Shown: one piece after another, positions 1 through 64,000 of the stretch | How the letters are laid out: each line of letters starts with the position of its first letter | Position numbering within the stretch: the stretch's first letter is position 1 | From: an uncultured Clostridia bacterium | GTDB lineage: Bacteria; Bacillota; Clostridia; TANB77; CAG-508 | NCBI GenBank assembly: GCA_904378095.1 | Contig: CAJFHE010000007.1 | Coordinates: 5,457-69,456, forward strand | Length of the DNA: 64,000 nucleotides | Reading direction: 5' to 3' | Position numbers and translations under genes: made by a program | Notes under the pieces: model-generated | Seen by the model: the letters and a program-made list of their open reading frames with translations, nothing else | Told to the model about the DNA's origin: nothing | Databases searched by the model: none

Positions 1-1
1 A

Positions 2-238
2 GATAAAAAAATTTGGTGTTATACGGGATTTGATTTTGAAAAAGATGTGGTAGGAAAAATGGCAAAACAAAGCGATACAACAAAAGAATTATTGAAATAC
101 ATAGATGTTGTAGTTGACGGAAAATTTGAAGAAGACAAAAAAGATTTAAAGCTAAAATTTAGAGGATCTTCAAACCAAAGAATACTAGATGTAAAAGAAA
201 GCTTAAAAGAAAATAAACCAGTAGAATACAAGCTTTAA
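2..238 (+). CDS. nrdG: anaerobic ribonucleotide reductase activating protein, C-terminal fragment (5' end outside window)
   Basis: Frame is open from the window edge. ...IWCYTGFDFE...YIDVVVDGKFEED...FRGSSNQRILDV resembles the NrdG activase C-terminus. Confidence 0.65.
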   Translation, partial: DKKIWCYTGFDFEKDVVGKMAKQSDTTKELLKYIDVVVDGKFEEDKKDLKLKFRGSSNQRILDVKESLKENKPVEYKL

Positions 239-252
239 GAGAAACTTCAAAT

Positions 253-285
253 ATCTTGATTTTGGAGACAGAGAAAAAAGATTTT
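253..285 (+). repeat. degenerate copy of the 39-nt palindromic element (F1)
   Basis: ATCTTGATTTTGGAGACAGAGAAAAAAGATTTT versus consensus ATCTTGTTTTTGGGGACGGAGGAAAAAAACAAGATTTT. Lies 15 nt after the nrdG stop. Confidence 0.45.
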
Positions 286-318
286 CAGAGGACAGCTCTA
301 ATGTTCTAGAAAATAAAG

Positions 319-347
319 AGACAGATGTAAAAAATCTGTCTTTTTAT
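319..347 (+). terminator. intrinsic terminator after nrdG
   Basis: AGACAGAT / ATCTGTCT 8-bp stem followed by a T-run. Confidence 0.6.
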
Positions 348-700
348 TTTAAATTCAATCATTTATATAAAATCAAAGTAAAGAAAAAACTTTCGACTTT
401 TTTTGACATTATTTGACAAGTTTTTTAACCATTTTAACAAATTACATAAAATCTATTGTGTTTTTTTATTTTAGGGTATATAATCAACGCAACCTTTTAG
501 AGAATTTGACAATTATTCCGATTTTAATTTTGATATGGCCATATCATTTATTCATAAATTATTTTTAATCTATAAAGACTTTTTTCACTAATATTTTATT
601 TCGATTCTATAGATTTATTTTGCTTTGTTAGTATCTACTGTATCTCTATTTTTGTATATTTCATTTTTACAGTAGGTTTGATGGTATACCATTTTGTTTT

Positions 701-726
701 GATGTAGAAGATGCATATTCTACATC
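701..726 (-). terminator. hairpin immediately downstream of the DUF45-like gene
   Basis: GATGTAGAA-N8-TTCTACATC stem-loop 3 nt beyond the stop at 729. Confidence 0.45.
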
Positions 727-728
727 TA

Positions 729-1220
729 TTAATATTGAACACCTACTAATTCAAACTCATAGTTTTCATAATTAGGCATATATTTTTTTAATGTTTCATA
801 GAATTTTTTGCTAGTTTTACTAATTTTTAATTTGCAAAACTCATAAAATACCACATATTCTATTATCTCTTTTCTATACCTTACAATATCTGGATTTATA
901 ATAATTCTATTTGCTAGGCATTTAGCCAACCTTTTGTCTAATCTCATAATTTTATAATCTTCTGGAGCAAATTTTAATGTTGTTCTTACTTTTTCCATTA
1001 TTATATCTAGCTCTTTACTAGCTATTGCATCATACATTTTTTCAAGTAGCATTTCTATTAATATTTCATTATTTAATTTTTTATATTTTATAGGGAGACT
1101 TATTTCTATTAGTTTCTTTTGTAGATTTAGTTTTGGAGCCTTAACACGTTTATATATCACTTTTAGCTCATAACTAACTCCAAAAATTTTTACTGATTTG
1201 TTTGTATCTTCTTTTCTCAT
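729..1220 (-). CDS. YgjP/DUF45 (WLM-like) family protein with degenerate metal site
   Basis: C-terminal ...EYVVFYEFCKLKISKTSKKFYETLKKYMPNYENY aligns by eye to the DUF45 pattern VHELxHLxExNHSxxFWxxVxxxMPDY, but His, His, His are replaced by Y, K, T. Confidence 0.5.
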   Translation of the reverse strand: MRKEDTNKSVKIFGVSYELKVIYKRVKAPKLNLQKKLIEISLPIKYKKLNNEILIEMLLEKMYDAIASKELDIIMEKVRTTLKFAPEDYKIMRLDKRLAKCLANRIIINPDIVRYRKEIIEYVVFYEFCKLKISKTSKKFYETLKKYMPNYENYEFELVGVQY

Positions 1221-1425
1221 AAAAATTACCTCCTACTGTTTTATTGCTTTATAAATTTTTTATAATTCTCTGAACTTTTGTTTGTATTATTTTATACTTT
1301 AATTTTTATTTTGTCAATACTTTTTTCAAAAATTTGTTCGCTTTTTTGTAACAACAAAAATATTGACAGATTTTCGAATAAACAATATAATTTATGTATG
1401 GTTTATTCAGCTTGGAGGTGTTTGT

Positions 1426-2622
1426 TTGAAAAATTCTTTTAAATTAGTAAGTGCAAATGAAAACAATCCTAAATGGAGCAATGTCATTTCGAGGGAGACA
1501 CCTTTGTATTCTCGTAATAATGATATACGCTCTGAATTTGAAAGGGATTTTACCAGAGTGATACATAGTAATGCCTATAGGAGGTTAAAACATAAAACTC
1601 AAGTTTTTTATTCTCCCCAAAATGACCATATTTGTACTAGAATAGAGCATGTTAATCATGTAGAGTCTATAAGCTATACTATTGCTCACTATCTTGGCCT
1701 TAATGAAGAGCTTACAAAGGCTATTGCCGTATCACATGATTTAGGTCATAGTCCTTTTGGACATAAAGGTGAAAAAATATTAGATGAAATATGTAAGAAA
1801 GATTTAAATTTTTCATTTTGGCATGAGAAAAATGGTTTATATTTTGTAGATAATATTGAACTTTTGGAAGATGATGAAGGTTGTAAACGAAACTTGGATT
1901 TAACTTATGGAGTAAGAGATGGTATTATTTCACATTGTGGTGAAATAGATGAGAATATAATTAGGCCTAGAGATGAATTTATAAACTTAAAAGAATATAA
2001 TTATCCAAATCAGTTTGCTCCATATACTTGGGAAGGTTGTGTCGTAAAAATTTCTGATAAGATTTCTTACATTGGAAGAGATATTGAAGATGCTGTGAGT
2101 TTAGGAATTCTAGATGAGCATTTAGATAAATTATATGATTTGTTGGGATATACTAGTGGTACTATTAATAATACTGTAATTATTAACACATTAATTTATG
2201 ATTTATGTACAAATTCTTCTCCTGAAATTGGACTATGTTTCTCTTCTGAAGCATTAAATTTAATGAATAAAATTAAGAAATTCAATTATGAATACATTTA
2301 TCTTTCTGACGCTTTAAAACCTTCTGATGAGTATTTTTCTATAGTGATTAATAGAATTTACTGTACTTTGAAAAATGCATATAATGGAGATACTACTTTT
2401 CAGAATTTAGATAAATTAAGAAAGTTTTATCCTAATTTAATAAATGGTTTTGTAGATTGGTTTAGTAATTTTTCTACTACTGGTGATAGACAAAATTTAA
2501 AGAATAAGGTTTTGTTTGACATACAAAATTCTAAAGATTATTACTTTGCTATTATTTTATATATTGCAGGAATGACAGATAAATTTGCGATTGATACGTA
2601 TAATGAGATAATTGGATTTTAA
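1426..2622 (+). CDS. dGTPase-like HD-domain deoxynucleoside triphosphate triphosphohydrolase
   Basis: RDFTRVIHSNAYRRLKHKTQVF and SHDLGHSPFGHKGE motifs. TTG at 1426 lies 7 nt after GGAGG (1414-1418). The track ORF starts at 1363 without an RBS. Confidence 0.8.
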   Translation: MKNSFKLVSANENNPKWSNVISRETPLYSRNNDIRSEFERDFTRVIHSNAYRRLKHKTQVFYSPQNDHICTRIEHVNHVESISYTIAHYLGLNEELTKAIAVSHDLGHSPFGHKGEKILDEICKKDLNFSFWHEKNGLYFVDNIELLEDDEGCKRNLDLTYGVRDGIISHCGEIDENIIRPRDEFINLKEYNYPNQFAPYTWEGCVVKISDKISYIGRDIEDAVSLGILDEHLDKLYDLLGYTSGTINNTVIINTLIYDLCTNSSPEIGLCFSSEALNLMNKIKKFNYEYIYLSDALKPSDEYFSIVINRIYCTLKNAYNGDTTFQNLDKLRKFYPNLINGFVDWFSNFSTTGDRQNLKNKVLFDIQNSKDYYFAIILYIAGMTDKFAIDTYNEIIGF

Positions 2623-2630
2623 CTAACTTT

Positions 2631-2687
2631 GGGGACGGAGGAAAAAAGTTGTTTTTTTCCTCCGTCCCCAAAAACAAGATTTTCGAC
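2631..2687. repeat. composite F1 element: two inverted GGGGACGGAGGAAAAAA cores plus one flank, between convergent genes
   Basis: GGGGACGGAGGAAAAAA (2631-2647) pairs perfectly with TTTTTTCCTCCGTCCCC (2653-2669), followed by AAAAACAAGATTTT. Acts as a likely bidirectional terminator. Confidence 0.7.
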
Positions 2688-2690
2688 TAG

Positions 2691-3938
2691 CTAAAAATGA
2701 TTTAAGACCAACTCTTCATACTTTTGTGTAGCTACCTCAGGGTTATGTGGACCATTAAAATCTTTAATTGGAGCAAATTCTTTCTCTGTGTTTACTCTAA
2801 GTAAAGCGATATTATCAAAATACGAGAAAGCACTAAATACAAATTGCTCAAATTTATATATATTTGGCTTGTCTGGAACTTGTTTCATTCCTTCTTCATT
2901 AACAAAAGCATTTTTTCTAAAGGCTCTATGGTACGATAATTTTACATTGGACATTTTTTTGATTGCATTTAAACTAAATAAATGTGCTAACATGTTAGTT
3001 TCTCTATATAAATAATTTCCTTTATTATCAGTAATTTTAGATAGCTCCTCAGTAAAATTTTCACAATCCACTATTGCAGGCTTTTTATCTCTTCTGGCAA
3101 AAATCCAAGAAGGATCTGAAGGGTTAGATTTAAATAAAGTTTTAGAGCCCACTTCATATTTAGAATCTATAGTATATCCTATAAATACAGGGTCAAGCGG
3201 ATTTAACAGTACATTATCAACACCGCCAACAAATAACCATTGTAGTTTCTTTTGCTCCATACTTTTAATTAAATTTGTTCTTTTTAAAGAAGAAAATAAA
3301 TTTCCATTACCATTAGATGCTAGATTTATTTTATAAATTTCTGAAAGAACAAGCTTACCATTCACATCAATAATCGGCAAATTTTCCTGATTAAAAAATG
3401 TAATATTATTTCTATCATAATCAAAATAATTATTCTGCTCAAAAAAATTGATTGTATCAAAATAATTACTAGTACTAGTCATAATGTACCAAGGAATATA
3501 TATTTTATATTTAGAATAGGCTGTTTTTAAATAATCACATACAATTTCAAAAAGAGATTTCCTAGGATTTGTATCTAAAACATAAGTACCCTTAGGAGCA
3601 TTAAAACCTAACCTAGAGCCTTGACCACCGGCTACAGTTATTACACCTACTTTACCAGATTTGATAGCCTTAGCTCCTAAATTATAATACTGCTTAAGCT
3701 TCGAATCAGATAATGATTCTTTATCTACGTATTTTAAAGGCTCAATTTCTTCAGTAGACTTGAATACTTCAGTTTTTGATTTTTCATATAAAGATAAAAT
3801 CTCTTCGAAATCAATATTCAATATTTGGTTTAACAAATCAGACTTTTGTGATTCTGTAAGCTCATTATAAAACTGTAATAAATGCTCTTGATTATATTTT
3901 TTTAGAATATCTCTTACTTTACTCAGTTTATTCTCCAT
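2691..3938 (-). CDS. UDP-sugar pyrophosphorylase (UDPGP/UAP family nucleotidyltransferase)
   Basis: VITVAGGQGSRLGFNAPKGTY glycine-rich loop. The second ATG (3938) is preceded by GGAGGG. Confidence 0.7.
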   Translation of the reverse strand: MENKLSKVRDILKKYNQEHLLQFYNELTESQKSDLLNQILNIDFEEILSLYEKSKTEVFKSTEEIEPLKYVDKESLSDSKLKQYYNLGAKAIKSGKVGVITVAGGQGSRLGFNAPKGTYVLDTNPRKSLFEIVCDYLKTAYSKYKIYIPWYIMTSTSNYFDTINFFEQNNYFDYDRNNITFFNQENLPIIDVNGKLVLSEIYKINLASNGNGNLFSSLKRTNLIKSMEQKKLQWLFVGGVDNVLLNPLDPVFIGYTIDSKYEVGSKTLFKSNPSDPSWIFARRDKKPAIVDCENFTEELSKITDNKGNYLYRETNMLAHLFSLNAIKKMSNVKLSYHRAFRKNAFVNEEGMKQVPDKPNIYKFEQFVFSAFSYFDNIALLRVNTEKEFAPIKDFNGPHNPEVATQKYEELVLNHF

Positions 3939-3968
3939 AAAACCCTCCATTCGAGTAATAGAATACTC

Positions 3969-4784
3969 TTAATCTTGTTTCATACTAGAATAATTAGTCG
4001 CACTTTTTAGCTCAGCAATTAATTTTTCTTTACTAGGCAAATTAGAATTTTTTAAAAGTTCAACTTCCTTTTCTATATCATAAGGAAGCCTTACTAAATT
4101 AAAATTGATAGTAGATAATTCCTTTGAGTTATAATTGCCCTCTAATATAATATATGAAGCAACCGTAGAAAATTTATTAGTTTTATCATAAAAATTATCA
4201 TTAAGCATTTCAATAGGCATTCCAACACTACCAGGATTAAAGATAGTTTTATTACGAATTCTAATTATGTTTGGTGTATGAATATGACCATAGCCAACTA
4301 TATCTGGTGTAGGATCTGACTTAGTCTTGCCAATAAAATCAGTATTTTCAAATAATTCCATAGCATCATGAATTTCAGTTGCTGAATAGATAGTATTTTT
4401 ATTTGAAAACATTGGATTAAAAACATAATCTAAACCAAAAGGTGACGCATGGAATAATCTTATTAAATATCCGCTCATATAGAATTCATATGACACCGGT
4501 AGATTATATATAAAAGAAGCACGCTCTTCACCAATTAAATCTCTTGTCCAAAATCTACCCTTAGGAATGTCAGGCCTAGTTATAGCTTCATCACAATTAC
4601 CTTTTAGCATCACTGTACATTTTTCACGCAATAAATCTATCACTAAATCAGAATTACAGCTTTTTAAAACACTGTCGCCTAAACAGAAAATTTTACTAAT
4701 ATTTCTACTTTCTATATCTTTAATAACAGCTTTAAGAGCAGTAATATTTCCATGTACATCAGATATAATTGCAATTTTCTCCAT
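3969..4784 (-). CDS. calcineurin-like metallophosphoesterase
   Basis: Motifs SDVHGN, GDSV, GNCD, GHIHTP. Confidence 0.75.
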   Translation of the reverse strand: MEKIAIISDVHGNITALKAVIKDIESRNISKIFCLGDSVLKSCNSDLVIDLLREKCTVMLKGNCDEAITRPDIPKGRFWTRDLIGEERASFIYNLPVSYEFYMSGYLIRLFHASPFGLDYVFNPMFSNKNTIYSATEIHDAMELFENTDFIGKTKSDPTPDIVGYGHIHTPNIIRIRNKTIFNPGSVGMPIEMLNDNFYDKTNKFSTVASYIILEGNYNSKELSTINFNLVRLPYDIEKEVELLKNSNLPSKEKLIAELKSATNYSSMKQD

Positions 4785-4946
4785 AATTAATCTCAGTCCT
4801 TTCCTAAGCCATAATTTTGATATTTATATTATCAATACTGCATAAATATTATAATATAAAAAAAGATATAATTCAATAAAGTAAAGAACAATTGAAAAAA
4901 TTTTGTGTATTATATATAATAAGGTCATATTAGAGAGGAGGAAACA

Positions 4947-5906
4947 ATGTTAAAAAATATAGGAAACACTCCAATGATAAAAATTACATACAAAAATGGA
5001 GAAAAAATAAATCATATATATACAAAATTAGAATCGTATAATCCAACTGGTAGTATAAAAGATAGGGTAGCATTTTATATAATAGATAAAGCAAAAGAAA
5101 GAGGTGCATTAAAAGATAATATGCCTATAATTGAAGCTACAAGCGGCAATACAGGAATATCAATTGCAGCATTAGGAGCATATTATAAGCACCCAGTGTA
5201 TATTTTTATGCCAGATTGGGTAAGTAAAGAAAGAGTAAAATTAATGAAAAACTATGGAGCAAATGTAATACTTGTGTCAAGAGAAGAAGGCGGATTTAAA
5301 AAATGCTTGGAAGAAGCGCAAAAATTATCTAAAGAGAAAAATGGATTTTTATCAAATCAATTTGCAAATACAGATAATTTGTTGGCACATTATGAAACTA
5401 CAGGAAATGAAATTATAAACCAATTACCAGAAAAAGTTTCTGCATTTATATCAGGAGTAGGAACAGGAGGCACATTAATAGGAGTAGGAAGAAAACTAAT
5501 AAAATGGGATGAAAACATAAAAATAGTAGCATTAGAGCCTGAAAAAATGCCTATCATATCAAAAAACAAAATAATATCTGAGCATAAAATAGAAGGAATT
5601 GGTGATGACTTTGTACCAGATTTACTTGATAAAACAATATTAGATGAGGTAATACTAGTAAATGATGAGGATGCTATAAATATGTCAAGAAGGCTGGCAA
5701 AAGAGCTAGGAATTGGTGTAGGCATTTCTTCTGGAGCAAATTTCATAGCAGGAATTATGTATCAAGAAAAAGTGAATGAACCAGTTGTAACTGTATTCGC
5801 GGATGATAATAAAAAATATTTAAGCACAGATTTGTCAAAAGAAATAGATAATAATATAGATTTTAAATCAAATCAAATAAAATTATTAGATTATGAAGTG
5901 GTTTAA
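4947..5906 (+). CDS. cysK: cysteine synthase / O-acetylserine sulfhydrylase family PLP enzyme
   Basis: GNTPMIKI, NPTGSIKDRVA (PLP lysine), TSGNTGISIA, GVGTGGT. Confidence 0.85.
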   Translation: MLKNIGNTPMIKITYKNGEKINHIYTKLESYNPTGSIKDRVAFYIIDKAKERGALKDNMPIIEATSGNTGISIAALGAYYKHPVYIFMPDWVSKERVKLMKNYGANVILVSREEGGFKKCLEEAQKLSKEKNGFLSNQFANTDNLLAHYETTGNEIINQLPEKVSAFISGVGTGGTLIGVGRKLIKWDENIKIVALEPEKMPIISKNKIISEHKIEGIGDDFVPDLLDKTILDEVILVNDEDAINMSRRLAKELGIGVGISSGANFIAGIMYQEKVNEPVVTVFADDNKKYLSTDLSKEIDNNIDFKSNQIKLLDYEVV

Positions 5907-5949
5907 GACAAAATTTCTGGATAAATTTGTCAAAACCCCAAATCCAGTA

Positions 5950-5979
5950 TTGACAAACTTTAGTCATTTACGTTATAAT
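5950..5979 (+). promoter_or_regulatory. sigma-A-like promoter upstream of rpsU
   Basis: TTGACA (5950-5955), 18-nt spacer, TATAAT (5974-5979). Confidence 0.5.
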
Positions 5980-6063
5980 ATTATTTGTTCATTAATTTTA
6001 GAACAAAATGAAATCCCACACTGAACACTTAAAGGTGTAATACTGGAAGGAGGGGAATAAAAA

Positions 6064-6242
6064 ATGTCAGAGGTTAAAGTTAATAATGGAAATATAGAAG
6101 ATGCCTTAAAAAGGTTTAAAAGACAATGCGCAAGAAATGGAGTATTGCAAGAAGTTAGAAAAAGAGAAAAAGAGAGCACTACGAAAAACCAAGCGTAAAG
6201 AGAAAGAAAAAATCAGAGGCAGCTAGAAAAAGAAAGTTTTAG
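6064..6242 (+). pseudogene. rpsU: 30S ribosomal protein S21 gene disrupted by an 8-bp tandem duplication
   Basis: MSEVKVNNGNIEDALKRFKRQCARNGVLQEVRKRE is followed by AGAAAAAG twice (6157-6164 and 6165-6172). The conserved tail HYEKPSVKRKKKSEAARKRKF* is then in another frame (6177-6242). Deleting one copy restores a 56-aa S21. Confidence 0.85.
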
Positions 6243-6427
6243 TAAATACATAAAGTAAAGAATTATTCTTTAAGAATAGTTCTTTATTTTTTCGTGCACA
6301 AAGCATTTTTTAAAATTTTTATTTGAGAGCTAGTATAATTAAAAATCAAAAAGTGTTGTATAATTTACACCAAATATTATATAATAATTTAGTAAAATGT
6401 AGATGATTGCGAAAGGAGAAAAAAGTT

Positions 6428-7702
6428 ATGAGTTATAATAAACAAGAAATAAAAAAAGGAGTTACAATTCATAATATTACTACAAATAAATTTAAAACAA
6501 ATTTATATGCTGTATTTTTAGCTCTTCCACTAGAAAGAGAAAATGTAACTAAAAATGCCTTAATAACAGCAATTTTAAGAAGAGGAACGCAAAACATACA
6601 ATCCCAAAACTTAATTAGTCAAAAATTAGAAGAAATGTATGGTGCAAGTTTTGATTGCGGAATAGAAAAAACAGGCGATAATCACGTAATGAAATTTTAT
6701 TTAGAGGCTATAAATGAGGAGTTCATTCCAGAAAAAGAAGAATTAACTAAAAAATGCATAGATATTTTATTTGATATCATATTCAACCCACTAGTAGAAA
6801 ACAATGGATTTAAGCGAGAGTATGTAGAATCTGAAAAAAATAATTTAAAACAGATAATAGAATCAAAAATAGACAATAAAAGAGTATATGCTTTTGAAAG
6901 ATGTATAGAAGAAATGTTTAAAGATGAGCCATATGGTTTATATAAATATGGTTATGTAGAAGATTTGGAAAAAATTACTCCTCAAAATTTATATGAGTAT
7001 TACAAAAAACTAATTAGTGAATGTAAGATAGACATATTTGTATCTGGAACTATTGATAATAAAAAAGTAAATGAGCTAATAGAAAACAACGAAGAAATAA
7101 GAGAATTAAAAGAAAGAGAAGCAAGATATGTTGTAAATACTGAAAAAACAAAACAAAGAGAGCAAAAAGAGACAAATACAGTAGAAGAGCATATGCAAGT
7201 AGGACAAGGAAACCTAGTTATGGGGTTAGATGTAAATTGCAAAAACGAAAATTGCAAATATATAGCATCTGTGTATAATGCAATATTGGGCGGTGGAGCA
7301 AATTCAAAACTATTCCAAAATGTTAGAGAAAAAGAAAGTTTAGCATATACTGCAGGCTCAACATTTAGAAGGCAAAAAAATGTAATTTTCATTAGATGTG
7401 GCATAGAAATAGCAAACTTTGATAAAGCTCTAGAAACAATAAAAATGCAACTAACAGACATACAAGAAGGCAGATTTTCAGATGAAGATTTAAATAACTC
7501 AAAAGAATTAATTATAGAGTCAATAAGAGGCATAAATTCTGAGCAGGATACAGAAATAACATATTATTATGGACAAGAATTATCAGATAGCTTCACAACA
7601 CTAGATGAATATATAGAAAAGATAAGCAATGTGTCAGTAGAAGACGTAAAAGAGTTGGCAGGAAGCATTGCTGTAGATACAGTCTATTTCCTAAGAGATT
7701 AA
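6428..7702 (+). CDS. M16 (pitrilysin) family protein, non-catalytic partner (no HxxEH)
   Basis: M16-like length and fold pattern with no HxxEH motif. Paired with the active M16 gene downstream (YmfF/YmfH-like arrangement). ATG 6428 follows GGAG. Confidence 0.7.
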   Translation: MSYNKQEIKKGVTIHNITTNKFKTNLYAVFLALPLERENVTKNALITAILRRGTQNIQSQNLISQKLEEMYGASFDCGIEKTGDNHVMKFYLEAINEEFIPEKEELTKKCIDILFDIIFNPLVENNGFKREYVESEKNNLKQIIESKIDNKRVYAFERCIEEMFKDEPYGLYKYGYVEDLEKITPQNLYEYYKKLISECKIDIFVSGTIDNKKVNELIENNEEIRELKEREARYVVNTEKTKQREQKETNTVEEHMQVGQGNLVMGLDVNCKNENCKYIASVYNAILGGGANSKLFQNVREKESLAYTAGSTFRRQKNVIFIRCGIEIANFDKALETIKMQLTDIQEGRFSDEDLNNSKELIIESIRGINSEQDTEITYYYGQELSDSFTTLDEYIEKISNVSVEDVKELAGSIAVDTVYFLRD

Positions 7703-7741
7703 AAATCTTGTTTTTTTCCTCCGTCCCCAAAAACAAGATTT
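7703..7741 (-). repeat. F1 palindromic element, exact consensus (reverse orientation)
   Basis: AAATCTTGTTTTTTTCCTCCGTCCCCAAAAACAAGATTT starts 1 nt after the M16 stop codon. Confidence 0.9.
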
Positions 7742-7775
7742 TTCAAAGAAAATATGAAGAAAGGATTGATAAAAA

Positions 7776-9065
7776 ATGAAAATAATAGAGAGCTCAAAGA
7801 TTAAAGAAAAAGAATATATAGAAAAGTTAGATAATGGTATGACAGTTATAATTATACCTAAACCTAATTTAGATAAAAAATATATTATATGGGGCACACA
7901 TTTTGGCTCTATAGACAATAGATTTATAATGCCAAAAACAGGAGAGGAAGTATTTATACCAGATGGTGTAGCACATTTTTTAGAGCATAAAATGTTTGAG
8001 CAACCAAATGGAACTAATAGTCTAGACACTTTAATGGCTCTAGGACTAGATGCTAATGCCTATACAACAAATGACCACACAGCATATTTATTTGAGTGCA
8101 CAAATAATTTTTATAAAGGCCTTGATGAGCTTATGGATTATGTACAACATCCATATTTTACAGATGAAAATGTAGAAAAAGAAAAAGGAATAATAGGGCA
8201 AGAAATAAAAATGTATGATGACGAGCCAGGCTGGAAACTATACATGAATGCAATGGATTGTATGTATAAAAACAATCCAATTAAATTAGATATAGCAGGA
8301 AGTGTAGAGTCAATTAGCAAAATCACACCAGATGTTTTGTACAAATGTTATAATACATTCTATAACCCATCAAACATGGTAATGGTAGTATGTGGAGACT
8401 TTAAACCAGAAGAAATATTAGAAGAAATAAAAAAAAGATTGGTAGAAAAAGAAGAGCAAGGTGAAATAAAAAGAATATATCCAGAGAAAGAAGAAAAAAT
8501 AAATAAGCCATATAACGAAGTAGAAATGGAAGTAAGTACCCCACTATTTATGCTTGGATATAGAGATGTAGAAGGAATGGGAGATAAAAAAGAAATTGTA
8601 AGAAAACATATTGCAATAGAAATTTTATTAAACATGATAATAGGAAAAAGCTCAGACACATATAAAGAATTGTACGAAGCGGGAGATTTATTGGCACAGC
8701 CAGACTTGGATTATGAATTTAGTGATGAATATTCACATATTTTAATCTCAGGACAATCAAAAAATCCACAAAAAATAAAAGAAAATGTGGAAAAATGCAT
8801 TGAAAATTTCAAGAAAAATGGCTTAAATGATGAGCATTTTAATAGAATAAGAAAAAAAGTATATGGAAACTATGTTGTAGAGTACAACAGTGTAGGCGAT
8901 ATTGCTAGAATGTTTTTATCAGATAAGATGAAAGGTATAAATAGTTTTGACTATATTGAAGAATATAATACAGTAACAAAAGAATATGTAGAAGAGATTT
9001 TGAAAAATGTCTTTAAAACAGAGAATATGATAATGTCTGTAGTAAATTGCAAACAAGAGAAATAA
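7776..9065 (+). CDS. M16 family zinc peptidase (catalytic subunit)
   Basis: HFLEHKMFE zinc-binding HxxEH motif near the N-terminus. Confidence 0.8.
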   Translation: MKIIESSKIKEKEYIEKLDNGMTVIIIPKPNLDKKYIIWGTHFGSIDNRFIMPKTGEEVFIPDGVAHFLEHKMFEQPNGTNSLDTLMALGLDANAYTTNDHTAYLFECTNNFYKGLDELMDYVQHPYFTDENVEKEKGIIGQEIKMYDDEPGWKLYMNAMDCMYKNNPIKLDIAGSVESISKITPDVLYKCYNTFYNPSNMVMVVCGDFKPEEILEEIKKRLVEKEEQGEIKRIYPEKEEKINKPYNEVEMEVSTPLFMLGYRDVEGMGDKKEIVRKHIAIEILLNMIIGKSSDTYKELYEAGDLLAQPDLDYEFSDEYSHILISGQSKNPQKIKENVEKCIENFKKNGLNDEHFNRIRKKVYGNYVVEYNSVGDIARMFLSDKMKGINSFDYIEEYNTVTKEYVEEILKNVFKTENMIMSVVNCKQEK

Positions 9066-9206
9066 TTTGTAGAAAAAAGTCGAAAAATGGCATACGAAAA
9101 TTGGCAAAAACCGCTCAAAATCAACAAAAATCAGTTGACTAACATGTAAAAATATGGTATTTTTAAAATATACAAAAGAAAAAATACGAAAAAGGAGAGT
9201 GGTTTT

Positions 9207-9404
9207 ATGTTAAATGATGAAATTTGTAAATTAAGAGAAGAATTAAACGAAAGTATTATTAGTGGGAAAGACTATGAGATAACATATAAAATAAGTGTAC
9301 AGTTAGACCAATTAATTGCAGAATACTATAAAACAGAATTAGATTTAAGAAAAACAAAAAGGTCAAAACCAAGAAAGAAGAAAGAAGCGGGAAGTATAGT
9401 TTAG
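9207..9404 (+). CDS. Spo0E-like aspartyl-phosphate phosphatase family protein
   Basis: 65 aa, helical. ...ISVQLDQLIAEYY resembles the Spo0E SQxLDxLI signature. Confidence 0.5.
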   Translation: MLNDEICKLREELNESIISGKDYEITYKISVQLDQLIAEYYKTELDLRKTKRSKPRKKKEAGSIV

Positions 9405-9418
9405 AATATTTAATTAGT

Positions 9419-9459
9419 GCAACAATGGGGACAGATATAAAATCTGTCCCCATTGTTGC
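9419..9459. terminator. perfect 18-bp stem hairpin after the Spo0E-like gene
   Basis: GCAACAATGGGGACAGAT-ATAAA-ATCTGTCCCCATTGTTGC. No clear U-tract. Shares the GGGGAC core with other hairpins in the window. Confidence 0.5.
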
Positions 9460-9523
9460 AAGTGTCTATATTAGATAAAAACAGCGGTGACAGGTTTCTA
9501 TGTGCTATAGTTTTAAATAAAGA

Positions 9524-9567
9524 ATGTTACAAAAATGTTACAAAAATATTATTTTTATGTTACAAAT
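9524..9567 (+). promoter_or_regulatory. four phased 11-mers upstream of the pilin genes
   Basis: ATGTTACAAAA ATGTTACAAAA ATATTATTTTT ATGTTACAAAT. TATAAT at 9624-9629 lies downstream. Confidence 0.55.
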
Positions 9568-9649
9568 GCACAAAAAAGCAAAAAATATGTTATTATAATA
9601 TTGCAAAATGAAAAAAAATCATTTATAATGATATAAATGGGGTGAAATA

Positions 9650-10057
9650 GTGAAGAAAACCAGAGCTTTAAAATTAATTCTTATAATAATTACAATATTA
9701 ATTCATGTTTTTATATTTTTCCAGACAAAAGCATATGCTTATGATGAGCTAAAAATAGCATCTGGAATTGTTGACCCAGATGACTATAACCCAGGTTCAC
9801 TTGATGATGCTTTTACAGGTGAAGATAAAATAGTGAATATTGGTTCAACCATAATAACTGTTATCAGAGTAGTAGGAATTATTGTAACAGTAATATGCTT
9901 AATGTTGATAGGAATAAAATATATGATGGGCTCTGTAGAAGAAAAAGCAGATTATAAAAAAAGCATGATTCCATATTTTATTGGAGTATTTATATTTTTC
10001 TCACTATCACAAATCCTACCAGTGATTATTAACTTAGTTAGTGGTATGAATAAATAA
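9650..10057 (+). CDS. VirB2/TrbC-like pilin-type small membrane protein, paralog 1
   Basis: Signal peptide (..KAYA/YD) and a two-TM hairpin with a conserved loop: IKYMMGSVEEKADYKKSMIPYFIG. Confidence 0.5.
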   Translation: MKKTRALKLILIIITILIHVFIFFQTKAYAYDELKIASGIVDPDDYNPGSLDDAFTGEDKIVNIGSTIITVIRVVGIIVTVICLMLIGIKYMMGSVEEKADYKKSMIPYFIGVFIFFSLSQILPVIINLVSGMNK

Positions 10058-10074
10058 AAGGAGTAAATATAGTA

Positions 10075-10473
10075 ATGAAAAAAGGGCTAATTTTAAAAAT
10101 TCTAGTAATTATATTTACTATGCTAAGTATATTTATATTAAGTAGTCATTATGTACAAGCTTCTTCTTTATCAGATGCAATAGGAGGGGCAGATGACTTT
10201 GTACAGGCAGGTGTTCAAGACAAAAGTCCGGCAATAAGTGAAGACAATTTACAAGGAATGTCAGATATGTTATATACTGCATTACTTGTAATTGCGACAA
10301 TAGTTGCAATTATTGTGGGACTTGTAATCGCCATACAGTTCATGACAGGAAGTGTAGGAGAAAGAGCCAAAATCAAAGAAACATTAATTCCATATATAGC
10401 AGGATGTATAGTGATTTTTGGAGCATTTGGCATATGGAAATTAGTAGTAAATATACTAAAACAAGCTCAATAA
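10075..10473 (+). CDS. VirB2/TrbC-like pilin-type small membrane protein, paralog 2
   Basis: Same architecture as paralog 1. Loop is IQFMTGSVGERAKIKETLIPYIAG. Confidence 0.5.
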   Translation: MKKGLILKILVIIFTMLSIFILSSHYVQASSLSDAIGGADDFVQAGVQDKSPAISEDNLQGMSDMLYTALLVIATIVAIIVGLVIAIQFMTGSVGERAKIKETLIPYIAGCIVIFGAFGIWKLVVNILKQAQ

Positions 10474-10543
10474 ATAAGATTTTAATATTATCTCAAAAAA
10501 AGAGATATTAAATATATAAATTATATAAAAGGGAGGAATAAAC

Positions 10544-10924
10544 ATGGCAAAAACTATGAAAATACTTAGTATAATAATAATGATTGCTATGGTATTCACT
10601 GTAGCTTTTGGAACTGTTTCTAATGCAGAGGTGGATTCTGATGCAGTTGTTGAGGGATTATTTACTGGCGGCAGTGCAGATACAACAGGAATACAAGGAG
10701 TTGGAACAAATATAGTTAATATTATTACTACAATAGGAATAATAGTGGCAGTAATCGTATTATTGATATTAGGTATTAAATATATGACGGGAAGTGCATC
10801 AGAAAAAGCTGAGTACAAGAAAACAATGATACCATACCTTGTTGGTGCAGTATTAATATTTGGTGCATCAGCTATTGCTAAAGCTGTAATAGCAATGACG
10901 CAAAGCATCGCAAGTGGAGAATAA
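10544..10924 (+). CDS. VirB2/TrbC-like pilin-type small membrane protein, paralog 3
   Basis: Same architecture as paralog 1. Loop is IKYMTGSASEKAEYKKTMIPYLVG. Confidence 0.5.
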   Translation: MAKTMKILSIIIMIAMVFTVAFGTVSNAEVDSDAVVEGLFTGGSADTTGIQGVGTNIVNIITTIGIIVAVIVLLILGIKYMTGSASEKAEYKKTMIPYLVGAVLIFGASAIAKAVIAMTQSIASGE

Positions 10925-10967
10925 TATTACAAACATATTACAAAAATATTACAATTATATTAAAAGT
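10924..10967 (+). promoter_or_regulatory. four phased 11-mers between pilin 3 and the PrgI-like gene
   Basis: ATATTACAAAC ATATTACAAAA ATATTACAATT ATATTAAAAGT, starting at the pilin-3 stop codon. Confidence 0.55.
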
Positions 10968-10998
10968 GCATTTTTAATGCACTTTTTTTATTTTTTTG
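10962..10998 (+). terminator. intrinsic terminator after the pilin genes
   Basis: AAAAGTGCAT / ATGCACTTTT stem followed by a long T-run. Confidence 0.75.
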
Positions 10999-11064
10999 TA
11001 TCTTTTTATCAAATTATCTGGTATAATATATATTGTATAGATTTAAAACTAAGGAGGAAGGAAT

Positions 11065-11412
11065 ATGGGAACATATAACTTACCAAGGAACGTAAAAGGA
11101 GAAGGTAGAATATTATTTATTTTTACAGGCAAAAGTATGATTTACACAGTTGTAGCGGGAGGAATAGGACTAATATTTTATTTCATTTTATCAGCATTTG
11201 GATTTGGTATGGCAGGAATAATTACAGTAGCATGTTTTGCATTAATTGGTTTCCTAATAGGAACATTAAAAATGCCAAATTTAGAAAAATTCGAATTTGC
11301 TAAAAAAACAGGTGGAGAAAATATAGATGACATTATAAAAAGAGCGATAAAATTTAAAACAAAAGGGAAAAAGATATATATATACAAGGAGGAAGAAAAA
11401 AATGCTAAATAA
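11065..11412 (+). CDS. PrgI/VirB3-like small membrane protein
   Basis: N-terminal YNLPRNVKGEGRILFIFTGKS followed by two TM helices. Positioned just upstream of VirB4. An extended -10 (TGGTATAAT, 11019-11027) lies upstream. Confidence 0.55.
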   Translation: MGTYNLPRNVKGEGRILFIFTGKSMIYTVVAGGIGLIFYFILSAFGFGMAGIITVACFALIGFLIGTLKMPNLEKFEFAKKTGGENIDDIIKRAIKFKTKGKKIYIYKEEEKNAK

Positions 11413-12646
11413 CCCACAAGCACTAGTTTCAATTTTAACAATAGTCATATTTGCTATTGTCATATTAATTGCTGTACTTGCAATAGTATATTTCGCATCA
11501 AGAAACAAAGATAACAAAAAAAAGACAAAGCTAGAAGAAAGCATAGATGGAAAAGCAACAACTCAAAAAGCAAAAACATTTGCAGTAGAGTCTGTAATGG
11601 ACTTTATGGAATTTGATAAAGTAGAAGACAATATGATTGTACAAAAAAATGGAAATAAATACATAATGGTAGTTGAATGCCAAGGAATAAACTATGACTT
11701 GATGTCAGAAATGGAAAAAAATGCGGTAGAGGAAGGATTTATTCAATTCTTAAATACTATAAGACACCCAATACAAATATATGTACAAACTAGAACTCTA
11801 AATCTTGAATCTAGCATACAATCATATAGAGATAAAGTTCAGGCAATAGAAGAAAACTTGAGTAAACAAGAAGCACGTTATAAAGAAATGCAAAGTTCTG
11901 GAAATTATACTAGAGAACAGCTTGACAAAGCGTTTTATGAGCTTACAAAGCAAAGGAATTTAACTGAATATGGAAAAGACATTATATATGATACAGAAAA
12001 AATGAGTTTAAACAAAAATGTATTAAACCAAAAATATTATATAGTAGTTCCATATTATCCAGAAGAGTTAGGACAAAATGATTTTGATAAAGAAGAAATA
12101 AAAAACTTAGCATTTTCTGAATTATATACAAGATGTCAATCAATTATTAGAACACTATCAGCATGTGAAGTTGGAGGCAGAATACTAACATCTAACGAAT
12201 TGGCAGATTTACTATATGTTGCATATAACAGGGATGAGCAAGAAACATATGGAATAGACAAAGCATTACGTGCTGGATATGATGAGCTATACTCTACAGC
12301 GCCAGACGTGTTAGACAAGAAGATGAGAACATTAGACCAAAAAATAGAAGAAGAAGCATTTAACAAGGCAAACGAAAAAGTAATAGAAGCACAATCTGCA
12401 AAGGAAAGAGCTTTACAACGTAAAGAAAACAATATGGATGACTTAATATCACAAATGGCACAATTAATAATTGAGCAAAATAGAACAATTGTTGGAAGCG
12501 ATGTGGCAGATGATGCAATAGCAAGAGTAAAACAAGAAAAGCAAGAGAGAAAACAGCAGAAAGAAGGCAAAACTAAAGAAGGAGGTACAGAAGCAAATGT
12601 CAAGGAAAAAACAACAAAGAGAAGAAGAACAACAAAGAGCGCTTAA
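11402..12646 (+). CDS. membrane-anchored coiled-coil protein of the T4SS-like cluster, function unknown
   Basis: N-terminal TM (ALVSILTIVIFAIVILIAVLAIVYFA), then a domain resembling VirB4 N-terminal regions (IVQKNGNKYIMVVECQGINYDLMSEMEKNAVEEGFIQFL). No Walker motifs. K/E-rich tail. Confidence 0.35.
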   Translation: MLNNPQALVSILTIVIFAIVILIAVLAIVYFASRNKDNKKKTKLEESIDGKATTQKAKTFAVESVMDFMEFDKVEDNMIVQKNGNKYIMVVECQGINYDLMSEMEKNAVEEGFIQFLNTIRHPIQIYVQTRTLNLESSIQSYRDKVQAIEENLSKQEARYKEMQSSGNYTREQLDKAFYELTKQRNLTEYGKDIIYDTEKMSLNKNVLNQKYYIVVPYYPEELGQNDFDKEEIKNLAFSELYTRCQSIIRTLSACEVGGRILTSNELADLLYVAYNRDEQETYGIDKALRAGYDELYSTAPDVLDKKMRTLDQKIEEEAFNKANEKVIEAQSAKERALQRKENNMDDLISQMAQLIIEQNRTIVGSDVADDAIARVKQEKQERKQQKEGKTKEGGTEANVKEKTTKRRRTTKSA

Positions 12647-14582
12647 TGATTATTCAAGACCAGATGAATATGAAATATTAAAAAAGAAAACAATAAAAGA
12701 ATTAATAGCTCCATCTGGAATAGACGCAACAAACATAGATCATTTAGAGATAATTTCTAATGTGACAAGGTATGCAAGAAGCTTCTTTGTATCTACATTG
12801 CCAAGAATGTGTACTTTCCCAGAATTGTTTAGAGACATGTATTTGTTTGGAGATATAAACACATCAATATATATAAACCCAATTCCAGAGTCAAGGTCAC
12901 AAAACGAATTAAATAGAGTAATAAATGAGCTAGAAACAGAAAGAATAGTGGCTGCAGATAGGGGAAACATAAATAGAGAAAGTGACTTAGGACAAAAAAG
13001 ATTAGAGGCAGAGCAACTAAGAGACGAAATAGCAGCAGGTTATAATAAATTATATGAAGCCTCTGTTATATCTACATTATTTGCATACAACTTAGAAGAT
13101 TTAGACAGATTTACAAAATTATTATCAACAGAAATGTCTAAATCATTAGTTGGAATAAAAAGTGCATGGGGAATGCAAGAAGAAGCATTTAAATCAAACT
13201 TACCATTAATGGAAGATAAAATAAGAAAAACACATACATTTGACAGAAGGTCAATGGGAACAGTATTTCCATTTACTACATCAGAGGTAGGACATCAAAC
13301 AGGAATACCACTAGGAATAAACAAACAAACTGGAGTGCCAATCTTGTTTGATAACTTCCATAGCTCACTTTCAAACTACAATATGGTTATATTTGCTAAA
13401 TCTGGTGCTGGTAAATCAGTAACAATGAAAACACTAATTTCAAGGTCTGCAGTGCTAATGGGTGTACAAAGCTTAGCACTTGATGCAGAAGGCGAGTATA
13501 GTATAGTGGCAGAAAGTTTAGGTGGAGTAAATGTAGTAATTAGCCCAAACTCAAAAACAGTAATCAATATATTTGATATAGAAACAGAAATAGTAAAAGA
13601 CGAAATAACAGGTAGAGATAGACTAGTACTTAATGTAGAGAACAAAGTAGAAGACGTTACACAAGCTTTGCTTACAATGGCAAAAGGTAGTACAAGAAGT
13701 GAGGAGGTAAATGAGCTTACAAAACAAATTATAGCAGAATCTGTTGCAGAAGAATATGCTGCACGAGGAATTAACAATGACCCAAATAGTCTATATGAGT
13801 CATCGAGGGGAGAACTAGGAAACAGCAACAATATGCTAGGAAGAAAGAAAAAAGAAATGCCAACAATAGGCTCTTGGTATAAAAGAATTCAAAAGAAAGC
13901 AGATGACAATACGAACCCAGACTATAACTTCCACTATAGTTATTTGTTAAAAGTTATGAAGCAATACATAAGAGAATTTGATGGACAAATGGCATACTTT
14001 GATGGACAATCTACATTTGATTTATTAGAAGGCACACTTTTTATAAACTTAGACATATCACAACTAGAAGAAAAATTTGCAAGACCACTTGCACAACAAA
14101 TACTACTAGAGTGGATTTGGGAAAAATATGTTAAGAAAAACAGTGAAGATAGAACAAAAGCTGCTAAAAAAAGAGTGTTAGTTGATGAGGCATGGATGTT
14201 ACTTCCATTCCCAGAAGCAGTAGACTTTTTAAACACTATGGCAAGACGTGCTAGAAAAAGAAATGTATCACTTGCAATTATTTCACAAAGATTTCAAGAC
14301 TTCTATGAAAAACCAGAAGCACAAGCAGTGCTTACATCATCAGATACAAAATTATTCTTAGCACAGGATAAATCTGAAATACAATATTTAAAAGAAGTAT
14401 TTAAACTAAGCGAAGGTGAAGCAAATTTCTTAGTAACATGCTTAAAAGGCGAAGGTTTATTAAAAGTTGGTGGAGATAGTGCAATTATACAAATAAGACC
14501 AACAGCAAAAGAATTTGAATTTGTTGAGACAAACCTAAATAAACTAATGCAAAAAGACAGAAGAAAGAGAGCTAATTTTTAG
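12597..14582 (+). CDS. VirB4/TrsE/PrgJ-family T4SS ATPase
   Basis: Walker A FAKSGAGKS (13404-13418), Walker B RVLVDEAWMLL, IISQRFQDF. GGAGG lies 9 nt before the ATG. Confidence 0.88.
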   Translation: MSRKKQQREEEQQRALNDYSRPDEYEILKKKTIKELIAPSGIDATNIDHLEIISNVTRYARSFFVSTLPRMCTFPELFRDMYLFGDINTSIYINPIPESRSQNELNRVINELETERIVAADRGNINRESDLGQKRLEAEQLRDEIAAGYNKLYEASVISTLFAYNLEDLDRFTKLLSTEMSKSLVGIKSAWGMQEEAFKSNLPLMEDKIRKTHTFDRRSMGTVFPFTTSEVGHQTGIPLGINKQTGVPILFDNFHSSLSNYNMVIFAKSGAGKSVTMKTLISRSAVLMGVQSLALDAEGEYSIVAESLGGVNVVISPNSKTVINIFDIETEIVKDEITGRDRLVLNVENKVEDVTQALLTMAKGSTRSEEVNELTKQIIAESVAEEYAARGINNDPNSLYESSRGELGNSNNMLGRKKKEMPTIGSWYKRIQKKADDNTNPDYNFHYSYLLKVMKQYIREFDGQMAYFDGQSTFDLLEGTLFINLDISQLEEKFARPLAQQILLEWIWEKYVKKNSEDRTKAAKKRVLVDEAWMLLPFPEAVDFLNTMARRARKRNVSLAIISQRFQDFYEKPEAQAVLTSSDTKLFLAQDKSEIQYLKEVFKLSEGEANFLVTCLKGEGLLKVGGDSAIIQIRPTAKEFEFVETNLNKLMQKDRRKRANF

Positions 14583-14591
14583 GGGGAAGAA

Positions 14592-17186
14592 ATGAAAAAG
14601 ATAACTAGTAAAAAAGGAATGCAAAAAATAGTAATAGCAATAGTAATAGTGTTATCATTTAATTTTATAGTACCAAACTATTCTCAAGCAGACTTTGGTG
14701 GAACGTTAGCTGGACCAATCATTGATTTTGTGGCTGCTATAGGAGATGCAGTCTTATCGGCGCTTCAATTTTTTATGTATGATGGAGGTGCTTCTACATC
14801 AGGAACGTTTCAGGTTACAAATATCTTTGGCTCGTTTTTACTTTCTTCAAGTAAAGCAACAGAGGATGAGCTAGAGGCAAAAGGAATAGCACCTGACGGA
14901 GAAGTAGAAATCACTATAGATTCAGAAGAATTTGATAAAGGTTGGAGAGCAGCTTTAACATTTGGACTTCTTGAAAAAGATTATTCAATACCAATTGTAA
15001 AATACACACCAGAGGCAATATTTGGCAATAGAGTTCCAGCACTTGATGTAAACTTTATTAATCCTACAGATTGGACAGAAAAATATGGCGATGATGTCGG
15101 CGGAGCAATGAACGAAAGGTCTATTACACAAGATCTTCATTCGATAATTGCTAATTGGTATGTGGCTTTAAGAAACTTAGCTATAATTGCATTACTATCA
15201 GTACTATTATATGTTGGTATTAGAATGGTAATTTCAAGTACTGCCTCAGACAAAGCAAAATATAAGCAAATGCTAATGGATTGGATAGTAGCATTATGTA
15301 TAGTATTCTTCTTACATTATATTATGTCTTTTATATTGACTTTAACAGAAATGATAACAGAAGGAATAGGAGAGGGAAGTGCAATAACTGTAGCAATAGA
15401 AGATGGAGATAATAACCCTGACAATAACGTAAAATTTAATACTGATTTAACCGGATTGTGTAGGTTGCAAATACAATATAAAGAATTAGGGGCCAGATTA
15501 ATTTATTTAATATTCTATCTTGCATTAGTAATATATACTGTAATGTTTACATGGACATATGTAAAAAGGGCAATTACTATGGCTTTCCTAACACTCATGG
15601 CACCATTAGTTGCTATAACATATCCAATAGATAAAATAAACGATGGAAAATCGCAAGCATTTAATATCTGGCTTCGTGAATTTATATTTAACGCATTATT
15701 GCAACCATTTCATTTGATAATTTACACAATTTTCCTAGGTTCTTCAATGGAAATAGCAATTAAAAACCCAATTTATGCAATATTGTTCTTAGCATTTATT
15801 ATACCATCTGAAAAATTATTAAAAAAGATGTTCGGATTTGATAAATCAAATACAGCAGGTGGTATGAGTACGGCGGCAAGCTTATTAGGTGGAGCAGCTG
15901 TAATGAAAGGTGCTAGAAGCTTAATAGGTAAGGCAGGAAAATCTGGAGGAAGTTCTGGAAGTAAGGGAATAAGAACTAAAAATCCTGTTACAAGCTCAAA
16001 TACACCGTCAATATCTGATGCATTTGGAAATGGAAGTAATCAAACTGTGCATACAGCAAATACTGGTACAACAGGGTCTGGCGCAAGAGCAACTACATCA
16101 AACTCAAATTCGCGAGGAGGAGCAACACTTGGAAATGGAACTGCTGGATATACTGGTAACGGCTCTGAATATATGACAGCTGGAGGAGTTATATTACCTA
16201 ATGGACCAGAAGAGCCATCAACACCATCACAAATATCGCAAACACCTCAAGGTGCAAGACTTGACCAACAAACTGCACAAGATACTAGAAGTACATGGCA
16301 AAGACTAAAAGATGATGATACAAATCGTGGATTAGGTCAATGGTTAAAAGAAGAAACAAAGATGGGAAGAAGATATACAAGTGCGAAAAATTCAATTAGA
16401 AATATTGCCAATGCTCCTTCAAGAGGATATAACGCATTATTAAATAAAATGCCAAAGCCAGTAGCAAAAACAATAAGGGGAGCAGTAGGGGTAGCAGGAC
16501 ATGCTGCGGCCTCGACAGCCAAATTCGCTGCTAAAGCTGCAGTCGGAGGAACTTTAGGCTTGGCAGCAGGTATTGCAGGTGATGACTTAGAAGATGTATT
16601 TACATATGGAGCAGCAGGAGCAGCTTTAGGAGTAGCTGGATTACCAGTGATAGGGAGAGGCATTGCTTCTGGGGCTAATAGATTAAGAAGTACATATGAA
16701 ACAAAAGCCTTTGGAGCTTCTGAAGCAGCAAGAAGACAGCAAGATAGAGAAATGATGCAGAACGACGACTGGAGAAGCGAAATGAATGAAAATTATACAT
16801 CTATATATGATACAATTCCAACTGCTAGTCAAAGTGAGAATTTCGCAAAGTCTGCCTTAGATTACTATGATGCTGGAATTACGGACTCTAAAGAAATAGG
16901 AAAGAGTATGAAATTCGAAAAAGAACTTAGAGAACAAATGATAGATGCAGGAACTCCTGATAAAGAGGCCGAAGAATTGGCGAAAAAACAAGCAATAGTA
17001 ATCTCAAAGATTGCAAATGACCCTAAAATTACAGAAAGATTAACTAATGAAGGTAAAAGGAAGGATTTAAAAGAAGAATTTGTAAGAACGCTAAAAGCTT
17101 CGGGTATGGATGAAAAGGGAGCAGTAAAAAATGCAGAAGGCATGATCGGATTATTAATGAAGAGAAAAGGACTAAGTCCAGATTAA
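14592..17186 (+). CDS. VirB6/TrbL-like polytopic membrane protein with long G/S/T-rich and glycine-zipper C-terminal extension
   Basis: Signal-like N-terminus and at least 6 TM helices (aa about 190-400). Lies directly after VirB4, as in ICEBs1/Tn916-type modules. The tail has AAKAAVGGTLGLAAGIAG and YGAAGAALGVAGLPVIG segments. Confidence 0.45.
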   Translation: MKKITSKKGMQKIVIAIVIVLSFNFIVPNYSQADFGGTLAGPIIDFVAAIGDAVLSALQFFMYDGGASTSGTFQVTNIFGSFLLSSSKATEDELEAKGIAPDGEVEITIDSEEFDKGWRAALTFGLLEKDYSIPIVKYTPEAIFGNRVPALDVNFINPTDWTEKYGDDVGGAMNERSITQDLHSIIANWYVALRNLAIIALLSVLLYVGIRMVISSTASDKAKYKQMLMDWIVALCIVFFLHYIMSFILTLTEMITEGIGEGSAITVAIEDGDNNPDNNVKFNTDLTGLCRLQIQYKELGARLIYLIFYLALVIYTVMFTWTYVKRAITMAFLTLMAPLVAITYPIDKINDGKSQAFNIWLREFIFNALLQPFHLIIYTIFLGSSMEIAIKNPIYAILFLAFIIPSEKLLKKMFGFDKSNTAGGMSTAASLLGGAAVMKGARSLIGKAGKSGGSSGSKGIRTKNPVTSSNTPSISDAFGNGSNQTVHTANTGTTGSGARATTSNSNSRGGATLGNGTAGYTGNGSEYMTAGGVILPNGPEEPSTPSQISQTPQGARLDQQTAQDTRSTWQRLKDDDTNRGLGQWLKEETKMGRRYTSAKNSIRNIANAPSRGYNALLNKMPKPVAKTIRGAVGVAGHAAASTAKFAAKAAVGGTLGLAAGIAGDDLEDVFTYGAAGAALGVAGLPVIGRGIASGANRLRSTYETKAFGASEAARRQQDREMMQNDDWRSEMNENYTSIYDTIPTASQSENFAKSALDYYDAGITDSKEIGKSMKFEKELREQMIDAGTPDKEAEELAKKQAIVISKIANDPKITERLTNEGKRKDLKEEFVRTLKASGMDEKGAVKNAEGMIGLLMKRKGLSPD

Positions 17187-17209
17187 TTAAATAAATGGAG
17201 GCTACAATT

Positions 17210-18157
17210 ATGAATAGATTTATTAGATTTTTTAACCAAAACAGAATTAGGATAATAGTAACTATTTTAATTGTAGTCTTTATTATACTAATCATACAAG
17301 TTATAAATTATATATTAAAACAACAAGATGACAATGTTGTACCAACAGAGCCAGAGATAGTTGATACAAGTAGACCAAGTGAATCTGTAATATCTGGTGA
17401 CGAATTGCCAGAAGAGATTACTGATACTAACTTGAATGTTATCAGCCAGTTTGTAGAATATTGCAATAATAAGCAGTACCAAAATGCGTATGATTTATTA
17501 ACACAAGACTGCAAAGATGAGCTATTTGGCACCTTGGATTTGTTTGTATCAAATTATTGCAATCAAATATTTACTTCTCCAATGACATATCAATTAGAAT
17601 TGTGGTATGCAGCAGCTAGCACATATACATATAGAATCACATACTTTTCAGACAATTTACTAGCAACAGGAAATGCCACACCAACTAACACAAAAGACGA
17701 TTATATAACAATTATAAGCAGTAGAGATGGAGATAAATTGAATATAAACAATTTTGTGGAAAAAGAAGAGGTAAATAATTCAACTACAGCAGAAGAAGTA
17801 CCTATTACAATAGCAATTAATGACAGATATACTTATAAAGATTATGAAATTTATAATATAACAATAAGCAACAATACAGATAAAACTATTTTGATAAGTG
17901 ATGGGGTAAATAGTAATGATATTTGCCTAGTAGATACCAATGAGGTAGAGTACAATTCTATATTAAATGAAGTTCCATTGGTAAACCTAGAATTAGAGCC
18001 AGGAATATCGAAAACAATAGAAATACGCTTTAACAAGATGTATAACTTATATAGGACAATAGACCATATGTCTTTTAAAAATATTATATTAGACAAACAA
18101 ACATATGAACAAAATGCTGAAAATGCGGCAAGAGTTAGTATAAATATAGATATTTAA
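17210..18157 (+). CDS. bitopic membrane protein, NTF2-like plus Ig-like ectodomain (candidate VirB8/TcpC analogue)
   Basis: Single N-terminal TM. ISQFVEYCNNKQYQNAYDLLTQDCKDELF is typical of NTF2/SnoaL-like lipoprotein domains. ATG 17210 follows GGAGG. Confidence 0.35.
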   Translation: MNRFIRFFNQNRIRIIVTILIVVFIILIIQVINYILKQQDDNVVPTEPEIVDTSRPSESVISGDELPEEITDTNLNVISQFVEYCNNKQYQNAYDLLTQDCKDELFGTLDLFVSNYCNQIFTSPMTYQLELWYAAASTYTYRITYFSDNLLATGNATPTNTKDDYITIISSRDGDKLNINNFVEKEEVNNSTTAEEVPITIAINDRYTYKDYEIYNITISNNTDKTILISDGVNSNDICLVDTNEVEYNSILNEVPLVNLELEPGISKTIEIRFNKMYNLYRTIDHMSFKNIILDKQTYEQNAENAARVSINIDI

Positions 18158-18168
18158 CGGAGAGAAGT

Positions 18169-20976
18169 ATGAGTGAAGATAATAACAATAATAATCAAAA
18201 CAATTCTGTAAATGATAATGGCGAATTCGAAAAAATAGATAGAAATCGTTTAAGAGGTAATATAGGGGAAGAAGAAGAAAATGTAGCAAATAATGAGCAG
18301 CCTGAGGAGCAAGAGGTAGAAAACGAAACCAAGCAAGATGATAAGCTTAATGCTCAAGACATGCAGCAAATAGCAAAATCTGGAGCCAGCCTAGCAAAAA
18401 ACGCAGCAACTGGCAATGTGGTGGGCGCAGCAAAAGATGCTCTAAACCTTGCAAAAAACAAAAAGGTAAGAAACAAAATGATTAGGCATGCAATCATACA
18501 ATTTGCTGGACCCTTTCTCCTTATCTTATTCTTAGCAGCTGCAATATTCGGAATATTTGGAGCAGTAGCAGACACAGTAGGAGAAGTCCTGGAAGGTATA
18601 GGTCAAGCTATAGTAGACTTTTTTACAGTCGATGAATCTGATGGAGCAATAATAATATCTGATGAGCAGATAGATACTATTATAAATTCTATTGAGGAGC
18701 AAGGAATAAGTACAGAAGATTTAAAGCTACTTGGGGACTATGAAGAGAATGCATCTGAAGCAGAAAAGCAAAGAGCAGTTAGAAAATATATAAGAAAATT
18801 CTATGAAGCACAAGCATTAACAGAAACCCTAAATTATTATCACTATGATTCGACAAATGATACTACATTCGGAGCGATATATGTGTACAGAGCAAATGGA
18901 GATGTAAATGAAGACATTTCAAATAGAGAAGAAATAACATATATTTCGTATGATAAAATGCAAGAGATGATAGCTAATAACAACATAGAAGCAGCAAAAC
19001 ATTTTAGTATAGATGATTCGGAAAACCTAGTTGTTGCCTCATATAGTGAAACTATAGTACAAAATTCTAATGGGCAAGATAATAGTCATACATATACAGT
19101 AAGTTCAAGAACAATTAATTATAAATCTTTAGTATCACAATATACAACAAAGATGAACTTTTTAATAGATTTGACATTAATATCACAAAATCCTGAGTTT
19201 GTTTCGGCAGTAGTTGACTTGATTAAAGATAGTAGAATAGAAATAACAATAATGGATAATACAACGACAAATGTAAAAACAGTGACAAATAGTTATACTT
19301 TAAATGTACATGTTGAGGCAGACCGTGGAGCGACACCAGGAACATCGGGAAGTTACTATAATGTTGATGATTCATATGAAAGAACATCATCGACTACAAC
19401 TACAACAATAACAAGGACTCCATCTATTCAAATTAATTATGTAAAAACATGGTTTTGTGAGCAAAGAAAGAATTATACCAAAGATATAGATGGACCAAAT
19501 GAAATTTCTAATGTTACAACACATCCAGCAGATGAAGCACAGCCAGAAGGTGACGGAAGCTGGAAAACTAATCAAACAACCACAACAGTCGAAACTAGTA
19601 CAACAGAAAGCTACAAAGACGTAGGAAGTGGCGAAGGCTTAGTATTTACTTTAGGAGAGCAAGGCGATGGAGAAAGATATGAAAATGGAGAAATAGACGA
19701 GCCAACATTTGTAGGATTAATGGAAACAGAATATAGAATACCATATTCAACAAGGGAAGAAGCGGCAGGAACTAATTTAATAAGTGGCGCAGAAATGTTA
19801 TTCTACTTATTGCAAAAAGACCCAGACCTAGAGAATATGGAAATAATTATGAGGTATGCATTTAATCAATACCTAGGATATGAAAAGTATGAGGTTACTT
19901 TAGATGGAAGCATATTTGAGATAAAGGATTTTGTACCATTAAATTCTAGTGGCTCAAGTGATGATTTATTGTTAGAATATATTGGGTATTGGGAGTCAGG
20001 CCCAAATGGACCAAAGAAAAATGCAGATGGAACCAAATATATTATTATAGACGATGGTGTCGGCAACTTAGCAGTAGGCCATGGAGTAGATATTTATAAT
20101 AGTGGAATGGCGTACAAGTTTATCGAAGCAGGATATACTATAGCAGAAGGGGCAGAAGTAGATATAGAATTTGTTGATGCAATAAAATTAGAAATTCTGC
20201 AAAGAAACAAAAATGATGTGAATGCATTGGGATTAGACTTAACAGGATATCAGTTTAATGCTTTAGTATCATTTTGCTATAACTGCGGAAGCACAAGTGA
20301 TTTTAAAACAGCATATAATGCATACTGGAATCAAGAAAGAGACGACAAGTTTGAAGAAAAGGATCCAAATGCAGATTTAACACATCAATTATATACACAA
20401 TATTTTTCACAATACATACATGCAGGAGATCAGGTTTTGCAAGGATTGATAAGACGCAGAAGATCTGAATGGACATTATTTCAGACAGGATATTATGATG
20501 TGTTGAATAAATGGCACCCAGATAGCGGTGATTTAACTGGTGATAGTCAAATTGAAGATGGATATTTTGCATATCCATGTCCAGGACATACATGGAGTAC
20601 ATATTCTGGCCATGAGGGAATAGATATAAGTTGGCCTGGTTGTGAAGGTGAGCCAGTATATGCTGCACAAGCCGGAACAGTATCACTTGTACAAACAGGA
20701 CATGTAAATAATCAAGGAAGTAGCGGTATGGCATCTTATGGTAATTGCGTATTTATTCAGCATGAAAATGGTTGGGAGTCAAGATATGCGCATATGACAT
20801 CAGTAGTCGTATCACAAGGTGAGCATGTAGAGCAGGGGCAACTATTAGGATATATTGGAAATACCGGAAATTCTTATGGTGCCCACCTACATATTTCATT
20901 ATATGACCCATCAGGAAATGAAGGCAGTGGATCACGAAACTGGGCAGAAATTGCTTGGCCACAATATAGAGGATAA
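18169..20976 (+). CDS. bifunctional cell-wall hydrolase: GH24-type lysozyme plus M23 (LytM) endopeptidase, membrane anchored
   Basis: TM at aa about 105-130. Lysozyme-like YWES...GVGNLAVGHG...YQFNALVSFCYNCG. M23 motifs HEGIDIS (20611) and GNTGNSYGAHLHISL. Confidence 0.8.
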   Translation: MSEDNNNNNQNNSVNDNGEFEKIDRNRLRGNIGEEEENVANNEQPEEQEVENETKQDDKLNAQDMQQIAKSGASLAKNAATGNVVGAAKDALNLAKNKKVRNKMIRHAIIQFAGPFLLILFLAAAIFGIFGAVADTVGEVLEGIGQAIVDFFTVDESDGAIIISDEQIDTIINSIEEQGISTEDLKLLGDYEENASEAEKQRAVRKYIRKFYEAQALTETLNYYHYDSTNDTTFGAIYVYRANGDVNEDISNREEITYISYDKMQEMIANNNIEAAKHFSIDDSENLVVASYSETIVQNSNGQDNSHTYTVSSRTINYKSLVSQYTTKMNFLIDLTLISQNPEFVSAVVDLIKDSRIEITIMDNTTTNVKTVTNSYTLNVHVEADRGATPGTSGSYYNVDDSYERTSSTTTTTITRTPSIQINYVKTWFCEQRKNYTKDIDGPNEISNVTTHPADEAQPEGDGSWKTNQTTTTVETSTTESYKDVGSGEGLVFTLGEQGDGERYENGEIDEPTFVGLMETEYRIPYSTREEAAGTNLISGAEMLFYLLQKDPDLENMEIIMRYAFNQYLGYEKYEVTLDGSIFEIKDFVPLNSSGSSDDLLLEYIGYWESGPNGPKKNADGTKYIIIDDGVGNLAVGHGVDIYNSGMAYKFIEAGYTIAEGAEVDIEFVDAIKLEILQRNKNDVNALGLDLTGYQFNALVSFCYNCGSTSDFKTAYNAYWNQERDDKFEEKDPNADLTHQLYTQYFSQYIHAGDQVLQGLIRRRRSEWTLFQTGYYDVLNKWHPDSGDLTGDSQIEDGYFAYPCPGHTWSTYSGHEGIDISWPGCEGEPVYAAQAGTVSLVQTGHVNNQGSSGMASYGNCVFIQHENGWESRYAHMTSVVVSQGEHVEQGQLLGYIGNTGNSYGAHLHISLYDPSGNEGSGSRNWAEIAWPQYRG

Positions 20977-20986
20977 ACTAAAAGTC

Positions 20987-21030
20987 AGTGAAACACTGGT
21001 GATAGTTTTAAAACTGTCACCTTGTTTCAT
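20987..21030 (+). repeat. F2 nested-hairpin element
   Basis: AGTGAAACACTGGTGATAGTTTTAAAACTGTCACCTTGTTTCAT. Inner stem GGTGA(T)AG/CTGTCACC, outer stem TGAAACA/TGTTTCA. Lies 11 nt after the hydrolase stop. Confidence 0.7.
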
Positions 21031-21059
21031 TATATAAAATTATTATGTGAGGAGTAAGT

Positions 21060-22385
21060 ATGAAAATTAAGAAAATAATAATAATATTAATTGTAATTCT
21101 ATTAATTTTAGGGACAGTACTTGCAATATTATTAATAAGTAAAAAAAATACTGAGTATGGCTCTGTTAATGTCCAAGCAGATTTATCAGATATAATTAAC
21201 CAACAAATAACTGAAGTTACTGATATAAATAATTATTATATAGTTAAAAATTATATTAATAGATATTATTTGTACTTAACTAAAACTTCAAATGAAAATG
21301 TGATTACAGCTGAGCCGATTACAACAGAAGAGCAAGAAAGTATTAACAAACAGGCAGTATATAGTATGTTAGATACAACATATATTAATAGTACAAGTTT
21401 AACTGTAGATAATATTTTCAATAATATAGAGCAAATTGATGAATCAACAGTTATAATAGATAAAATGTATTTTGCCCCAATGACTACCAATATGTCAATA
21501 TATCTAGTATCTGGTAAAACAATCGCAGAAGCTACGTCAGAAGAAAAAGAATTCAAAATAATAGTAAAAATGGATATGGCAAATAAAACGCTAAGTTTAA
21601 TTTTAGGAGAAATGGCAGAAGAAATTTTCGATACTAACAGGCTAGGAGATACCTTAAATATTGACACAGAAACAACAATAGAGCCAAATGATTATAACCA
21701 ATATGAATATAACAACATATCCACTGATGAATATATTACAGACATGTTTAATGAATATAAGACATACCTAATTAGCTATAGAGAAGAAGCATATTCGAGA
21801 TTGGACAATGAGTATAGCAGTAAGAAGTTTGCAAATTTTGAAGAATTTAATGAATTTGTAGCACATAAAATAAAGAGCATTGTAATTGCAAAGGCAGATA
21901 AAGTTAGAACAACACAGTATGGAAATTATACACAGTACATAATTAATGACCAATATGGAAATTCATACATTTTTAGAGAAAATGCTGTAATGGACTTTGA
22001 TGTTATTTTAGATGTATATACAGTAGAAATACCTGAGTTAACAGAGCAATATAATAACTCTACAGATGCAGAAAAAGTGTTGATGAATATTCAAAAAGTA
22101 TTTTATGCTATAAATGATGGGGACTATAATTATGTATATAATAAATTAGACAATACATTTAAGCAAAATAATTTCCCTACACTAGAAAGCTTTGAGACAT
22201 ATATGAAAAGCAATTTCTATGAAAATAACAGTATAGGATATTCAAATTATAGAACTAGTGGTAATTTACATATTTATGATATTAGCATAACAGATGCAGA
22301 CAACGAGGAAAGTACTACGGTTACTAAAAATTTCATAATGCAACTATTAGATGGAACAGATTTTGTAATGTCATTTAATGTATAA
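21060..22385 (+). CDS. bitopic membrane protein with NTF2-like segments (second candidate VirB8/TcpC analogue)
   Basis: N-terminal TM. AEKVLMNIQKVFYAINDGDYNYVYNKLDNTFKQNNF is an NTF2-like signature. Confidence 0.3.
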   Translation: MKIKKIIIILIVILLILGTVLAILLISKKNTEYGSVNVQADLSDIINQQITEVTDINNYYIVKNYINRYYLYLTKTSNENVITAEPITTEEQESINKQAVYSMLDTTYINSTSLTVDNIFNNIEQIDESTVIIDKMYFAPMTTNMSIYLVSGKTIAEATSEEKEFKIIVKMDMANKTLSLILGEMAEEIFDTNRLGDTLNIDTETTIEPNDYNQYEYNNISTDEYITDMFNEYKTYLISYREEAYSRLDNEYSSKKFANFEEFNEFVAHKIKSIVIAKADKVRTTQYGNYTQYIINDQYGNSYIFRENAVMDFDVILDVYTVEIPELTEQYNNSTDAEKVLMNIQKVFYAINDGDYNYVYNKLDNTFKQNNFPTLESFETYMKSNFYENNSIGYSNYRTSGNLHIYDISITDADNEESTTVTKNFIMQLLDGTDFVMSFNV

Positions 22386-22402
22386 CAAAATAGAGGTAAA
22401 TA

Positions 22403-23728
22403 ATGAAGAATAATAAAAGAGAAGAAGTAATAAATAATATGCTTAAACTCAGAGAAAGTTTAAGTGAAGGTCTTAAGGAGAACAATCAAGAAATTGAAAA
22501 CATTGGATATTATAAAGACTTTAGATTTAAAGGCACACAATTTGGTGTTAATGATGCTTTTGTTGTAAAAATAAAAGATGATTCTGTACCACAAAAAGAA
22601 ATGGAGCCACGAGAAGCTGAAGAAAAGTATATTTATGAAATATACGATAAAGACAACAACTTGGTTGCAACAGTAGATATCGAAGGAAATGTTAGCTTTG
22701 CGCCTGAATATTTTGAAGGTATGGATGATGCATATTTAGAGGCTCTTGATTTGGAAAATGCGGAGTTTGAGTTGCCAGAAGAGTTAGAAAAAGATGATTT
22801 GGTTTTGACAAAAGGTGAACTAGATGAAATCCAAAACAGTAGAAGAATAGAAGATGTTTCTAAAAAAATCGGAAAAGAAGAAATCAGCTCATATTCTGAG
22901 ATGAAAACAGATCAAAAACCCCTATTTGACAAAATTACAAATAAGCAAGAAATAGACCCAAATACAAGAGTAACGCAAACCGAGACATTGGCTGACATGA
23001 TTCCAGAGCTAAAAGAAAAAGGAATAGTAAAAGTTGGTGTGGTATATTCAGACCATAGCAAAGGCCAAAGCGGTAGATTCTCATTTGTAGGAATTGATAA
23101 AGATGGAAATATACAGAAAATAGACAGTTTGCAGAATATAGAAGGTGCTACAACAGGACAAACAGTAACTTCTATAAATAGTACAGATGGAAGTGTTGTA
23201 GAGCAAGAGCAAGTTGCAGGCATGGTTAGAATTAATGAAAGAAGTAAAGCAAATGGAGAAGAGGAATATTTATCTGTAAAAGTAGGAAACTATGGAATAC
23301 TAGAAGTAGACTATGTAAGAGCAGATTTAAGTAAAGACAAAGACGAAAGATATTTGTCAGCTCCAATTGAAACTCAAAATATGAAACCTACTACAAGAGA
23401 AGTACGCGAGTTTATGGATAAATCAAAGAATACTGATATTTCAGAAGAAATAGAAAGAGCAAATCCAGAAATCGATAGAGATGATGATACACAAATGCAA
23501 AATATTGACGATACTGCAGGTAATGATGAAGTGACACCGGATGATATAATAGTTCTTGAAGATGGAACTAAAACCACATTAAGGCTAGAAGCGGCAAAAG
23601 ATAAAGTATCGCCAGAAGAATTTACAAGAAGGTATAATGAGAATGCAGGGAAAACGCCTGATGAAAAGATTGATAATCTACATGATGAAATAGAGGAAGA
23701 ATTTGGAGCGCCAAGTAGAAATAGATAA
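22403..23728 (+). CDS. acidic soluble protein, unknown function (last gene of the T4SS-like cluster)
   Basis: 441 aa with no TM or signal peptide, D/E-rich. RBS GAGG lies upstream. Confidence 0.5.
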   Translation: MKNNKREEVINNMLKLRESLSEGLKENNQEIENIGYYKDFRFKGTQFGVNDAFVVKIKDDSVPQKEMEPREAEEKYIYEIYDKDNNLVATVDIEGNVSFAPEYFEGMDDAYLEALDLENAEFELPEELEKDDLVLTKGELDEIQNSRRIEDVSKKIGKEEISSYSEMKTDQKPLFDKITNKQEIDPNTRVTQTETLADMIPELKEKGIVKVGVVYSDHSKGQSGRFSFVGIDKDGNIQKIDSLQNIEGATTGQTVTSINSTDGSVVEQEQVAGMVRINERSKANGEEEYLSVKVGNYGILEVDYVRADLSKDKDERYLSAPIETQNMKPTTREVREFMDKSKNTDISEEIERANPEIDRDDDTQMQNIDDTAGNDEVTPDDIIVLEDGTKTTLRLEAAKDKVSPEEFTRRYNENAGKTPDEKIDNLHDEIEEEFGAPSRNR

Positions 23729-23743
23729 TATAAAAAACACATA

Positions 23744-23783
23744 AAAAATCACCTTTAAAAATATAATTAAGAAGGTGATTTTT
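23744..23783 (+). terminator. 12-bp stem hairpin whose 3' arm contains the PBP gene RBS
   Basis: AAAAATCACCTT-N16-AAGGTGATTTTT, with ATG at 23786. Confidence 0.55.
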
Positions 23784-23785
23784 TA

Positions 23786-25204
23786 ATGAGAAATAAACTA
23801 AGTAAGAGAAAAATATATCAGGTTAATAAGTTGATTAATTTAAAAGAAGCGCTATATAAATGTTTAATATCTATAATTGTGCTTATAGCTATTTTAATTG
23901 CTTCCAGTGAAACACTGGTGACAGATTTTAATCTGTCACCTAGTTTTGCTAATGCTCAAGAAAATCTTGTTTTTGGGGACGGAGGAAAAAAACAAGATTT
24001 TATGGTACAAATAAATGAAGAAGATGAAGAAATAGACATTGAAGAGATACAAAAAGAAGTAATAGAAACAAGCTCAAATCCAGAAGAAGCTGATGTGGAC
24101 TCAAGGATAGCATTAATTTATGATAGAGCATCTGGGAAAATTTTATATGAAAAGAATGGAAACAAGCAAACTCCTATGGCAAGCACTACTAAAATAATGA
24201 CTGCTATAGTAGTTTTAGAAAATGCTAATTTAAAAGATGTAGTTACAATAGATTCAAAGGCGGCTGGAATTGGAGGCTCTAGATTAGGACTAAAAAAGAA
24301 TGATAAAATAACAGTAAACGATTTATTATATGGGCTAATGCTCCGCTCTGGAAATGATGCTGCAGTGGCATTAGCAAATTATGTTGGTGGAAGTGTAGAA
24401 AGTTTTGCACAGATGATGAATGAAAAAGCGAAAGAAATGGGACTTACAAATTCTCATTTTATAGTACCACATGGATTGGATAACGATGGGCATTATACAA
24501 CAGCGTATGAGCTTGCAAAAATGGCAGACTATGCATTAAAGATAGATAAATTTAAACAGATAGTAGGCACACAAAACACTACTATATATATTAATGGATA
24601 TGCAAAAGCAATAAATAATACAAATAAATTATTAGGAAGTGTGTCAGGGGTATATGGAGTAAAAACAGGATTTACAAATGGTGCGGGAAGATGTCTGGTA
24701 ACAGCATGTAAGAGAGATGATTTAGACATCGTAACAGTAATTATTGGAGCTGATACAACAAAGCAGAGAACAGCAGATACTATTAAACTAATAAACTATG
24801 CTTATAACAACTTTGAAGTGATAAATATTAAAGAAATTGTAGAAGAAAAATTTGAGCAATGGAAAGCAATAAACCAAAGTAGAATATATGTGAATAAAGG
24901 TATAAAAAATAACGTAGAGTTGCTTTTAGAAGATATGCCTTTTGAAAACATGGCAATTAAAAAGAATAATAAGGATAAAATAGATGTAGAAGTTAATTCG
25001 ATTTTTTATTTAGAAGCATCAGTAGCTAAAAATCAAGTAATTGCAAACATGAAAATAACTATAAATGGAGAGACACTTGAAATATTAGAAGTGTATTCAA
25101 AAGAAGAAATTAGAAAAAAAGAAATGCAAGATTATTTTATAGAGTTTTTGGAAGTGATAAATCTTGTTTTTGGGGACGGAGGAAAAAAACAAGATTTATT
25201 CTAA
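23786..25204 (+). CDS. D-alanyl-D-alanine carboxypeptidase (PBP5/DacF-type) carrying translated repeat elements
   Basis: SxxK (ASTTK), SxN (RSGND), KTG (KTGFT) motifs and an N-terminal TM anchor. Contains F2 and F1 copies in-frame near the N-terminus. A further F1 copy supplies the last 14 codons. Confidence 0.85.
   Translation: MRNKLSKRKIYQVNKLINLKEALYKCLISIIVLIAILIASSETLVTDFNLSPSFANAQENLVFGDGGKKQDFMVQINEEDEEIDIEEIQKEVIETSSNPEEADVDSRIALIYDRASGKILYEKNGNKQTPMASTTKIMTAIVVLENANLKDVVTIDSKAAGIGGSRLGLKKNDKITVNDLLYGLMLRSGNDAAVALANYVGGSVESFAQMMNEKAKEMGLTNSHFIVPHGLDNDGHYTTAYELAKMADYALKIDKFKQIVGTQNTTIYINGYAKAINNTNKLLGSVSGVYGVKTGFTNGAGRCLVTACKRDDLDIVTVIIGADTTKQRTADTIKLINYAYNNFEVINIKEIVEEKFEQWKAINQSRIYVNKGIKNNVELLLEDMPFENMAIKKNNKDKIDVEVNSIFYLEASVAKNQVIANMKITINGETLEILEVYSKEEIRKKEMQDYFIEFLEVINLVFGDGGKKQDLF
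23906..23948 (+). repeat. F2 element translated in-frame (SETLVTDFNLSPSF)
   Basis: AGTGAAACACTGGTGACAGATTTTAATCTGTCACCTAGTTTTG inside the PBP ORF. Confidence 0.75.
23962..24000 (+). repeat. F1 element, exact consensus, translated in-frame (NLVFGDGGKKQDF)
   Basis: AAATCTTGTTTTTGGGGACGGAGGAAAAAAACAAGATTT inside the PBP ORF. Confidence 0.9.
25159..25197 (+). repeat. F1 element, exact consensus, forming the C-terminus of the PBP ORF (NLVFGDGGKKQDLF*)
   Basis: Identical 39-mer. The stop codon (25202-25204) lies just beyond the element. Confidence 0.9.
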
Positions 25205-25294
25205 AAAATGGAGTGACAGTGACAACTTTAAATCTTTCACTCCTTATTTTTAACTATGAAAAATAAAAGAGAGTAAATAAAATTTTCTAGAGTA

Positions 25295-25323
25295 TTGACT
25301 TTTTAATTTTTTTTTGCTATTAT
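25295..25323 (+). promoter_or_regulatory. promoter for tRNA-Gly
   Basis: TTGACT, 17-nt spacer, TATTAT. Confidence 0.5.
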
Positions 25324-25344
25324 ATTAATTGTTCTAATTGTTAT

Positions 25345-25420
25345 GCGGGAATAGCTCAGTTGATAGAGCGCTGCCTTGCCAAGGCAGAGGTCGCGGGTTT
25401 GAGCCCCGTTTCCCGCTCCA
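25345..25420 (+). tRNA. tRNA-Gly (anticodon GCC), CCA encoded
   Basis: Acceptor GCGGGAA/TTCCCGC, anticodon arm CTGCC-TTGCCAA-GGCAG, T-arm GCGGGTTTGAGCCCCGT. Confidence 0.9.
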
Positions 25421-25591
25421 CAAATTCATTTAGACGAAGTTGTTTTTGGAGAAAAGAAAAAACAGCTTTCATTTTTTAATTATAGGATTTATTGATTTTT
25501 GACAATTAAATTTATTATACAATTAGAATTTTTATCTTTGTAATAAATATGTTAGGTAATGCATATTATATAATATATTTAATTATTTCAA

Positions 25592-25666
25592 GGCGACATA
25601 GCCAAGTGGTAAGGCACGAGTCTGCAAAACTCCGATTCCCCGGTTCGAATCCGGGTGTCGCCTCCA
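25592..25666 (+). tRNA. tRNA-Cys (anticodon GCA), CCA encoded
   Basis: Acceptor GGCGACA/TGTCGCC, anticodon loop CTGCAAA, T-arm CCGGTTCGAATCCGG. Confidence 0.88.
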
Positions 25667-25750
25667 ATTTTTTTAATTCGTTATTATTTCAAATCGCAAA
25701 TCACCATATTCCCTAAGTTTTACCTACAAAAAGTGCTAAAATCATTGAAA

Positions 25751-25794
25751 ATATTACAAAAATGTAATATAATTGTAATATGAGCGTTACATAA
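25751..25794 (+). promoter_or_regulatory. phased 11-mer array / palindrome upstream of the adhesin gene
   Basis: ATATTACAAAA ATGTAATATAA TTGTAATATGA GCGTTACATAA. Includes the palindrome ATATTACA-AAAA-TGTAATAT. Confidence 0.5.
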
Positions 25795-25949
25795 AAAACA
25801 TAAATTAAAATATGAATATCCGTAGGCATTATTTTACTTAAATTTAATCATATGGAAAATAAGGAAAATATTGATATTGACTTAGTTACAAAAAATAAGT
25901 AAAATATATAATATATGATATTAAAAGGATTAAAAGGATGGGGAAAAAT

Positions 25950-28900
25950 ATGAAACTAAAAAAAATAGCTTTAATAATCATAATGTCATTATTTGCAGTT
26001 ATATTCATGAGTGCTTTTAACACATCAAATGCAGCAACAGGTAGTAAATTTCTTACAATAACGATGTTAAGAAGTAGAAATGGATATGGCTATAAGGCAA
26101 ATGAAAAAAATGTATGGAGAATTGTAGAAGCGGACAGTGCAGGAACGTTTAATTATGATAATACTATTTATTGTATTAAAGGTGGACCAGGATTTGGACC
26201 TAACGGATTCGACTCTACAGGTGATGGTAATGATCCAAGCAAAAAACCTTCTATAAGGGAATACACTAGGTATTTCGATATGAAGGATCCAAATTCAATA
26301 CCAAGCCCATATAAAGAAGTTTTACCAGACACGAATAGCGAGACTTACAAAGCATTATTATGGTTATTAGAAAATATATATGTTAGACCAGCAGAAAATG
26401 CAACACTTGAAGAAGAACAACAAGCAGAAGAGTTTAAAAATAAATTATTAAACGATGCTGGAATTTCAGATTCATATTTAACTGATGATGATATAGATGT
26501 GGTACAACAATTAGCAATATGGCATTTTACTAATGCTGGAGACGAGTATGATGTAGGAGAATTTTTACCATCTATATATGCTAATGCTACACCTGGCTCT
26601 AACTCGAATTATCAACCTTTAGGAGATAATAAAAATGATGGCTGGGAGAGAGATGAGCAAGCAAGACAATTGTACCAATATTTAATAGATACAGCAACAC
26701 AAAATGCTCCTACTTATGTGGTAAGTACAGCAAGTCAACCATATGAATTAGCTGATTTAACGCAAACAGTAAGAATCGAAGAAAATAGTTATATCATAGG
26801 ACCTTTTAGAATAAATAAAATAAGTGACACAAATGGAACGTTAGAAGGTAAATTTACAAATGGCACAGGTGAAGAATTAAATCCAACATTCCAAGACGCA
26901 TCAGGAAGCAGATTTAATAGCCTAGAAGATACAATAGGAAAAGATTTTTATATTGTGCTACCTAATACTACAAATATAGAAGAAATAACCTTTACTATAA
27001 GTGGAAGTTATTTTAAAACAAATATTAATTTCTGGTCAGTAGAGGGAGCACCAGAAGCAGACCAACCAGTAGTAATAATAGATAGAGAAAAAACAGATTA
27101 TAGTGACAGTACAAAATTTACATATGTAGAAGAAAACTTTGACTTAGCATTAAGAAAATTCATATCATCTATTACATCTGGAGCAACAGTGACAACACCA
27201 GACAATAGAGTTCCAACTATAAGCGATAAAGAAAAACAAGCATTAGCAGATGGAAGCAAAACAACAGCAGAGAAAATACATTCTAAAACACCATTAGTTG
27301 TAAGCACAGGAAATACTGTATTATATACAATAAGAGTGTATAATGAGGGAGATATAAATGGTATTGTAACAGAGATAACAGATTACTTACCAGATGGCCT
27401 TGCTTTAAAACAGGATAGTGATATAAATACTAAATATAGTTGGGTAGACAATGGAGACGGAACTGTTACAACGGATTACCTTTCAGGCACAGAAATTCCG
27501 GCTTTTGACGGAACAACATTAAGTTACCTTGATGTACAAATAGAGTGCGAGGTAACAGCAACTGTACAAGAGAATGATGTTAACCTAAAGAATATTGCAG
27601 AAATAACTGGAGCAACAGATTCAGAAGGCGAAGATATGACAGATAGAGATTCTACACCAGATAATGTTGATGTACCAGGATATGGCGATGAAAGCCAAGA
27701 AGATGACGATGACTTCGAAGACTTAGTAATCTTAGGTCAATACTTTGACTTGAGCTTAAGAAAATTCATTACACAAGTGAATAGTACAGAATTAAAAGAT
27801 GAAACTGGAAGATATTTAAGAGAGCCAGTAGTAGATGTAACACCACTTGCATCTGGAACGTCTACAACAGCAATATATAATCATCCAAAAGACCCTGTTG
27901 AAGTAGCAATAGGAGACGAAGTTATTTATACAATAAGAGTATATAATGAAGGTCAAATTGATGGTTATGTATATGAAATAACAGACTATTTACCTGCGAA
28001 CCTAGAATTTATAAATGATGATTTTAATGCATCTTATGGTTGGAAAGTAGGCGAAGATGGAAGAACTGTAACAACGGATATCACGTCACCAGACACACTT
28101 TATTCTGCAAGCAGAGATACAATCTATGAAAACAGAAAAGACGGAGCAGATAAAGTTATACTAGAAGCATTTAATGGAACAAATTTAGATTACATAGATG
28201 TAAAAATAAAATGTAGAGTAAAGGATACAGCTGTTGCAGAAGAAAAATTAACAAATATTACAGAAATAACAGAATACAAAGATTCAAACAAAGAAGATGT
28301 AACAGATAGAGATTCAACAAAGGATAATATTACTTTACCATCAGATGATACACTTCCAAACTATAAAGATGACGAAATAAATAGAGGAGACGAATACATA
28401 CCAGGACAAGAAGATGATGATGACTTTGATAAAGTCGTAATAGAAAAATTCGATTTGGCATTAAGGAAATTTATTACAGGTGTAAACGAGCAAGTTATAA
28501 CAGATAGAGAGCCAGTATTTAGCATAGTAGATGGAGAATATGTATATAATCATACAAAAGAGCCAGTAGAAGTTGCTACAGGAGACACAGTAATATATAC
28601 AATTAGAGTATATAATGAGGGAGATATTGCAGGCTATGCAGAAGAGGTAAAAGATGATTTACCAGAAGGCTTAGAGTTCTTACCAGACAATACAACAAAT
28701 ATCAACTATAGGTGGGTAATGTATGATGCAGAAGGAAATGTTACAGAAAATGTAGCAGATGCAGAAACAATAAGAACAGATTATTTATCAAAAGCACAAG
28801 AAGATGAGACAGGAAGAGACAATTTGATAGAGGCATTTGACCCAGACACAATGGCAGAGCCAGATTATAAAGAAGTAAGAATAGCGTTTAAAGTAACAGA

Positions 28901-30269
28901 GCCAAATACATCGGACAGAATTTTAATAAATACGGCTGAAATTTCTGAAGATGCAAACGAAGATGGAGAGCCAGTAGATGATATAGACTCAACTCCAGAT
29001 AATGATGAAGATGGAGAAGATGATATCGATATAGAAAAAGTTAAAGTAAATTACTTTGACTTGGCATTAAGAAAATTCATTACAGGTGTAAATGATGAAG
29101 CTATAACAAATAGAGTTCCAGTATTTAGCATAGAAGATGGCAAGTATGTGTACACACATACAAAAGAGCCAGTAGAAGTTGCTACAGGGGACACAGTAAT
29201 ATATACATTAAGAATATACAATGAGGGACCAATCGCAGGCTATGCAGAAGAAGTAAAGGATGATTTGCCAGAAGGCTTAGAGTTCTTACCAGACAACGAG
29301 ATAAATACAGAATACAGATGGGTAATGTATGATGCAGAAGGAAATGTTACAGAAAATGTAGCAGATGCAGAAACAATAAGAACAGATTATTTATCAAAAG
29401 CTCAAGCAGATGAAACAGGAAGAGACAACTTAATTCAAGGCTTCGATACAGAGACAATGACACAACCTGACTACAAAGATTTGCAAATTGCATTTAAAGT
29501 AACAGAGCCAAATACATCAGATAGAATTTTAATAAATACAGCAGAAGTATCTGATGACTCAAATGAAAATGGAGATCCAGTAGATGATATAGATTCAACT
29601 CCAGATAATGATGAAGATGGAGAAGATGATATTGATATAGAAAAAGTTAAAGTAACATACTTTGACTTAGCATTAAAGAAAATTATTTCTAAAGTTACAA
29701 TGACACTAGACGGAGAAACCACTGTTGAAGAAACAGGACATTCATTTGAAGATGACCCAGAAGAAGTTGTAAAAATAGAATTAGGAAATCATAAAATAGA
29801 GGACTCAGTAATAAAATTCACATATCAAATTCGTATAACAAACGAAGGCAATAAAGCAGGATATGCATATGAAGTAAAAGACTATATACCAGAGGGATTA
29901 GAGTTTGTTGCAGAAGACAATAACGAGCATTGGACATTATCAGAAGATGGAAAAACAGTAACAACTGACGAATTAGCAGATACATTATTACAACCTGGAG
30001 AAAGTGCTGTAGTAGAAATCACATTAAGATGGATAAACGGACAAACAAATCTAGGTGTAAAAACAAACTGGGCAGAGATTTCAGAAGACAGTGATGATGA
30101 TATAGATTCAACTCCTGATAATAATACACCAGGAGAGGATGACATTGATGATGCATCAGTAGTTCTATCAATCGTAACAGGTATTGGAGAGCACTATTTA
30201 GGAGTAATTACAGCAGTACTTGTAATATTAGCTGGAGGAATAATATTAATTAAGAAATTTGTGCTATAA
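25950..30269 (+). CDS. giant surface adhesin: predicted thioester (TED/TQXA-like) head, five DUF11-type repeat modules, C-terminal TM anchor
   Basis: Signal peptide. TIYCIKGG (Cys codon 26172-26174) and VVQQLAIWHFTN (Gln codons 26505-26510). Five modules start FDLALRKFI...GDTVIYTIRVYNEG...DIDSTPDN. Tail is SIVTG + hydrophobic stretch + KK. The track ORF starts at 25938; ATG 25950 is better placed. Confidence 0.6.
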   Translation: MKLKKIALIIIMSLFAVIFMSAFNTSNAATGSKFLTITMLRSRNGYGYKANEKNVWRIVEADSAGTFNYDNTIYCIKGGPGFGPNGFDSTGDGNDPSKKPSIREYTRYFDMKDPNSIPSPYKEVLPDTNSETYKALLWLLENIYVRPAENATLEEEQQAEEFKNKLLNDAGISDSYLTDDDIDVVQQLAIWHFTNAGDEYDVGEFLPSIYANATPGSNSNYQPLGDNKNDGWERDEQARQLYQYLIDTATQNAPTYVVSTASQPYELADLTQTVRIEENSYIIGPFRINKISDTNGTLEGKFTNGTGEELNPTFQDASGSRFNSLEDTIGKDFYIVLPNTTNIEEITFTISGSYFKTNINFWSVEGAPEADQPVVIIDREKTDYSDSTKFTYVEENFDLALRKFISSITSGATVTTPDNRVPTISDKEKQALADGSKTTAEKIHSKTPLVVSTGNTVLYTIRVYNEGDINGIVTEITDYLPDGLALKQDSDINTKYSWVDNGDGTVTTDYLSGTEIPAFDGTTLSYLDVQIECEVTATVQENDVNLKNIAEITGATDSEGEDMTDRDSTPDNVDVPGYGDESQEDDDDFEDLVILGQYFDLSLRKFITQVNSTELKDETGRYLREPVVDVTPLASGTSTTAIYNHPKDPVEVAIGDEVIYTIRVYNEGQIDGYVYEITDYLPANLEFINDDFNASYGWKVGEDGRTVTTDITSPDTLYSASRDTIYENRKDGADKVILEAFNGTNLDYIDVKIKCRVKDTAVAEEKLTNITEITEYKDSNKEDVTDRDSTKDNITLPSDDTLPNYKDDEINRGDEYIPGQEDDDDFDKVVIEKFDLALRKFITGVNEQVITDREPVFSIVDGEYVYNHTKEPVEVATGDTVIYTIRVYNEGDIAGYAEEVKDDLPEGLEFLPDNTTNINYRWVMYDAEGNVTENVADAETIRTDYLSKAQEDETGRDNLIEAFDPDTMAEPDYKEVRIAFKVTEPNTSDRILINTAEISEDANEDGEPVDDIDSTPDNDEDGEDDIDIEKVKVNYFDLALRKFITGVNDEAITNRVPVFSIEDGKYVYTHTKEPVEVATGDTVIYTLRIYNEGPIAGYAEEVKDDLPEGLEFLPDNEINTEYRWVMYDAEGNVTENVADAETIRTDYLSKAQADETGRDNLIQGFDTETMTQPDYKDLQIAFKVTEPNTSDRILINTAEVSDDSNENGDPVDDIDSTPDNDEDGEDDIDIEKVKVTYFDLALKKIISKVTMTLDGETTVEETGHSFEDDPEEVVKIELGNHKIEDSVIKFTYQIRITNEGNKAGYAYEVKDYIPEGLEFVAEDNNEHWTLSEDGKTVTTDELADTLLQPGESAVVEITLRWINGQTNLGVKTNWAEISEDSDDDIDSTPDNNTPGEDDIDDASVVLSIVTGIGEHYLGVITAVLVILAGGIILIKKFVL
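27138..29660 (+). repeat. tandem coding repeats of about 606 bp (module starts 27138, 27744, 28449, 29055)
   Basis: TTTGACTT(A/G)GC module starts. Units 28449-29054 and 29055-29660 are near-identical at DNA level, by eye. Confidence 0.8.
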
Positions 30270-30287
30270 TAAAATAAACTAAAACAC

Positions 30288-30311
30288 GGGGACGGATTAA
30301 AATCCGTCCCC
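30288..30311 (+). terminator. hairpin after the adhesin gene
   Basis: GGGGACGGAT-TAAA-ATCCGTCCCC. Shares the GGGGACGG core with F1. Confidence 0.5.
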
Positions 30312-30376
30312 AAACTTTCACTTGAAATTTTTGTGTCTTTAGGAGCATCTCTTTTGTCCAATTTTAAAAATAAATG

Positions 30377-30405
30377 TTTACAATGAAAAAACCGTATGGT
30401 ATAAT
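30377..30405 (+). promoter_or_regulatory. promoter for the 30430-33092 operon
   Basis: TTTACA, 17-nt spacer, TATAAT (with upstream TG). Confidence 0.5.
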
Positions 30406-30429
30406 TTCAATTGTAATGGAGGAAATTTA

Positions 30430-31368
30430 ATGAATCAAATATTAGCAATTGATAATAAGAAAAAGAATAAAAAAGTTAAGAGAAGCTCTACAAATATAGA
30501 GATAAAGAATATAGTAATGTTTTTTGCAATAGCTATTATTGTATTTGGACTATTTTTAATAGGTCATAGCTCATATGCAATATACGTAGATGCAAGAGGA
30601 AATAGTACAGAAAATTTACCAACCATAAATATATCTAGAGTAAATGACACATTAATAGTTGAAGTGCAAAGTGTAAATGTAATAGAAAGATTTAAATATA
30701 ATTGGCAAAACTCAGAGCAGAGGTCGATTCCAGAATCATCAAATAATTTTCAAGAAGAAATTACGCTGCCAAGTAGTAACAATGTTCTAACAATTATATT
30801 AGAAGACGAAACTGGTAGAGCGGTAACTTATACCAAAGAAATAATACTAGATGGAATTGATATAGTAAAACCAACAATAAGTATAGACAAGCAGTCAGCT
30901 GGAGTAAGAGTAGAAGCTGTAGATGAAACTGCAATTGATTATATAATATATAGAATAGATGACGGAGAAGAAATTAGAGTAGATAAAAACAATGAAAATG
31001 ATACAAGCATTCAATATGCTATAACAGATATAGGTAGAGGAGAGCATACAATATATGTAACAGCGGTTGACCAGGCTGGAAATACAAGTACAGCAGAGCA
31101 AGCAATAATTGTATCATCAGCAACACCAGAAATTACAGAATTAAATATTGATAGAGAAAATGGATTATTAATAATAGGAGTATCTGATGTTGATGGAATT
31201 CAATCAATTGAGGTAAACTTAAATGGCTCTGTTCACTTTATGGATGATATAAATTTGACAGAAGCAAGATTCTCTTTAAGTTTAGTTGATGGAACAAATA
31301 CAATAAGTATAAAAATTACAAATGTTAATGGATTAACAGCAGAAGGAGCAACGGAATTTGAATATTAA
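30430..31368 (+). CDS. type II membrane protein with bacterial Ig-like domains
   Basis: N-terminal TM (IVMFFAIAIIVFGLFLIG). Repeated beta-rich units such as VKPTISID... and HTIYVTAVDQAGNTS. Confidence 0.45.
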   Translation: MNQILAIDNKKKNKKVKRSSTNIEIKNIVMFFAIAIIVFGLFLIGHSSYAIYVDARGNSTENLPTINISRVNDTLIVEVQSVNVIERFKYNWQNSEQRSIPESSNNFQEEITLPSSNNVLTIILEDETGRAVTYTKEIILDGIDIVKPTISIDKQSAGVRVEAVDETAIDYIIYRIDDGEEIRVDKNNENDTSIQYAITDIGRGEHTIYVTAVDQAGNTSTAEQAIIVSSATPEITELNIDRENGLLIIGVSDVDGIQSIEVNLNGSVHFMDDINLTEARFSLSLVDGTNTISIKITNVNGLTAEGATEFEY

Positions 31369-32149
31369 CGATAAAATAATATTTTACTTTATTCTATATT
31401 CATTTTTAGGCTGGTGCTTAGAGTCAATATATAAATCAATTTTGCAAAAGAAAACTGTGAATAGCGGTTTTCTTTATGGACCCTTTTGCCCAATGTATGG
31501 AATTGGAGCAATAATGATGATTGCATTAAGCAGCATATCTAAAAATGTAGTAGTAATATTTATATTAGGTTTTCTCGTATTTTCAATATGGGAATACATT
31601 GTAGCAGTGATATTAGAAAAACTATTTAAAACAAAATATTGGGATTACTCAAATATAAAATTTAACATAAAAGGAAGGGTTTGTTTAAAAAACTCTATAT
31701 ATTGGGGGATATTAGGAGTATTATTAATATTTGTAATCCAGCCATTGATAGAAAGGCTTACAAATTTAATACCGGCAGATATATTGCGATATATAGATAT
31801 AATTTTGTGTATAGCGATTGCTATAGATGCAATAATTACTATATTCAAAATAATGGTTATAGACAAGAAGATTACAGAAGTATTTAGATTAGGAGAAACA
31901 ATTAAAGAAAAGTTGGCTGAATTAAGAAAAACAGAGAACATAGAGAAATCATATAAAGAAAATCTACAAAAAATTATAGATGAATTAAAAATGAAACAAA
32001 CTAACTTAAAATTTAAATTATATAAAAGAATTCTGAGATTAAAAAAATCATTTCCAGAAATGCATTCTGAGAATATAGCTAAATTTATGACACAAAAGAT
32101 TTCTTTAGATGATTTAAAGAAAAAAATAAAAGAGTACAAGGAGAAATAA
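31358..32149 (+). CDS. polytopic membrane protein (DUF1113 / putative ABC-transporter type IV-like) with coiled-coil tail
   Basis: LGWCLESIYKS...GFLYGPFCPMYGIGA pattern. About 5 TMs. K/E-rich C-terminus. Confidence 0.4.
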   Translation: MNINDKIIFYFILYSFLGWCLESIYKSILQKKTVNSGFLYGPFCPMYGIGAIMMIALSSISKNVVVIFILGFLVFSIWEYIVAVILEKLFKTKYWDYSNIKFNIKGRVCLKNSIYWGILGVLLIFVIQPLIERLTNLIPADILRYIDIILCIAIAIDAIITIFKIMVIDKKITEVFRLGETIKEKLAELRKTENIEKSYKENLQKIIDELKMKQTNLKFKLYKRILRLKKSFPEMHSENIAKFMTQKISLDDLKKKIKEYKEK

Positions 32150-32153
32150 TGTT

Positions 32154-33092
32154 ATGGCACAAGAAGTATATATTATTGATAATGATGATGAATTGAAACA
32201 TATTATTTTTAATTTATTTAAAGAAGAAAACGATTATAAAGTTAAGTTAAAAAAAGTAAATACAGAAAACATTGATGTGGCATTAAAAAACATACCTTCA
32301 CTTATCATTATAAATGAAGACACTATTGATGAAGATATTATTGAAGTATGTAAGAGAATAAGACTTAATGAAGATAATAGCATTACACCAATAATAGTAA
32401 TATCATCTAACATAGAGAAAGAGCACAGAATAGAGGTCTTAAAAGAATGTGTAGAGCATTATATAAAAGTACCAATAGATAAAGAGTATTTATTTTACAC
32501 AATAAAAAATATAATAAGATTATTGGATACTAACAGAAGAGTTAGCCCTCTTACAGGGCTTCCAGGGAATGTACAAATTCAAGCAGAAATGAAAAAAAGG
32601 TTATTAAACAAAGAAAATTTTGTAATGCTTTATTTAGATTTAGATAATTTTAAAGCATATAATGATGTATATGGCTTCTTAAACGGAGATGAAATTATTA
32701 AATTTACAGCAAGAACTATATCAAATAATATAGACAAGTTGTCAGAAAGTGGTAATACTTTTATTGGACATATTGGAGGAGATGATTTTGTAGCAATTGT
32801 TTCAGAAGAAGATGATTATGAATCAATATGTCAAAATATAATTGCAGAATTTGATAAGGGAGTTGTTAAGTATTTTAATGAAACAGATGTAAAGAAAGGA
32901 TATTTAGAAGTACCAAATAGAAAAGGAGTAATAGAGCAATTTCCACTTACTTCAATTTCAATTGGAGTGGTAGTTGCACATAAATCAAGATTTCATAATG
33001 TACTTGAAATAGGAGAAGTAGGAGCGCAAGTAAAACATTTGGCAAAAACAACAATGGGAAGCGCATACTCAGTTGATAGAAGACAAAATTGA
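32154..33092 (+). CDS. receiver-like domain fused to GGDEF-family domain (GGDDF variant)
   Basis: PLTGLPGN...LYLDLDNFKAYND...IGHIGGDDFVAIV. In the receiver the expected phospho-acceptor position reads LIIINEDT (Asn, not Asp). Confidence 0.7.
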   Translation: MAQEVYIIDNDDELKHIIFNLFKEENDYKVKLKKVNTENIDVALKNIPSLIIINEDTIDEDIIEVCKRIRLNEDNSITPIIVISSNIEKEHRIEVLKECVEHYIKVPIDKEYLFYTIKNIIRLLDTNRRVSPLTGLPGNVQIQAEMKKRLLNKENFVMLYLDLDNFKAYNDVYGFLNGDEIIKFTARTISNNIDKLSESGNTFIGHIGGDDFVAIVSEEDDYESICQNIIAEFDKGVVKYFNETDVKKGYLEVPNRKGVIEQFPLTSISIGVVVAHKSRFHNVLEIGEVGAQVKHLAKTTMGSAYSVDRRQN

Positions 33093-33166
33093 GAAATAAG
33101 GGGACTGTTCTTTTGTTCCAGAAATGAAACAGGGGGACAGTCCTTGAAATAAAAGGGGAGAAAAAA

Positions 33167-36100
33167 ATGAAGAAAAGAGTTGTAAAAGCGTTACTATTAT
33201 TAGTATTGGTAGTAATAATTATTATTGCTATTGTGAATACATACAAATGGATTGTTTGTGGAAATCAGTATATACAAATAAGTACTGCTGGTAAAGCATA
33301 TGCAAATAGCAATTTGTATGTTTCTGTTAATGCACAAGAAAATCGAGTAGACTTAGAAACAAAAACAAAATTAAAGCTTTTGGATTCAGATGGAAAAAGG
33401 GTAAAAAATGCTGAAGTTTCATATGATGGAAGTAATGCTGTAATAAGTATTCCAGACGTCGAAGCAGGAAATTATTTTATAGAAGCAAAAGTTTCTAGCG
33501 AAGCGGGCGTAGATACAGTTGAAAAGGAAATATATATTGCTGATGCTAACCAAGAGAATATTACAATAACATTTGATAAAGGAATATATAAATCTGGAGA
33601 TGAAGTGAATTTTAGAGCATTAATTACCAACAAAAACGATGACACACCTGTACAAAGAGAAGCCAATATTTGCATTTATGATGGAAATGATAATAAAGTA
33701 TATGATGAAACAGTAAATGCTTCCGAATATGGAATTACGAGCGGAACTTTTACATTGGCAGATGAGGTAAATAGTGGAATTTACAAGTTGGTTGTAAAAA
33801 CTAACATGGCAGAAACAACAAAACAGTTTAAGGTAAATCCATATGTAACTCCAAAATATGAGGTACAAATAGATTTTGACAAAGACAGCTATTTAGTTGG
33901 TGATACAGCCAAAATCAACCTTAATGCTGAATATTTTTTTGGTGAGCCTGTTTCAAATGCAAATTATACAGTGTATGTAAATAATACGAAGATTCAAGAT
34001 ATTGTAGCAGATGCAGATGGTAGAGCTAGTGTGGATTATAAGGTAGAAACAGCAGGAAAATATTCTGTAAAAGTAGAGGCAACAGATTCATCTAACTTTT
34101 TTGTTGAAGAAACAGGTAATTTCGCAGCAGGTACAGATATTTTTGAAGTAGAGCTACAGCCAGAGTACAACAACCTTATCTCAGGTAGACAAAATAATGT
34201 GTATGTATTTACTTCTGATGCTGAAGGAAACCCGGTAAAAACATATGTAACTATTTTCTCAAATGATTTTACAAAACAAATTGCAACTGATGAAAATGGT
34301 ATAGGAATGTTTACAATAGATATTGAAGCCACACAAAATAGTGGTAGGACTAATTATCAAGATTCTAAAATATTTACAATAGTTGCACAAAACATGGAAG
34401 GTGAGACTGTTCAAAAAAGTGCACGTTTATCAATTGAAACAAGTGATTTGCTAATTTCTACAAACAAAGTTAAATATAACCAAGGAGAAGATATTAATAT
34501 AAATCTTTCTTCTGTAGTTGAGAATACAAAAAATATCTATTTTTTTAAGAATGACAAATTAATTAAAATGCTTACTACAGATTCTTCTGATTCTACAGTT
34601 AATTTTGGAGATATATATGGCTTAATTGATATATATGTATCTGCAGATTCATCAGCAACAAGATATGATGAAGATAATTTATATAAAAGAACAATATTTA
34701 TTAAACCAGAAAAGAAATTAAATATATCTATTAATACTGACAAGCAAGAATATGCACCAGGTGATAATATATCAATCTCTTTTGCAACTACAGACGAAAA
34801 TAATAACAGTGTAGATAGTGCATTACTTGTAAGCATGCTAGATAATTCTGTATTGAATTTGGCAGATAATGATCTTTCTATTGATAATATAAAACTGGCT
34901 TTATCTGATATAGTATTTTCAGATGAGTTTGATGCAGCCACATTATACTCATGCATTATAGATGATGCATCAGAGCAAACATTAACGGGACTATTACTAA
35001 AGCAAAGTGACAGAGATGCAAACATATCAGAAACAGGCATATATAATGTTGAAGAAGAAGGAAACGCTGCTAAAATTGCGATAATTCTTTGGATTAGTAT
35101 AGCAATTATCATCATTATAGTTTTATGCGTTAAATTACCTAAATTTAGAGAGGCAATGCTACACTTTTTAAATTGTACAATATATGTAATAGTAGTTACA
35201 ATATTGGTGATGTCAGTGTTAGATGAGATAGCATGGAGTCTGCTGTATGATTTTGCAGCAGGAATTATGATTGCTGTACTCATAGTTACTGCAATAACAT
35301 ATGTGATTTGGGTTTCGAAATTAGACAAAAAGATTACTAGAACTTCAGTTTCATTATTAATAACGTCAATTATTTTTATGTTAGCAATATTCCTAATCGA
35401 AGAGTTTGATATAAATATTGTAATATTATTACTAATACTTGTGTTAATAGTCCTAATTCTAGTAATATTATCAAAAGTAAGTGAAACTAAAAATTTAAAA
35501 ATAAATAAATACATGAGAAAAATCGGAAAAGAAGTTATATATATTTGCAAATTTATAAGTGCATTAGCAATTTCACTGTTTGTAGGAATTATTATAGAGC
35601 GTATAATTGACATTTATTTAACAGGAATACCTATAGCAATAGTAGGAACATATTTCTTAAATTACTTATTTAACAAATTAGGAAAAGAAGAACAAACAGA
35701 TGACAGCCAACAATTTATGAATAAAAGAACTTACAGCTTTTATATATTGTGCGTATTAGCATGTATTGGAGCAGTTACAATCTGTTATTTTGTAATAAGC
35801 GAGTTAAGCAATAGCACTATGAGTAGTGTAGATATGTCGGGACCTTCAAGTTATGAAGGAGATATAGCTGACGGATTCTTTGGTACGACGGATACACAAT
35901 CAATTACAGGCTCTGGAGGCATATCTTCTATACTTGAAGGGGCACAAGATTTCTTATCAGGTAGAGATGAAAATACTATAACAGAAAGTACAGAAGAAGA
36001 AACAAGCACACCAACTGTAGAAACTGTTGTTGATGACAATATAAGAAATGTATTCTTAGAGAGTATGTGCTTTGTACCAGAATTGGTAACAAGTAATGGA

Positions 36101-38101
36101 AATGCTCAATTAGACTTAGAGCTTAGCGACAATATAACAACATGGACAATTCAAACTGTAGGTAATACAAAAGATGGAAGAGTTGGCTATGGAATGATAG
36201 ATAATGTGCGAGTATTTAAAGAATTCTTTGTTGACTTCGAGCTTCCAACCAATTTAGTAGATGGCGACAAAGTAAGCATTCCAGTAACAGTATATAATTA
36301 TACAGACGAAGAAATTACTACAACTCTAAAGATAAACGAAGAAGATTGGTTTGAGTTAGAAGAAAATGATATTAATGTGACAGTCCAAGCATCAGGAGCA
36401 GAAATGGTGTATGTTCCAATTACCATAGCAGAAGTTGGAAATCACAAATTTAGAGTAGAAGTATCAAGTAATTCATTAACAGACATTGTAGAAAAAGAAT
36501 TGACCATATCTCCAAATGGATATAAAGTAGAAAAAGTAGTATCTACAGGAAGACTAGGAAATGATGTTTCAGAAGACATTTTGTTACTAGAAGATATGGT
36601 AGAGAACACAGGTACTGTGCATATCAAAATATATGCAAGCACAGTAGCACAAACAATAGAAGGAATGGACCAAATATTTAGAATGCCAACAGGTTGCTTT
36701 GAGCAGGTTTCATCAAGTCTATATCCAAATATATTGGCATTAAAATATTTACAAGATAATGGTATAGTAAATGAAGAAATAAAGGCTAAAGCTATTGAAT
36801 ATATATCATCAGGATACCAAAAACTTCTAACTTATGAAGTAAAAGGAGAAAGTGGTGGATATTCGCTATACGGACGCTCTCCAGCTGAAACAGTATTAAC
36901 ATCATATGGATTAATGCAACTTACAGATTTAAAAGACGTATATAATGTAGATGATGCAGTGATTAATAAAATGACTAACTTCTTATATGGTAAACAAAAC
37001 TCAAATGGATCATTTACAATAACAGGTTACAATGTGGCAGGATTGGGAACAAGAGAAAATTTAGCATTAAATGCATATATAACATGGGCGCTATCTGAAA
37101 GCAATCCAAGCCATGAAAAATTAGCTAAATCTATTGAATATTTAAAAGAAGAGATAGATGATGTTGATGACAACTATACGTTGGCATTAATTGCAAATGC
37201 ATTGGCAAATGTGGGAGACAAAGAAGCAGAAAATGTTGTAAAAAGATTAGTAAATAATGTGACAATAGACGGAAACAATGCTTATATCACATCTAATGTA
37301 AGAGATTACTATGGCTCGAGAGGAGATAATCAAACAATTCAGACAACTGCATTAACTTCAATAGCATTATCGAAGACGTCAATAAATGACAATGTCAATA
37401 AGATGCTTGTAAATTATTTAATAAGCAAAAAAGATGCTAGAGGAACATGGAATTCAACACAAGCTACAGCTCTTTCGCTTAAAGCAATAAACGAAATGAA
37501 TGAAAAAAATAGATTAGAAAACCAAACAATTACTGTAAGAGTAAATTCAGAAGAGCAAAAAATTGAAATAAAAGACAATGCACTAGATATTTATGAGCTC
37601 ACATTTACAGGATTAGGCAAAGAAAACAAATTAAATATTGATATTGAAAAAGGCAGTGCATATTATGAAGTCATAACAGAATATTATGTACCTTATGACA
37701 AAGTAGATACATCGGAAGACAAAATAGAGGTAAGTGTTGAGGCTAACGAAAGTGTAAAAGTAAATGAAGTATTGCAGGCAAAAATTAGACTTATAAATAG
37801 AAGCGATGAATCAATTTATAATGGAATGGTAACAATAAATATTCCTCAAGGCTTTACAGTACAAGAAGAAAGCCTAATGAGATTAGAAAGCAGAGGCATA
37901 ATAGAAAAATATGAGATTTCATATACATCAGTTAATTTATATTTAAGTGATTTTGAAAAATCTAGAATATTTAACTTAGATATTGATTTTAGAGCAGCTT
38001 ATCCAGTTGATATTACTGGCTTAGCAGTTAGAGCATATGACTATTACAATCCAGAAATAGAAGGGAAAGCAAAGCCAATTCACATCGTAGTAAGTGAATA
38101 A
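33167..38101 (+). CDS. alpha-2-macroglobulin family thioester protein with internal eight-helix membrane block
   Basis: N-terminal anchor and MG-like repeats. Eight predicted TMs at aa about 637-877 (35075-35797). Then NVFLES..FVPEL...DNITTWTIQ (FPExW/DSITTW-like) and thioester PTGCFEQ (36692-36706). Confidence 0.75.
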   Translation: MKKRVVKALLLLVLVVIIIIAIVNTYKWIVCGNQYIQISTAGKAYANSNLYVSVNAQENRVDLETKTKLKLLDSDGKRVKNAEVSYDGSNAVISIPDVEAGNYFIEAKVSSEAGVDTVEKEIYIADANQENITITFDKGIYKSGDEVNFRALITNKNDDTPVQREANICIYDGNDNKVYDETVNASEYGITSGTFTLADEVNSGIYKLVVKTNMAETTKQFKVNPYVTPKYEVQIDFDKDSYLVGDTAKINLNAEYFFGEPVSNANYTVYVNNTKIQDIVADADGRASVDYKVETAGKYSVKVEATDSSNFFVEETGNFAAGTDIFEVELQPEYNNLISGRQNNVYVFTSDAEGNPVKTYVTIFSNDFTKQIATDENGIGMFTIDIEATQNSGRTNYQDSKIFTIVAQNMEGETVQKSARLSIETSDLLISTNKVKYNQGEDININLSSVVENTKNIYFFKNDKLIKMLTTDSSDSTVNFGDIYGLIDIYVSADSSATRYDEDNLYKRTIFIKPEKKLNISINTDKQEYAPGDNISISFATTDENNNSVDSALLVSMLDNSVLNLADNDLSIDNIKLALSDIVFSDEFDAATLYSCIIDDASEQTLTGLLLKQSDRDANISETGIYNVEEEGNAAKIAIILWISIAIIIIIVLCVKLPKFREAMLHFLNCTIYVIVVTILVMSVLDEIAWSLLYDFAAGIMIAVLIVTAITYVIWVSKLDKKITRTSVSLLITSIIFMLAIFLIEEFDINIVILLLILVLIVLILVILSKVSETKNLKINKYMRKIGKEVIYICKFISALAISLFVGIIIERIIDIYLTGIPIAIVGTYFLNYLFNKLGKEEQTDDSQQFMNKRTYSFYILCVLACIGAVTICYFVISELSNSTMSSVDMSGPSSYEGDIADGFFGTTDTQSITGSGGISSILEGAQDFLSGRDENTITESTEEETSTPTVETVVDDNIRNVFLESMCFVPELVTSNGNAQLDLELSDNITTWTIQTVGNTKDGRVGYGMIDNVRVFKEFFVDFELPTNLVDGDKVSIPVTVYNYTDEEITTTLKINEEDWFELEENDINVTVQASGAEMVYVPITIAEVGNHKFRVEVSSNSLTDIVEKELTISPNGYKVEKVVSTGRLGNDVSEDILLLEDMVENTGTVHIKIYASTVAQTIEGMDQIFRMPTGCFEQVSSSLYPNILALKYLQDNGIVNEEIKAKAIEYISSGYQKLLTYEVKGESGGYSLYGRSPAETVLTSYGLMQLTDLKDVYNVDDAVINKMTNFLYGKQNSNGSFTITGYNVAGLGTRENLALNAYITWALSESNPSHEKLAKSIEYLKEEIDDVDDNYTLALIANALANVGDKEAENVVKRLVNNVTIDGNNAYITSNVRDYYGSRGDNQTIQTTALTSIALSKTSINDNVNKMLVNYLISKKDARGTWNSTQATALSLKAINEMNEKNRLENQTITVRVNSEEQKIEIKDNALDIYELTFTGLGKENKLNIDIEKGSAYYEVITEYYVPYDKVDTSEDKIEVSVEANESVKVNEVLQAKIRLINRSDESIYNGMVTINIPQGFTVQEESLMRLESRGIIEKYEISYTSVNLYLSDFEKSRIFNLDIDFRAAYPVDITGLAVRAYDYYNPEIEGKAKPIHIVVSE

Positions 38102-38107
38102 AATATG

Positions 38108-38146
38108 ACATCTTGTTTTTGGGGACGGAGGAAAAAAACAAGATTT
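38108..38146 (+). repeat. F1 element
   Basis: ACATCTTGTTTTTGGGGACGGAGGAAAAAAACAAGATTT, 7 nt after the A2M stop. Confidence 0.9.
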
Positions 38147-38192
38147 TAATGGGGTAGATTTTAAATCTGCTCCATTTACTTTACTGAATTTT

Positions 38193-38236
38193 AGTGAAAC
38201 ACTGGGGCAGGTTTGAAACAGTCACCTGTGTCTCAT
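38193..38236 (+). repeat. F2 element, degenerate
   Basis: AGTGAAACACTGGGGCAGGTTTGAAACAGTCACCTGTGTCTCAT. Confidence 0.55.
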
Positions 38237-38241
38237 TATTT

Positions 38242-38317
38242 TTGATTTTGTACAAAACGAACACTATATTATTCTTGATTTTGTGCAAAATAAGCCTTGC
38301 ACTATTCTTGATTTTGT
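38242..38317 (+). promoter_or_regulatory. three direct TTGATTTTGT repeats at exact 33-bp spacing upstream of the AAA ATPase gene
   Basis: Copies at 38242, 38275 and 38308, with TATAAT at 38325-38330. Confidence 0.5.
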
Positions 38318-38355
38318 GATAGACTATAATTAATTATAGAAAAGAGGATTGATTA

Positions 38356-39708
38356 ATGAAAAGAAAAATATATAATAATATTTTAAATTGGAAAAAAGAA
38401 AGCCAAGGAAAAACAGCTTTGTTAGTTGAAGGAGCTAGGCGTGTTGGCAAAAGTTATATAGTAGAAGAATTCGCAAAAAAAAATTACAAAAGCTATATAC
38501 TAATAGACTTTTCAAAAGTGCCAAATGAAGTAAAAGAATTATTTGACAACTATTTAGATAACTTAGACTATTTATTTACTTACATTTCTAATTACTATGG
38601 TAAGAAATTATATGAACGCGATACATTATTTATTTTTGACGAAATACAGTTTTGTCCAAAAGCAAGAGGAGCTATAAAACATTTAGTGGCAGATGGTAGG
38701 TATGATTATATAGAAACAGGCTCATTAATTTCAATTAAGAAAAATGTTAAAGATATTTTAATTCCATCAGAAGAAGAAATGATAAAAATAAATCCGATGG
38801 ATTTTGAAGAATTCCTATGGGCAATGGGAAACGATACTTTAATGGATTTCATTAGAGAATGTTACAAAAATAAGAAACCAATGGGTCAAATACTTCATAG
38901 AAAAGCAATGGATTATTTTAAGGAATATCTGATTGTTGGTGGTATGCCACAAGCTGTGTTAGAATATAGCACATCGCGTGATTTTGAAAAAACAGATAAG
39001 ATAAAAAGAAATATTTTGAACTTATATAGAGAAGATATTAGAAAATATACAGATGACTTAAATCTAAAAGTTGAGCAAATATTTGATACAATTCCATCTC
39101 AATTACAAAAACATGAAAAAAAATTCAATATTTCTGCTTTGGACGATAATGCTAGATATAGAAATTTTGAGGGGGCATTTTATTGGTTATCTGATGCATG
39201 TTTAATTAATATTGCACGTAATACAACAGAGCCCAATATTGGGCTAGGACAAAGAATAGATAATAACAGCCTTAAATGTTATTTATTTGATACAGGATTA
39301 TTGATATCCATGACATTTGATGAAAGAGATATCATAAATGAGGAAATTTACAAGAAAATTTTATTTGATAAATTATCATTTAACGAAGGTATGGTATTAG
39401 AAAACATTGTATCTCAAATGCTAGTAGCAAAAGGCAGGAAGTTATATTTCTTCTCAAAAAATGATAGGGAGAATTCAACTGAAACTATGGAAATAGACTT
39501 TTTAATCTCATCTAATAAAGTAACATCTAAACATAATATTATACCAATAGAAGTAAAATCTGGGGAAAGATATACATTTTCTTCACTAGAAAAATTAAAT
39601 AGTAAGTATAAAGATTATTTGGACGAATCGATTATTATTCATACAAAAGATTTGAAAGAAGAAGATGGAATATTATATCTTCCAGTCTATATGACGGGTT
39701 TGTTATAA
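38356..39708 (+). CDS. AAA-family ATPase (AAA_14 plus DUF4143-type architecture)
   Basis: Walker A EGARRVGKS, Walker B LFIFDEIQ. Length and pattern are typical of this family. Confidence 0.7.
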   Translation: MKRKIYNNILNWKKESQGKTALLVEGARRVGKSYIVEEFAKKNYKSYILIDFSKVPNEVKELFDNYLDNLDYLFTYISNYYGKKLYERDTLFIFDEIQFCPKARGAIKHLVADGRYDYIETGSLISIKKNVKDILIPSEEEMIKINPMDFEEFLWAMGNDTLMDFIRECYKNKKPMGQILHRKAMDYFKEYLIVGGMPQAVLEYSTSRDFEKTDKIKRNILNLYREDIRKYTDDLNLKVEQIFDTIPSQLQKHEKKFNISALDDNARYRNFEGAFYWLSDACLINIARNTTEPNIGLGQRIDNNSLKCYLFDTGLLISMTFDERDIINEEIYKKILFDKLSFNEGMVLENIVSQMLVAKGRKLYFFSKNDRENSTETMEIDFLISSNKVTSKHNIIPIEVKSGERYTFSSLEKLNSKYKDYLDESIIIHTKDLKEEDGILYLPVYMTGLL

Positions 39709-39774
39709 TTTTAAATTATATTATTGAATAAAACCTACAAATAGGCATATACATATACGAAGAGAGGTATGTAT

Positions 39775-40506
39775 ATGCTTATTTTAAGTAAAAAAAGAAT
39801 AGCAATAATTTTGTGCATGGTATGTGTATCTTTGTATGCATTTTCTTTTAAAATTGCAAATAATATGACGGATATAACAACAGAAAAAACAGCAGAGACA
39901 GTAGCTACGCCTGTCTCTAATAAGGTGGTTATAGTAGATGCAGGACATGGAACCCCAGATGAAGGGGCAGAAAGCAATAGTGGCACGACAGAAGCGGAAT
40001 TAAATTTAAAAATAGCATTAAAATTACAGAATCTTTTAGAGCAAAGCGGATGTACAGTTTTACTTACACGCTCAGATGAAAATTCAATTTATGATGCAGG
40101 CTCAGACACAATAAGAGAAAAGAAAGTGTCAGATATTCATAATAGAGTAAAATTAGGAAATGAGTCAAGTGCAGATGTGTTCGTATCCATACATTTAAAT
40201 AAAATTCCACAGCAGAAATATGATGGATGGCAAACTTTTTATAACACTAGAAATGAAAATAGCAAGCTTTTAGCAACATATATTCAAAATAATTTAAATG
40301 ATGCGATACAAAAAGAAAACAACAGAATTCCTGCACAGCTTACAACAGTATATCTAATGAAATATGTAGAAATACCTATAACAATTGTAGAATGTGGATT
40401 TTTATCAAATCCAACAGAAGAGCAATTACTTCAAACAGATGAATATCAAGATAAGTTAGCGTGGGGAATTTACAACGGAATTGCAGATTATTTTTATGAG
40501 CAATAA
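39775..40506 (+). CDS. cwlD: N-acetylmuramoyl-L-alanine amidase, CwlD-type
   Basis: TM anchor. VVIVDAGHGTPDEGAES..GTTEAELNLKIALKL..LTRSDE, IHLN, ECGFLSNPTEE. Confidence 0.75.
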   Translation: MLILSKKRIAIILCMVCVSLYAFSFKIANNMTDITTEKTAETVATPVSNKVVIVDAGHGTPDEGAESNSGTTEAELNLKIALKLQNLLEQSGCTVLLTRSDENSIYDAGSDTIREKKVSDIHNRVKLGNESSADVFVSIHLNKIPQQKYDGWQTFYNTRNENSKLLATYIQNNLNDAIQKENNRIPAQLTTVYLMKYVEIPITIVECGFLSNPTEEQLLQTDEYQDKLAWGIYNGIADYFYEQ

Positions 40507-40574
40507 AAACTTGAATAAAAAATACATTTCTTGGGAAAAATATGTAAAAACATATTTACAAGGAGTGTATTTTT

Positions 40575-43500
40575 TTGAAAAGCTATAAAATTTTAAATAC
40601 AAAGGGTGCCGTATTAGATAAATATCAATTAGAGCAATATTTAGAAAAACTAGCATCAGACCATATATTAAAAGAAAAATCAGATAAAAATACGTATCCT
40701 ATTCCTAGAATGCAAGAAAATTTTGCAGCAATTACAGAGGTATATAACTTATTAAATGAGCATATTAAGCTAAAAATACCTATACATCCAGCAGGTGAGT
40801 GGCTTTTAGACAATTATTATATTATTGAAGAAACTGTAAAAAACATAGAAAAAGAATTGACATTAAAGAAGTACAAAAACTTTTTAGGAATAGCCAATGG
40901 AACAAATTATGGATTTGCCAGAATTTACGTGCTTGCTACAGAAATTGTCTCTTACACGGATGGTAATATAGAGGGCAAGCTTTTAACTGATTTACTTAGA
41001 GCGTATCAAGAGAAAAAGAAGCTTAGCATGGAGGAAATATGGAATATAGGTGTATTTCTTCAAATTGCATTAATAGAAAATATTAGGCAAATCTGTGAGA
41101 GTATCTATTCTGTCCAGATTCAAAAATATAAAGTTGAGAATATCATAGAAAGACTAATAGAAAACAAGTCGAAAGAGGAGCTACAGTTTAACAAACTAAA
41201 CGAATACAAAACTAAAGTAAAAGAATATGGCGAAATGAAATATCCATTCATAGAATATATGTCATATAAATTAAGGCAGTTTGGGAAAAAAGCATATCCG
41301 TTTTTAAATATTTTGGAAGAGCAAGTAAACAAAATGGGTATAGAGATTTCAGAAGTTATTAAAAAAGAGCATTTTGATATTGCAGTAAAAAAAGTATCCA
41401 TGGGAAATTCTATTACAAGTATAAAAAACATACAAAGAATTAACTTTATAGATATTTTTGAAGAGATAAATCAAGTTGACGACATATTAAAGCAAGACCC
41501 AGCAAATGTTTATGAGCAGATGGATTATAAAACTAAGATATACTACAGAAATAAGATACAAGAAATTTCTAAAAAAACAAAGATTTCAGAAATTTATATT
41601 GCAAGAAAATGCCTAGAGTTAGCTGAAGGAAAGCAAGGCAAAAAAGCCCACATTGGATATTACTTAATAGATAGTGGTAATAAAGAGTTAATGGAAAGTT
41701 TGCAAAATAAAAAGATAAACACATGGACCAATAATAAAAAGATAGGAATATATATTGTGGTAAAAGTGCTAACTAGTCTTGCAATATCTATTGGATTAGG
41801 TGGATATGTATTTGCACAAACTCAAAGTATTTGGCTTTGGATATTCACAGCAATATTGTTGTATATACCAATAGAAATTATTTTTATCCAAATAGTACAA
41901 CATATATTAAGCAAAATTATAAAGCCAAAATTAATACCAAAAATGGATTTGCAAAATGGCGTGCCAGCAGAAGATGCCACATTTGTAGTTATACCAACCA
42001 TTATAAGCAAAGAAGAAAAGCTAAAAGAAATGATGAAAAAGCTAGAAGTGTATTATATTGCCAATAAAAGTGATAATATATATTTTGCACTTTTAGCAGA
42101 TGTGACAAGTAGCGATAAAAAAGAGGAAGAATGGGACGAAAAAATAGCTTCCCTGGGAATAGAGCTTGCTAAAAAATTAAATCAAAAATATCCAGATGAG
42201 AATTTCCCTAAATTCCACTTTTTATATAGGAAAAGAGAGTGGAATGATAAAGAAGAGTGTTATCTAGGCTGGGAGCGTAAAAGAGGATTATTAACACAAT
42301 TTAATGAGTACATTTTGCAGAATAATAGAAATTTACAACATGATTTCTACGTAAACACCATAGACTTAGAAAAATTGCCCAAAATCAAGTATGTAATAAC
42401 ATTAGATGCAGACACAGAGCTTGTGCTAAATACAGGGTTAGAGCTAATTGGAGCGATGTCACACATTTTAAATAAACCAGAAGTGGAAAATGGAGTTGTA
42501 AAAAGCGGACATGGCATTATACAGCCACGTGTAGGGATTACCTTAGAAGCCAGCCGGTAGAAGCAAATTTACAAAAATATATTCTGGCTCTGCCGGTACA
42601 GATTCGTACACAAATGCAATATCTGATGTGTACCAAGATAATTTTGAAGAAGGCATTTATACAGGAAAAGGAATATACGATTTACAAGTTTTTGCTAATG
42701 TCCTAGAGAAACAAATACCAGAAAATACGGTCCTTAGTCACGATTTGCTAGAAGGCTCGTACTTAAGATGTGGACTATCATCAGATATTATGCTTATGGA
42801 TGGATACCCAACTTCGTATGCAGCTTTTAAAACAAGACTTAGCAGATGGACAAGAGGGGATTGGCAAATAATAAGATGGCTTAAGGGAAAAATAAAAGAT
42901 AAAGACGGAAAAGAAAATAAAAATCCTTTAGGGTTACTATCTAAATACAAAATCTTAAACAACCTAGTAAAAAGTGTGTTTGAGCCGGTTGCAGTTATGG
43001 CTATATTATTCTTAATAGGATTAGACATTATAGCAAGTATAAAAATTTGGCCATTAATGTCAGTGATTATCGTATCTGCAATAATTCCTTCAATTCTAGA
43101 AATAATAAATAGAATAATATACAAAAAAGAAGGAGAAAGTGGTCAAAGAACTTTCTATAAATCTATATCTGGTGTTAAAGCAAGCATTATTAGAGCTCTT
43201 TTAGAGATAGGTACATTACCAGACAAAGCCTATACAATGGTAAAAGCAATAGCTAAAACATTATACAGATTGCTAATTAGTAAAAAGCATTTATTAGAAT
43301 GGACTACTGCAGAAGAAGCGGAGAAAAACTCAAAAACAGATATAGTTTCTTATTATAAAAATATGTGGCCAAATCTAGTATTAGGAGTCATTTTGTTGCT
43401 ACTTTCGTATGCAAATCCATGGGTTATAATTTTATCACTAGGGTGGATTATTACTCCTAGCGTAATGAAGCTCATTAGTAAAAAAGAAAAATATACGCCT

Positions 43501-46500
43501 GCAATAGAGTATTTAAGCCAGAAAGACAAGGAGTACATGCTAGAAATAGGAAGAAGAACATGGAGCTATTTTAAGGAGAACTTAACAGAAAAATCCAACT
43601 TCTTACCACCAGATAATTATCAAGAAGACAGAAAAGAGCAGCTTATATATAGAACTTCTCCTACAAATATAGGGTTAGCACTTTTAGCAGTAGTTTCTAG
43701 TTATGATTTGGGTTACGAAAATCTAGAAGATACAATTTCGCTATTATCTAAAATGATAGAAATTATAGCAAAACTTCAAAAATGGAATGGACACCTATAC
43801 AACTGGTATGATTTAACAACATTGGAGCCATTATCTCCAAAGTATGTATCAACTGTGGATAGCGGAAACTTTATAGGGTATTTATACACACTAAAGCAAT
43901 TTTTACAAGACATTTTAAAAGAAATTGGAGAAGGCAAAATAAATCAACTAATTGCTAATAGAAGAAAAGAAGCAGAGTTTATACAAACTAAAAAAAATAA
44001 AGAAGGAGCAAATGAAAATGGCGAGAATAACAACTTTACAAATGTGCAAAGTGTGGAAAGTGATAAAGAAAAAGAAGAACAAACTGCAAGTGAAGACAAA
44101 AAATATAATATAAATGATGAAGAAATAAAAAAATATGAAACAAACAAAAAAGATAAACAAGATTTAACCGAAACAATCAATTACATGATAAACATAATTG
44201 ACAACACGATAGATGGCACAGACTTCAGATACCTCTACAGCGAAGAAAATAGAATTTTCTCAATTGGCTTTAATGTAGAAGACAACTCTTTAACTCCTTC
44301 ATATTATGATTTGCTAGCATCAGAAGCAAGACAGGCAAGCTTAATAGCAATTGCTAAAAAAGACGTGCCAGCAAAGCATTGGTATAACTTAAGCAGAACA
44401 CTTACTGTGCTTAACAAATACAAAGGCCTTATTTCGTGGTCAGGTACAGCGTTTGAATATTTAATGCCAAATGTAAATATACCAAAATATCCAGGCAGCA
44501 TTATAAGTGAATCTAGCCTATTTGCAATTATGTCACAACAAGAATATGCCAAAAAGCTAAATATTCCATGGGGAATTTCTGAAGCGGCTTTTAATTTGCG
44601 AGATTTGAATAATAATTATCAGTATAAGGCATTTGGAATTCCTTGGCTAGGCCTAAAAAGAGGATTAGCAGACGAGATGGTTGTGTCATCTTATGGAGCA
44701 ATGCTTGCAATAAATGATTTTCCAGAAGAGACTATAAAAAACTTAAAAGAATTAGAAAAAGAGGGAATGTATGACAAATATGGATTTTACGAATCAATTG
44801 ATTATACACCAAGTAGACTAAAAAAGAGAGAAACAAGTGCAATTGTAAAAACATATATGGCACATCATCAAGGGTTAATTCTGCTTTCCATCGACAATTT
44901 GTTTAACACAAATATTTTACAAAAACGATTTATGGAAAATCCAGAAATGCAATCAGTAGAAATATTACTAGAAGAAAAAATGCCAGACAATGTAATTATC
45001 ACCAAAGAGCAAAAAGAAAAAGTAGAGAAAGTTAAAAATATAGATTACGAAACATATGCAGTAAGAGAGTATAACAAGCCATTTGATAAACTAAAACATA
45101 TAAATATTATATCAAATGAGGACTACTCTGTAATAATAGACCAAAAAGGAGACGGCTATAGCAAATACAAGGACATTGTTATTAATAGATTTAAGAAAAC
45201 AGATGAGCTACAAGAGGGTATTCATTTCTTCTTTAAAAACATTAAGACAAAAAGAATATGGTCATCTGCTCAAATGAATTATCTTGCAGCAGCAGATAAA
45301 TATGCAGCATATTTTTCGCCAGATAGCAGTAAATTTGTAAGGCTTGATGGAGGAATAGAAACAACTACAAAAATTAGTGTTATGCCAAATAGTCCAGTAG
45401 AGATTAGAAGAGTAGAGTTAAAAAACTTAGGAAATTCAGAGGAAACCATAGAGGTAAACTCGTATATAGAGCCAATTCTCTCTTCACTAGAGCAAGACTA
45501 TTCGCATAAAGCATTTAACAATTTGTTTTTGACTTTTGAATTTTTGGAAGATACAAACACAATTCTAGTAAAGAGAAAGTCAAGGGATAACAATACAAAG
45601 GACATGTACATGGCTGTAAATTTATATACAGAGGACGATACAATTGGAGAATTAGAGTATGAATTAGATAAAGAAAAATTTGTGGGAAGACAAAATGTAG
45701 AGCTCCCTGTAGCAGTTCAAAATTCTGCTCCATTAACCAGAAGAGTCCAAAGAACCACCGAGCCAATTATAGCTATGAGGAGGACAATTAAAATACTGCC
45801 TAGCGAAAAAGTGGTGTTAAACCTTATCATTTCAGTGTCAAAGCAAAGAGAAGAAGCAATAAATAATGTTAGAGAAAACATGAATAACGAAAAAATTATA
45901 AGGAATATGAATTTGGCTAAAGCAAAGGTCGAAGCGGAATCGCTATATGTTGGAGTAAAGGCAGTAGACATAGAAAAATACCAAAACATGGCGAAATATC
46001 TAATTTATCAAAATCCGTTAAAGCTATTAATGTATAAAGGTAAAATTCCAGAAGAGGCACCAGTAGCAGAATTATGGAAGTATGGAATATCTGGAGATTT
46101 GCCAATTCTCCTTGTAAAAATAAAAGATGTTAGTGATATCTATGTGGTCAAAGACTGTATTAAAGCATATGAATATTTTAGAGTTAAAAATATAAAAATA
46201 GATTTAGTAATTTTAAATGAAGAGAAAAAAACGTATGAGAACTATGTTTACGAAGAAATAATGAATGCGATTTTAGATAGTAATTTGGCATATATGCAAA
46301 ACCAAAAAGGTGGAATATTTGTTTTAAGCAATCTAGAAAAAAATGCCAAGAGAATACTAGAATATAGAGCCAACTTGTTGATTAATGCTCAACTTGGAAA
46401 TGTGTCTAGACAGATAAAAGACTATGAGGAGGAATATCTAGACAGCATAAAAGAAATGGGAGAAGAAGTAGAAGCAATACCAATTTTAGAGGAAGAAGTG

Positions 46501-49029
46501 CAAAGAAAAGCATTAGAGGCAGATAAACTTAAATATTACAACGAATATGGGGGTTTCTCGAGCGATGGTACAGAATATCTAATACGTGTAAATAAAGATG
46601 AAAGATTGCCAACAGTATGGTCAAATATAATGGCAAATGATAATTTCGGTACAGTAGTAACAGAAGGTTTAGGCGGATATACTTGGTATAAAAATAGCAG
46701 ATTAAATAGAATAACAGCATGGAATAACAATCAAGTAACAGACGTACCTTCAGAAGTTATTTATTTAGAAGATATGGACAGCAAAAAAGTGTGGTCTGTT
46801 TCTGTAAGTCCTATGCCAGATAATAATGATTATTATATCACCTATGGCTTTGGATACAGCAAATATGGACACACAAGCAATGGGGTATTCCAGAATTTAA
46901 AAATATTTATACCACAAAATGAAAACTGCAAAGTGCAAATTTTACATTTAGAGAATAAAATGGCAAAAAAGAAAAATCTAAAAATAGTATATTATATTAA
47001 GCCAGTGTTGGATGAAGACGAAATTAAATCAAATGGATATATAGAATTAAAATGTAACAGTAGCACAAATGTAATCACACTGCAAAATCAGAGCAAAGAA
47101 ATTAAAGACAGAATGATTACCTATATCACTTGTAGTGAAAAAATAGCTTCATATACAGGTAGTAAAATGGCATTTATAGGAAGAGGAACAATAAAAAATC
47201 CAGAAGGAATTAAAAAATTAGAATTAGATAGAGCAAATACTTTAGGCAAAGATGAAGTACTTGCAGTAGAGTTTAAAATTAGTTTAGAAGCATTTGAAAA
47301 TAAAGATATAGTAATTACATTAGGAGCAGACGAAAACGCGTTAAACCTTCAAGACGTGGCATATAAATACGCAAATGTAAATAATGCAGTTAGTGAATAT
47401 GAAAACACAAAACGATATTGGAGAGAGCTACTTAGCAACATAAAAGTAGAAACACCAGTGGAATCCATGAATATAATGCTAAATGGCTGGCTCTTGTATC
47501 AAACACTTTGCTCTAGAATGCTAGCACGAAGCGGATATTATCAATCCGGTGGTGCATATGGCTTTAGAGACCAACTTCAAGATTGTATAGCATTAAAATA
47601 TATTTCACCAGAATTCTTAAAAAGGCAGATAATAAGGCATAGTAAACATCAATTTATAGAAGGAGATGTAGAGCATTGGTGGCATGAAGAAACCGGCAGA
47701 GGAATTCGTACCAGATTTTCGGATGACTTGCTTTGGCTCCCATACATGGTAGCAGAATATATTAACTTTACTGGAGACCATAGCATTTTAGATGAAGAAA
47801 CCAGCTATGTAAAAGGTGCCCCACTAGCAGAAGGCGAAGATGAAAGATACGACTTGTTTTTGGGGACGGAGGGAAAAAACAAGATTTACGTACATTGCAT
47901 AAAGGCAATTGAAAAATCACTAAATTTTGGCGAGAACGGCTTACCTAAAATAGGCTCTGGAGACTGGAATGACGGATTCAGCACAGTTGGAAATAAAGGA
48001 AAGGGAGAAAGTGTATGGCTAGGATTTTTCCAATACAAGGTGTTATCAGAATTTAGCAAAATTTGTGAGTATTATGGGGAGAAATTAGGAAGAGAAAAAC
48101 AAGCAGTAAATAATGATAATCTTAATAGTTCTAGTGAAATAAACCATGAGACAGAAACAAAAAGAGCTGAGAGATACAGAAAAATAATGGAAAATCTAAG
48201 GAAAGCACTAAATACAAATGCTTGGGATGGCAGATGGTATAAAAGAGCCTTCATGGATGATGGAAATGAATTAGGAAGCATACAAAATGAAGAATGCAGA
48301 ATTGACAGCATTGCACAAAGTTGGGCAACTATTTCTGGTGCAGGAGATAATGATAAAAAATATATTTCTATGGAATCTTTGGAAAAACATCTGATTGACA
48401 GAGAAGCAGGCATTATAAAATTGCTTGACCCACCATTTGAAAAAAGCAAGTTAGAGCCAGGATATATTAAGGCATATATACCAGGAACAAGAGAAAATGG
48501 AGGGCAGTACACCCACGGGGCAATTTGGGCAATTATTGCAGAAGCAATGCTTGGGTTTGGAGATAAGGCAACAGAATATTTTAGAATGATAAATCCAATT
48601 GAGCATTCAAGGACCAAGGAAGAAGCTAAAAAATATAAAGTAGAGCCATATGTAATAGCTGCAGATATTTATGGAGGAGAATTAGCAGGACGCGGAGGCT
48701 GGACATGGTACACAGGCTCTAGCAGTTGGATGTACGAAGCGGGAATACATTACATCTTAGGACTAAAAGTTGAAGGTAATGTATTAAAAATAGAGCCATG
48801 TATTCCAGTAAATTGGAATGAATATAGCATTAGATATAAATTTGGAAATAGCATATACAATATAAAAGTGGTTAATAAAAGTGGCAAAGTGAAAGAAGTA
48901 GATAGAGTTTTAATAGACGGAAAAGATACAAGCAAAGAAGAAATATATATAGGCAATCGAAAGCTAGAAAAGAATGAAATTTTGCTAAATAACAATGGGG
49001 GAATCTACTCGGTAGAGGCTCAAATTTGA
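40575..49029 (+). pseudogene. cyclic beta-1,2-glucan synthase-like giant protein (GT84-like transferase + TM region + GH94 phosphorylase) split by a 1-nt frameshift near 42547-42557
   Basis: ORF1 40575-42560 (LDADTE). ORF2's frame is open from 42547 and continues (K)PAGRSKFTKIYSGSAGTDSYTNAISDVYQDNFEEGIYTGKGIYD, SHDLLEG, RLSRWTRGDWQ, then GH94 motifs YGFRDQLQD, SGDWNDG, ENGGQYTHGAIW. Confidence 0.75.
47851..47887 (+). repeat. F1 element variant translated in-frame inside the GH94 domain (DLFLGTEGKNKIY)
   Basis: GACTTGTTTTTGGGGACGGAGGGAAAAAACAAGATTT, read in a different frame from the PBP copies. Confidence 0.8.
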
Positions 49030-49093
49030 TTTTTAGATTATAAAGTGGTATAATTATTATATAAAAATTTTTTAAAAGAGAGGGTAAATCATT

Positions 49094-49369
49094 ATGAAAA
49101 ACAACAGCATGTCCAAATTCCTGATCGAGCGGTTAATGGGGATTTCCATTATTGCTTTAGGCGCTTACTTGATTGTGTGCTATCTTTTGAAAGTTTTACC
49201 TTTTGGTCTCACATTTAGTCCTGCTAGTGACAACTTGTTTTGTCAAGCAATCTGGATTATCTGGGGCTGGGGTGGACTGGTAATTGCTGGTGCTACACTG
49301 GTAGGAGGCTTTTCCCTTCTATTTAAGGAAGCGCGCAAGCAGCCCGAAAGAAAGTACACAAGAAGATGA
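49094..49369 (+). CDS. small membrane protein on a GC-rich mini-cassette
   Basis: 91 aa with 2-3 TMs. Codons such as CTG ATC GAG CGG are atypical for this window. Followed by a hairpin plus T-run at about 49374-49400. Confidence 0.5.
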   Translation: MKNNSMSKFLIERLMGISIIALGAYLIVCYLLKVLPFGLTFSPASDNLFCQAIWIIWGWGGLVIAGATLVGGFSLLFKEARKQPERKYTRR

Positions 49370-49457
49370 GCGTATGGAGTCACTTGGTAAGTGGCTCTAT
49401 TTTTTTGCTTGGAAATTCAAAAAGTACTTGTATAATTTGACGAAATGTGATATAAAT

Positions 49458-50261
49458 ATGGCAAAAGTTAATAAGAAAGGTGAATTTTTTGTGGAAGATA
49501 ATAAAGTAGAAGAAGCAAAAAAAACAATATTAATTGTTGATGATGAAAAATCTATTGTTGATATCATTATATATAATTTGGCAAAAGAAGGTTATAAAAC
49601 AATAGAAGCATATGATGGGGAAACGGCAATAAATATGGCCTTTGAGCAAAAACCAGATTTGATTTTATTGGACATAATGCTTCCTAAAGTAGATGGACTT
49701 ACTGTGTGTAAACGTGTGAAAAACTCTTTAAATATACCAATTATTATGATATCTGCAAAAGGTGAAGAAATTGATAAAATACTCGGATTAGAGTTAGGTG
49801 CAGATGACTATATAACAAAGCCATTTAGTGTTAGAGAGCTAGTCGCAAGAGTTAAAGCTAATTTAAGAAAGGCTGAAGTTAATAATCAAAAAGATGCAAT
49901 ATCAAACAATAATCAAAATACTAGTGCTCATTCTGGAGATAAAGTAATCTCTGTTGGAGAATTATATATAAATTTAGATAAATTTGAAGTAAGAGTAAGA
50001 AATAAGCCAATAGATTTGACATTAAGAGAGTTTGAAGTATTAAGATATTTAGCAAATCAACCAGGACAAGTAGTTACTAGAGAAGATTTACTAGAAAAAG
50101 TCTGGGGTTATGAATATTATGGTGATATTAGAACAGTAGATGTTACAATTAGAAGAATAAGAGAAAAAATAGAGCAAGATACATCAAGTCCTAAATTATT
50201 AATTACTAAAAGAGGAGTAGGATATTATTTATCATCAAAGGAAAAGGAGAATAATGGTTAG
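49458..50261 (+). CDS. OmpR-family response regulator (start uncertain: ATG 49458 or GTG 49491)
   Basis: ILIVDDEKS...DLILLDIMLPKVDG...KP receiver, with a winged-helix output domain (RTVDVTIRRIREKI). GGTGA RBS lies before GTG 49491. Confidence 0.85.
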   Translation: MAKVNKKGEFFVEDNKVEEAKKTILIVDDEKSIVDIIIYNLAKEGYKTIEAYDGETAINMAFEQKPDLILLDIMLPKVDGLTVCKRVKNSLNIPIIMISAKGEEIDKILGLELGADDYITKPFSVRELVARVKANLRKAEVNNQKDAISNNNQNTSAHSGDKVISVGELYINLDKFEVRVRNKPIDLTLREFEVLRYLANQPGQVVTREDLLEKVWGYEYYGDIRTVDVTIRRIREKIEQDTSSPKLLITKRGVGYYLSSKEKENNG

Positions 50262-50284
50262 CAATTAATAATTGCTAACCATTA
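50252..50284. other. perfect 33-bp palindrome spanning the response regulator stop codon
   Basis: TAATGGTTAGCAATTA-A-TAATTGCTAACCATTA. Confidence 0.9.
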
Positions 50285-50293
50285 AAAGTAGAT

Positions 50294-51727
50294 ATGAAAA
50301 AGAATGTAAATTTAAAAATAGTAATAATATTTTTTATACTTGGGATAATTTTAATTGCCGGCTTAGGAGCTTGCTATATTATAATGTTAAATCAACTTGA
50401 GGAGATAGGTGCTATTCAAGAAAATGTAGAGCTTATAGAAAGCATAAGAAATCAAGTATCACAAATCAAATTAATAGTTATAATTTCAATAGTAATGTAT
50501 ACAATTATTTCTATATTAATTGGATACTTTGTCGTAAAAGCAGTTGTGTCTCCTATGAAAAGGCTAATAAAAAGTGCAGAAAAAATTGCTTCTGGCGAAA
50601 ACGTAGAAGTAAATCAAAATGCTCAGAATAATGGAGAGGTTGCAGACTTAGAAAATGCCTTTAGCATAATGACAAATGAATTAAAGCAAAAATTAAATGA
50701 AGTAAATAGGCAAAAAAAACAGATAGAGACCATCCTTTTGCACATGACAGATGGTATAATTGCATTTGACATGAATGGAGATATTATACATATAAATCCT
50801 GCAGCAAAGCAATTATTAGGAATTAGTGACAGAGACAATTCTTTTGATAAAATATTTAAAAAGCTTAATATAGATATTAACATAGAGAAAATAATATATT
50901 TGGAAAACTGGACTTCATCAGAGCAGAGGAAAAATGTTGGTGACAAGTATATAAATATATTATTTGCTCCATTTCAAGATGAAAATGATAGACCAGCAGG
51001 AGTAATTGCACTTATACAAGATATAACAGAGCATGTAAAACTAGATAATATGAGAAAAGAATTTGTGGCAGATGTGTCGCATGAATTAAAAACTCCAATC
51101 ACTTCAATTATGGGATATGCAGATACCCTATTAGAAGGAGATTATGATGATGAGACTAGAACAAAATTCTTAAGTGTAATTTCAACAGAAGCAAGACGTA
51201 TGGCAAAATTGGTAACTGACTTGCTAACACTTTCAAGATATGATAATAAAAAGATAACATCAGAGATTACAAGTTTTGACTTAGGAGATTTAACAAAGAA
51301 ATGTCTAGAAAAATTCAAGTTTGAAATAGAAAAAAAGGAGCAGAGTGTGGAATGCTTTGTTACAGCAAGTGTACCACCAGTATATGCAGACAAGTATGGA
51401 ATAGAAAGAGTTGTTCTTAATATTTTATCGAATGCAATTAAATATACACCTGAGCATGGCACAATAAAGGTATATGTTGGATTTGTATATAATGACGCAT
51501 ATATAAAAGTAATTGATAATGGAATAGGAATTCCAGAAGAAGATTTAGATAGAATTTTCGAAAGATTCTATAGAGTAGATAAAGCACGTAGTAGAGAGCT
51601 TGGAGGAACAGGACTAGGCTTATCAATAGCAAAAGAAATACTAGACCAAAATAAAGGAAGTATAGACATTAAGAGCGAAGTGGGCAAGGGAACAGAAGTA
51701 GTAATAAGAATTCCAACAAAAAAATAA
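50294..51727 (+). CDS. sensor histidine kinase (TM-HAMP-PAS-HisKA-HATPase)
   Basis: H-box SHELKTPITSI, DNGIGIP, GGTGLGLSI. Confidence 0.85.
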   Translation: MKKNVNLKIVIIFFILGIILIAGLGACYIIMLNQLEEIGAIQENVELIESIRNQVSQIKLIVIISIVMYTIISILIGYFVVKAVVSPMKRLIKSAEKIASGENVEVNQNAQNNGEVADLENAFSIMTNELKQKLNEVNRQKKQIETILLHMTDGIIAFDMNGDIIHINPAAKQLLGISDRDNSFDKIFKKLNIDINIEKIIYLENWTSSEQRKNVGDKYINILFAPFQDENDRPAGVIALIQDITEHVKLDNMRKEFVADVSHELKTPITSIMGYADTLLEGDYDDETRTKFLSVISTEARRMAKLVTDLLTLSRYDNKKITSEITSFDLGDLTKKCLEKFKFEIEKKEQSVECFVTASVPPVYADKYGIERVVLNILSNAIKYTPEHGTIKVYVGFVYNDAYIKVIDNGIGIPEEDLDRIFERFYRVDKARSRELGGTGLGLSIAKEILDQNKGSIDIKSEVGKGTEVVIRIPTKK

Positions 51728-51859
51728 TTCTAATTGAGGACAGGCACCATTTAGTAAAATTTTCTAAATGGTATCTGTCCTCAATTAGCAGTTTTGCCTT
51801 GACGAGAAGCAAATAAAGTTATATACTGTACGTATCAAAAGAAAAAGGAGGTTTTGATA

Positions 51860-52438
51860 ATGAATAGCATGATAGAAATTAGATGGCATGGTAGAGGTGG
51901 ACAAGGTGCAAAAACAGCATCATTGTTACTTGCAGATGCTGCATTTAATACTGGCAAATATATTCAAGGTTTTCCAGAGTATGGCCCAGAAAGAATGGGA
52001 GCGCCTATAACTGCATATAACAGAATAAGCGATACACCAATAAGAATACATAGCAATATTTATGAGCCAGATTATGTAGTTGTTGTAGATGATACTTTAC
52101 TAGAAAGTGTTGATGTTACAGCAGGCCTTAAGCCAGAAGGAGCAATTGTAATAAATACAACAAAAGATGGAGAACATTTAAAAAAATTATTGAAAGGATA
52201 TACAGGAAAAATATATACAATTGATGCAAGAAAAGTATCTATGGAAACTTTAGGCAAATATTTTCCAAACACACCAATGCTTGCAGCAATAGTAAAAGTT
52301 AGCGGAATAATGTCAGAAGATGATTTTGTTAAAGATATGGAAGGCTCTTTTAAACATAAATTTGCTAAAAAGCCAGAAGTAATTGATGGAAATATGAAGG
52401 CTTTAAAATTAGCATTAACTGAGGTAAAACAAGTTTAA
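51860..52438 (+). CDS. 2-oxoacid (pyruvate/ketoisovalerate):ferredoxin oxidoreductase gamma subunit
   Basis: IRWHGRGGQGAKTAS... AAGGAGG lies before ATG 51860. Confidence 0.8.
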   Translation: MNSMIEIRWHGRGGQGAKTASLLLADAAFNTGKYIQGFPEYGPERMGAPITAYNRISDTPIRIHSNIYEPDYVVVVDDTLLESVDVTAGLKPEGAIVINTTKDGEHLKKLLKGYTGKIYTIDARKVSMETLGKYFPNTPMLAAIVKVSGIMSEDDFVKDMEGSFKHKFAKKPEVIDGNMKALKLALTEVKQV

Positions 52439-52518
52439 TAGTGCATAAAAAAGAATCGTAAATTTTAAAGTGAATGTATAATAAATAGTTGACTTATTCT
52501 AAAAAGGAGGGAAAAAAC

Positions 52519-52818
52519 ATGACATATATAGACAAAAACACGCCAGCAAGTGAGATGACTATCGGCGGAAATATATATGATGCTGGAAATGCAAGAGAGT
52601 TTAAAACAGGAGATTGGAGAAGCGTAAAACCTGTATATATACCAGAAAAATGTATTCAATGTGGTTTATGTTTCCCAGTTTGCCCAGAAGACGCGATACC
52701 AGTAGGAAAAGACCAGAAGAGAGCAGATTTTAATTACGATTATTGTAAAGGATGCGGAGTTTGCGCAAAGGTTTGTCCTTTTGGGGCTATTACTATGCAT
52801 GTCGAAGGCGAAAAATAA
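52519..52818 (+). CDS. 2-oxoacid:ferredoxin oxidoreductase delta subunit (2x[4Fe-4S])
   Basis: CIQCGLCFPVCP and CKGCGVCAKVCP. Confidence 0.8.
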   Translation: MTYIDKNTPASEMTIGGNIYDAGNAREFKTGDWRSVKPVYIPEKCIQCGLCFPVCPEDAIPVGKDQKRADFNYDYCKGCGVCAKVCPFGAITMHVEGEK

Positions 52819-52870
52819 ACAATCATTATAAACGTCGTATTACGTTGTCGACCTTCATTAAAAATATCCT

Positions 52871-52968
52871 CTGGCGTAACAAGAGTACGCCTCCGGTATT
52901 TTTAATTCGGTCTCCTAGTCTGGCGTAACAAGAGTACGCCTCCGGTATTTTTAATTCGGTCTCCTAGT
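52871..52968 (+). repeat. perfect 49-bp tandem duplication in the delta-alpha intergenic region
   Basis: CTGGCGTAACAAGAGTACGCCTCCGGTATTTTTAATTCGGTCTCCTAGT occurs twice. Each unit contains the GGCGTA-N7-TACGCC hairpin. Confidence 0.9.
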
Positions 52969-53025
52969 ACTACTCGTTTCTAATGATTGTTAGGAAAGAA
53001 AATTTATAAAGGGAGGAATAAATTA

Positions 53026-54210
53026 ATGGGAATTAGAGAGCGTTTAAGCGGAAATGAAGCAGCAGCAACAGCTATGAAGCAAATTAATCCAGATGTTGTA
53101 GCAGCATTTCCAATAACACCATCAACAGAAATTCCACAATATTTTTCAACATTTGTGGATAACGGCATGGTAGACACAGAGTTTGTTGCGGTTGAGAGCG
53201 AGCATAGTGCAATGAGTGCATGTATCGGAGCAGAAGCAGCAGGAGCTAGAGCTATGACAGCTACATCAGCAAACGGACTATCTTTTATGTGGGAGATGAT
53301 ATATATTGCTTCAAGTATGAGACTACCTATAGTTATGTCTCTAGTAAACAGAGCAGTATCAGGACCACTAAATATTCATAATGACCATTCAGATGCAATG
53401 GGTGTAAGAGATGCAGGTTGGATTATGTTATTTTCTGAAACAAATCAGGAAGCATATGACAACTTACTAATGGCACATAGAATTGCTGAAAATGAGAAGG
53501 TATTATTACCATTAATGGTATGCCAAGATGGATTTATAACATCACATTCTATTGAGAATATAGAGCTTTTGGAAGATGAAAAAGTAAAAGAATTTGTTGG
53601 AGAATATCATCCAAAACATTATTTGCTAAATAAGAAAGAGCCAATTGCAATGGGACCAATGGATTTACAATCATTCTTATTTGAGCATAAATATCAACAA
53701 GCAGAAGCAATGTGCAACGCAAAACAAGTAATCCTAGACGTAGCAAAAGATTTTGAAAAAATGACAGGAAGAAAATATGGATTATTTGAAGAGTACAAAT
53801 TAGAAGATGCAGAAATTGCAATAGTTTGTATGAATTCAACAGCAGGAACTACAAAAGAAGTTGTAGATTCTTTAAGAGAAAAGGGAGTAAAAGCAGGTCT
53901 ATTAAAAATCCGTGTATTTAGACCATTCCCAGCAGAAGAAATTGCAAAAGCACTTTCTCATGTAAAGGCAGTTGCAGTTCTAGATAAAGCTGATTCTTTA
54001 AATGGAGTTGGTGGTGCATTATTTACAGATGTTACATCTGGAATGCAAGTAAATGGTGTAACTGTACCTACTTCAAGCTATGTGTATGGTATAGGCGGAA
54101 GAGATACAACCACAAAAGAAATTGAATCAGTATTTAAAGATTTAATGGAAGACAGTAAAAAAGCTAAAATAGAAAATCCTTACAGATACTTAGGATTAAG
54201 AAAGGAGTAG
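53026..54210 (+). CDS. 2-oxoacid:ferredoxin oxidoreductase alpha subunit
   Basis: Typical N-terminus GNEAAA..AM.Q..PDVVAAFPITPSTEI. GGGAGG RBS. Confidence 0.85.
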   Translation: MGIRERLSGNEAAATAMKQINPDVVAAFPITPSTEIPQYFSTFVDNGMVDTEFVAVESEHSAMSACIGAEAAGARAMTATSANGLSFMWEMIYIASSMRLPIVMSLVNRAVSGPLNIHNDHSDAMGVRDAGWIMLFSETNQEAYDNLLMAHRIAENEKVLLPLMVCQDGFITSHSIENIELLEDEKVKEFVGEYHPKHYLLNKKEPIAMGPMDLQSFLFEHKYQQAEAMCNAKQVILDVAKDFEKMTGRKYGLFEEYKLEDAEIAIVCMNSTAGTTKEVVDSLREKGVKAGLLKIRVFRPFPAEEIAKALSHVKAVAVLDKADSLNGVGGALFTDVTSGMQVNGVTVPTSSYVYGIGGRDTTTKEIESVFKDLMEDSKKAKIENPYRYLGLRKE

Positions 54211-54216
54211 AGTAAA

Positions 54217-55176
54217 ATGGCATATAATTTAAAAGAAGTAGTGGCAGAAAAGCCATCAAGATTTACATCAGGACATAGAATGTGTGCAGGATGTGGTGCT
54301 CCACCAGTAGCAAGGATGATTATGAGAGCTTTAAAGCCAGAAGACCATGCAGTTATAGCAAATGCTACAGGATGTATGGAAGTTTCAAGCTTTATATATC
54401 CATATACAGCATGGACAGATTCATATATTCATACAGCATTTGAGTGTACAGCAGCGACTTTATCTGGTGCAGAAGCAGCATATAAATCAATGAAAAAACA
54501 AGGTAAATTACCAGATGATGAGCATACAAAATTTATAGCATTTGGTGGAGATGGTGGAACTTATGACATTGGTATCCAAAGTTTATCTGGTGCAATGGAA
54601 AGAGGTCATGACATGACATATGTATGCTATGATAATGGAGCATACATGAACACAGGTATTCAACGCTCATCTGCAACGCCAAGATTTGCAGATACAACAA
54701 CAAGCCCAGCAGGAAGTGTTATACCTGGTAAAATGCAATCTAGAAAAGACCTAACAGAAATTATGGAAGCACATCATTTACCATATGTTGCTCAAACAGC
54801 AGCTTATATGAATTTTAAAGATTTATATGAAAAAGCAGAAAAAGCAATTTATACAGAGGGACCAACATTTTTAAATGTACTTGCTCCATGCCCAAGAGGA
54901 TGGGGATATCCAACAGAAGATTTAATGACAATAAACAAACTAGCTGTAGAAACTTGTTATTGGCCATTATACGAAATAGAGAATGGAAAATATAAAATAA
55001 ATTATAAACCAGCTAAAAAGCTTCCAGTAGAAGAATTTTTGAAACCACAAAGACGTTTTAAACATCTATTCAAACCAGGAAATGAATGGATGATAGAAGA
55101 ATTCCAAAAAGAAGTAGACAAGAGATGGGAAGCATTGTTAAAATTAGAAGAAATGAGTAATAACGAAGAAAAATAA
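54217..55176 (+). CDS. 2-oxoacid:ferredoxin oxidoreductase beta subunit (TPP-binding)
   Basis: GHRMCAGCG and GGDGGTYDIG motifs. Confidence 0.85.
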   Translation: MAYNLKEVVAEKPSRFTSGHRMCAGCGAPPVARMIMRALKPEDHAVIANATGCMEVSSFIYPYTAWTDSYIHTAFECTAATLSGAEAAYKSMKKQGKLPDDEHTKFIAFGGDGGTYDIGIQSLSGAMERGHDMTYVCYDNGAYMNTGIQRSSATPRFADTTTSPAGSVIPGKMQSRKDLTEIMEAHHLPYVAQTAAYMNFKDLYEKAEKAIYTEGPTFLNVLAPCPRGWGYPTEDLMTINKLAVETCYWPLYEIENGKYKINYKPAKKLPVEEFLKPQRRFKHLFKPGNEWMIEEFQKEVDKRWEALLKLEEMSNNEEK

Positions 55177-55186
55177 AGCAAAATAA

Positions 55187-55232
55187 AAATAGGATTAACA
55201 TATAATTAAAATTTATGCTAATCCTATTTTAC
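55187..55232. terminator. bidirectional terminator between convergent genes
   Basis: AAATAGGATTA / TAATCCTATTT stem flanked by an A-run and a T-run. Confidence 0.6.
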
Positions 55233-55252
55233 ATTTTATTATGTATAAGGTA

Positions 55253-55426
55253 TTATTCGTTAGGCTCTGGAGCACTCATAGGGCAAACATTTGCACATGT
55301 TCCACATCCTATACAAACAGATTCATCTATAACATATCTTTCGTCACCTTGAGAGATACATTGCATTGGACAAGCTCCTGCGCAAGCTCCACAGCTAATA
55401 CATTTATCAGATATTTTATATGTCAT
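55253..55426 (-). CDS. clostridial-type 2x[4Fe-4S] ferredoxin
   Basis: MTYKISDKCISCGACAGACP...CIGCGTCANVCP. Confidence 0.85.
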   Translation of the reverse strand: MTYKISDKCISCGACAGACPMQCISQGDERYVIDESVCIGCGTCANVCPMSAPEPNE

Positions 55427-55467
55427 TGAATTCACCTCCTTAAAGATTGAGCAATATAAATATATTA

Positions 55468-56391
55468 TTAAAATATATCGTCATTTTCTGTTTCTCTATC
55501 TTGTTTTTCTAGCTCTTCAAGTTTTTGAAGCTCTACCATGTTTTCTTTTTCTTCATCATCCATTACTTCAGAAACACTATTATCTATTATTTTTAAATCC
55601 TTAGCATTGTATTTTTTATAATAAGTTTCGTCATTATCGTCTTTTAGTTTAACTTTCACAATCTCTTTTAAAGTTTCAATCGAATCTACAACGCCTTCGC
55701 CATCTTCAGTCTTCACAATTGCTCCTATTTTAGGTAAATGACTTAATTTATCTTCATATACATTTTGCTCATATTTTAGGCAACACATAAGCCTTCCACA
55801 GTTTCCTGATATTTTTGAAGGATTCAAAGACATATTTTGCTCTTTTGCCATTTTTATAGAAACTGCTTCGAAGTTATTTAAGAATGAGCAACAGCAAAGC
55901 TCTCTGCCACAGATGCCATTTCCGCCAATTCTTCTAACTTCATCTCTTACACCTATTTGTCTTAACTCAATTCTGGTTTTGAATATAGCTGCAAGCTCTT
56001 TTACTAACTCTCTAAAATCAATCCTGCCATCTGCAGTAAAATAAAATAATAACTTGCTATTATCAAAACTATATTCTACATCAGTAAGATGCATGTCTAA
56101 TTTTAATTTTTTGATTTTCTCTTCGCATATTTTAAAAGCTTCTTCTTCTTTTTTCTTGTTTTCATTATAATGCTTTATATCTTTGTAATTTGCGATACGA
56201 ATAACTTTTTTTAGTGGAGTATTAAGCTCAGTGTTTGGCAATAGTTTCTTTTTAGCAACGACTTCGCCAAGCTCCTCACCTAGAGCGGTTTCCACAATTA
56301 CTTTAGTTTTCGTAGCTATATGTAAATTACCAGGGTCAAAGAAATATACTTTTCCCGGCTTTTTAAATCTAACCCCTATTATAACTTTCAT
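55468..56391 (-). CDS. ricT: PSP1-domain protein YaaT/RicT
   Basis: MKVIIGVRFKKPGKVYFFDPG..., Cys-rich ICGRELCCCSFL...CGRLMCCLKYE. GGGAGG RBS. Lies downstream of holB, as in Bacillus. Confidence 0.8.
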   Translation of the reverse strand: MKVIIGVRFKKPGKVYFFDPGNLHIATKTKVIVETALGEELGEVVAKKKLLPNTELNTPLKKVIRIANYKDIKHYNENKKKEEEAFKICEEKIKKLKLDMHLTDVEYSFDNSKLLFYFTADGRIDFRELVKELAAIFKTRIELRQIGVRDEVRRIGGNGICGRELCCCSFLNNFEAVSIKMAKEQNMSLNPSKISGNCGRLMCCLKYEQNVYEDKLSHLPKIGAIVKTEDGEGVVDSIETLKEIVKVKLKDDNDETYYKKYNAKDLKIIDNSVSEVMDDEEKENMVELQKLEELEKQDRETENDDIF

Positions 56392-57283
56392 GAAATTCCT
56401 CCCATATTTTAAGTAAAAGATTATCAATACACATATCATGATTTGCATTAGAGGATAATCTCTTTTTTGTAGTTTCTACTATTCCTATTGAATTAATATA
56501 TTTCTCTTCATTTGTGTTACGCAATTTATTTAAAAATACTATATTAAAATAATCAAGTAAATCTATTATATTATCTTTTGATTTATATAAGACATCAGCT
56601 TCATTCCAAATATCGACAATATCTTTATTAGATAAATCATTAATAATTTGATTTAAATCATTGTATAATCCAGCTTCATCATTTACACTAATTAGCTTTG
56701 AAATGCTGCCATCGCAAGTGCCTATCAAATCGTCACTTATTGATATATTATGAGAATTTGCATATTTTAACAAATCATCGTTTGATAATTTATTAAAAGC
56801 AATTTTAGTACATCTTGATTTTATTGTATTTAGCAATTTACTTTCATTGGATGCTACTAAAATAATGTGTGCATACTCTGGTGGCTCTTCCAAAGTTTTT
56901 AACAAGCAGTTTTGTGCTTCTACAGTCATCAAATCACTGTTATTTATAATATAAACTTTACTTTCAGAAACAATTGGCTTTTCAGAGATTTGCTCTTGTA
57001 AATCTCTTACCTGAGCAATTTTTATATTTTTCCCATCTTCAGAATCAATAAAATTAAAATCAGGATGGTTATTACTATTAAACTTAATACATGAAGAACA
57101 AGTATTACAAGCTTTATTGTCACTCAAACATAATATCATCTTAGCTAGTTCTCTTGCAAAAAGACTTTTACCAATACCATCAGCTCCGATAAACATATAG
57201 CTATGTACTAAGTTGTTTGTATTTATTGAATTATTTAACAATTGTTTTACATTATCATTTCCAATAATATTACTAAAATTCAA
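56369..57283 (-). CDS. holB: DNA polymerase III delta-prime subunit
   Basis: HSYMFIGADGIGKS, CxxCxxC zinc module (CNTCSSC), LLKTLEEPP. TTG start. Confidence 0.8.
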   Translation of the reverse strand: MNFSNIIGNDNVKQLLNNSINTNNLVHSYMFIGADGIGKSLFARELAKMILCLSDNKACNTCSSCIKFNSNNHPDFNFIDSEDGKNIKIAQVRDLQEQISEKPIVSESKVYIINNSDLMTVEAQNCLLKTLEEPPEYAHIILVASNESKLLNTIKSRCTKIAFNKLSNDDLLKYANSHNISISDDLIGTCDGSISKLISVNDEAGLYNDLNQIINDLSNKDIVDIWNEADVLYKSKDNIIDLLDYFNIVFLNKLRNTNEEKYINSIGIVETTKKRLSSNANHDMCIDNLLLKIWEEFHESYNRG

Positions 57284-57298
57284 AATTTCACTCCTAAA

Positions 57299-57943
57299 TT
57301 AACTAACTTCACCAAATAAATTTAAAGGCCAAAATCTAATCCATACTTTTCCTTCGATTTTTTCTAATGGAATACAACCAAATGCTCTACTATCTGTAGA
57401 AAAATCTCTGTTATCACCTAAGGCAAAAACACAATTTTCAGGTACTACTAAATCAGAAAAAGCAAAATTACCCATGTTTGTTGTTACTCCATCTTGCAAA
57501 TATGGCTCATCCAATTCTTCTCCATTAATATAAACTTTGCCATCATAAATTTGTACATGGTCTCCAGGTAAACCAATTACCCTTTTAATATAACTTTCCT
57601 TACCAATTTCTAATACATGAAAAACGAAATTGCTAAACCAATTTGTAGGCTCATTAGAATATTTTGCAATTACATCATCACTTTTAAACTCATCAGCTGT
57701 AATGTATGTTTTATCAGGAGCCTCAAATGTAATTATATCACCACGTTCAGGCATTTGCTTTGTGGTTCTTGTCCACCTATTTAAAATTAATCGTTGATTT
57801 TCCATTAAAGTAGGCCTCATAGATGATTGCTTTACTATTGTTGGTGTTCCAATATAGTATCTAATTAATAGAGCTAGTATAAATGCAATTAATATACATA
57901 TTATCCATTCTATTATATCTTTTGTTTTGTCACTTAACTTCAT
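57299..57943 (-). CDS. lepB: signal peptidase I
   Basis: SMRPTL, KRVIGLPGD, GDNRDFSTDSR boxes. Confidence 0.85.
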   Translation of the reverse strand: MKLSDKTKDIIEWIICILIAFILALLIRYYIGTPTIVKQSSMRPTLMENQRLILNRWTRTTKQMPERGDIITFEAPDKTYITADEFKSDDVIAKYSNEPTNWFSNFVFHVLEIGKESYIKRVIGLPGDHVQIYDGKVYINGEELDEPYLQDGVTTNMGNFAFSDLVVPENCVFALGDNRDFSTDSRAFGCIPLEKIEGKVWIRFWPLNLFGEVS

Positions 57944-58180
57944 TTTAAATTCATTCCTTTCTGCTTGCAAAAGAATTTGTATTTAACAAAATTACTATAA
58001 TATTATATATTTTTTTTTCAAACTTATCAATGGTTTTACAAAAAAATGAATAAATTTGTAAAGAAAAGAAAAAATAAAATAGTAATTGACAATAAAAAGA
58101 AATTGAATTATTATTTATATAGCAAATTATGAGATTTATATAAGGTTATTTAAAACTCTAAAACAAAGGAGGAATTTATT

Positions 58181-59059
58181 TTGAAAATAAAAGATGAAAA
58201 AGGCTCTATGGCAGTATATGTCCTAATTGTGCTTTTAAGTATGCTACTAATGCTAACAACAGTATTTCTAACGTCAAATTCGGCACGTAAGTCACAACTA
58301 AAAACAGTTATGGGGATAAAACAAGCATATGAAGCTGATAATGATAAAGCGGCAGAGATATATAATAGCATTACTAAGAAGAGCAAAAATAAAACAATAT
58401 CTTATGTAACTGATGGTTTAATACTCTATTATGATGCAGTAAATAATACTGGAAATGGACATAGTAATACTGAGACAACATGGAAAGATTTAAGTGGAAA
58501 TGGGAATGATTTAGTACTATCAAATTTTGACAATACTGCAACAAGTGGTTGGAGCGAAAATGCTCTTAACTTTGACGGAATAGATGATTTTGGAGCCATA
58601 TCTACATTAGCTCAAACATTACAAGGGGATGTTACAATTTCAACTAGGATTTATTCACAAAATGCAAATAATTATAGAGGAATATATGGAAATTACCAGG
58701 AGACAGATTATGGAATAAGTGGAATGCTAGCACAATATCAAGACGGATTGATGAGAATAGGATATAATAGTAATATTGTAGAAATAAACTCTGATTTAAT
58801 TACAAATAAAGAATTAACATTAACTATACAAATGGGAGCAAGTATAGGAACAAAAGTATATATAAATGGAAATTTGGTAGGAGAAAAACATACAGACTCG
58901 GACTCAGCACAACCAGAAGCTGACTTTTGGATTGGAAAATCTTTTAATACAACTGACAGATATTTTTTAGGAAAAATGAATAATTTTATGGTATATAACA
59001 GGCTTTTATCTGATGCAGAGATAAAGCAAAATTATGGAGTAGATGAAGCAAAATATTAG
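58181..59059 (+). CDS. LamG (concanavalin-like lectin) domain protein with pseudopilin-like hydrophobic N-terminus
   Basis: TTG start after AAGGAGG. KGSMAVYVLIVLLSMLLMLTTVFL. LamG-type ...LNFDGIDD...GKMNNFMVYNRLLSDAEIKQNY. Confidence 0.5.
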   Translation: MKIKDEKGSMAVYVLIVLLSMLLMLTTVFLTSNSARKSQLKTVMGIKQAYEADNDKAAEIYNSITKKSKNKTISYVTDGLILYYDAVNNTGNGHSNTETTWKDLSGNGNDLVLSNFDNTATSGWSENALNFDGIDDFGAISTLAQTLQGDVTISTRIYSQNANNYRGIYGNYQETDYGISGMLAQYQDGLMRIGYNSNIVEINSDLITNKELTLTIQMGASIGTKVYINGNLVGEKHTDSDSAQPEADFWIGKSFNTTDRYFLGKMNNFMVYNRLLSDAEIKQNYGVDEAKY

Positions 59060-59072
59060 TAAATAGATATTA

Positions 59073-59125
59073 TTTATAAAGACGGAACATGTTAAAAAGT
59101 TATAAACATGTTTCGTCTTTATAAA
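59073..59125 (+). terminator. 21-bp stem hairpin after the LamG gene
   Basis: TTTATAAAGACGGAACATGTT / AACATGTTTCGTCTTTATAAA (one G-T pair). Confidence 0.55.
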
Positions 59126-59170
59126 ATTAAATATTAATTTAAGATTAACTTTTAATTGAGAGACAATATG

Positions 59171-59208
59171 AAATCTTGTTTTTGGGGACGGAGGAAAAAA
59201 CAAGATTT
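59171..59208 (+). repeat. F1 element (A-run one nt shorter)
   Basis: AAATCTTGTTTTTGGGGACGGAGGAAAAAACAAGATTT. Confidence 0.9.
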
Positions 59209-59241
59209 TATAAAAAACTATACATAATTTAACGTAAAACA

Positions 59242-59270
59242 TTGACGTTTTGCCTATTTCCGTATATAAT
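59242..59270 (+). promoter_or_regulatory. promoter for minDE
   Basis: TTGACG, 17-nt spacer, TATAAT. Confidence 0.55.
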
Positions 59271-59353
59271 ATTAATGTTTAAAATTGTGCATTTTTATTG
59301 ATTACAAAATACAACTTATAAAAGTTGCTTTAAATTTACAAGGAGGAGAATAT

Positions 59354-60154
59354 ATGGGAGAGGTTATAGTTATAACATCTGGAAAAGGTGGAGTAGGAAA
59401 AACAACTACAACTGCTAACCTAGGTGCAGCTCTAGCTTTAAGAGGGAAAAAAGTTGCTCTAGTTGATACAGATATTGGATTAAGAAACCTAGATGTTGTA
59501 ATGGGCTTAGAAAACAGGATTGTGTATGACATAGTTGATGTCGTAGAAGAAAAGTGCAAACTAAGACAAGCCCTTATTAAAGACAAAAGGTTTAACGAGC
59601 TTTTCTTATTACCAGCAGCCCAAACAAGAGATAAAAGTGCAATAAATGAAGAACAAATGAAAGAACTAATTGGAAAACTAAAAGATGAATTTGATTACAT
59701 ATTAATAGACTGTCCTGCAGGAATTGAGCAAGGCTTTAAAAATGCTATTGCTGGAGCAGATAGAGCAATAGTAGTAACAACTGCTGAAATATCAGCAATT
59801 AGAGATGCTGATAGAATTATAGGTTTACTCGAGGCATCTGAAATAAAAAACCCTGAGTTAGTAATAAACAGAATCAGACCAGCAATGATAAAAAAGGGTG
59901 AAATGATGGACGTTGAGGACATCGTAGATTTATTATCTATTGATTTGATTGGTGTAGTACCAGATGATGAGTACATAATAACTCAAACTAATAAAGGAGA
60001 GCCAGTTGTTACTAAGGAGAAGGCACCTTCAGGAAAGGCATATACAGAAATAGCAAGAAGAATTTTAGGTGAAAATGTAGATGTAACAGTTCCAGGTAGA
60101 AAAGAAGGTCTATTTAGTAAAATGAAAGGTTTTTTCGCAAAAGGTAAACATTAA
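59354..60154 (+). CDS. minD: septum site-determining ATPase MinD
   Basis: VITSGKGGVGKTTTTANLG deviant Walker A. AGGAGG RBS. Confidence 0.9.
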   Translation: MGEVIVITSGKGGVGKTTTTANLGAALALRGKKVALVDTDIGLRNLDVVMGLENRIVYDIVDVVEEKCKLRQALIKDKRFNELFLLPAAQTRDKSAINEEQMKELIGKLKDEFDYILIDCPAGIEQGFKNAIAGADRAIVVTTAEISAIRDADRIIGLLEASEIKNPELVINRIRPAMIKKGEMMDVEDIVDLLSIDLIGVVPDDEYIITQTNKGEPVVTKEKAPSGKAYTEIARRILGENVDVTVPGRKEGLFSKMKGFFAKGKH

Positions 60155-60172
60155 TACTATTGGAGGTTAAGT

Positions 60173-60727
60173 ATGTTTGAAAGCATAACACAATTTTTTA
60201 GAAGATTTAAAAAAAGCGAAAAAGAAGAATCAAAAAGTACTGCAAAAGAGAGGCTACATCTAGTGTTGGCTCAAGATAGGGCGAACATTTCGGCAGATTT
60301 TTTGGAAATGATGAAACAGGAAATATTAGAAGTAATTAAAAAATACATAGATATAGATGAAAAGGCAATTGATGTAAGACTAACGAATAAAGAAGGCGAA
60401 GATGGCTCAATGGGAGCACCAGCCTTATATGCAAATATACCAATAATAACTATAAAAAATGAAGCAAGAAAATTAGAAGGAAGTTTAAAAAAAGAAGATT
60501 CGCTTGAAATAGAAAGTGACGAAGCAATAAATGTTGAAGAGCATGAAAATAATTTAAATGCTAAAATTAATGAAGTGGACATCGAAGAAAATAATGAAGA
60601 AACAGGTGAAGCAGAGTCTGAAGAAAGAAGTGGGGATGAGAATAAAGAAGACAATATAGACAGAGAGCAAGAGCACTTGGCTGAAATTAATGTAGATGAG
60701 GTTGATGATGAAGAGAAAAATTCTTAA
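60173..60727 (+). CDS. minE: MinE topological specificity factor with an about 90-aa acidic C-terminal extension
   Basis: N-terminal about 95 aa match MinE (KERLHLVLAQDRANISADFLEMMKQEILEVIKKY). The remainder is E/D/N-rich. Confidence 0.75.
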   Translation: MFESITQFFRRFKKSEKEESKSTAKERLHLVLAQDRANISADFLEMMKQEILEVIKKYIDIDEKAIDVRLTNKEGEDGSMGAPALYANIPIITIKNEARKLEGSLKKEDSLEIESDEAINVEEHENNLNAKINEVDIEENNEETGEAESEERSGDENKEDNIDREQEHLAEINVDEVDDEEKNS

Positions 60728-61815
60728 AAATATAGAATGGGGAATACTAATATGTACTATCATTCTAGTTGCAATAGGACTTGTGGCATTAACATCTGCA
60801 ACACAGAACTCAGATTATGAAGAATTAAAAAGACAAATAATGTGGGTTATAATCAGTATTCCAGTAATTATTATTATTATTTTTATTGATTATGATTTTA
60901 TAGCTAAAATATCACCAATACTATATGGAATAATAATAGCTCTTTTAATAGGAGTATTGTTTACAGAGCCAATAAATGGAGCAACTAGTTGGTTTAATAT
61001 AGGCTCAGTTTCGCTTCAGCCAGCAGAATTTGCTAAAATTATATGTATATTAATGTTGTCACTTGTAATAACAAAAATACAGAAAAACGGAAAAGATGAA
61101 ATAAGCAGAATTCCAAAACTTGCAATAGTATTAGTAACTTTTTTGGTACCTACATTATTAATTATTAAACAGCCAGATTATGGAACAGCCATGGCTTTCG
61201 CTGTGGCATTAGTTTTTATATTGTTTGTGGCAGGAATAAAGAAAAGATATATCATAGGAGCTATTATATTAGTAATTATAGCTGTACCACTTTTGTATTT
61301 TTTTGTGCTTCCAGAGCATGCAAAAACTAGAATAGATGTATTCCTTAATCCTGACTTAGATCCTAGAGGAGCTGGATATAATGTTATTCAATCTAAGCTT
61401 GCAATAGGTGCTGGACAATTACTAGGTATGGGACTGTTTAAAGGAAATCAAACGCAATTAGGATTTTTATATCCAAAAACTACGGACTTTATCTTTTCTT
61501 TAATATCAGAAGAGATGGGATTTATTGTCGCATCAGCTGTTATAATACTATATGTAGTTCTGATAACTAAAGCAATTTATGTAGCAAAAACTGCTAAAGA
61601 TGATTTGGGCTCATATATAGCGATAGGGATAGCACGGAGTATTTTTCTTCCATATGGTAGAAAATATTGGAATGACTATGGGGCTTTTGCCAATAACGGG
61701 AATTCCATTACCATTTGTAAGCTATGGAGGAAGCTCTTTATTAAGTAATTTTATTATGATAGGGATTTTGTTAAATATTTCGGGAAGAAGGCAAAAGGCG
61801 ATTTTTATAGACTAA
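60696..61815 (+). pseudogene. rodA: SEDS protein RodA/FtsW-family gene with a 1-nt frameshift near 61635
   Basis: The track ORF ends in nonsense ...GIARSIFLPYGRKYWNDYGAF... The +1 frame from 61636 reads GVFFFHMVENIGMTMGLLPITGIPLPFVSYGGSSLLSNFIMIGILLNISGRRQKAIFID* (stop 61813-61815). Confidence 0.85.
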
Positions 61816-61828
61816 AAAGGAGAAATTA

Positions 61829-62800
61829 ATGTATTTAAAAAAACTAAAAGTAGGAAATGTAGAGTTACGAAACAACATACTTTTGGCTCCAATGGCAGGA
61901 ATAACAGACCTGCCTTTTAGATTGGTATGCGAAAAATATGGTGCAGGGTTATGTTGCACAGAAATGGTTAGTAGCAAGGGGATATATTATAATGATGCAA
62001 AAACAAAATTGTTATTAAATGTGGATAGTGAAAAAAGACCTGTTGCTGCTCAATTATTTGGAAGTGATATAAAGGCTCTTAAATTTGCTGCTAAGAATGT
62101 AAGTGAAGTTGTGGATATTATAGATATAAATATGGGTTGTCCTGCTCCTAAAATAGTAAAAAACGGTGATGGTAGTAAGTTACTTTTAAATCTAGAGCTT
62201 GTAAAACAAATTGCAACAGAAGTTGTAAAAGCATCAAAAGTTCCTGTAACAGTTAAAATAAGAAAAGGTTGGGACACTAATAATATTGTGGCAGTAGAAG
62301 TAGCTAAGATATTAGAAGAGGCTGGAGTGGATGCCATTACAATACATGGACGAACTAGAGAGGAGTATTATTCTGGAAAGGCAGATTGGGATATTATTAA
62401 AAAAGTGAAAGAAGCGGTAAACATTCCAGTTATAGGAAATGGAGATATACAGTCTAAAGAAGATGCTGAAAGGATGTTTAAAGAGACAAATGTGGATGGT
62501 ATAATGATTGGAAGAGCTGCAATAGGAAATCCATGGATATTTGAAGAGATAATTAATTACCTAGAAGGTAAAGAGCAGAGGATGATTACAAAAAAAGAAA
62601 GACTTGATACAATTATAGAGCATATTAATTTGGCAGTTGAAGAAAAAGGAGAGAAGATTGCTATTAAAGAAATGAGAAAACATTTGGCTTACTATATTAA
62701 AAACATGAAGGATGCAAGTAGAGTAAGAGAAAAAATAAATACTGTAGATACAAAACAGGAATTAATAGATTGTCTAAATGAATACTTTAAAAATATATAA
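61829..62800 (+). CDS. dusB: tRNA-dihydrouridine synthase
   Basis: LAPMAGITDLPFR, NMGCPAPK, HGRTR motifs. Confidence 0.85.
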   Translation: MYLKKLKVGNVELRNNILLAPMAGITDLPFRLVCEKYGAGLCCTEMVSSKGIYYNDAKTKLLLNVDSEKRPVAAQLFGSDIKALKFAAKNVSEVVDIIDINMGCPAPKIVKNGDGSKLLLNLELVKQIATEVVKASKVPVTVKIRKGWDTNNIVAVEVAKILEEAGVDAITIHGRTREEYYSGKADWDIIKKVKEAVNIPVIGNGDIQSKEDAERMFKETNVDGIMIGRAAIGNPWIFEEIINYLEGKEQRMITKKERLDTIIEHINLAVEEKGEKIAIKEMRKHLAYYIKNMKDASRVREKINTVDTKQELIDCLNEYFKNI

Positions 62801-62876
62801 AATAGAATGAAAGTAGATTAATGTATGTTAATCTACTTTTTTTATAACTAATGCAGGGAAAGGAAAGTGAATTTCA

Positions 62877-63515
62877 ATGATTAAAAAATTAAAAAATAAA
62901 AGAATTCTTATCTGTATAGTAATAGTTATTTTTGTAGTTTTAATTTTTTTAATATTTTTTATAAAAAATCATTATAAAATTTTTGAAACTGGTAATAATA
63001 TGAGTAATAAAAGTATTGAGGAAATTGAAAAATATATTTTAAATATTAGTTCATATGAAGCAAAAGTATCTGTAATAGTAGAAAGCAATAAAAATACTAA
63101 TAAATATGTCATATCACAAACATATATTGCACCAGATAAATCAAAGCAAATTGTATTAGAGCCAAGTAATTTAGAAGGCATAGAAATCGTTTATGACGGA
63201 CAACAGTTAAGTATTAATAATTCCAAGCTGAGCTTAAGTAAAGTTTATGAGGACTACGAATATGTAGTAGACAATGTGTTGTGCCTAGAATCATTTATAT
63301 CAGATTATCAAGAAGCCAAAAAAGAAAGCAGCTCAAAGCTATATGAGCAAGATGGTGAATATGTTTTTGAGGCAAAAACAAAAAGTGATAATAAATATAA
63401 TGAAAATAAAAAATTATTTATAGATAAAAGTACAGGAAAACCTACAAAATTATTGATTCAGGATATTAACGAAAAAACAGTAGTTTACATATTATATAAT
63501 GAGATAAAGATATAA
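62877..63515 (+). CDS. membrane-anchored LolA-like protein (YdcC-like by pattern and position)
   Basis: N-terminal TM. SYEAKVSVIVESNKNTNKYVISQTYIAPDK... In B. subtilis, ydcC lies upstream of alr-ndoAI-ndoA. Confidence 0.35.
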   Translation: MIKKLKNKRILICIVIVIFVVLIFLIFFIKNHYKIFETGNNMSNKSIEEIEKYILNISSYEAKVSVIVESNKNTNKYVISQTYIAPDKSKQIVLEPSNLEGIEIVYDGQQLSINNSKLSLSKVYEDYEYVVDNVLCLESFISDYQEAKKESSSKLYEQDGEYVFEAKTKSDNKYNENKKLFIDKSTGKPTKLLIQDINEKTVVYILYNEIKI

Positions 63516-63594
63516 CTTATACTATATCTCAAACTAGTTTTAAAATATATTAAAAGATAAGCCTTAAATATAGAAGCTAATAGGAGTGAAGAAT

Positions 63595-63942
63595 ATGGTA
63601 ATAAAAAGAGGAGATATGTTTTATGCTGATTTAAGTCCTGTAGTTGGCTCTGAGCAAGGTGGAGTAAGGCCAGTTTTAATTATTCAAAACGATGTAGGAA
63701 ATAAACATAGTCCGACAGTCATAGCAGCAGCAATTACATCACAGACTGGAAAAAACAAATTACCAACACATATAGAAATAGGCTCACAAGAAAATGGATT
63801 AAAGGCTGATTCAGTAGTTTTGACTGAGCAAATTAGAACAATAGATAAAAGTAGACTAAAGGAAAAAATAGGACATATAGATGATGAAAATGTGATATCT
63901 CAAATAAATAATGCTTTAGGAGTAAGCTTTGGATTAGAATGA
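63595..63942 (+). CDS. mazF: MazF/EndoA (PemK family) endoribonuclease toxin
   Basis: [33 protein letters not shown]...LPTHIEI...[11 protein letters not shown] closely resembles B. subtilis EndoA. AGGAG RBS. Confidence 0.88.
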
Positions 63943-63970
63943 GCGATTGGAGTGCATCCCCCAATCGCTC
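63941..63970 (+). terminator. hairpin after mazF
   Basis: GAGCGATTGG-N10-CCAATCGCTC. Confidence 0.5.
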
Positions 63971-63972
63971 AC

Positions 63973-64000
63973 AATCTTGTTTTTTTCCTCCGTCCCCAAA
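63973..64000 (-). repeat. F1 element, truncated by the window end
   Basis: AATCTTGTTTTTTTCCTCCGTCCCCAAA. Confidence 0.85.

Follow-up and report, generated by a model that had tools for sequence, protein, structure and literature searches.

The window, by which we mean the whole 64,000-nt stretch of DNA analysed here (G+C 30.7%), comes from an uncultured Clostridia bacterium and includes genes for an HD-domain protein, a UDPGP protein, M16 peptidases, a D-Ala-D-Ala carboxypeptidase, an alpha-2-macroglobulin, a GH94 cyclic-glucan synthase and a ParA-like protein. Among and within these genes lie eight full copies of a palindromic repeat, F1 (one of them cut by the window end), together with one half copy and two decayed copies (Table 1); none is expected by chance. 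The 39-mer AAATCTTGTTTTTGGGGACGGAGGAAAAAAACAAGATTT was found at five window positions at ≤2 mismatches and at none in 100 dinucleotide-preserving shuffles, and a profile search (nhmmer) built from F1 copies added those at 47851, 59171, 63973, 2628 and 249. A preliminary description of this DNA had reported a dispersed family of 39-nt palindromes. The family is real, as judged from the eight full copies and 69 distinct flank contexts, and is concentrated at gene 3' ends; the copies at 7703, 23962 and 25159, given there as identical, are all perfect. The copy that had been placed at 2646-2684 also exists, but the position was 2 nt off (2644-2682), and the three window copies inside ORFs had gone unmentioned.

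Table 1. Copies of F1 in the window, with their positions, strands and surroundings.
Feature	Position	Strand	Context
Possible decayed F1 (AAATATCTTGATTTTGGAGACAGAGAAAAAAGATTTT)	249..285	+	nhmmer 11 bits, E = 0.12; weak, tentative
Half F1 copy (T-run, core, A-run)	2628..2647	+	nhmmer E = 5e-4; adjoins stop of HD-domain gene 1363..2622
Full F1 copy, 2 mismatches, right arm CAAC variant	2644..2682	-	9 nt from stop of UDPGP gene
Perfect F1 copy	7703..7741	-	Begins on the base after TAA of M16 peptidase gene 6407..7702
Perfect F1 copy, translated NLVFGDGGKKQD (aa 59-71)	23962..24000	+	Carboxypeptidase ORF 23786..25204
Perfect F1 copy, carboxypeptidase C-terminal tail (...EVINLVFGDGGKKQDLF, then stop)	25159..25197	+	ORF 23786..25204
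Decayed F1 copy (GAAGTTGTTTTTGGAGAAAAGAAAAAACAGCTTTC)	25436..25470	+	Downstream of tRNA gene 25345-25417
F1 copy, 1 mismatch	38108..38146	+	Sense; 6 nt past stop of alpha-2-macroglobulin gene 33167..38101
F1 copy, translated (D)LFLGTEGKNKI(Y)	47851..47889	+	In GH94 catalytic domain, ORF 42628..49029
38-nt F1 copy, A-run one base shorter	59171..59208	+	Between 58181..59059 and ParA-like gene 59285..60154
F1 copy cut by window end	63973..64000	-	Antisense, 30 nt past stop of 63586..63942

Several of these copies were followed into related loci (designated by L and a number). The half copy and the full copy next to it form a head-to-head double. The half copy is orthologous to a decayed single copy (L070:1981-2013), and the full copy is in sense to the UDPGP gene (2691..3950). 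The copy at 7703..7741 is antisense to the M16 gene that it follows, with the next M16 gene 35 nt further on; four relatives share the position of this stop codon, but their intergenic DNA, of 150-260 nt, is wholly different. The tRNA gene beside the decayed copy at 25436..25470 is adjoined in L066 by an intact one (L066:11780-11817). The copy at 38108..38146 lies within a 6.6-kb segment missing from L066, and the copy at 59171..59208 has an orthologue with the full A-run in L026. The possible decayed copy at 249..285 follows closely on the stop of an NrdG-like ORF and lies where an inversion of 2.4 kb (311-2647) has its left breakpoint. The breakpoints of this inversion match the copies at 249-285 and 2644-2682; mediation by F1 was nevertheless rejected, the likelier cause being a 70-nt inverted pair of a different element, which L070 carries at both ends of the inversion.

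The F1 consensus, AAATCTTGTTTTT-GGGGACGGAGGAA-AAAAACAAGATTT, is a palindrome of 39 nt, or exactly 13 codons. It is predicted to fold into a 13-bp A/T-rich stem with two G-C pairs and a 13-nt loop, at -10.4 kcal/mol for the plus strand (z = -3.6) and -9.0 kcal/mol for the minus strand (z = -6.0). The loop is asymmetric and conserved, and holds a perfect Shine-Dalgarno core (GGAGG). Neither strand contains TAA, TAG or TGA in any frame, as had been pointed out in the preliminary description; 39-mers free of stops in this way are rare, making up 0.65% of those in the window, and shuffling yields one in 1.7% of cases if the palindrome is preserved and in 0.02% if it is not. Comparison of 54 distinct complete sites revealed an invariant core, the inner 31 nt (CTTGTTTTT-GGGGACGGAGGAA-AAAAACAAG), which is the functional unit of F1. 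It consists of 9-bp arms, CTTGTTTTT / AAAAACAAG, around the loop, and is extended on each side by up to four more weakly conserved pairing bases. The right outer bases, [A/T]TTT, are retained in 49-50 of the 54 sites and the left ones, AAA[T/A], in 33-47 only, so that the left end is the more ragged of the two. Two principal subtypes were recognised, AAATC...GATTT and AAAAC...GTTTT. Their reading as compensatory changes was rejected, since they represent two subfamilies rather than independent events. Covariation in the stem was not significant (168-220 of 500 shuffles matched the observed measures for 37 distinct sequences), and the inner nine pairs never vary. The palindrome of F1 is real, yet a hairpin under selection lacks independent support from covariation.

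At the ends of the 54 sites the GTAG/CGTC tag is absent, GACG occurring within the loop only, and no conserved flank or target tetranucleotide was detected beyond them. Head-to-head doubles were found at about five sites, including window 2628-2682, L015, L046 and L060. In these doubles the two cores would pair into a G+C-rich hairpin of 17-18 bp, with a predicted energy of -34 to -36 kcal/mol for the double in the window. No lone F1 arms were found in the window.

The distribution of F1 was searched with the 20-mer CTTGTTTTTGGGGACGGAGG. Among 185,579 species genomes (one for each species) there were four true single-copy matches and two chance matches in coding DNA. JGI metagenome contigs yielded 53 F1 loci, 46 of them from assembly UMIY01 (same species, human gut), whose contigs are 98-99.5% identical to the window where the two overlap. 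UMIY01 carries 55 exact-core matches and recovers five of the seven exact window sites, which suggests about 60-100 copies per genome; the hundreds per genome expected earlier are thus reduced to tens. Sister lineages (about 91-93% protein identity) carry a few copies, and no copy was detected in the syntenic DNA of relatives at ≤85% amino-acid identity (L068, L072, L073). Pattern scans and BLAST gave no real match in viral contigs, plasmids or phages. Rfam at gathering thresholds reported two tRNAs only and nothing at F1, and a literature search for the core 11-mer returned eukaryotic primer matches only. F1 belongs to an uncultured spore-forming, low-GC human-gut Clostridia species and a few close relatives. 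Such a host is indicated by the M16 peptidases and the S11 carboxypeptidase of the window and by the genes for SpoVAD and Spo0E-like proteins at related loci.

About 85% of F1 sites are extragenic and about 15% are translated (54-69 distinct sites). At 16 of 54 sites the sense strand holds an ORF of 90 aa or more that stops 3-8 nt before CTTG, so that the stop codon overlaps or touches the ragged left end in variable register; at 8 further sites an ORF reads through the whole of F1 and stops just after it. Divergent genes flank only two of the 47 sites for which the neighbours on both sides could be identified. The 3'-end habit noted in the preliminary description therefore stands, but its statement that most copies start within 15 nt of a stop codon does not: in the window this holds only for the copies at 7703 (0 nt), 38108 (6 nt) and 2644 (9 nt, a minus-strand gene). 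F1 persists after stop codons, between convergent or tandem genes and inside coding DNA, all of them places where it does little harm. Its persistence inside coding DNA is due to its 39 nt being free of stops in every frame and equal to 13 codons.

Where F1 abuts the stop of a gene, its G-rich strand is in sense to that gene in 25 cases and antisense in 6. Measured against the strand that carries most genes of the contig, the ratio is 28:15, and replication strand is a weaker, less likely account of the bias than the adjacent gene. The bias towards the G-rich strand in mRNA is, we infer, best explained by selection. An antisense copy would put an anti-Shine-Dalgarno-like CCUCC loop into transcripts, and would encode FFPPSP, FFLRPQ or FFSSVP peptides. 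Two other roles at the RNA level were considered and rejected. F1 had been likened to a terminator-type element, but its stem has only two G-C pairs, its loop is 13 nt long and only AUUU(U) follows the stem in place of a proper U-tract; a terminator scan of window 20001-40000, which includes three F1 copies, flagged none. The GGAGG loop is not the ribosome-binding site of a downstream gene either, as start codons are 37-200 nt away.

Nine translated sites were identified in unrelated proteins, namely S11 peptidase (twice), GH94, AddA, RecD2, SpoVAD, a NUDIX hydrolase, a DUF4364 protein and an NRPS-like protein, and the ORFs that carry F1 in frame are intact across strains. Three of the sites are in the window, two in the D-Ala-D-Ala carboxypeptidase and one in the GH94 protein. 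All nine are in sense (G-rich strand) and use two of the three sense frames: NLVFGDGGKKQD is found at six sites, LFLGTEEKNKI at three and KSCFWGRRKKTRF at none. F1 forms a linker in AddA and the C-terminal tail in RecD2, SpoVAD, the NUDIX hydrolase, the DUF4364 protein and the NRPS-like reductase; with the exception of the GH94 copy, translated copies lie outside Pfam domains. In the carboxypeptidase the copy at 23962..24000 falls in the linker that joins the signal/anchor helix to the S11 domain. This protein is found unchanged, with both copies, on more than 20 contigs, and orthologues at 78-93% identity lack one or both of the F1 segments. AlphaFold places the carboxypeptidase segments in low-confidence coil (pLDDT 24-26 for the N-terminal linker) and the GH94 segment in a confident beta-hairpin (pLDDT 87-92). 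The GH94 ORF is cyclic beta-1,2-glucan synthase-like, and its orthologues are without the F1 sequence. Translated F1 sits in linkers, in C-terminal tails and in one surface beta-hairpin.

Sites that are filled in one lineage and empty in another could be aligned in two cases. In the GH94 gene the F1-encoded DLFLGTEGKNKIY aligns without gaps to DLYLPSEEKESIY in 60 orthologues, and also to the Agrobacterium Cgs structure 8rf9; in the DNA, the 39 nt of F1 stand in place of exactly 39 other nucleotides in L068 and L069. At the carboxypeptidase C-terminus F1 is present in the window and in L074, and the site is empty in L075 and L066, where the protein ends in ...EVINVIYSY and ...NVIMISISSKN, respectively, each followed by the stop. 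The window and L075 align here without a gap over the 39 nt, although the stretch replaced takes in the former stop codon and some 3' UTR, in which selection does not act on length. Net length change was zero at both alignable sites (2/2). The replaced sequences share 22/39 (GH94) and 19/39 (carboxypeptidase C-terminus) bases with F1 in register, and positions as F1-like as these make up 0.017% and 0.4%, respectively, of those in F1-free relatives. The M16 intergenic, tRNA-adjacent and carboxypeptidase N-terminal linker sites are too rearranged between lineages for scoring, so the count refers to the two sites above. The preliminary description spoke of insertion into coding DNA. It was right that copies in coding DNA are tolerated, with about 15% of sites translated and orthologues lacking the sequence, but insertion is the wrong word at the two alignable sites, where 39 nt replace 39 without a gap. 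No target-site duplication was detected by any definition of the boundary: 2-5 nt direct repeats were not in excess over permuted flanks at any boundary offset. An extended-palindrome test of F1 sites was also negative.

Orthologous copies range from 39/39 identical to different at 4/39 positions (L074, L071). The copy at 23962..24000 is absent from P0018 and P0021 (L074, L075) and present in L066, where all 39 positions are identical to the window in flanks that are about 85% identical; the C-terminal copy of the same gene differs between L074 and the window at 4/39 positions. Deletions that start exactly at the right end of F1 were seen in the window compared with L059 and L066 (at 24000) and in L046 compared with L003. 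The L046 deletion is explicable by ATTT microhomology.

These observations firmly establish F1 as a lineage-specific, REP-like dispersed palindrome of gene 3' ends and tolerant parts of proteins. It is most likely selfish or neutral DNA, and it has probably spread by overwriting, a mode suggested by the two alignable sites together with indirect features. An existing copy would act by ectopic conversion or template switching, guided by microhomology, on a stretch that is already F1-like, a process different from cut- or copy-and-paste transposition. Overwriting is favoured because both sites preserve length, duplications are absent, the ends are ragged, the core is homogeneous and doubles occur. 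Each of these features would have a ready explanation: target-site duplications would be lacking because F1 overwrites rather than inserts; outer ends would be ragged because conversion tracts end variably and spare host bases such as stop codons; the inner 31 nt would stay homogeneous because decaying copies are re-converted; and the head-to-head doubles would be snap-back products. To our knowledge, no molecular process converts sequence that is only 50-56% identical over 39 nt. Both alignable empty sites, the only two, lie in or beside coding DNA, and the clustering of left F1 ends on stop codons is unaccounted for by overwriting. The neutral-rate divergence of some orthologous copies (L074, L071) argues against continuous homogenisation across species. 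Taken as a whole, the reading of F1 as a lineage-specific REP-like selfish or neutral repeat, spread through templated overwriting of look-alikes, seems to us about evenly balanced between right and wrong.

In its strongest form overwriting would do without any transposase. Copies would template the base-for-base overwriting of chance 39-mer look-alikes, even in codons of a folded domain, and the same process would keep old copies identical and make the doubles. The GGGGAC(A/G)G stems that had been reported in the hairpins at 9419-9459 and 30288-30311 are present, and the motif is common to other hairpin families; the GGGGAC(A/G)G hairpin families of this lineage (F1, F2 and F3) could then all be products of this process. 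We regard this wider proposal as tentative and on the unlikely side. A preference of F1 for terminators with GGGGAC stems as its targets is unsupported, as intact hairpins of this kind are not enriched in F1 flanks (2/51 vs 2.3% background).

The main rival reading, which we consider doubtful, makes F1 a non-autonomous transposable hairpin of the REP or mini-MITE type. Its single-stranded DNA would be mobilised in trans by an enzyme for which the genome has one gene elsewhere. The enzyme would be an HUH tyrosine transposase (RAYT or IS200/IS605-like) or another hairpin-specific one, with the loop as its recognition or cleavage site. Much of the anatomy of F1 is consistent with this: a hairpin with an absolutely conserved asymmetric loop, one end intact and the other ragged, head-to-head doubles like BIME or REP dimers, and no target-site duplication, as in IS200/IS605 and REPs. 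More than 60 near-identical copies fit a recent burst within one species, and the occurrence of the same 31-nt core in unrelated MAG contigs (L002, L006) suggests horizontal spread. In two strain pairs the deletions that abut the right end look like those seen beside transposons, one of them (L046 vs L003) having the microhomology explanation given above. REPs at stop codons and in ORFs have been documented (PMC3733652). Against transposition, about 0.75 Mb of F1-bearing DNA, part of the genome, contained no Y1 transposase and no repeated ORF: phmmer and tblastn found no IS200-, TnpA- or RAYT-like ORF, none of the ORFs at the F1-bearing loci was multi-copy, and the ORFs enclosed by paired F1 copies in L039 are of ordinary kinds. 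A RAYT or another enzyme able to mobilise F1, encoded by one gene, could lie beyond the DNA searched. The lack of the GTAG/CGTC tag and of a conserved flanking tetranucleotide also speaks against this mode of spread, and peel-and-paste does not predict the length-preserving replacement of look-alikes at both scorable sites.

A function in RNA for which the host selects F1 appears distinctly unlikely as the primary explanation. F1 would here be a stem-loop in 3' UTRs or between cistrons, spread by repeated recruitment, and would shield upstream mRNA from 3' exonucleases or tune the stoichiometry of operons in the manner of clostridial selective RNA processing and stabilisation; the GGAGG loop might also interact with terminating ribosomes. 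The strong 3'-end and sense bias, often flush with the stop codon, points in this direction, and the bias tracks the adjacent gene more than the strand on which most genes of the contig lie. Shuffled sequences fold less stably than the hairpin, whose loop has a perfect Shine-Dalgarno core. Liang, Rudd and Deutscher reportedly found in 2015 that E. coli REPs ≤15 nt from a stop codon modulate translation. In operons of Clostridium the stability of transcripts is governed by 3' stem-loops (PMC4423207, PMC8219983). The stem of F1, however, is weak (about -10 kcal/mol, two G-C pairs) and not terminator-like, its covariation is not significant, and about 20-35% of copies are antisense, with some in 5' UTRs or ORFs, where a 3' function in RNA makes no sense. 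Relatives do without F1, carrying unrelated sequence at orthologous positions, and orthologous copies drift at about the neutral rate (4/39).

Finally, we consider it very improbable that F1 is a DNA-level site for protein binding or recombination with its inverted arms as half-sites. Its partner could be, for example, a regulator acting as a dimer, a protein of the nucleoid or of segregation, a site-specific recombinase or a receptor for DNA uptake. In favour are the inverted 9-bp arms at fixed spacing, the invariant centre and the coincidence of copies with breakpoints (the deletions at 24000 and in L046, the inversion 311-2647). Against it, the asymmetric 13-nt spacer is atypical of the cores of tyrosine recombinases, both translation and drift are tolerated by copies, and the pair in L070 accounts better for the inversion. 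Copies show no pattern of position, such as a cluster near an origin, and a bias in gene orientation would not be predicted for a site bound as duplex.

Read as a REP-like repeat, F1 can be compared with a number of known systems. REPs overlap or supply stop codons, form head-to-head or tail-to-tail dimers and occur in ORFs (PMC3733652). F1 shares with them a palindrome of 20-40 nt, tens to hundreds of copies that are mostly extragenic, a location between convergent or tandem genes in contact with stop codons or supplying them, occasional presence in ORFs, single units along with head-to-head dimers, the lack of target-site duplication and a species-specific abundance. Unlike REPs, it has no GTAG/CGTC tag, its stem is A/T-rich and its conserved information is in the large loop of 13 nt; the search of about 0.75 Mb gave no RAYT, and the scorable copies replaced look-alike sequence. 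Its host is a low-GC member of the Clostridia, and the REP survey lists none in Firmicutes (PMC3733652).

The palindromic elements of Rickettsia (RPEs; Ogata et al., 2000, 2002; reviewed in PMC10969869) are also open palindromes found in frame in unrelated housekeeping genes, and like F1 they add or alter stretches of peptide where the protein tolerates it. The analogy, drawn in the preliminary description, holds as far as the consequence is concerned. RPEs measure about 100-150 bp, are Rickettsia-specific and add length, whereas F1 is 39 nt, open in six frames, of unrelated sequence, mostly extragenic and able to substitute existing codons. A further precedent is Cod-2, a small intragenic repeat of Corynebacterium diphtheriae whose authors noted its resemblance to RPEs (PMC2267715); it differs from F1 in phylum and in sequence. 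MITEs (Correia, RUP, BOX, ERIC, SPRITE; PMC10969869) are likewise non-coding and intergenic, with inverted termini (in F1, nine invariant pairing bases plus up to four variable ones at each end), and sometimes form in-frame fusions with ORFs. They measure 50-500 bp, generate target-site duplications and usually carry the ends of a parent IS; F1 is shorter and makes no duplication, no parent IS was found in the roughly 0.75 Mb examined, and its net length change at two sites is zero. The clostridial 3' stem-loops of selective RNA processing and stabilisation (PMC4423207, PMC8219983) resemble F1 in lying directly after selected genes in sense orientation, but these are gene-specific, G+C-rich and not a dispersed repeat, while F1 is weak and identical everywhere. 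F1 lacks certain defining features of REPs (tag), MITEs (duplication, size) and RPEs (size, lineage). It is a REP-like element of a known general kind, itself undescribed.

Elements of the F1 type break metagenome assemblies, mislead gene callers into split or extended ORFs and can cause mis-binning. With F1, protein-coding palindromes, best known in Rickettsia, extend to a free-living gut Firmicute in the form of 13 codons open in six frames, and the translated copies are natural cases of a repeat rewriting linkers, C-terminal tails and a beta-hairpin of a GH94 catalytic domain. If general, the length-preserving replacement of look-alikes would let repeats multiply in a way other than transposition, and overwriting would then bear on the still unsettled origin and homogeneity of REP-like elements.

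The stretch between the D-Ala-D-Ala carboxypeptidase ORF (family S11, with two translated copies of F1) and the 1443-aa CLIPPER-repeat gene is a rearrangement hot spot. Extra short elements break the carboxypeptidase ORF right behind the N-terminal F1 copy in many strains of the same species (L059:1549-3017; protein P0015), leaving a 102-aa ORF and a 399-aa ORF, the latter without a signal peptide; the window strain carries a shorter, in-frame version. The sister lineage L066 has the tRNA block between the two genes in inverted orientation, L074 has a restriction-modification pair (MvaI_BcnI and a methylase) in its place, and in L010 the block is followed by a phage-type integrase. Upstream lie the tandem 441-aa paralogues, for which Pfam gave no match; in some strains (L007, L009) the place of the second is taken by a 484-aa variant together with a gene for a PDDEXK_2 (Rpn-like) nuclease.

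Larger segments also differ between lineages. A 6.6-kb segment of the window is missing in L066, where its flanking genes directly adjoin. The HD...YgjP segment of the compared locus L070 has the opposite orientation in the window and is bordered in L070 on both sides by F3, an element of approximately 70 nt (GAGGAACAAGGGGACGGTTCC...AAAGGGACAGACGTAAAAATCTGCTCCC); the UDPGP ORF of L070 runs on into F3. Because the T4SS-like cluster adjoins the M16 peptidase genes in all relatives examined (L070-L073), it seems to be a conserved part of the chromosome and not a recent conjugative element.

Besides F1, a second family of hairpin repeats was observed (F2, AGTGAAACACTGGTGAYAGWTTTWAAWCTGTCACC). Its copy in the carboxypeptidase ORF lies shortly upstream of F1 and is read as ETLVTDFNLSP. 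Two more hairpins (9419-9459 and 30288-30311) seem to be related to F2 by the pattern GGGGAC(A/G)GAT...ATC(Y)GTCCCC, and GGGGAC(A/G)G is common to F1, F2, and F3.

Positions of the repeats, genes, and segments compared
Feature	Locus	Positions	Details
T4SS-like cluster	window	9650-20976	TrbC/T4SS-pilin genes; PrgI; TraC-like; VirB4-like DUF87 ATPase; lysozyme/M23 hydrolase
441-aa paralogues	window	21060-23728	tandem
F2 copy	window	20987-21021	
F2 copy	window	23906-23940	within carboxypeptidase ORF
F2	L070	11290-11400	
Two tRNA genes	window	25345-25663	
6.6-kb segment	window	33100-39722	1644-aa alpha-2-macroglobulin gene; F1 copy at 38108; AAA_14/DUF4143 ATPase gene
F3	window	33098-33150	
F3 inverted pair	L070	1866-1945 and 4990-5060	
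HD...YgjP segment	window	311-2647	breakpoints 234-311 and 2647-2702

Short, low-coverage contigs carrying F1 were also found in MAGs assigned to other taxa, namely L003 ("uncultured Bacilli") and L006 (Ca. Avacholeplasma). L003, at least, looks mis-binned, since it is 96% identical to a contig of UMIY01, a human-gut assembly of the window's species. Apart from F1, L006 and the compared locus L002 have nothing in common with the other DNA compared, and thus F1 may also be present in more distant organisms.

What the first reader, a model, noticed from the sequence alone, without database searches (positions are those of the whole stretch)
9524..23728. Intact Gram-positive T4SS-like module with no relaxase, coupling protein or integrase in sight
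About 14 kb of co-directional, tightly spaced genes encode the following. (a) Three VirB2/TrbC-like pilins. (b) A PrgI/VirB3-like protein. (c) A TM coiled-coil protein. (d) A clear VirB4 ATPase with Walker A GAGKS and Walker B DEAW. (e) An 864-aa VirB6-like polytopic protein. (f) Two bitopic NTF2-like proteins with VirB8/TcpC-like architecture. (g) A GH24 lysozyme + M23 wall hydrolase. (h) An acidic soluble protein. The order mirrors the ICEBs1/Tn916 mating-pair-formation core. Nothing in the 64-kb window resembles a relaxase, a VirD4/TcpA/FtsK-like coupling ATPase, a recombinase or a replication/partition gene. The cluster is bracketed by housekeeping genes: the M16 pair and Spo0E-like on one side, a PBP and tRNAs on the other. 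All cluster ORFs are long and uninterrupted, whereas three housekeeping genes in the same window carry frame disruptions. This argues that the cluster is maintained. One hypothesis is a domesticated T4SS used for something other than conjugation, such as pilus or adhesion biogenesis or protein export, possibly serving the adjacent thioester adhesin locus. The alternative is a decayed ICE remnant.
Basis: partly seen in the sequence, partly recalled or inferred. Interest (0 to 1): 0.78.

Follow-up and report, generated by a model that had tools for sequence, protein, structure and literature searches.

The report
Domesticated pilus-type T4SS in gut Clostridia
A complete conjugation-type (type IV) secretion machine with three pilin genes, but with no DNA-transfer genes nearby, sits fixed in the chromosome of at least 80 (113 matches) uncultured small-genome gut Clostridia species and is kept under strong selection, so it looks like a conjugation apparatus re-used for a host-cell function, as so far described among single-membrane bacteria only for Patescibacteria.

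Summary
Window 9650-23728 (+) encodes three VirB2-like pilins, PrgI/VirB3, a TrsD-like protein, VirB4, a VirB6-like polytopic protein, two bitopic NTF2-fold proteins, a lysozyme+M23 wall hydrolase and an acidic soluble protein. Pfam scans found no relaxase, coupling protein, recombinase or plasmid replication/partition gene among the main ORFs of the 64 kb.

The same cluster occurs in at least 80 species-level genomes of uncultured gut Clostridia (chromosomes 1.55-1.8 Mb). Its chromosomal position is stable within each genus-level group. It co-diverges with the flanking housekeeping genes. VirB4 (dN/dS 0.03-0.07) is more conserved than those housekeeping genes, whereas the pilins, VirB6, the NTF2 proteins and the hydrolase evolve fast. 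The hydrolase swaps among at least 11 wall-lytic or esterase domain families.

The nearest outside relatives (VirB4 35-43% identical) are Clostridium plasmids and ICE-like elements, some with a coupling protein and an integrase. The cluster is therefore a domesticated MPF-FATA-type T4SS, not a decaying ICE.

The most likely output is a variable VirB2-type pilus for cell contact, as in Bartonella Trw and the Patescibacteria T4SS. DNA import, or trans-acting transfer genes elsewhere in the genome, are not excluded. Conserved WalR-type boxes precede the pilin and machinery operons.

The parts
9520..9570 (+). Array of 11-nt-spaced TGTTAC/TTACAA repeats that exactly matches the WalR consensus TGTWAH-N5-TGTWAH. 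It lies just upstream of the promoter-like site 9601-9629 (TTGCAA-17-TATAAT).
   Evidence: A strict WalR box lies within 300 nt upstream of the first pilin gene in 19 of 23 group-A species.
9650..10057 (+). VirB2/TrbC-like pilin 1 (135 aa; signal-like segment plus 2 TM).
   Evidence: PF18895 E 4.9e-8 and PF04956 E 5e-7. TM segments. dN/dS 0.22-0.40.
10075..10473 (+). VirB2-like pilin 2 (132 aa).
   Evidence: PF18895 E 4.6e-6. 29-35% identical to its paralogues.
10544..10924 (+). VirB2-like pilin 3 (126 aa).
   Evidence: PF04956 E 9e-11 and PF18895 E 7e-10.
10920..10991 (+). Second WalR-type repeat array, overlapping an intrinsic-terminator-like hairpin (10962-10986) between the pilin operon and the machinery operon.
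   Evidence: A strict box is present in the pilin-PrgI gap in 22 of 23 group-A species.
11065..11412 (+). PrgI/VirB3-like small membrane protein.
   Evidence: PF12666 E 1.4e-7. Present in 77 of 82 loci. dN/dS 0.06-0.16.
11402..12646 (+). TrsD/TraD-like protein: an N-terminal TM segment plus a domain homologous to the N-terminal part of VirB4.
   Evidence: NCBIfam VirB4_plasma positions 44-388, E 7e-10; TrsD E 1e-3. PF26593 TraC-like in the L001 homologue. The split from VirB4 is conserved in all loci.
12597..14582 (+). VirB4 ATPase, the only ATPase in the cluster.
   Evidence: Walker motifs. 90-95% identity across group A. dN/dS 0.03-0.07.
14592..17186 (+). VirB6-like polytopic membrane protein with a pilin-like hairpin, a low-complexity linker and a C-terminal domain.
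   Evidence: TM prediction. T4SS_pilin hit in 27 of 32 orthologues and TrbL_4 in 2 of 32. A homologous 987-aa gene follows VirB4 in the mobile-element relatives.
17195..18157 (+). Bitopic NTF2-like plus beta-sandwich protein (VirB8-type candidate).
   Evidence: AF2 pLDDT 85. Foldseek matches the NTF2-like N-domains of PBP2a/PBP5, E 1e-3. Profile-level relatives sit downstream of the T4SS in mobile elements.
18169..20976 (+). Bitopic cell-wall hydrolase: a conserved N-terminal part plus GH24 lysozyme and M23 domains. The catalytic modules are swapped between species.
   Evidence: At least 11 different wall-lytic or esterase domain families occupy this position in 59 species.
20986..21027 (+). 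Terminator-containing 42-nt repeat. A second copy lies at 23905-23946, so the two copies bracket the last two genes.
21060..22385 (+). Bitopic protein with three tandem NTF2-like domains (VirB8/TcpC/OrfG-like).
   Evidence: AF2 pLDDT 88. Foldseek 7PKW E 6e-4 and 3UB1 E 3e-3.
22403..23728 (+). Acidic soluble protein of unknown role, found in group A only.
49374..51727 (+). WalRK/VicRK-like two-component system. It is a candidate regulator of the boxes above and is not part of the cluster.
   Evidence: Pfam. The kinase's best PDB match is VicK 4I5S, E 5e-56. The response regulator matches RegX3, MtrA, VicR and YycF.

Best explanation
This is a chromosomally fixed, vertically inherited derivative of a Gram-positive (MPF-FATA, pGO1/TrsD-type) conjugation apparatus. 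It has kept the mating-channel and pilus genes and has no DNA-processing or recruitment genes (relaxase, coupling ATPase, integrase) next to it.

Shown:
- The gene set and its intactness.
- Its conservation in at least 80 species.
- Its descent from a family also carried on mobile elements.

Inferred mechanism:
- WalR-type boxes drive a strongly terminated pilin operon and a machinery operon.
- The three signal-peptide-bearing pilins are inserted into the membrane.
- The VirB4 ATPase, docked on PrgI(VirB3), TrsD and VirB6, extracts the pilins and polymerises them.
- The NTF2-fold bitopic proteins build the wall-spanning scaffold, as VirB8-like TcpC/OrfG do.
- The membrane-anchored hydrolase opens the peptidoglycan.
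- With no local coupling protein, the main product is the surface filament or conduit itself. It would be a sequence-variable contact organelle for attachment to, and possibly exchange with, host or neighbouring cells, by analogy with Bartonella Trw and the Patescibacteria T4SS.
For: Composition.

No relaxase, T4CP or recombinase among the window ORFs scanned. None inside the cluster in any of 82 loci. Conserved housekeeping genes abut the cluster: M16/Spo0E and PBP; jag-mnmE-mnmG-rsmG-parA-parB and an ABC transporter; PGI-TraX-SSB and an S1 protein.

Vertical inheritance:
- VirB4 identity classes coincide with distinct conserved contexts.
- VirB4 and TrsD distances correlate with M16 distances (r 0.62 and 0.73; Mantel p about 5e-4). 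That is as tight as M16a against M16b (0.73).
- dS of cluster genes is similar to dS of the flanks.
- In loci found through M16b alone, 35 of 50 informative loci have the machinery downstream and 8 have the p320-hydrolase-p441a module upstream of the M16 pair.

Selection: VirB4 dN/dS is 0.03-0.07, below the housekeeping neighbours (0.05-0.20). All genes are below 1.

Origin: relatives at 35-43% VirB4 identity share the pilin-PrgI-TrsD-VirB4-VirB6 backbone on mobile elements or plasmids. Two of these loci also carry a hydrolase and NTF2-like proteins downstream, and some have a T4CP, an integrase, RadC or a dnaN-like gene.

Pilus or contact reading:
- Pilin copies rise from one in the mobile-element relatives to 3-4 here, and the paralogues are 29-41% identical.
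- The exposed parts evolve fast.
- The hydrolase swaps domains.
- T4CP-less systems with variable pilin arrays are read as adhesion or contact organelles in Bartonella Trw and Patescibacteria (PMC12857230, PMC12102498).
Against: No direct evidence for a pilus or for any substrate.

A T4CP and a relaxase could be encoded elsewhere in these 1.5-1.8 Mb genomes. Whole genomes could not be searched. In Patescibacteria, T4CP homologues are usually far from virB4 (PMC12102498).

The VirB6 and VirB8 assignments rest on topology, position, weak profile hits and predicted folds with modest Foldseek scores.

Some related genomes lack the machinery at the M16 site: L114, L115, L120 and L168. L117 keeps only two pilin genes. 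The system is therefore dispensable or relocatable in some lineages.

Group D keeps SSB-like and S1-domain genes next to the cluster, as the conjugative relatives do. This could indicate residual DNA handling.

dS values are near saturation, so the dN/dS values are approximate.
Confidence: 0.6

Rival explanations
1. DNA-uptake or DNA-exchange machine. The T4CP-less channel and pilus capture DNA, or dock to conspecific cells, and import DNA as H. pylori ComB and archaeal Ced do. The DNA would then be handed to ComEC-type or other cytoplasmic-membrane importers.
For: VirB4 is the only ATPase, pilins are present and no relaxase is nearby, which is the same minimal logic as ComB/Ced (PMC12857230 section 20; PMC12102498). 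In group D a two-OB SSB-like gene, TraX and an S1-domain gene flank the cluster. There is a weak NCBIfam hit of VirB4 to CedD.
Against: ComB and Ced do not show pilin amplification or hydrolase domain shuffling. The SSB and S1 genes are also typical of the ancestral conjugative elements, so they may be leftovers. They are absent next to the cluster in groups A-C, including this window. No ComEC/ComEA link could be examined.
Confidence: 0.15
2. Still a conjugation channel. The relaxase, T4CP and oriT would be encoded elsewhere, either in the chromosome or on resident mobilisable elements. The fixed cluster would then serve as a shared mating bridge for chromosomal or element DNA transfer, as in mycoplasma-like chromosomal transfer.
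For: The whole genome was not searchable. T4CP genes are often distant from virB4 (PMC12102498). The best NCBIfam pilin and TrsD-region matches are to Mycoplasma ICE families, and VirB4 also scores 188 bits on the Mycoplasma model, just below the CD1110 model. The closest plasmid relatives are typed 'non-mobilizable' by MOB-suite, which suggests that relaxases of this family go unrecognised. One locus (L058) has a tyrosine integrase beside the pilins.
Against: No relaxase, T4CP or recombinase was found among the ORFs scanned in 64 kb here, or within 10 kb in 80 species, apart from the single L058 integrase. VirB4 conservation exceeds that of housekeeping genes, and the strict synteny is atypical for mobile-element-borne MPF genes.
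Confidence: 0.17
3. Contact-dependent antagonism or effector export. The channel would deliver wall-degrading or other toxins to neighbouring bacteria or to the milieu. The interchangeable lytic domains of the large hydrolase would act as polymorphic effectors.
For: At least 11 different wall-lytic or esterase domain families are swapped at one position, even between species whose VirB4 is 93% identical. That pattern resembles polymorphic toxin loci.
Against: The hydrolase is membrane-anchored and has a conserved N-terminal part, like the VirB1-type enzymes of Gram-positive T4SSs (PrgK/TraG/CwlT type). No immunity-like small genes follow it. Known interbacterial-killing and effector T4SSs need a T4CP (PMC12857230).
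Confidence: 0.06
4. A decaying ICE remnant with no present function.
For: Relaxase, T4CP and integrase are absent. The machinery is lost at this site in a few related genomes, and L117 retains only two pilin genes.
Against: All eleven ORFs are intact here and across at least 80 species. dN/dS is below 1 for every gene and 0.03-0.07 for VirB4. Regulatory boxes are conserved and the cluster co-diverges with the genome.
Confidence: 0.02

Closest known systems
Patescibacteria (CPR) chromosomal T4SS, e.g. Southlakia epibionticum (PMC12102498; PMC12857230)
   Same: It is a monoderm, MPF-FATA-derived system with TrsD, PrgI/VirB3, VirB4, VirB6 and lysozyme/peptidase genes. It has tandem arrays of divergent VirB2-like pilins and no relaxase nearby. 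It is chromosomal and vertically inherited. It is often origin-proximal, as in group B here, where the cluster follows parB.
   Different: The host here is a spore-former-type Clostridia lineage (Spo0E and SpoIIP genes nearby), not the CPR. The nearest VirB4 relatives found are Clostridium plasmids and ICE-like elements, so the domestication was probably independent. Clear NTF2/VirB8-like proteins are present here, whereas they are mostly undetected in the CPR. Essentiality is unknown.
Bartonella Trw T4SS
   Same: It derives from a conjugative plasmid T4SS, lacks a coupling protein, and has amplified, sequence-variable pilin genes. Its proposed function is variable adhesion pili rather than translocation (PMC12857230, section 20).
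   Different: It is a diderm system with a VirB7/9/10 outer-membrane core and amplified VirB5. Here the envelope is monoderm, there is no VirB5, and a large modular wall hydrolase is present.
Helicobacter pylori ComB and archaeal Ced DNA-import systems
   Same: These are T4SS-derived, have VirB4 as the sole ATPase, and have no relaxase or T4CP. They are host-encoded and fixed.
   Different: They have one pilin rather than an array, a different envelope, and a demonstrated role in DNA import. Nothing here links the cluster to DNA.
MPF-FATA conjugation modules of pGO1/pSK41/pIP501 type and large Clostridium plasmids (C. botulinum p12/29 NZ_KT897275; C. beijerinckii NZ_CP107023)
   Same: The backbone order is the same: small membrane proteins, then TrsC/PrgI, TrsD, VirB4, a polytopic protein, a bifunctional wall hydrolase and NTF2-like proteins. 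VirB4 is 43% identical.
   Different: Those are on plasmids or ICE-like elements with T4CP, integrase or other mobile-element genes, and they carry a single pilin-like gene. Here the cluster is chromosomal, syntenic across species, lacks transfer genes locally, and the pilin gene is multiplied.

Membership tests
Self-transmissible conjugative element (ICE or conjugative plasmid) | VirB4-family ATPase with an MPF gene set | tested here: met
Self-transmissible conjugative element (ICE or conjugative plasmid) | Relaxase (any MOB class) associated with the MPF | tested here: not met
   No relaxase domain among the window ORFs scanned, nor in the annotated flank families of 82 loci. The rest of the genome was not searchable.
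Self-transmissible conjugative element (ICE or conjugative plasmid) | Type IV coupling protein (VirD4/TcpA/FtsK-like) | tested here: not met
   No such Pfam hit in the window. A strict Walker-A scan (GxxxxGK[ST]) of the ORFs in the 82 loci flagged no unexplained large P-loop protein. That pattern misses the AxxxxGK[ST] form carried by the window's own VirB4. The outgroup loci L084 and L172 do carry a T4CP.
Self-transmissible conjugative element (ICE or conjugative plasmid) | Integrase/excisionase with att repeats, or plasmid replication/partition genes | tested here: not met
   No recombinase in the window. No flanking direct repeats bracket the cluster. Only L058 of 80 genome loci has a tyrosine integrase beside it. 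The ParAB genes next to group B lie in the chromosomal mnmE-mnmG-rsmG-parAB block.
Self-transmissible conjugative element (ICE or conjugative plasmid) | Patchy, strain-specific distribution and variable insertion sites | tested here: not met
   The context is conserved within each genus-level group. The cluster co-diverges with its flanks. 43 of 50 M16b-anchored loci carry cluster genes beside the M16 pair. A few lineages lack it.
MPF-FATA mating-pair-formation module (pGO1/TrsD subclass) | VirB4 of the monoderm (FATA) type | tested here: met
   The best NCBIfam models are CD1110-family (203 bits) and Mycoplasma VirB4 (188 bits), both below the equivalog cut-offs. PDB 4AG5 (Thermoanaerobacter VirB4) matches at E 6e-39. 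No VirB4 phylogeny against class references was made.
MPF-FATA mating-pair-formation module (pGO1/TrsD subclass) | PrgI/TrsC (VirB3-like) and TrsD upstream of VirB4 | tested here: met
   PrgI E 1.4e-7. TrsD E 1e-3 and the VirB4-N region E 7e-10. TraC-like Pfam hit in the L001 homologue.
MPF-FATA mating-pair-formation module (pGO1/TrsD subclass) | VirB6-like polytopic protein | tested here: inconclusive
   The topology and position fit. Profile hits are weak: TrbL_4 in 2 of 32 orthologues, pLS20_p028 E 4e-3. There is no PDB sequence match.
MPF-FATA mating-pair-formation module (pGO1/TrsD subclass) | VirB8-like NTF2-fold bitopic protein(s) | tested here: met
   The AF2 models show a TM helix plus NTF2-like domains. 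The p441a model hits OrfG 7PKW (E 6e-4) and TcpC 3UB1 (E 3e-3). p320 hits only generic NTF2 domains. The TM-scores are low because these are multi-domain models.
MPF-FATA mating-pair-formation module (pGO1/TrsD subclass) | VirB1-type bifunctional peptidoglycan hydrolase | tested here: met
   GH24 lysozyme plus M23. Other lytic domain pairs are found in the orthologues.
Patescibacteria-type co-opted T4SS | Chromosomal, relaxase-less, with a VirB2-like pilin array next to PrgI-TrsD-VirB4 | tested here: met
   The description of the family is taken from PMC12102498.
Patescibacteria-type co-opted T4SS | VirB4 belongs to the monophyletic Patescibacteria clade | not tested
   No Patescibacteria VirB4 sequences were available for a tree. 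The nearest relatives retrieved were Clostridium plasmids and mobile elements at 35-43% identity.
Patescibacteria-type co-opted T4SS | Required for growth or an epibiotic life style | not testable with these tools
   The organisms are uncultured.
ComB/Ced-type DNA import systems | Functional coupling to DNA uptake (ComEC/ComH or Ced partners; a DNA-uptake phenotype) | not testable with these tools
   No such genes are in the window.

The most novel reading that the evidence does not exclude
A clade of abundant, small-genome (1.5-1.8 Mb), uncultured gut Clostridia has independently converted a plasmid-type conjugation machine into a core-genome VirB2-type pilus apparatus. That apparatus would be needed for a partner- or host-dependent way of life, as a Bacillota counterpart of the essential Patescibacteria T4SS. 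This would make these the first true Firmicutes shown to build T4SS pili for a non-conjugative function.
Probability: 0.2. Interest if true: 0.85.

Novelty: new variant of a known kind. Interest (0 to 1): 0.66.

Why it matters
A 2025 review of T4SSs states that nearly all Gram-positive T4SS functions known are DNA transfer. It also states that Patescibacteria are the only monoderms with VirB2-type pilins and potential T4SS pili (PMC12857230).

This locus shows a second, apparently independent case in bona fide Clostridia that are common in human and animal guts. It has a clear evolutionary path: a plasmid/ICE-type ancestor with one pilin and a T4CP, then a fixed chromosomal cluster with 3-4 variable pilins and no transfer genes nearby.

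It offers a comparative system for two questions: what T4CP-less monoderm T4SSs do, and how conjugation machines are domesticated. It also flags a strongly conserved surface organelle in a poorly known part of the gut microbiota. The link to WalR-type boxes suggests how such a wall-breaching machine is tied to cell-wall homeostasis.

Tried and rejected
- Sequence-profile searches of PDB with the p320, p441a and VirB6 alignments found nothing meaningful.
It was redone with database homologues.
- The Rfam scan found only the two tRNAs. There is no riboswitch, for example no c-di-GMP riboswitch, ahead of the pilins.
- A search for direct repeats that could be att sites bracketing the cluster found none. 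The repeats found are a REP-like hairpin, a duplicated terminator and the regulator boxes.
- A base-composition anomaly was considered. The cluster GC (0.31-0.36) lies within the range of other coding stretches of the window, so there is no island signature.
- A PhoP-box reading of the 11-nt repeats was considered and dropped in favour of the exact WalR consensus match.
- Functional coupling to the adjacent thioester adhesin or alpha-2-macroglobulin genes was rejected as a conserved feature, because other genera have different neighbours.
- The ParA-like ORF at 59285 was checked as a possible partition gene. It is followed by MinE and a RodA/FtsW-family gene, so it reads as MinD.
- A literature search for this clade (TANB77) plus T4SS found nothing relevant. 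The GTDB placement of the lineage was not established.
- A first local HMM build timed out and was repeated with faster settings.

Full report
**1. What is in the window**

The window is AT-rich (GC 0.26-0.36) with a uniform strand bias. Between 9650 and 23728 lie eleven co-directional ORFs separated by -50 to +140 nt.

Profile searches give the following.
- Three paralogous pilins of the T4SS_pilin/TrbC(VirB2) families. They are 29-41% identical to one another. Each has an N-terminal signal-like segment and two TM segments.
- A PrgI (VirB3-like) protein.
- A 414-aa protein with one TM segment. It aligns to the N-terminal third of a full-length Mycoplasma-ICE VirB4 model (E 7e-10) and weakly to TrsD/TraD. 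It is therefore the TrsD-type 'split VirB4 N-domain' protein. The overlap with VirB4 and the split into two genes are conserved in all relatives.
- A 661-aa VirB4 with Walker A SGAGKS and Walker B VDEAW. It hits P-loop_TraG, DUF87 and AAA_10 in Pfam and the NCBIfam CD1110-family model (203 bits). A profile matches the crystal structure of Thermoanaerobacter VirB4 (4AG5, E 6e-39) and TrwK.
- An 864-aa polytopic protein. Its VirB6 assignment rests on position, topology and weak hits.
- A 320-aa and a 441-aa bitopic protein.
- A 935-aa bitopic protein carrying GH24 lysozyme and M23 peptidase domains.
- A 441-aa acidic soluble protein.

AlphaFold2 models were built on database homologues. p320 (pLDDT 85) is a TM helix, an NTF2-like domain and a beta-sandwich. 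p441a (pLDDT 88) is a TM helix plus three tandem NTF2-like domains. Among the best Foldseek matches of p441a are the VirB8-like OrfG of ICESt3 (7PKW, E 6e-4) and TcpC of pCW3 (3UB1, E 3e-3).

**2. What is absent**

Pfam scans of the main ORFs across the 64 kb found no relaxase, coupling ATPase, recombinase or plasmid replication/partition protein. The only ParA-like ORF is followed by MinE and a RodA/FtsW-family gene, so it reads as MinD.

No direct repeats bracket the cluster, and its base composition is not distinctive. The flanks are housekeeping genes: the M16 peptidase pair and a Spo0E-like gene upstream, and an S11 D-Ala-D-Ala carboxypeptidase, tRNA-Gly and tRNA-Cys downstream.

**3. Distribution and inheritance**

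VirB4 has thousands of close homologues in gut metagenomes. In a library clustered at 50% identity it forms an isolated clade. One further representative is 65% identical, and the next are at 41% or below.

A scan of one genome per species returned 113 matches. The 80 loci kept are all uncultured Clostridia MAGs from human (Hadza, Nepal, Brazil and others), rabbit, roe deer and mouse. They include complete chromosomes of 1.55-1.8 Mb.

The core order pilins-PrgI-TrsD-VirB4-VirB6-NTF2 protein-hydrolase is present throughout. VirB4 identity falls into four classes, and each class has its own conserved chromosomal context.
- Group A (89% or more): PALP-GH25/LysM-M16-M16-Spo0E | cluster | PBP, as in the window.
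- Group B (about 82%): jag-mnmE-mnmG-rsmG-parA-parB | cluster | ABC transporter. This is an origin-proximal position.
- Group C (70-74%): variable flanks.
- Group D (66-70%): SpoIIP-PGI-TraX-SSB-like-M23 | cluster | S1-domain protein.

Within group A, pairwise VirB4 and TrsD distances correlate with those of the flanking M16 genes (r 0.62 and 0.73; Mantel p about 5e-4). That is as well as the two M16 genes correlate with each other (0.73). Synonymous divergence of cluster genes equals that of the flanks.

As an independent test, loci were retrieved from metagenomes through M16b alone. Of 50 informative loci:
- 35 have the T4SS machinery immediately downstream.
- 8 have the p320-hydrolase-p441a module on the other side of the M16 pair.
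- 3 show only pilin genes downstream. One of them, L117, keeps two pilin genes followed directly by the PBP gene.
- 4 show none.

This is deep vertical conservation with occasional relocation or loss. It is not the patchy pattern of an ordinary ICE. Only one of the 80 species loci (L058) has an integrase next to the cluster.

**4. Selection**

Against eight group-A species, dN/dS values are as follows.

| Gene(s) | dN/dS |
|---|---|
| VirB4 | 0.03-0.07 |
| Neighbouring PALP and M16 genes | 0.05-0.20 |
| PrgI | 0.06-0.16 |
| TrsD | 0.11-0.19 |
| Pilins | 0.15-0.48 |
| VirB6 | 0.27-0.54 |
| p320 | 0.21-0.44 |
| Hydrolase | 0.33-0.76 |
| p441a | 0.24-0.70 |

dS is near saturation, so these are approximate, but every gene is below 1. 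VirB4 is 90-95% identical where M16a is 63-84%. The motor is more constrained than housekeeping genes, and the exposed parts evolve fast.

The hydrolase keeps its N-terminal membrane part but exchanges catalytic modules. Among 59 species the C-terminal half carries Phage_lysozyme2 (24), M23 (11), glucosaminidase (8), NlpC/P60 (8), CHAP (8), C39-like (5), GDSL esterase (4), GH24 lysozyme (3), M15 (2), 3D, Hydrolase_2 or an alpha/beta hydrolase.

**5. Origin**

The nearest relatives outside the clade (VirB4 35-43% identical) have the same pilin-PrgI-TrsD-VirB4-VirB6 backbone, and where downstream sequence is available a hydrolase and NTF2-like proteins follow. They have a single pilin gene and sit in mobile contexts.
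- An element with a 1030-aa T4CP, an HTH regulator and a tyrosine integrase (L084).
- Elements with a dnaN-like gene, RadC and an Eco57I-like helicase/methylase (L087, L089).
- A module with a T4CP, S1-domain proteins and SSB (L172).
- The 134-169 kb plasmids of C. botulinum (p12/29) and C. beijerinckii.

The chromosomal cluster is thus a domesticated descendant of a plasmid/ICE MPF of the MPF-FATA, TrsD-containing type, rather than of the ICEBs1/Tn916 type. Pilin multiplication (one copy to 3-4) and loss of adjacent transfer genes accompanied domestication. Group D still has SSB-like, TraX and S1-domain genes beside it, which are plausible leftovers of the ancestral element.

**6. Regulation**

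A 51-nt segment with 11-nt-spaced TGTTAC/TTACAA repeats occurs upstream of pilin 1 (9520-9570), just before a good sigma-70-like promoter at 9601-9629. It occurs again between pilin 3 and PrgI (10920-10970), next to a terminator hairpin.

These repeats are exact matches to the WalR consensus TGTWAH-N5-TGTWAH quoted in PMC9210968. The window has 7 matches against 1.3 expected, and no shuffle out of 100 reached 7. Five of the seven lie in these two regions and upstream of the thioester adhesin gene.

A strict box is present upstream of the first pilin in 19 of 23 group-A species and in the pilin-PrgI gap in 22 of 23. It is found upstream in 10 of 19 group-D species and in 0 of 24 group-B species.

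The window also encodes an OmpR-family regulator and a kinase whose best solved relative is VicK (4I5S, E 5e-56). Control by a WalR-type regulator is an inference. It would sensibly couple a wall-breaching machine to wall homeostasis.

**7. Interpretation**

The following are shown.
- The T4SS-type gene set is complete and intact.
- No transfer genes are nearby.
- The cluster is fixed in the chromosome, inherited vertically and under strong purifying selection.
- It descends from a family carried on mobile elements.

The following is inferred. The machine assembles a VirB2-type filament or conduit across the Gram-positive envelope, and that structure itself is the main product. The reasons are the absence of a local coupling protein, the pilin array, and the fast-evolving exposed parts.

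The closest functional precedents are Bartonella Trw and the Patescibacteria T4SS. Trw is T4CP-less, has variable pilin copies, and mediates host-specific adhesion. The Patescibacteria system is chromosomal, relaxase-less and MPF-FATA-derived, has TrsD, PrgI and VirB2 arrays, is often near oriC, and is essential for epibiotic growth in one species (PMC12857230; PMC12102498).

The rivals are:
- ComB/Ced-like DNA import.
- Effector or toxin delivery.
- A dead remnant, which the conservation data contradict.

**8. Novelty**

The 2025 review states that VirB2 and VirB5 are not found in Gram-positive T4SSs except in Patescibacteria. It also states that those are unique among monoderms in their potential to build conjugative-type pili (PMC12857230).

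The present clade is a second case, in true Clostridia, and its nearest relatives suggest an independent domestication. I found no paper describing it.

I rate it a new variant of a known kind. The concept of a co-opted, relaxase-less T4SS is known. Three things appear to be new: this lineage, its traceable path from a plasmid-type ancestor with pilin amplification and hydrolase shuffling, and its WalR-type boxes.

Noticed in passing
window 7703-7745, 23962-24000, 25159-25197: A 39-43 nt hairpin-forming repeat (AAATCTTGTTTTTGGGGACGGAGGAAAAAAACAAGATTT) occurs three times in intergenic positions, once inverted. Two copies flank the PBP gene and are read through by the mechanical ORF 23786-25204, which gives the ORF repeated 'NLVFGDGGKKQD' ends. 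It looks like a REP/MITE-like element or a shared terminator.
   Followed up: partly
window 20986-21027 and 23905-23946: A 42-nt repeat (88% identical) containing a terminator-like hairpin brackets the last two cluster genes (p441a, p441b). This suggests a separately terminated or once-duplicated module.
   Followed up: no
window 25747-25797, upstream of the thioester-domain adhesin gene 25938-30269: An exact WalR-consensus box (TGTAATATAATTGTAAT at 25763) lies next to a near-consensus promoter (25745-25773). It is the same motif type as in the T4SS cluster, so the two may be co-regulated in this genome.
   Followed up: partly
window 49374-51727: A two-component system with a VicK/WalK-like kinase (HAMP-PAS-HisKA-HATPase; 4I5S E 5e-56) and an OmpR-family regulator closest to RegX3, MtrA, VicR and YycF. 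The regulator ORF has a roughly 50-residue N-terminal extension, and a 91-aa ORF lies just upstream.
   Followed up: partly
window 25938-38101: A locus with a 1443-aa thioester-domain/DUF11 surface protein, an Ig-like protein, a CmpB-like membrane protein, a response regulator with a GGDEF domain and a 1644-aa bacterial alpha-2-macroglobulin. An alpha-2-macroglobulin gene in a Clostridia-type, presumably single-membrane genome seemed worth a look; I ran no comparison.
   Followed up: no
L027, L030, L045, L052 (group B); L128-L142 (M16b-anchored): The p320-hydrolase-p441a module has moved as a block. In some group-B species it lies upstream of the pilins. In another lineage it lies upstream of the M16 pair. 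The cluster therefore behaves as at least two movable sub-modules.
   Followed up: partly
L117 13000-15000; L114, L115, L120: In a sub-lineage with M16b 70-74% identical, the T4SS machinery is missing at the M16 site. L117 retains two pilin genes directly followed by the PBP gene, which looks like a deletion scar.
   Followed up: partly
Group D loci (e.g. L070 5498-6133; L066 14379-15152; L065 19820-20845) and L086: A TraX (pilin-acetylase family) gene, a 210-aa SSB-like gene with an N-terminal extension, a divergent M23 peptidase, an S1-domain protein and a conserved 342-aa protein with no family hit (c34) flank the cluster. S1-domain and SSB genes also accompany the T4SS in conjugative relatives (L172, C. 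botulinum p12/29). c34 could be an unrecognised DNA-processing protein.
   Followed up: partly
L001/L014 4195-6364; L058 4896-6095; L064 3959-6367: Mobile DNA has inserted next to the cluster without disrupting it. There is an IS21-type pair (rve + IstB) between Spo0E and the pilins in L001/L014, a tyrosine integrase in L058, and IS110 and PD-(D/E)XK transposases in L064.
   Followed up: no
L072 11925-18000; L086 11560-17243: In some group-D genomes the VirB6 position is occupied by 4-5 tandem paralogues of about 340-550 aa, each with a pilin-like hairpin. This is an expansion of the VirB6/pilin-like family.
   Followed up: no
window 729-1220 (-): The YgjP-like metallopeptidase ORF covers only profile positions 56-203 of 207, so it may be N-terminally truncated.
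   Followed up: no
NZ_KT897275.1 (C. botulinum p12/29), L090/L091: These 134-143 kb C. botulinum plasmids carry the closest plasmid-borne relative of the cluster (VirB4 43% identical). MOB-suite nevertheless types them 'non-mobilizable', so their relaxase, if any, belongs to an unrecognised family.
   Followed up: no

What the first reader, a model, noticed from the sequence alone, without database searches (positions are those of the whole stretch)
23906..24000. Two different repeat elements (F2 then F1) are translated in-frame in the linker of a PBP5-type carboxypeptidase
Within the dac ORF, the F2 hairpin element (23906-23948) and an exact F1 copy (23962-24000) lie between the N-terminal membrane anchor (CLISIIVLIAILIA) and the acidic linker and catalytic domain. 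They are read as SETLVTDFNLSPSF and NLVFGDGGKKQDF. The next in-frame ATG (24002) would give a protein with no export signal. The read-through ORF is therefore probably the functional one, and the elements are tolerated as linker peptide. Elsewhere the same F1+F2 pairing occurs in non-coding DNA after a stop codon (38108-38236). That suggests insertion of a pre-existing composite rather than coincidence. As RNA, these hairpins could also attenuate transcription or translation within the gene.
Basis: partly seen in the sequence, partly recalled or inferred. Interest (0 to 1): 0.65.

Follow-up and report, generated by a model that had tools for sequence, protein, structure and literature searches.

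The report
Hairpin repeats translated inside carboxypeptidase gene
Two kinds of short, high-copy hairpin repeats that normally sit just after genes have landed inside a cell-wall enzyme gene of an uncultured chicken-gut Clostridium, where they are read as a floppy linker and tail, a bacterial case of selfish DNA becoming protein similar to one known from Rickettsia.

Summary
F2 (23905-23950) and an exact F1 copy (23961-24001) lie in frame in the 472-aa Peptidase_S11/PBP5_C ORF (23786-25204), between the N-terminal hydrophobic helix and the acidic linker.

F1 is a 39-nt palindrome with 8 copies in the window and roughly 100 or more per genome. It has no stop codon in any frame. F2 is a terminator-like hairpin family supported by covariation.

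Relatives at 62-91% identity keep the signal segment and the catalytic domain but lack these peptides. AlphaFold gives residues 43-101 and 464-472 pLDDT below 50. dN/dS for the catalytic core is 0.04-0.1. The repeats are best read as tolerated passenger peptides in a working gene, as with Rickettsia palindromic elements.

The "pre-existing composite" idea is only partly supported, and attenuation is untested.

Three further points emerged:
- F1 also forms C-terminal tails or internal segments of at least six other proteins.
- The F1 copy in the GH94 gene is an equal-length replacement, not an insertion.
- The commoner allele of this dac gene in public assemblies carries a third repeat (F3) that splits the ORF.

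The parts
23747..23785 (+). Conserved leader hairpin (AATCACCTT / AAGGTGATT, followed by a T run). Its 3' arm holds the Shine-Dalgarno sequence of dac. It probably also terminates the upstream gene.
   Evidence: It is conserved, with compensatory stem changes, in about 25 orthologous loci down to 62% protein identity. Sequence.
23786..25204 (+). dac ORF of 472 aa, a PBP5-type DD-carboxypeptidase.
   Evidence: Peptidase_S11 at 216.9 bits (residues 99-324) and PBP5_C at 26.5 bits (residues 367-443). Best solved relatives are 3mfd (B. subtilis DacB) and 1nzo (E. coli PBP5), matching from residue ~100 onward. The SxxK, SGN and KTG motifs are invariant.
23861..23905 (+). Hydrophobic core of the N-terminal signal or anchor segment (CLISIIVLIAILIAS).
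   Evidence: Translation. AlphaFold models a helix at residues 2-44. A hydrophobic segment occupies the same place in all orthologs.
23905..23950 (+). F2 terminator-like hairpin repeat, read as (S)SETLVTDFNLSPSFA.
   Evidence: The family hairpin is supported by covariation: 9 of 13 pairs change on both sides and 0 of 500 shuffles reach the score. F2 is open in only this one of six frames.
23961..24001 (+). F1 palindromic repeat, linker copy, read as ENLVFGDGGKKQDF.
   Evidence: Exact match to other copies. Fold. Absent from relatives P0018 (91%) and P0021 (78%).
24002..24079 (+). Native acidic linker (MVQINEEDEEIDIEEIQKEVIETSSNPEEADVD).
   Evidence: It aligns with the linkers of relatives. pLDDT is below 50.
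24080..25114 (+). Catalytic S11 domain and PBP5 C-terminal domain.
   Evidence: dN/dS is 0.04-0.1 against relatives.
25157..25199 (+). F1 repeat, C-terminal copy. It is in the same frame as the linker copy. It encodes the last 14 residues NLVFGDGGKKQDLF and runs into the stop codon at 25202-25204.
   Evidence: It is shared, in diverged form, with the 91% relative P0018 (NLIFGDEGKKQDCF). It is absent from P0020, P0021 and all more distant orthologs.
25210..25251 (+). F2-like hairpin (GGAGTGA...TCACTCC) followed by TTATTTTT. This is the likely terminator of dac.
   Evidence: Sequence, fold and comparison with L146.
20986..21031 (+). F2 copy 10 nt after the stop codon of the M23 peptidase/lysozyme ORF (18169-20976).
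38109..38230 (+). F1 (38109-38145), a hairpin (38152-38176) and a diverged F2 (38192-38230), lying after the stop codon of the alpha-2-macroglobulin-like ORF (33167-38101).
47851..47889 (+). F1 copy inside the GH94 ORF (42628-49029). It is read in another frame, as DLFLGTEGKNKIY. It replaces a native segment of equal length.
   Evidence: Protein alignment. Codon-level comparison.
2631..2684 (-). F1 copy with an extra inverted half-copy (GGGGACGGAGG...CCTCCGTCCCC), lying between convergent genes.
   Evidence: The same nested form occurs in L156, L181 and L187.
7702..7742 (-). Intergenic F1 copy, directly after the stop codon of the M16 peptidase ORF (6407-7702).
59171..59213 (+). Intergenic F1 copy.
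63973..64000 (-). F1 copy, cut by the window end, lying after the MazF-like ORF (63586-63942).

Best explanation
F1 (about 39 nt) and F2 (about 46 nt) are two families of short, dispersed, hairpin-forming repeats in a lineage of uncultured chicken-gut Clostridia. Their usual home is the first few tens of bases after a stop codon. There F2 looks like, and probably serves as, an intrinsic terminator.

In this dac gene they have entered two permissive places:
- the unstructured linker between the export or anchor segment and the catalytic domain (F2, 10 nt of spacer, then F1, about 26 extra codons compared with the nearest allele that lacks the linker copy of F1);
- the extreme 3' end, where F1 replaces the last few codons and the stop.

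They are translated simply because they carry no stop codon in the frame hit. F1 has none in any of the six frames, and F2 has one open frame. Selection has kept only frame-preserving arrangements. The resulting peptides are passengers: a disordered linker and a tail on a working, exported PBP5-type DD-carboxypeptidase.

Shown: the anatomy, the repeat families, absence of the peptides in relatives, purifying selection on the enzyme, and predicted disorder.

Inferred: that the protein is made and exported as one chain, that the insert is neutral, and how the repeats spread. The mechanism of spread is unknown; the GH94 copy shows that at least some copies arise by templated replacement rather than insertion.
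For: - The repeats are real and far above chance.
- F1 word depth is roughly 50-140 times the flanking depth in metagenome contigs, and contigs break at F1.
- The metagenome scan returned 50 stretches. With the window, about 60 distinct copies were classified. Most are intergenic.
- In coding sequence, F1 forms the C-terminal tail of DUF4364, RecD2, NRPS, SpoVAD, an unnamed 219-aa ORF (L155) and Dac proteins. It lies inside AddA-like helicase, GH94 and Dac ORFs. In every case it is in the sense orientation.
- F1 is stop-free in all frames, and F2 only in the frame used.
- Orthologs and close relatives lack the peptides but share the start, signal segment, acidic linker and catalytic domain.
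- Omega is 0.04-0.1.
- pLDDT is below 50 for residues 43-101 and 464-472, and matches to solved PBP5/DacB structures begin at about residue 100.
- The identical 472-aa product occurs on 23 contigs, and 13 further 99-100% variants keep the insert in frame.
Against: - There is no protein or transcript evidence. The RNA contigs are too sparse to use.
- In public assemblies the commoner allele of the same species (98-99% identical) has the ORF broken just after the linker F1 by a third repeat. About 81 contigs carry the 102-aa N-terminal ORF, against about 45 with the intact 472-aa form. The gene may therefore be dispensable, and "functional" rests on the selection signal alone.
- F1 copies are nearly invariant, even between lineages with dS about 0.5. 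That points to constraint or homogenisation, not pure passenger drift.
- No target-site duplication or transposase was found.
Confidence: 0.78

Rival explanations
1. The intragenic F2 and F1 hairpins are kept because they regulate dac. F2 would act as a partial intrinsic terminator or ribosome pause inside the ORF, and so set enzyme level. This does not exclude the passenger-peptide reading.
For: F2 at 23917-23940 scores as terminator-like: a 10-bp stem with 5 G-C pairs and the tail TAGTTTTGCT. This is the same as the copy that follows the stop codon of the upstream M23 peptidase gene. The combined F2+F1 RNA fold is -36.7 kcal/mol, z = -5.4. F1 in the linker is identical in lineages with dS about 0.5. 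From general knowledge: in Bacillus subtilis, RNA polymerase outruns the ribosome, so intragenic terminators can act.
Against: Relatives manage without these elements. The U tract is short and interrupted. There are no 3'-end data. The invariance of F1 is equally explained by gene conversion among 100 or more copies.
Confidence: 0.15
2. The upstream part is not translated together with the enzyme. Translation would start at ATG 24002, with the GGAGG of F1 acting as a Shine-Dalgarno sequence. Alternatively the gene is a pseudogene.
For: F1 carries GGAGG, and an ATG follows it. The commoner allele of the species does separate the two halves.
Against: GGAGG lies 16 nt from the ATG, which is too far. 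The ATG is absent in the split alleles and in relatives. The product would lack any export signal, although every relative has one. The frame is open across 96 nt of AT-rich repeat DNA, in which F2 has stop codons in 5 of 6 frames. The start codon and leader hairpin are conserved across the family. Omega is 0.04-0.1.
Confidence: 0.05
3. The repeat cluster in the dac linker is a switch or recoding site. Alleles with F3 (the majority) would need a +1 ribosomal frameshift or a bypass to make full-length Dac, and the window allele would be a fixed-on variant.
For: - Two lineages, 98-99% and 93% identical to the window, share the same architecture: ORF1 in frame 0, and ORF2 in frame +1 with neither a usable Shine-Dalgarno sequence nor a signal peptide.
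- Indels on both sides of the break are multiples of 3.
- Omega between the two split lineages is 0.05 at dS 0.48.
- The substitution pattern inside F3 changes from frame-0-like to frame+1-like at a conserved AAT-CGG. CGG accounts for 2 of 16,321 codons in the window's long ORFs.
- The split allele is the commoner one.
Against: The numbers are tiny: 8 codon differences. No canonical slippery site exists. The F3 block could have moved between lineages by recombination, which would make the split recent in each; window versus L145 has dS of only 0.034. Low-molecular-weight PBPs are often dispensable, so a common loss-of-function allele is the default reading. None of this is in the window itself.
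Confidence: 0.12
4. The arrangement is an assembly artefact, produced by collapsing or joining contigs at a high-copy repeat.
For: Short-read unitigs do break at F1.
Against: F1 (39 nt) and F2 (46 nt) are shorter than a read. The identical protein is called on 23 contigs of up to 253 kb, and 13 near-identical variants come from independent assemblies. The flanks are collinear with relatives.
Confidence: 0.02

Closest known systems
Rickettsia palindromic elements (RPE; Ogata et al. 2000, as summarised in PMC10969869)
   Same: Both are dispersed palindromic repeats that insert into unrelated protein-coding genes without breaking the frame. Both are translated as extra peptide, in places compatible with the fold.
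   Different: RPEs are about 100-150 bp and add 30-50 residues, and they occur in obligate intracellular alpha-proteobacteria. F1 is 39 nt (13 residues) and F2 is 46 nt. Here the host is a gut Clostridium. Most F1 copies are intergenic, and many coding copies are C-terminal tails rather than internal inserts. One copy (GH94) replaces native codons one for one. No sequence relationship to RPEs was tested.
REP/BIME elements of Gram-negative bacteria and small repeats in general (PMC3184786)
   Same: Both are palindromes of about 35-40 nt, with a hundred or more copies, mostly just downstream of genes. Copies often cluster or nest and are very homogeneous.
   Different: The conserved part of F1 is the 11-nt loop GGGGACGGAGG plus the inner stem, and the stem is A/T-rich rather than G/C-rich. 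There is no 5' GTAG motif. No RAYT gene was examined. REPs are by definition extragenic.
Pneumococcal SPRITE, BOX and RUP repeats (PMC3049150)
   Same: SPRITE is a mobile terminator-like hairpin of a Firmicute. F2 likewise combines a hairpin and a T tract and sits right after stop codons. Large BOX elements and intragenic ERIC elements are also known to carry or extend ORFs (PMC10969869).
   Different: These are different sequences in different hosts. Two families translated side by side in a linker, with one of them also forming the C-terminus of the same protein, does not appear in the papers consulted here.
Recoding that rescues indels: +1 frameshifting at hungry codons, and T4 gene 60 or mitochondrial 'byp' bypassing (PMC5009743; bioRxiv 10.1101/2022.08.31.505936)
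   Same: This applies only to the F3-bearing alleles outside the window. A short mobile hairpin element interrupts an ORF. The downstream frame stays intact, and an extremely rare codon lies at the likely shift point.
   Different: No known slippery motif, no stop codon at a take-off site, and no experimental evidence. This is a lead, not a classification.

Membership tests
PBP5-type DD-carboxypeptidase (MEROPS S11), host gene | Peptidase_S11 domain above the curated cut-off | tested here: met
   216.9 bits against a cut-off of 27.6, residues 99-324. PDB 3mfd DacB at E = 2.7e-52 and 1nzo PBP5 at 1.1e-35.
PBP5-type DD-carboxypeptidase (MEROPS S11), host gene | PBP5 C-terminal beta domain | tested here: met
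   PF07943 at 26.5 bits against a cut-off of 21.2, residues 367-443.
PBP5-type DD-carboxypeptidase (MEROPS S11), host gene | Active-site motifs SxxK, SxN and KTG | tested here: met
   S133-T-T-K136, S188-G-N190 and K293-T-G295 are invariant in 24 aligned relatives.
PBP5-type DD-carboxypeptidase (MEROPS S11), host gene | N-terminal export signal | tested here: met
   Basic N-region plus the hydrophobic segment CLISIIVLIAILIA, modelled as a helix at residues 2-44. Whether it is cleaved (possibly at ASS|E) could not be tested.
In-frame palindromic repeats of the RPE kind (works-like) | A repeat family member lies inside an ORF without a frame shift or stop codon, and is absent from orthologs | tested here: met
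   for dac. for other genes.
In-frame palindromic repeats of the RPE kind (works-like) | The insert lies where the fold tolerates it (surface or linker) | tested here: met
   pLDDT is below 50 for residues 43-101 and 464-472. The AddA-like copy lies between domains, and the tails follow the last Pfam domain.
Rickettsia palindromic elements proper (membership) | About 100-150 bp, belonging to one of the RPE sequence families of Rickettsia | tested here: not met
   F1 is 39 nt and F2 is 46 nt, and the host is a Clostridia MAG lineage. No sequence comparison with RPEs was run.
REP elements | Short imperfect palindrome, high copy number, mainly extragenic near gene 3' ends | tested here: met
   8 copies in 64 kb. 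Depth ratio is roughly 50-140 times. Most of about 60 copies are intergenic.
REP elements | Conserved 5' GTAG-type tetranucleotide and an associated RAYT (Y1 transposase) gene | tested here: inconclusive
   There is no GTAG next to the F1 stem in the aligned copies. No search for a RAYT gene was made, and the whole genome is not available here.
MITE | Terminal inverted repeats | tested here: met
   13-nt arms, AAATCTTGTTTTT and AAAAACAAGATTT.
MITE | Target-site duplication flanking each copy | tested here: inconclusive
   There is no consistent direct repeat in the flanks of 9 copies. No clean pair of empty and filled sites was obtained, because contigs break at the repeat. The GH94 copy is a replacement with no added length.
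MITE | A parent IS element with matching ends | not tested
   -
Terminator-like mobile hairpins (SPRITE-like), for F2 | Stem-loop followed by a T tract, placed directly after stop codons, in many copies | tested here: met
   About 22 copies were aligned. 84% of cells are paired, 9 of 13 pairs have changes on both sides, and 0 of 500 shuffles reach this.
Terminator-like mobile hairpins (SPRITE-like), for F2 | Termination activity or mobility demonstrated | not testable with these tools
   This needs Term-seq and strain comparisons.

The most novel reading that the evidence does not exclude
The dac linker of this species is a hot spot where three families of hairpin repeats pile up. The majority allele (F2+F1+F3, ORF split with a +1 offset) would still make full-length enzyme, through a +1 ribosomal frameshift at a near-unassigned CGG codon inside the repeat. 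That would be a mobile element carrying its own 'savior' recoding site. The window allele would be the frameshift-free variant. Separately, F1 may spread by templated patch replacement rather than transposition, as the one-for-one replacement in GH94 suggests.
Probability: 0.12. Interest if true: 0.8.

Novelty: new member of a known kind. Interest (0 to 1): 0.45.

Why it matters
In-frame capture of selfish palindromic repeats by proteins is best documented in Rickettsia. This locus extends it to free-living gut Firmicutes. It involves a much smaller element that is stop-free in all six frames and repeatedly rewrites C-termini and linkers of unrelated proteins: cell-wall, DNA-repair, sporulation and NRPS enzymes.

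There is a practical consequence. Gene callers and homology pipelines will see odd shared peptides (NLVFGDGGKKQD, LFLGTEEKNKI) in unrelated proteins, and assemblies will break at these sites.

The natural allele series at one locus is a ready-made system. It contains an allele without the linker copy of F1, F2+F1 in frame, F2+F1+F3 out of frame, and alleles with or without the C-terminal copy. It could be used to ask three questions:
- what such inserts cost;
- whether intragenic terminator-like hairpins attenuate transcription in Clostridia;
- whether a broken allele is rescued by recoding.

Tried and rejected
- An Rfam scan of the window at gathering threshold found only two tRNAs, so neither F1 nor F2 is a described RNA family.
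- A full-text search for the F1 loop sequence returned only unrelated eukaryotic primers.
- An exact-pattern scan of GTDB representative genomes for F1 gave mostly chance hits in Microcoleus, plus a few true copies in related Clostridia, Bacilli and Acholeplasma-like MAGs. The window's own species is not represented there.
- The F3 pattern is absent from the window and from the GTDB representatives.
- RNA runs are contig-level only, at depth 2-3, and cannot show or exclude premature termination.
- Laying DNA contigs on the window to find empty F1 sites failed, because unitigs end at the repeat.
- I first read the 49-nt direct repeat in the split alleles as take-off and landing sites for a gene-60-like bypass. 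It turned out to be the internal symmetry of the F3 palindrome family, so that reading was downgraded.
- Transcriptional slippage at the A7 run of F1 cannot rescue the split alleles, because the +1 frame has a TAG just after the run.
- The idea that GGAGG in F1 drives initiation at ATG 24002 was rejected on spacing (16 nt) and lack of conservation.
- An exact look-up of the truncated S21 product found nothing.
Full report
**What is there.** The ORF 23786-25204 (+) encodes 472 residues. It contains a Peptidase_S11 domain (residues 99-324, 216.9 bits) and a PBP5 C-terminal domain (residues 367-443). Its closest solved relatives are B. subtilis DacB (3mfd) and E. coli PBP5 (1nzo), and all solved-structure matches begin near residue 100. 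The SxxK, SGN and KTG motifs are invariant among 24 relatives. Upstream of the catalytic domain the protein reads MRNKLSKRKIYQVNKLINLKEALYK-CLISIIVLIAILIA-SSETLVTDFNLSPSFANAQENLVFGDGGKKQDF-MVQINEEDEEIDIEEIQKEVIETSS. The stretch SETLVTDFNLSPSF is coded by F2 (23905-23950). The stretch NLVFGDGGKKQDF is coded by an exact F1 copy (23961-24001).

**The repeats are real.** F1 (AATCTTGTTTTTGGGGACGGAGGAAAAAAACAAGATT) has 8 copies in the 64-kb window, where shuffles give none. It is a 13-14 bp A/T-rich stem around a loop GGGGACGGAGG(AA), with a fold of -12.4 kcal/mol and z = -4.8. F2 has three copies in the window. It folds into an extended hairpin at -22.4 kcal/mol, z = -6.2. The consensus scan calls both the dac copy and the copy 10 nt after the stop of the upstream M23 peptidase gene terminator-like.

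About 22 F2-like copies were gathered from related contigs. In them the stem is kept by compensatory changes: GGTGACAG/CTGTCACC, GGTAACAG/CTGTTACC, GGGGACAG/CTGTCCCC and GGGAGCAG/CTGCTCCC. 84% of cells are paired, 9 of 13 pairs change on both sides, and no shuffle out of 500 reaches this.

In metagenome contigs that hold this locus, the word depth at F1 is roughly 50-140 times that of the flanks, and contigs end at F1. The copy number is therefore of the order of 100 or more per genome. The organism is an uncultured Clostridium-like bacterium (about 30% G+C) found in chicken-gut and poultry-dust metagenomes.

A second F1 copy (25157-25199), in the same reading frame, supplies the last 14 residues (...EVI-NLVFGDGGKKQDLF) and runs into the stop codon. 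It is followed by an F2-like hairpin and a T tract, which is the probable terminator. One gene therefore carries three repeat-derived coding segments.

**Comparison with relatives.** Eighty related loci were fetched. The 23 closest (62-80% identity) all begin at the same conserved leader and ATG. Each has a short basic stretch, a hydrophobic segment, a linker of very variable length, and then the acidic EE(D/E)..(D/E)(I/V)..(I/L)(Q/E)KE(V/I)(I/L)E(T/A)S motif and the catalytic domain. None has the F2 or F1 peptides, and none has the F1 tail.

Closer proteins give an allele series:
- P0021 (78%) has the same MRNKL... start and an F2-like remnant (SEVTVAGLN), but no F1 and no F1 tail.
- P0018 (91%) has no linker repeats but has a diverged F1 tail (NLIFGDEGKKQDCF).
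- P0020 (93%) has two F2 copies plus F1 plus a third repeat in the linker, and no F1 tail.
- Fourteen variants at 99-100% identity keep exactly the window's arrangement.

The tail copy and the linker copies were therefore acquired separately, and the linker has been hit repeatedly.

**Is the gene alive?** For the 340-codon catalytic core, dN/dS is 0.04-0.1 in all comparisons, for example 0.041 against the intact 91% relative at dS 0.49. F2 has stop codons in five of its six frames and sits in the only open one, while F1 has none in any frame. A random 96-nt A/T-rich insert would rarely stay open, so selection for an intact frame is the simplest reading.

AlphaFold2, run with a 24-sequence alignment, gives an N-terminal helix (residues 2-44). 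pLDDT is below 50 for residues 43-101 and for 464-472, and the S11 core is modelled with confidence. The repeat-coded residues therefore lie in a predicted disordered linker and tail.

The ATG at 24002 is 16 nt from the GGAGG of F1 and is not conserved in other alleles. It would also yield an enzyme with no export signal. It is an unlikely start.

**F1 in other genes.** A metagenome scan with the F1 core returned 50 stretches. With the window, about 60 distinct copies were classified. Most are intergenic, often immediately after a stop codon and often beside an F2-like hairpin, in either order and orientation.

F1 also forms the C-terminal tail of several proteins:
- a DUF4364 protein;
- a RecD2 helicase;
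- a non-ribosomal peptide synthetase;
- SpoVAD, where the Pfam domain ends at residue 342 and F1 starts at 343;
- an unnamed 219-aa ORF.

F1 also lies between the helicase and nuclease domains of an AddA-like protein. Two frames are used, giving LVFGDGGKKQD or LFLGTEEKNKI, and always with GGGGACGGAGG on the sense strand.

**The GH94 copy.** In the window, the copy at 47851-47889 lies in the catalytic domain of a 2133-aa GH94 protein. There it adds no length. Homologs read YDLYLKTEEKETIY where the window reads YDLFLGTEGKNKIY, and the native DNA of the L204 homolog matches F1 at 25 of 39 positions. That copy is a one-for-one replacement of a somewhat similar native segment. This points to templated conversion rather than insertion, at least at that site.

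**The composite idea.** The association of F1 with F2-like hairpins is real. Examples are the dac linker (F2 then F1), the dac 3' end and 38.1 kb (F1 then F2), and L114, L162/L177, L169, L171, L190 and L104/L187. Order, spacing and orientation differ among them, and the allele series shows F2 without F1. I therefore favour successive hits into a permissive hot spot, or F1 settling next to terminator hairpins, over a fixed composite.

**Comparison with known systems.** In function this is the RPE phenomenon: selfish palindromes fused in frame into proteins (PMC10969869). It is combined with REP-like size, copy number and location (PMC3184786), and with a SPRITE-like terminator hairpin family (PMC3049150). 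It is not a member of the RPE families, given the size and the host, and it lacks the REP GTAG motif. No target duplication or transposase was found. Neither Rfam nor a full-text search for the loop sequence knows F1.

**Outside the window.** In strains 98-99% identical (L145, L149, L150, L198) and 93% identical (L151, L152), a third palindromic repeat, F3, follows the linker F1 directly. Its family consensus is CTTGTCCAAAAGGGACACTCC...GGAGTGTCCCTTTTGGACAAG, and other copies occur in L172, L109, L114, L191, L176 and L200. In those strains the gene is split in two. A 102- or 127-aa ORF carries the anchor, F2 and F1. A 399- or 407-aa ORF lies in the +1 frame, beginning at a GTG with no usable Shine-Dalgarno sequence and no signal peptide.

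This split allele is the commoner one in public assemblies, with about 81 contigs against about 45 for the intact form. The default reading is a frequent loss-of-function allele of a dispensable low-molecular-weight PBP.

Some features keep a recoding hypothesis alive at low probability:
- The two split lineages keep both ORFs open.
- All indels are multiples of three.
- Omega between them is 0.05 at dS 0.48.
- Inside F3 the substitution pattern changes from frame-0-like to frame+1-like at a conserved AAT-CGG.
- CGG is used 2 times in 16,321 codons.

Recombination of the F3 block between lineages would explain most of this without recoding.

**Verdict.** The main interpretation, that the repeats are translated and tolerated as linker, is well supported by comparative evidence but not by expression data. 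The composite claim is weakened, and attenuation remains open. This is a new, small and unusually coding-compatible example of a known kind of event. It comes with a useful natural allele series and two leads worth following: replacement-type spread of F1, and the split majority allele.

Noticed in passing
L145:2945-3022; L151:2945-3031; also L149, L150, L152, L198 (not in the window): The majority allele of this dac gene carries a third palindromic repeat (F3) right after the linker F1. F3 splits the ORF into an anchor ORF (102 or 127 aa) and a catalytic ORF in the +1 frame (399 or 407 aa). Both ORFs stay intact in two lineages, with omega 0.05 at dS 0.48. A conserved AAT-CGG sits mid-element, and CGG is 2 of 16,321 codons. 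The allele is either loss-of-function or a candidate for a +1 frameshift.
   Followed up: partly
window 47851-47889 (GH94 ORF 42628-49029): This F1 copy adds no residues. It replaces 13 native codons one for one: YDLYLKTEEKETIY in homologs becomes YDLFLGTEGKNKIY. The native DNA of the L204 homolog matches F1 at 25 of 39 positions. This suggests spread by templated conversion rather than insertion.
   Followed up: partly
L154, L155, L185, L192, L195, L172 (metagenome contigs): F1 supplies the C-terminal tail of DUF4364, RecD2, NRPS and SpoVAD proteins and of an unnamed 219-aa ORF (L155). It also lies between the domains of an AddA-like helicase-nuclease. Unrelated proteins therefore share the peptides LVFGDGGKKQD or LFLGTEEKNKI.
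   Followed up: partly
window 23747-23785 and the same place in about 25 orthologous loci: A leader just upstream of dac is strikingly conserved: CATAAAAAATCACYTT-AAAATATAAT-NARAAGGTGATTTTTT-ATG. It forms a hairpin with compensatory stem changes. Its 3' arm is the Shine-Dalgarno sequence and its loop holds TATAAT. It is far more conserved than the neighbouring coding sequence. It may sequester the Shine-Dalgarno sequence, or serve as both terminator and promoter.
   Followed up: partly
window 6064-6243: The ribosomal protein S21 gene (rpsU) looks frameshifted by an 8-nt tandem duplication (AGAAAAAG AGAAAAAG). Frame A ends after 44 aa, and the canonical C-terminus [22 protein letters not shown] continues in the -1 frame. 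Contigs of other taxa lack the duplication, and the truncated product is not on record elsewhere. It could be an assembly error, a strain variant or a recoding site.
   Followed up: partly
window 2631-2684; also L156, L181, L187: A nested F1 form in which the loop GGGGACGGAGG pairs with an adjacent inverted CCTCCGTCCCC, giving an 11-bp G/C-rich stem between convergent genes.
   Followed up: no
window 52870-52967: A perfect tandem duplication of a 49-nt unit (TCTGGCGTAACAAGAGTACGCCTCCGGTATTTTTAATTCGGTCTCCTAG) lies in the intergenic space before ORF 52987-54210.
   Followed up: no
L097, L125, L131, L141, L104, L137: F1-like hairpins in other Clostridia, Bacilli and Acholeplasma-like MAGs keep the loop and inner stem but change the outer stem in a compensatory way. 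Some changes involve G-U pairs. The loop therefore seems to be the recognised part.
   Followed up: no
window 21060-22385 and 22403-23728: Two adjacent paralogous 441-aa ORFs without Pfam hits lie just upstream of dac, after an M23 peptidase/lysozyme ORF. A 1443-aa repetitive surface protein (CLIPPER domains) lies downstream. The order 441-aa pair, dac, surface protein recurs in L145, L149 and L151.
   Followed up: no
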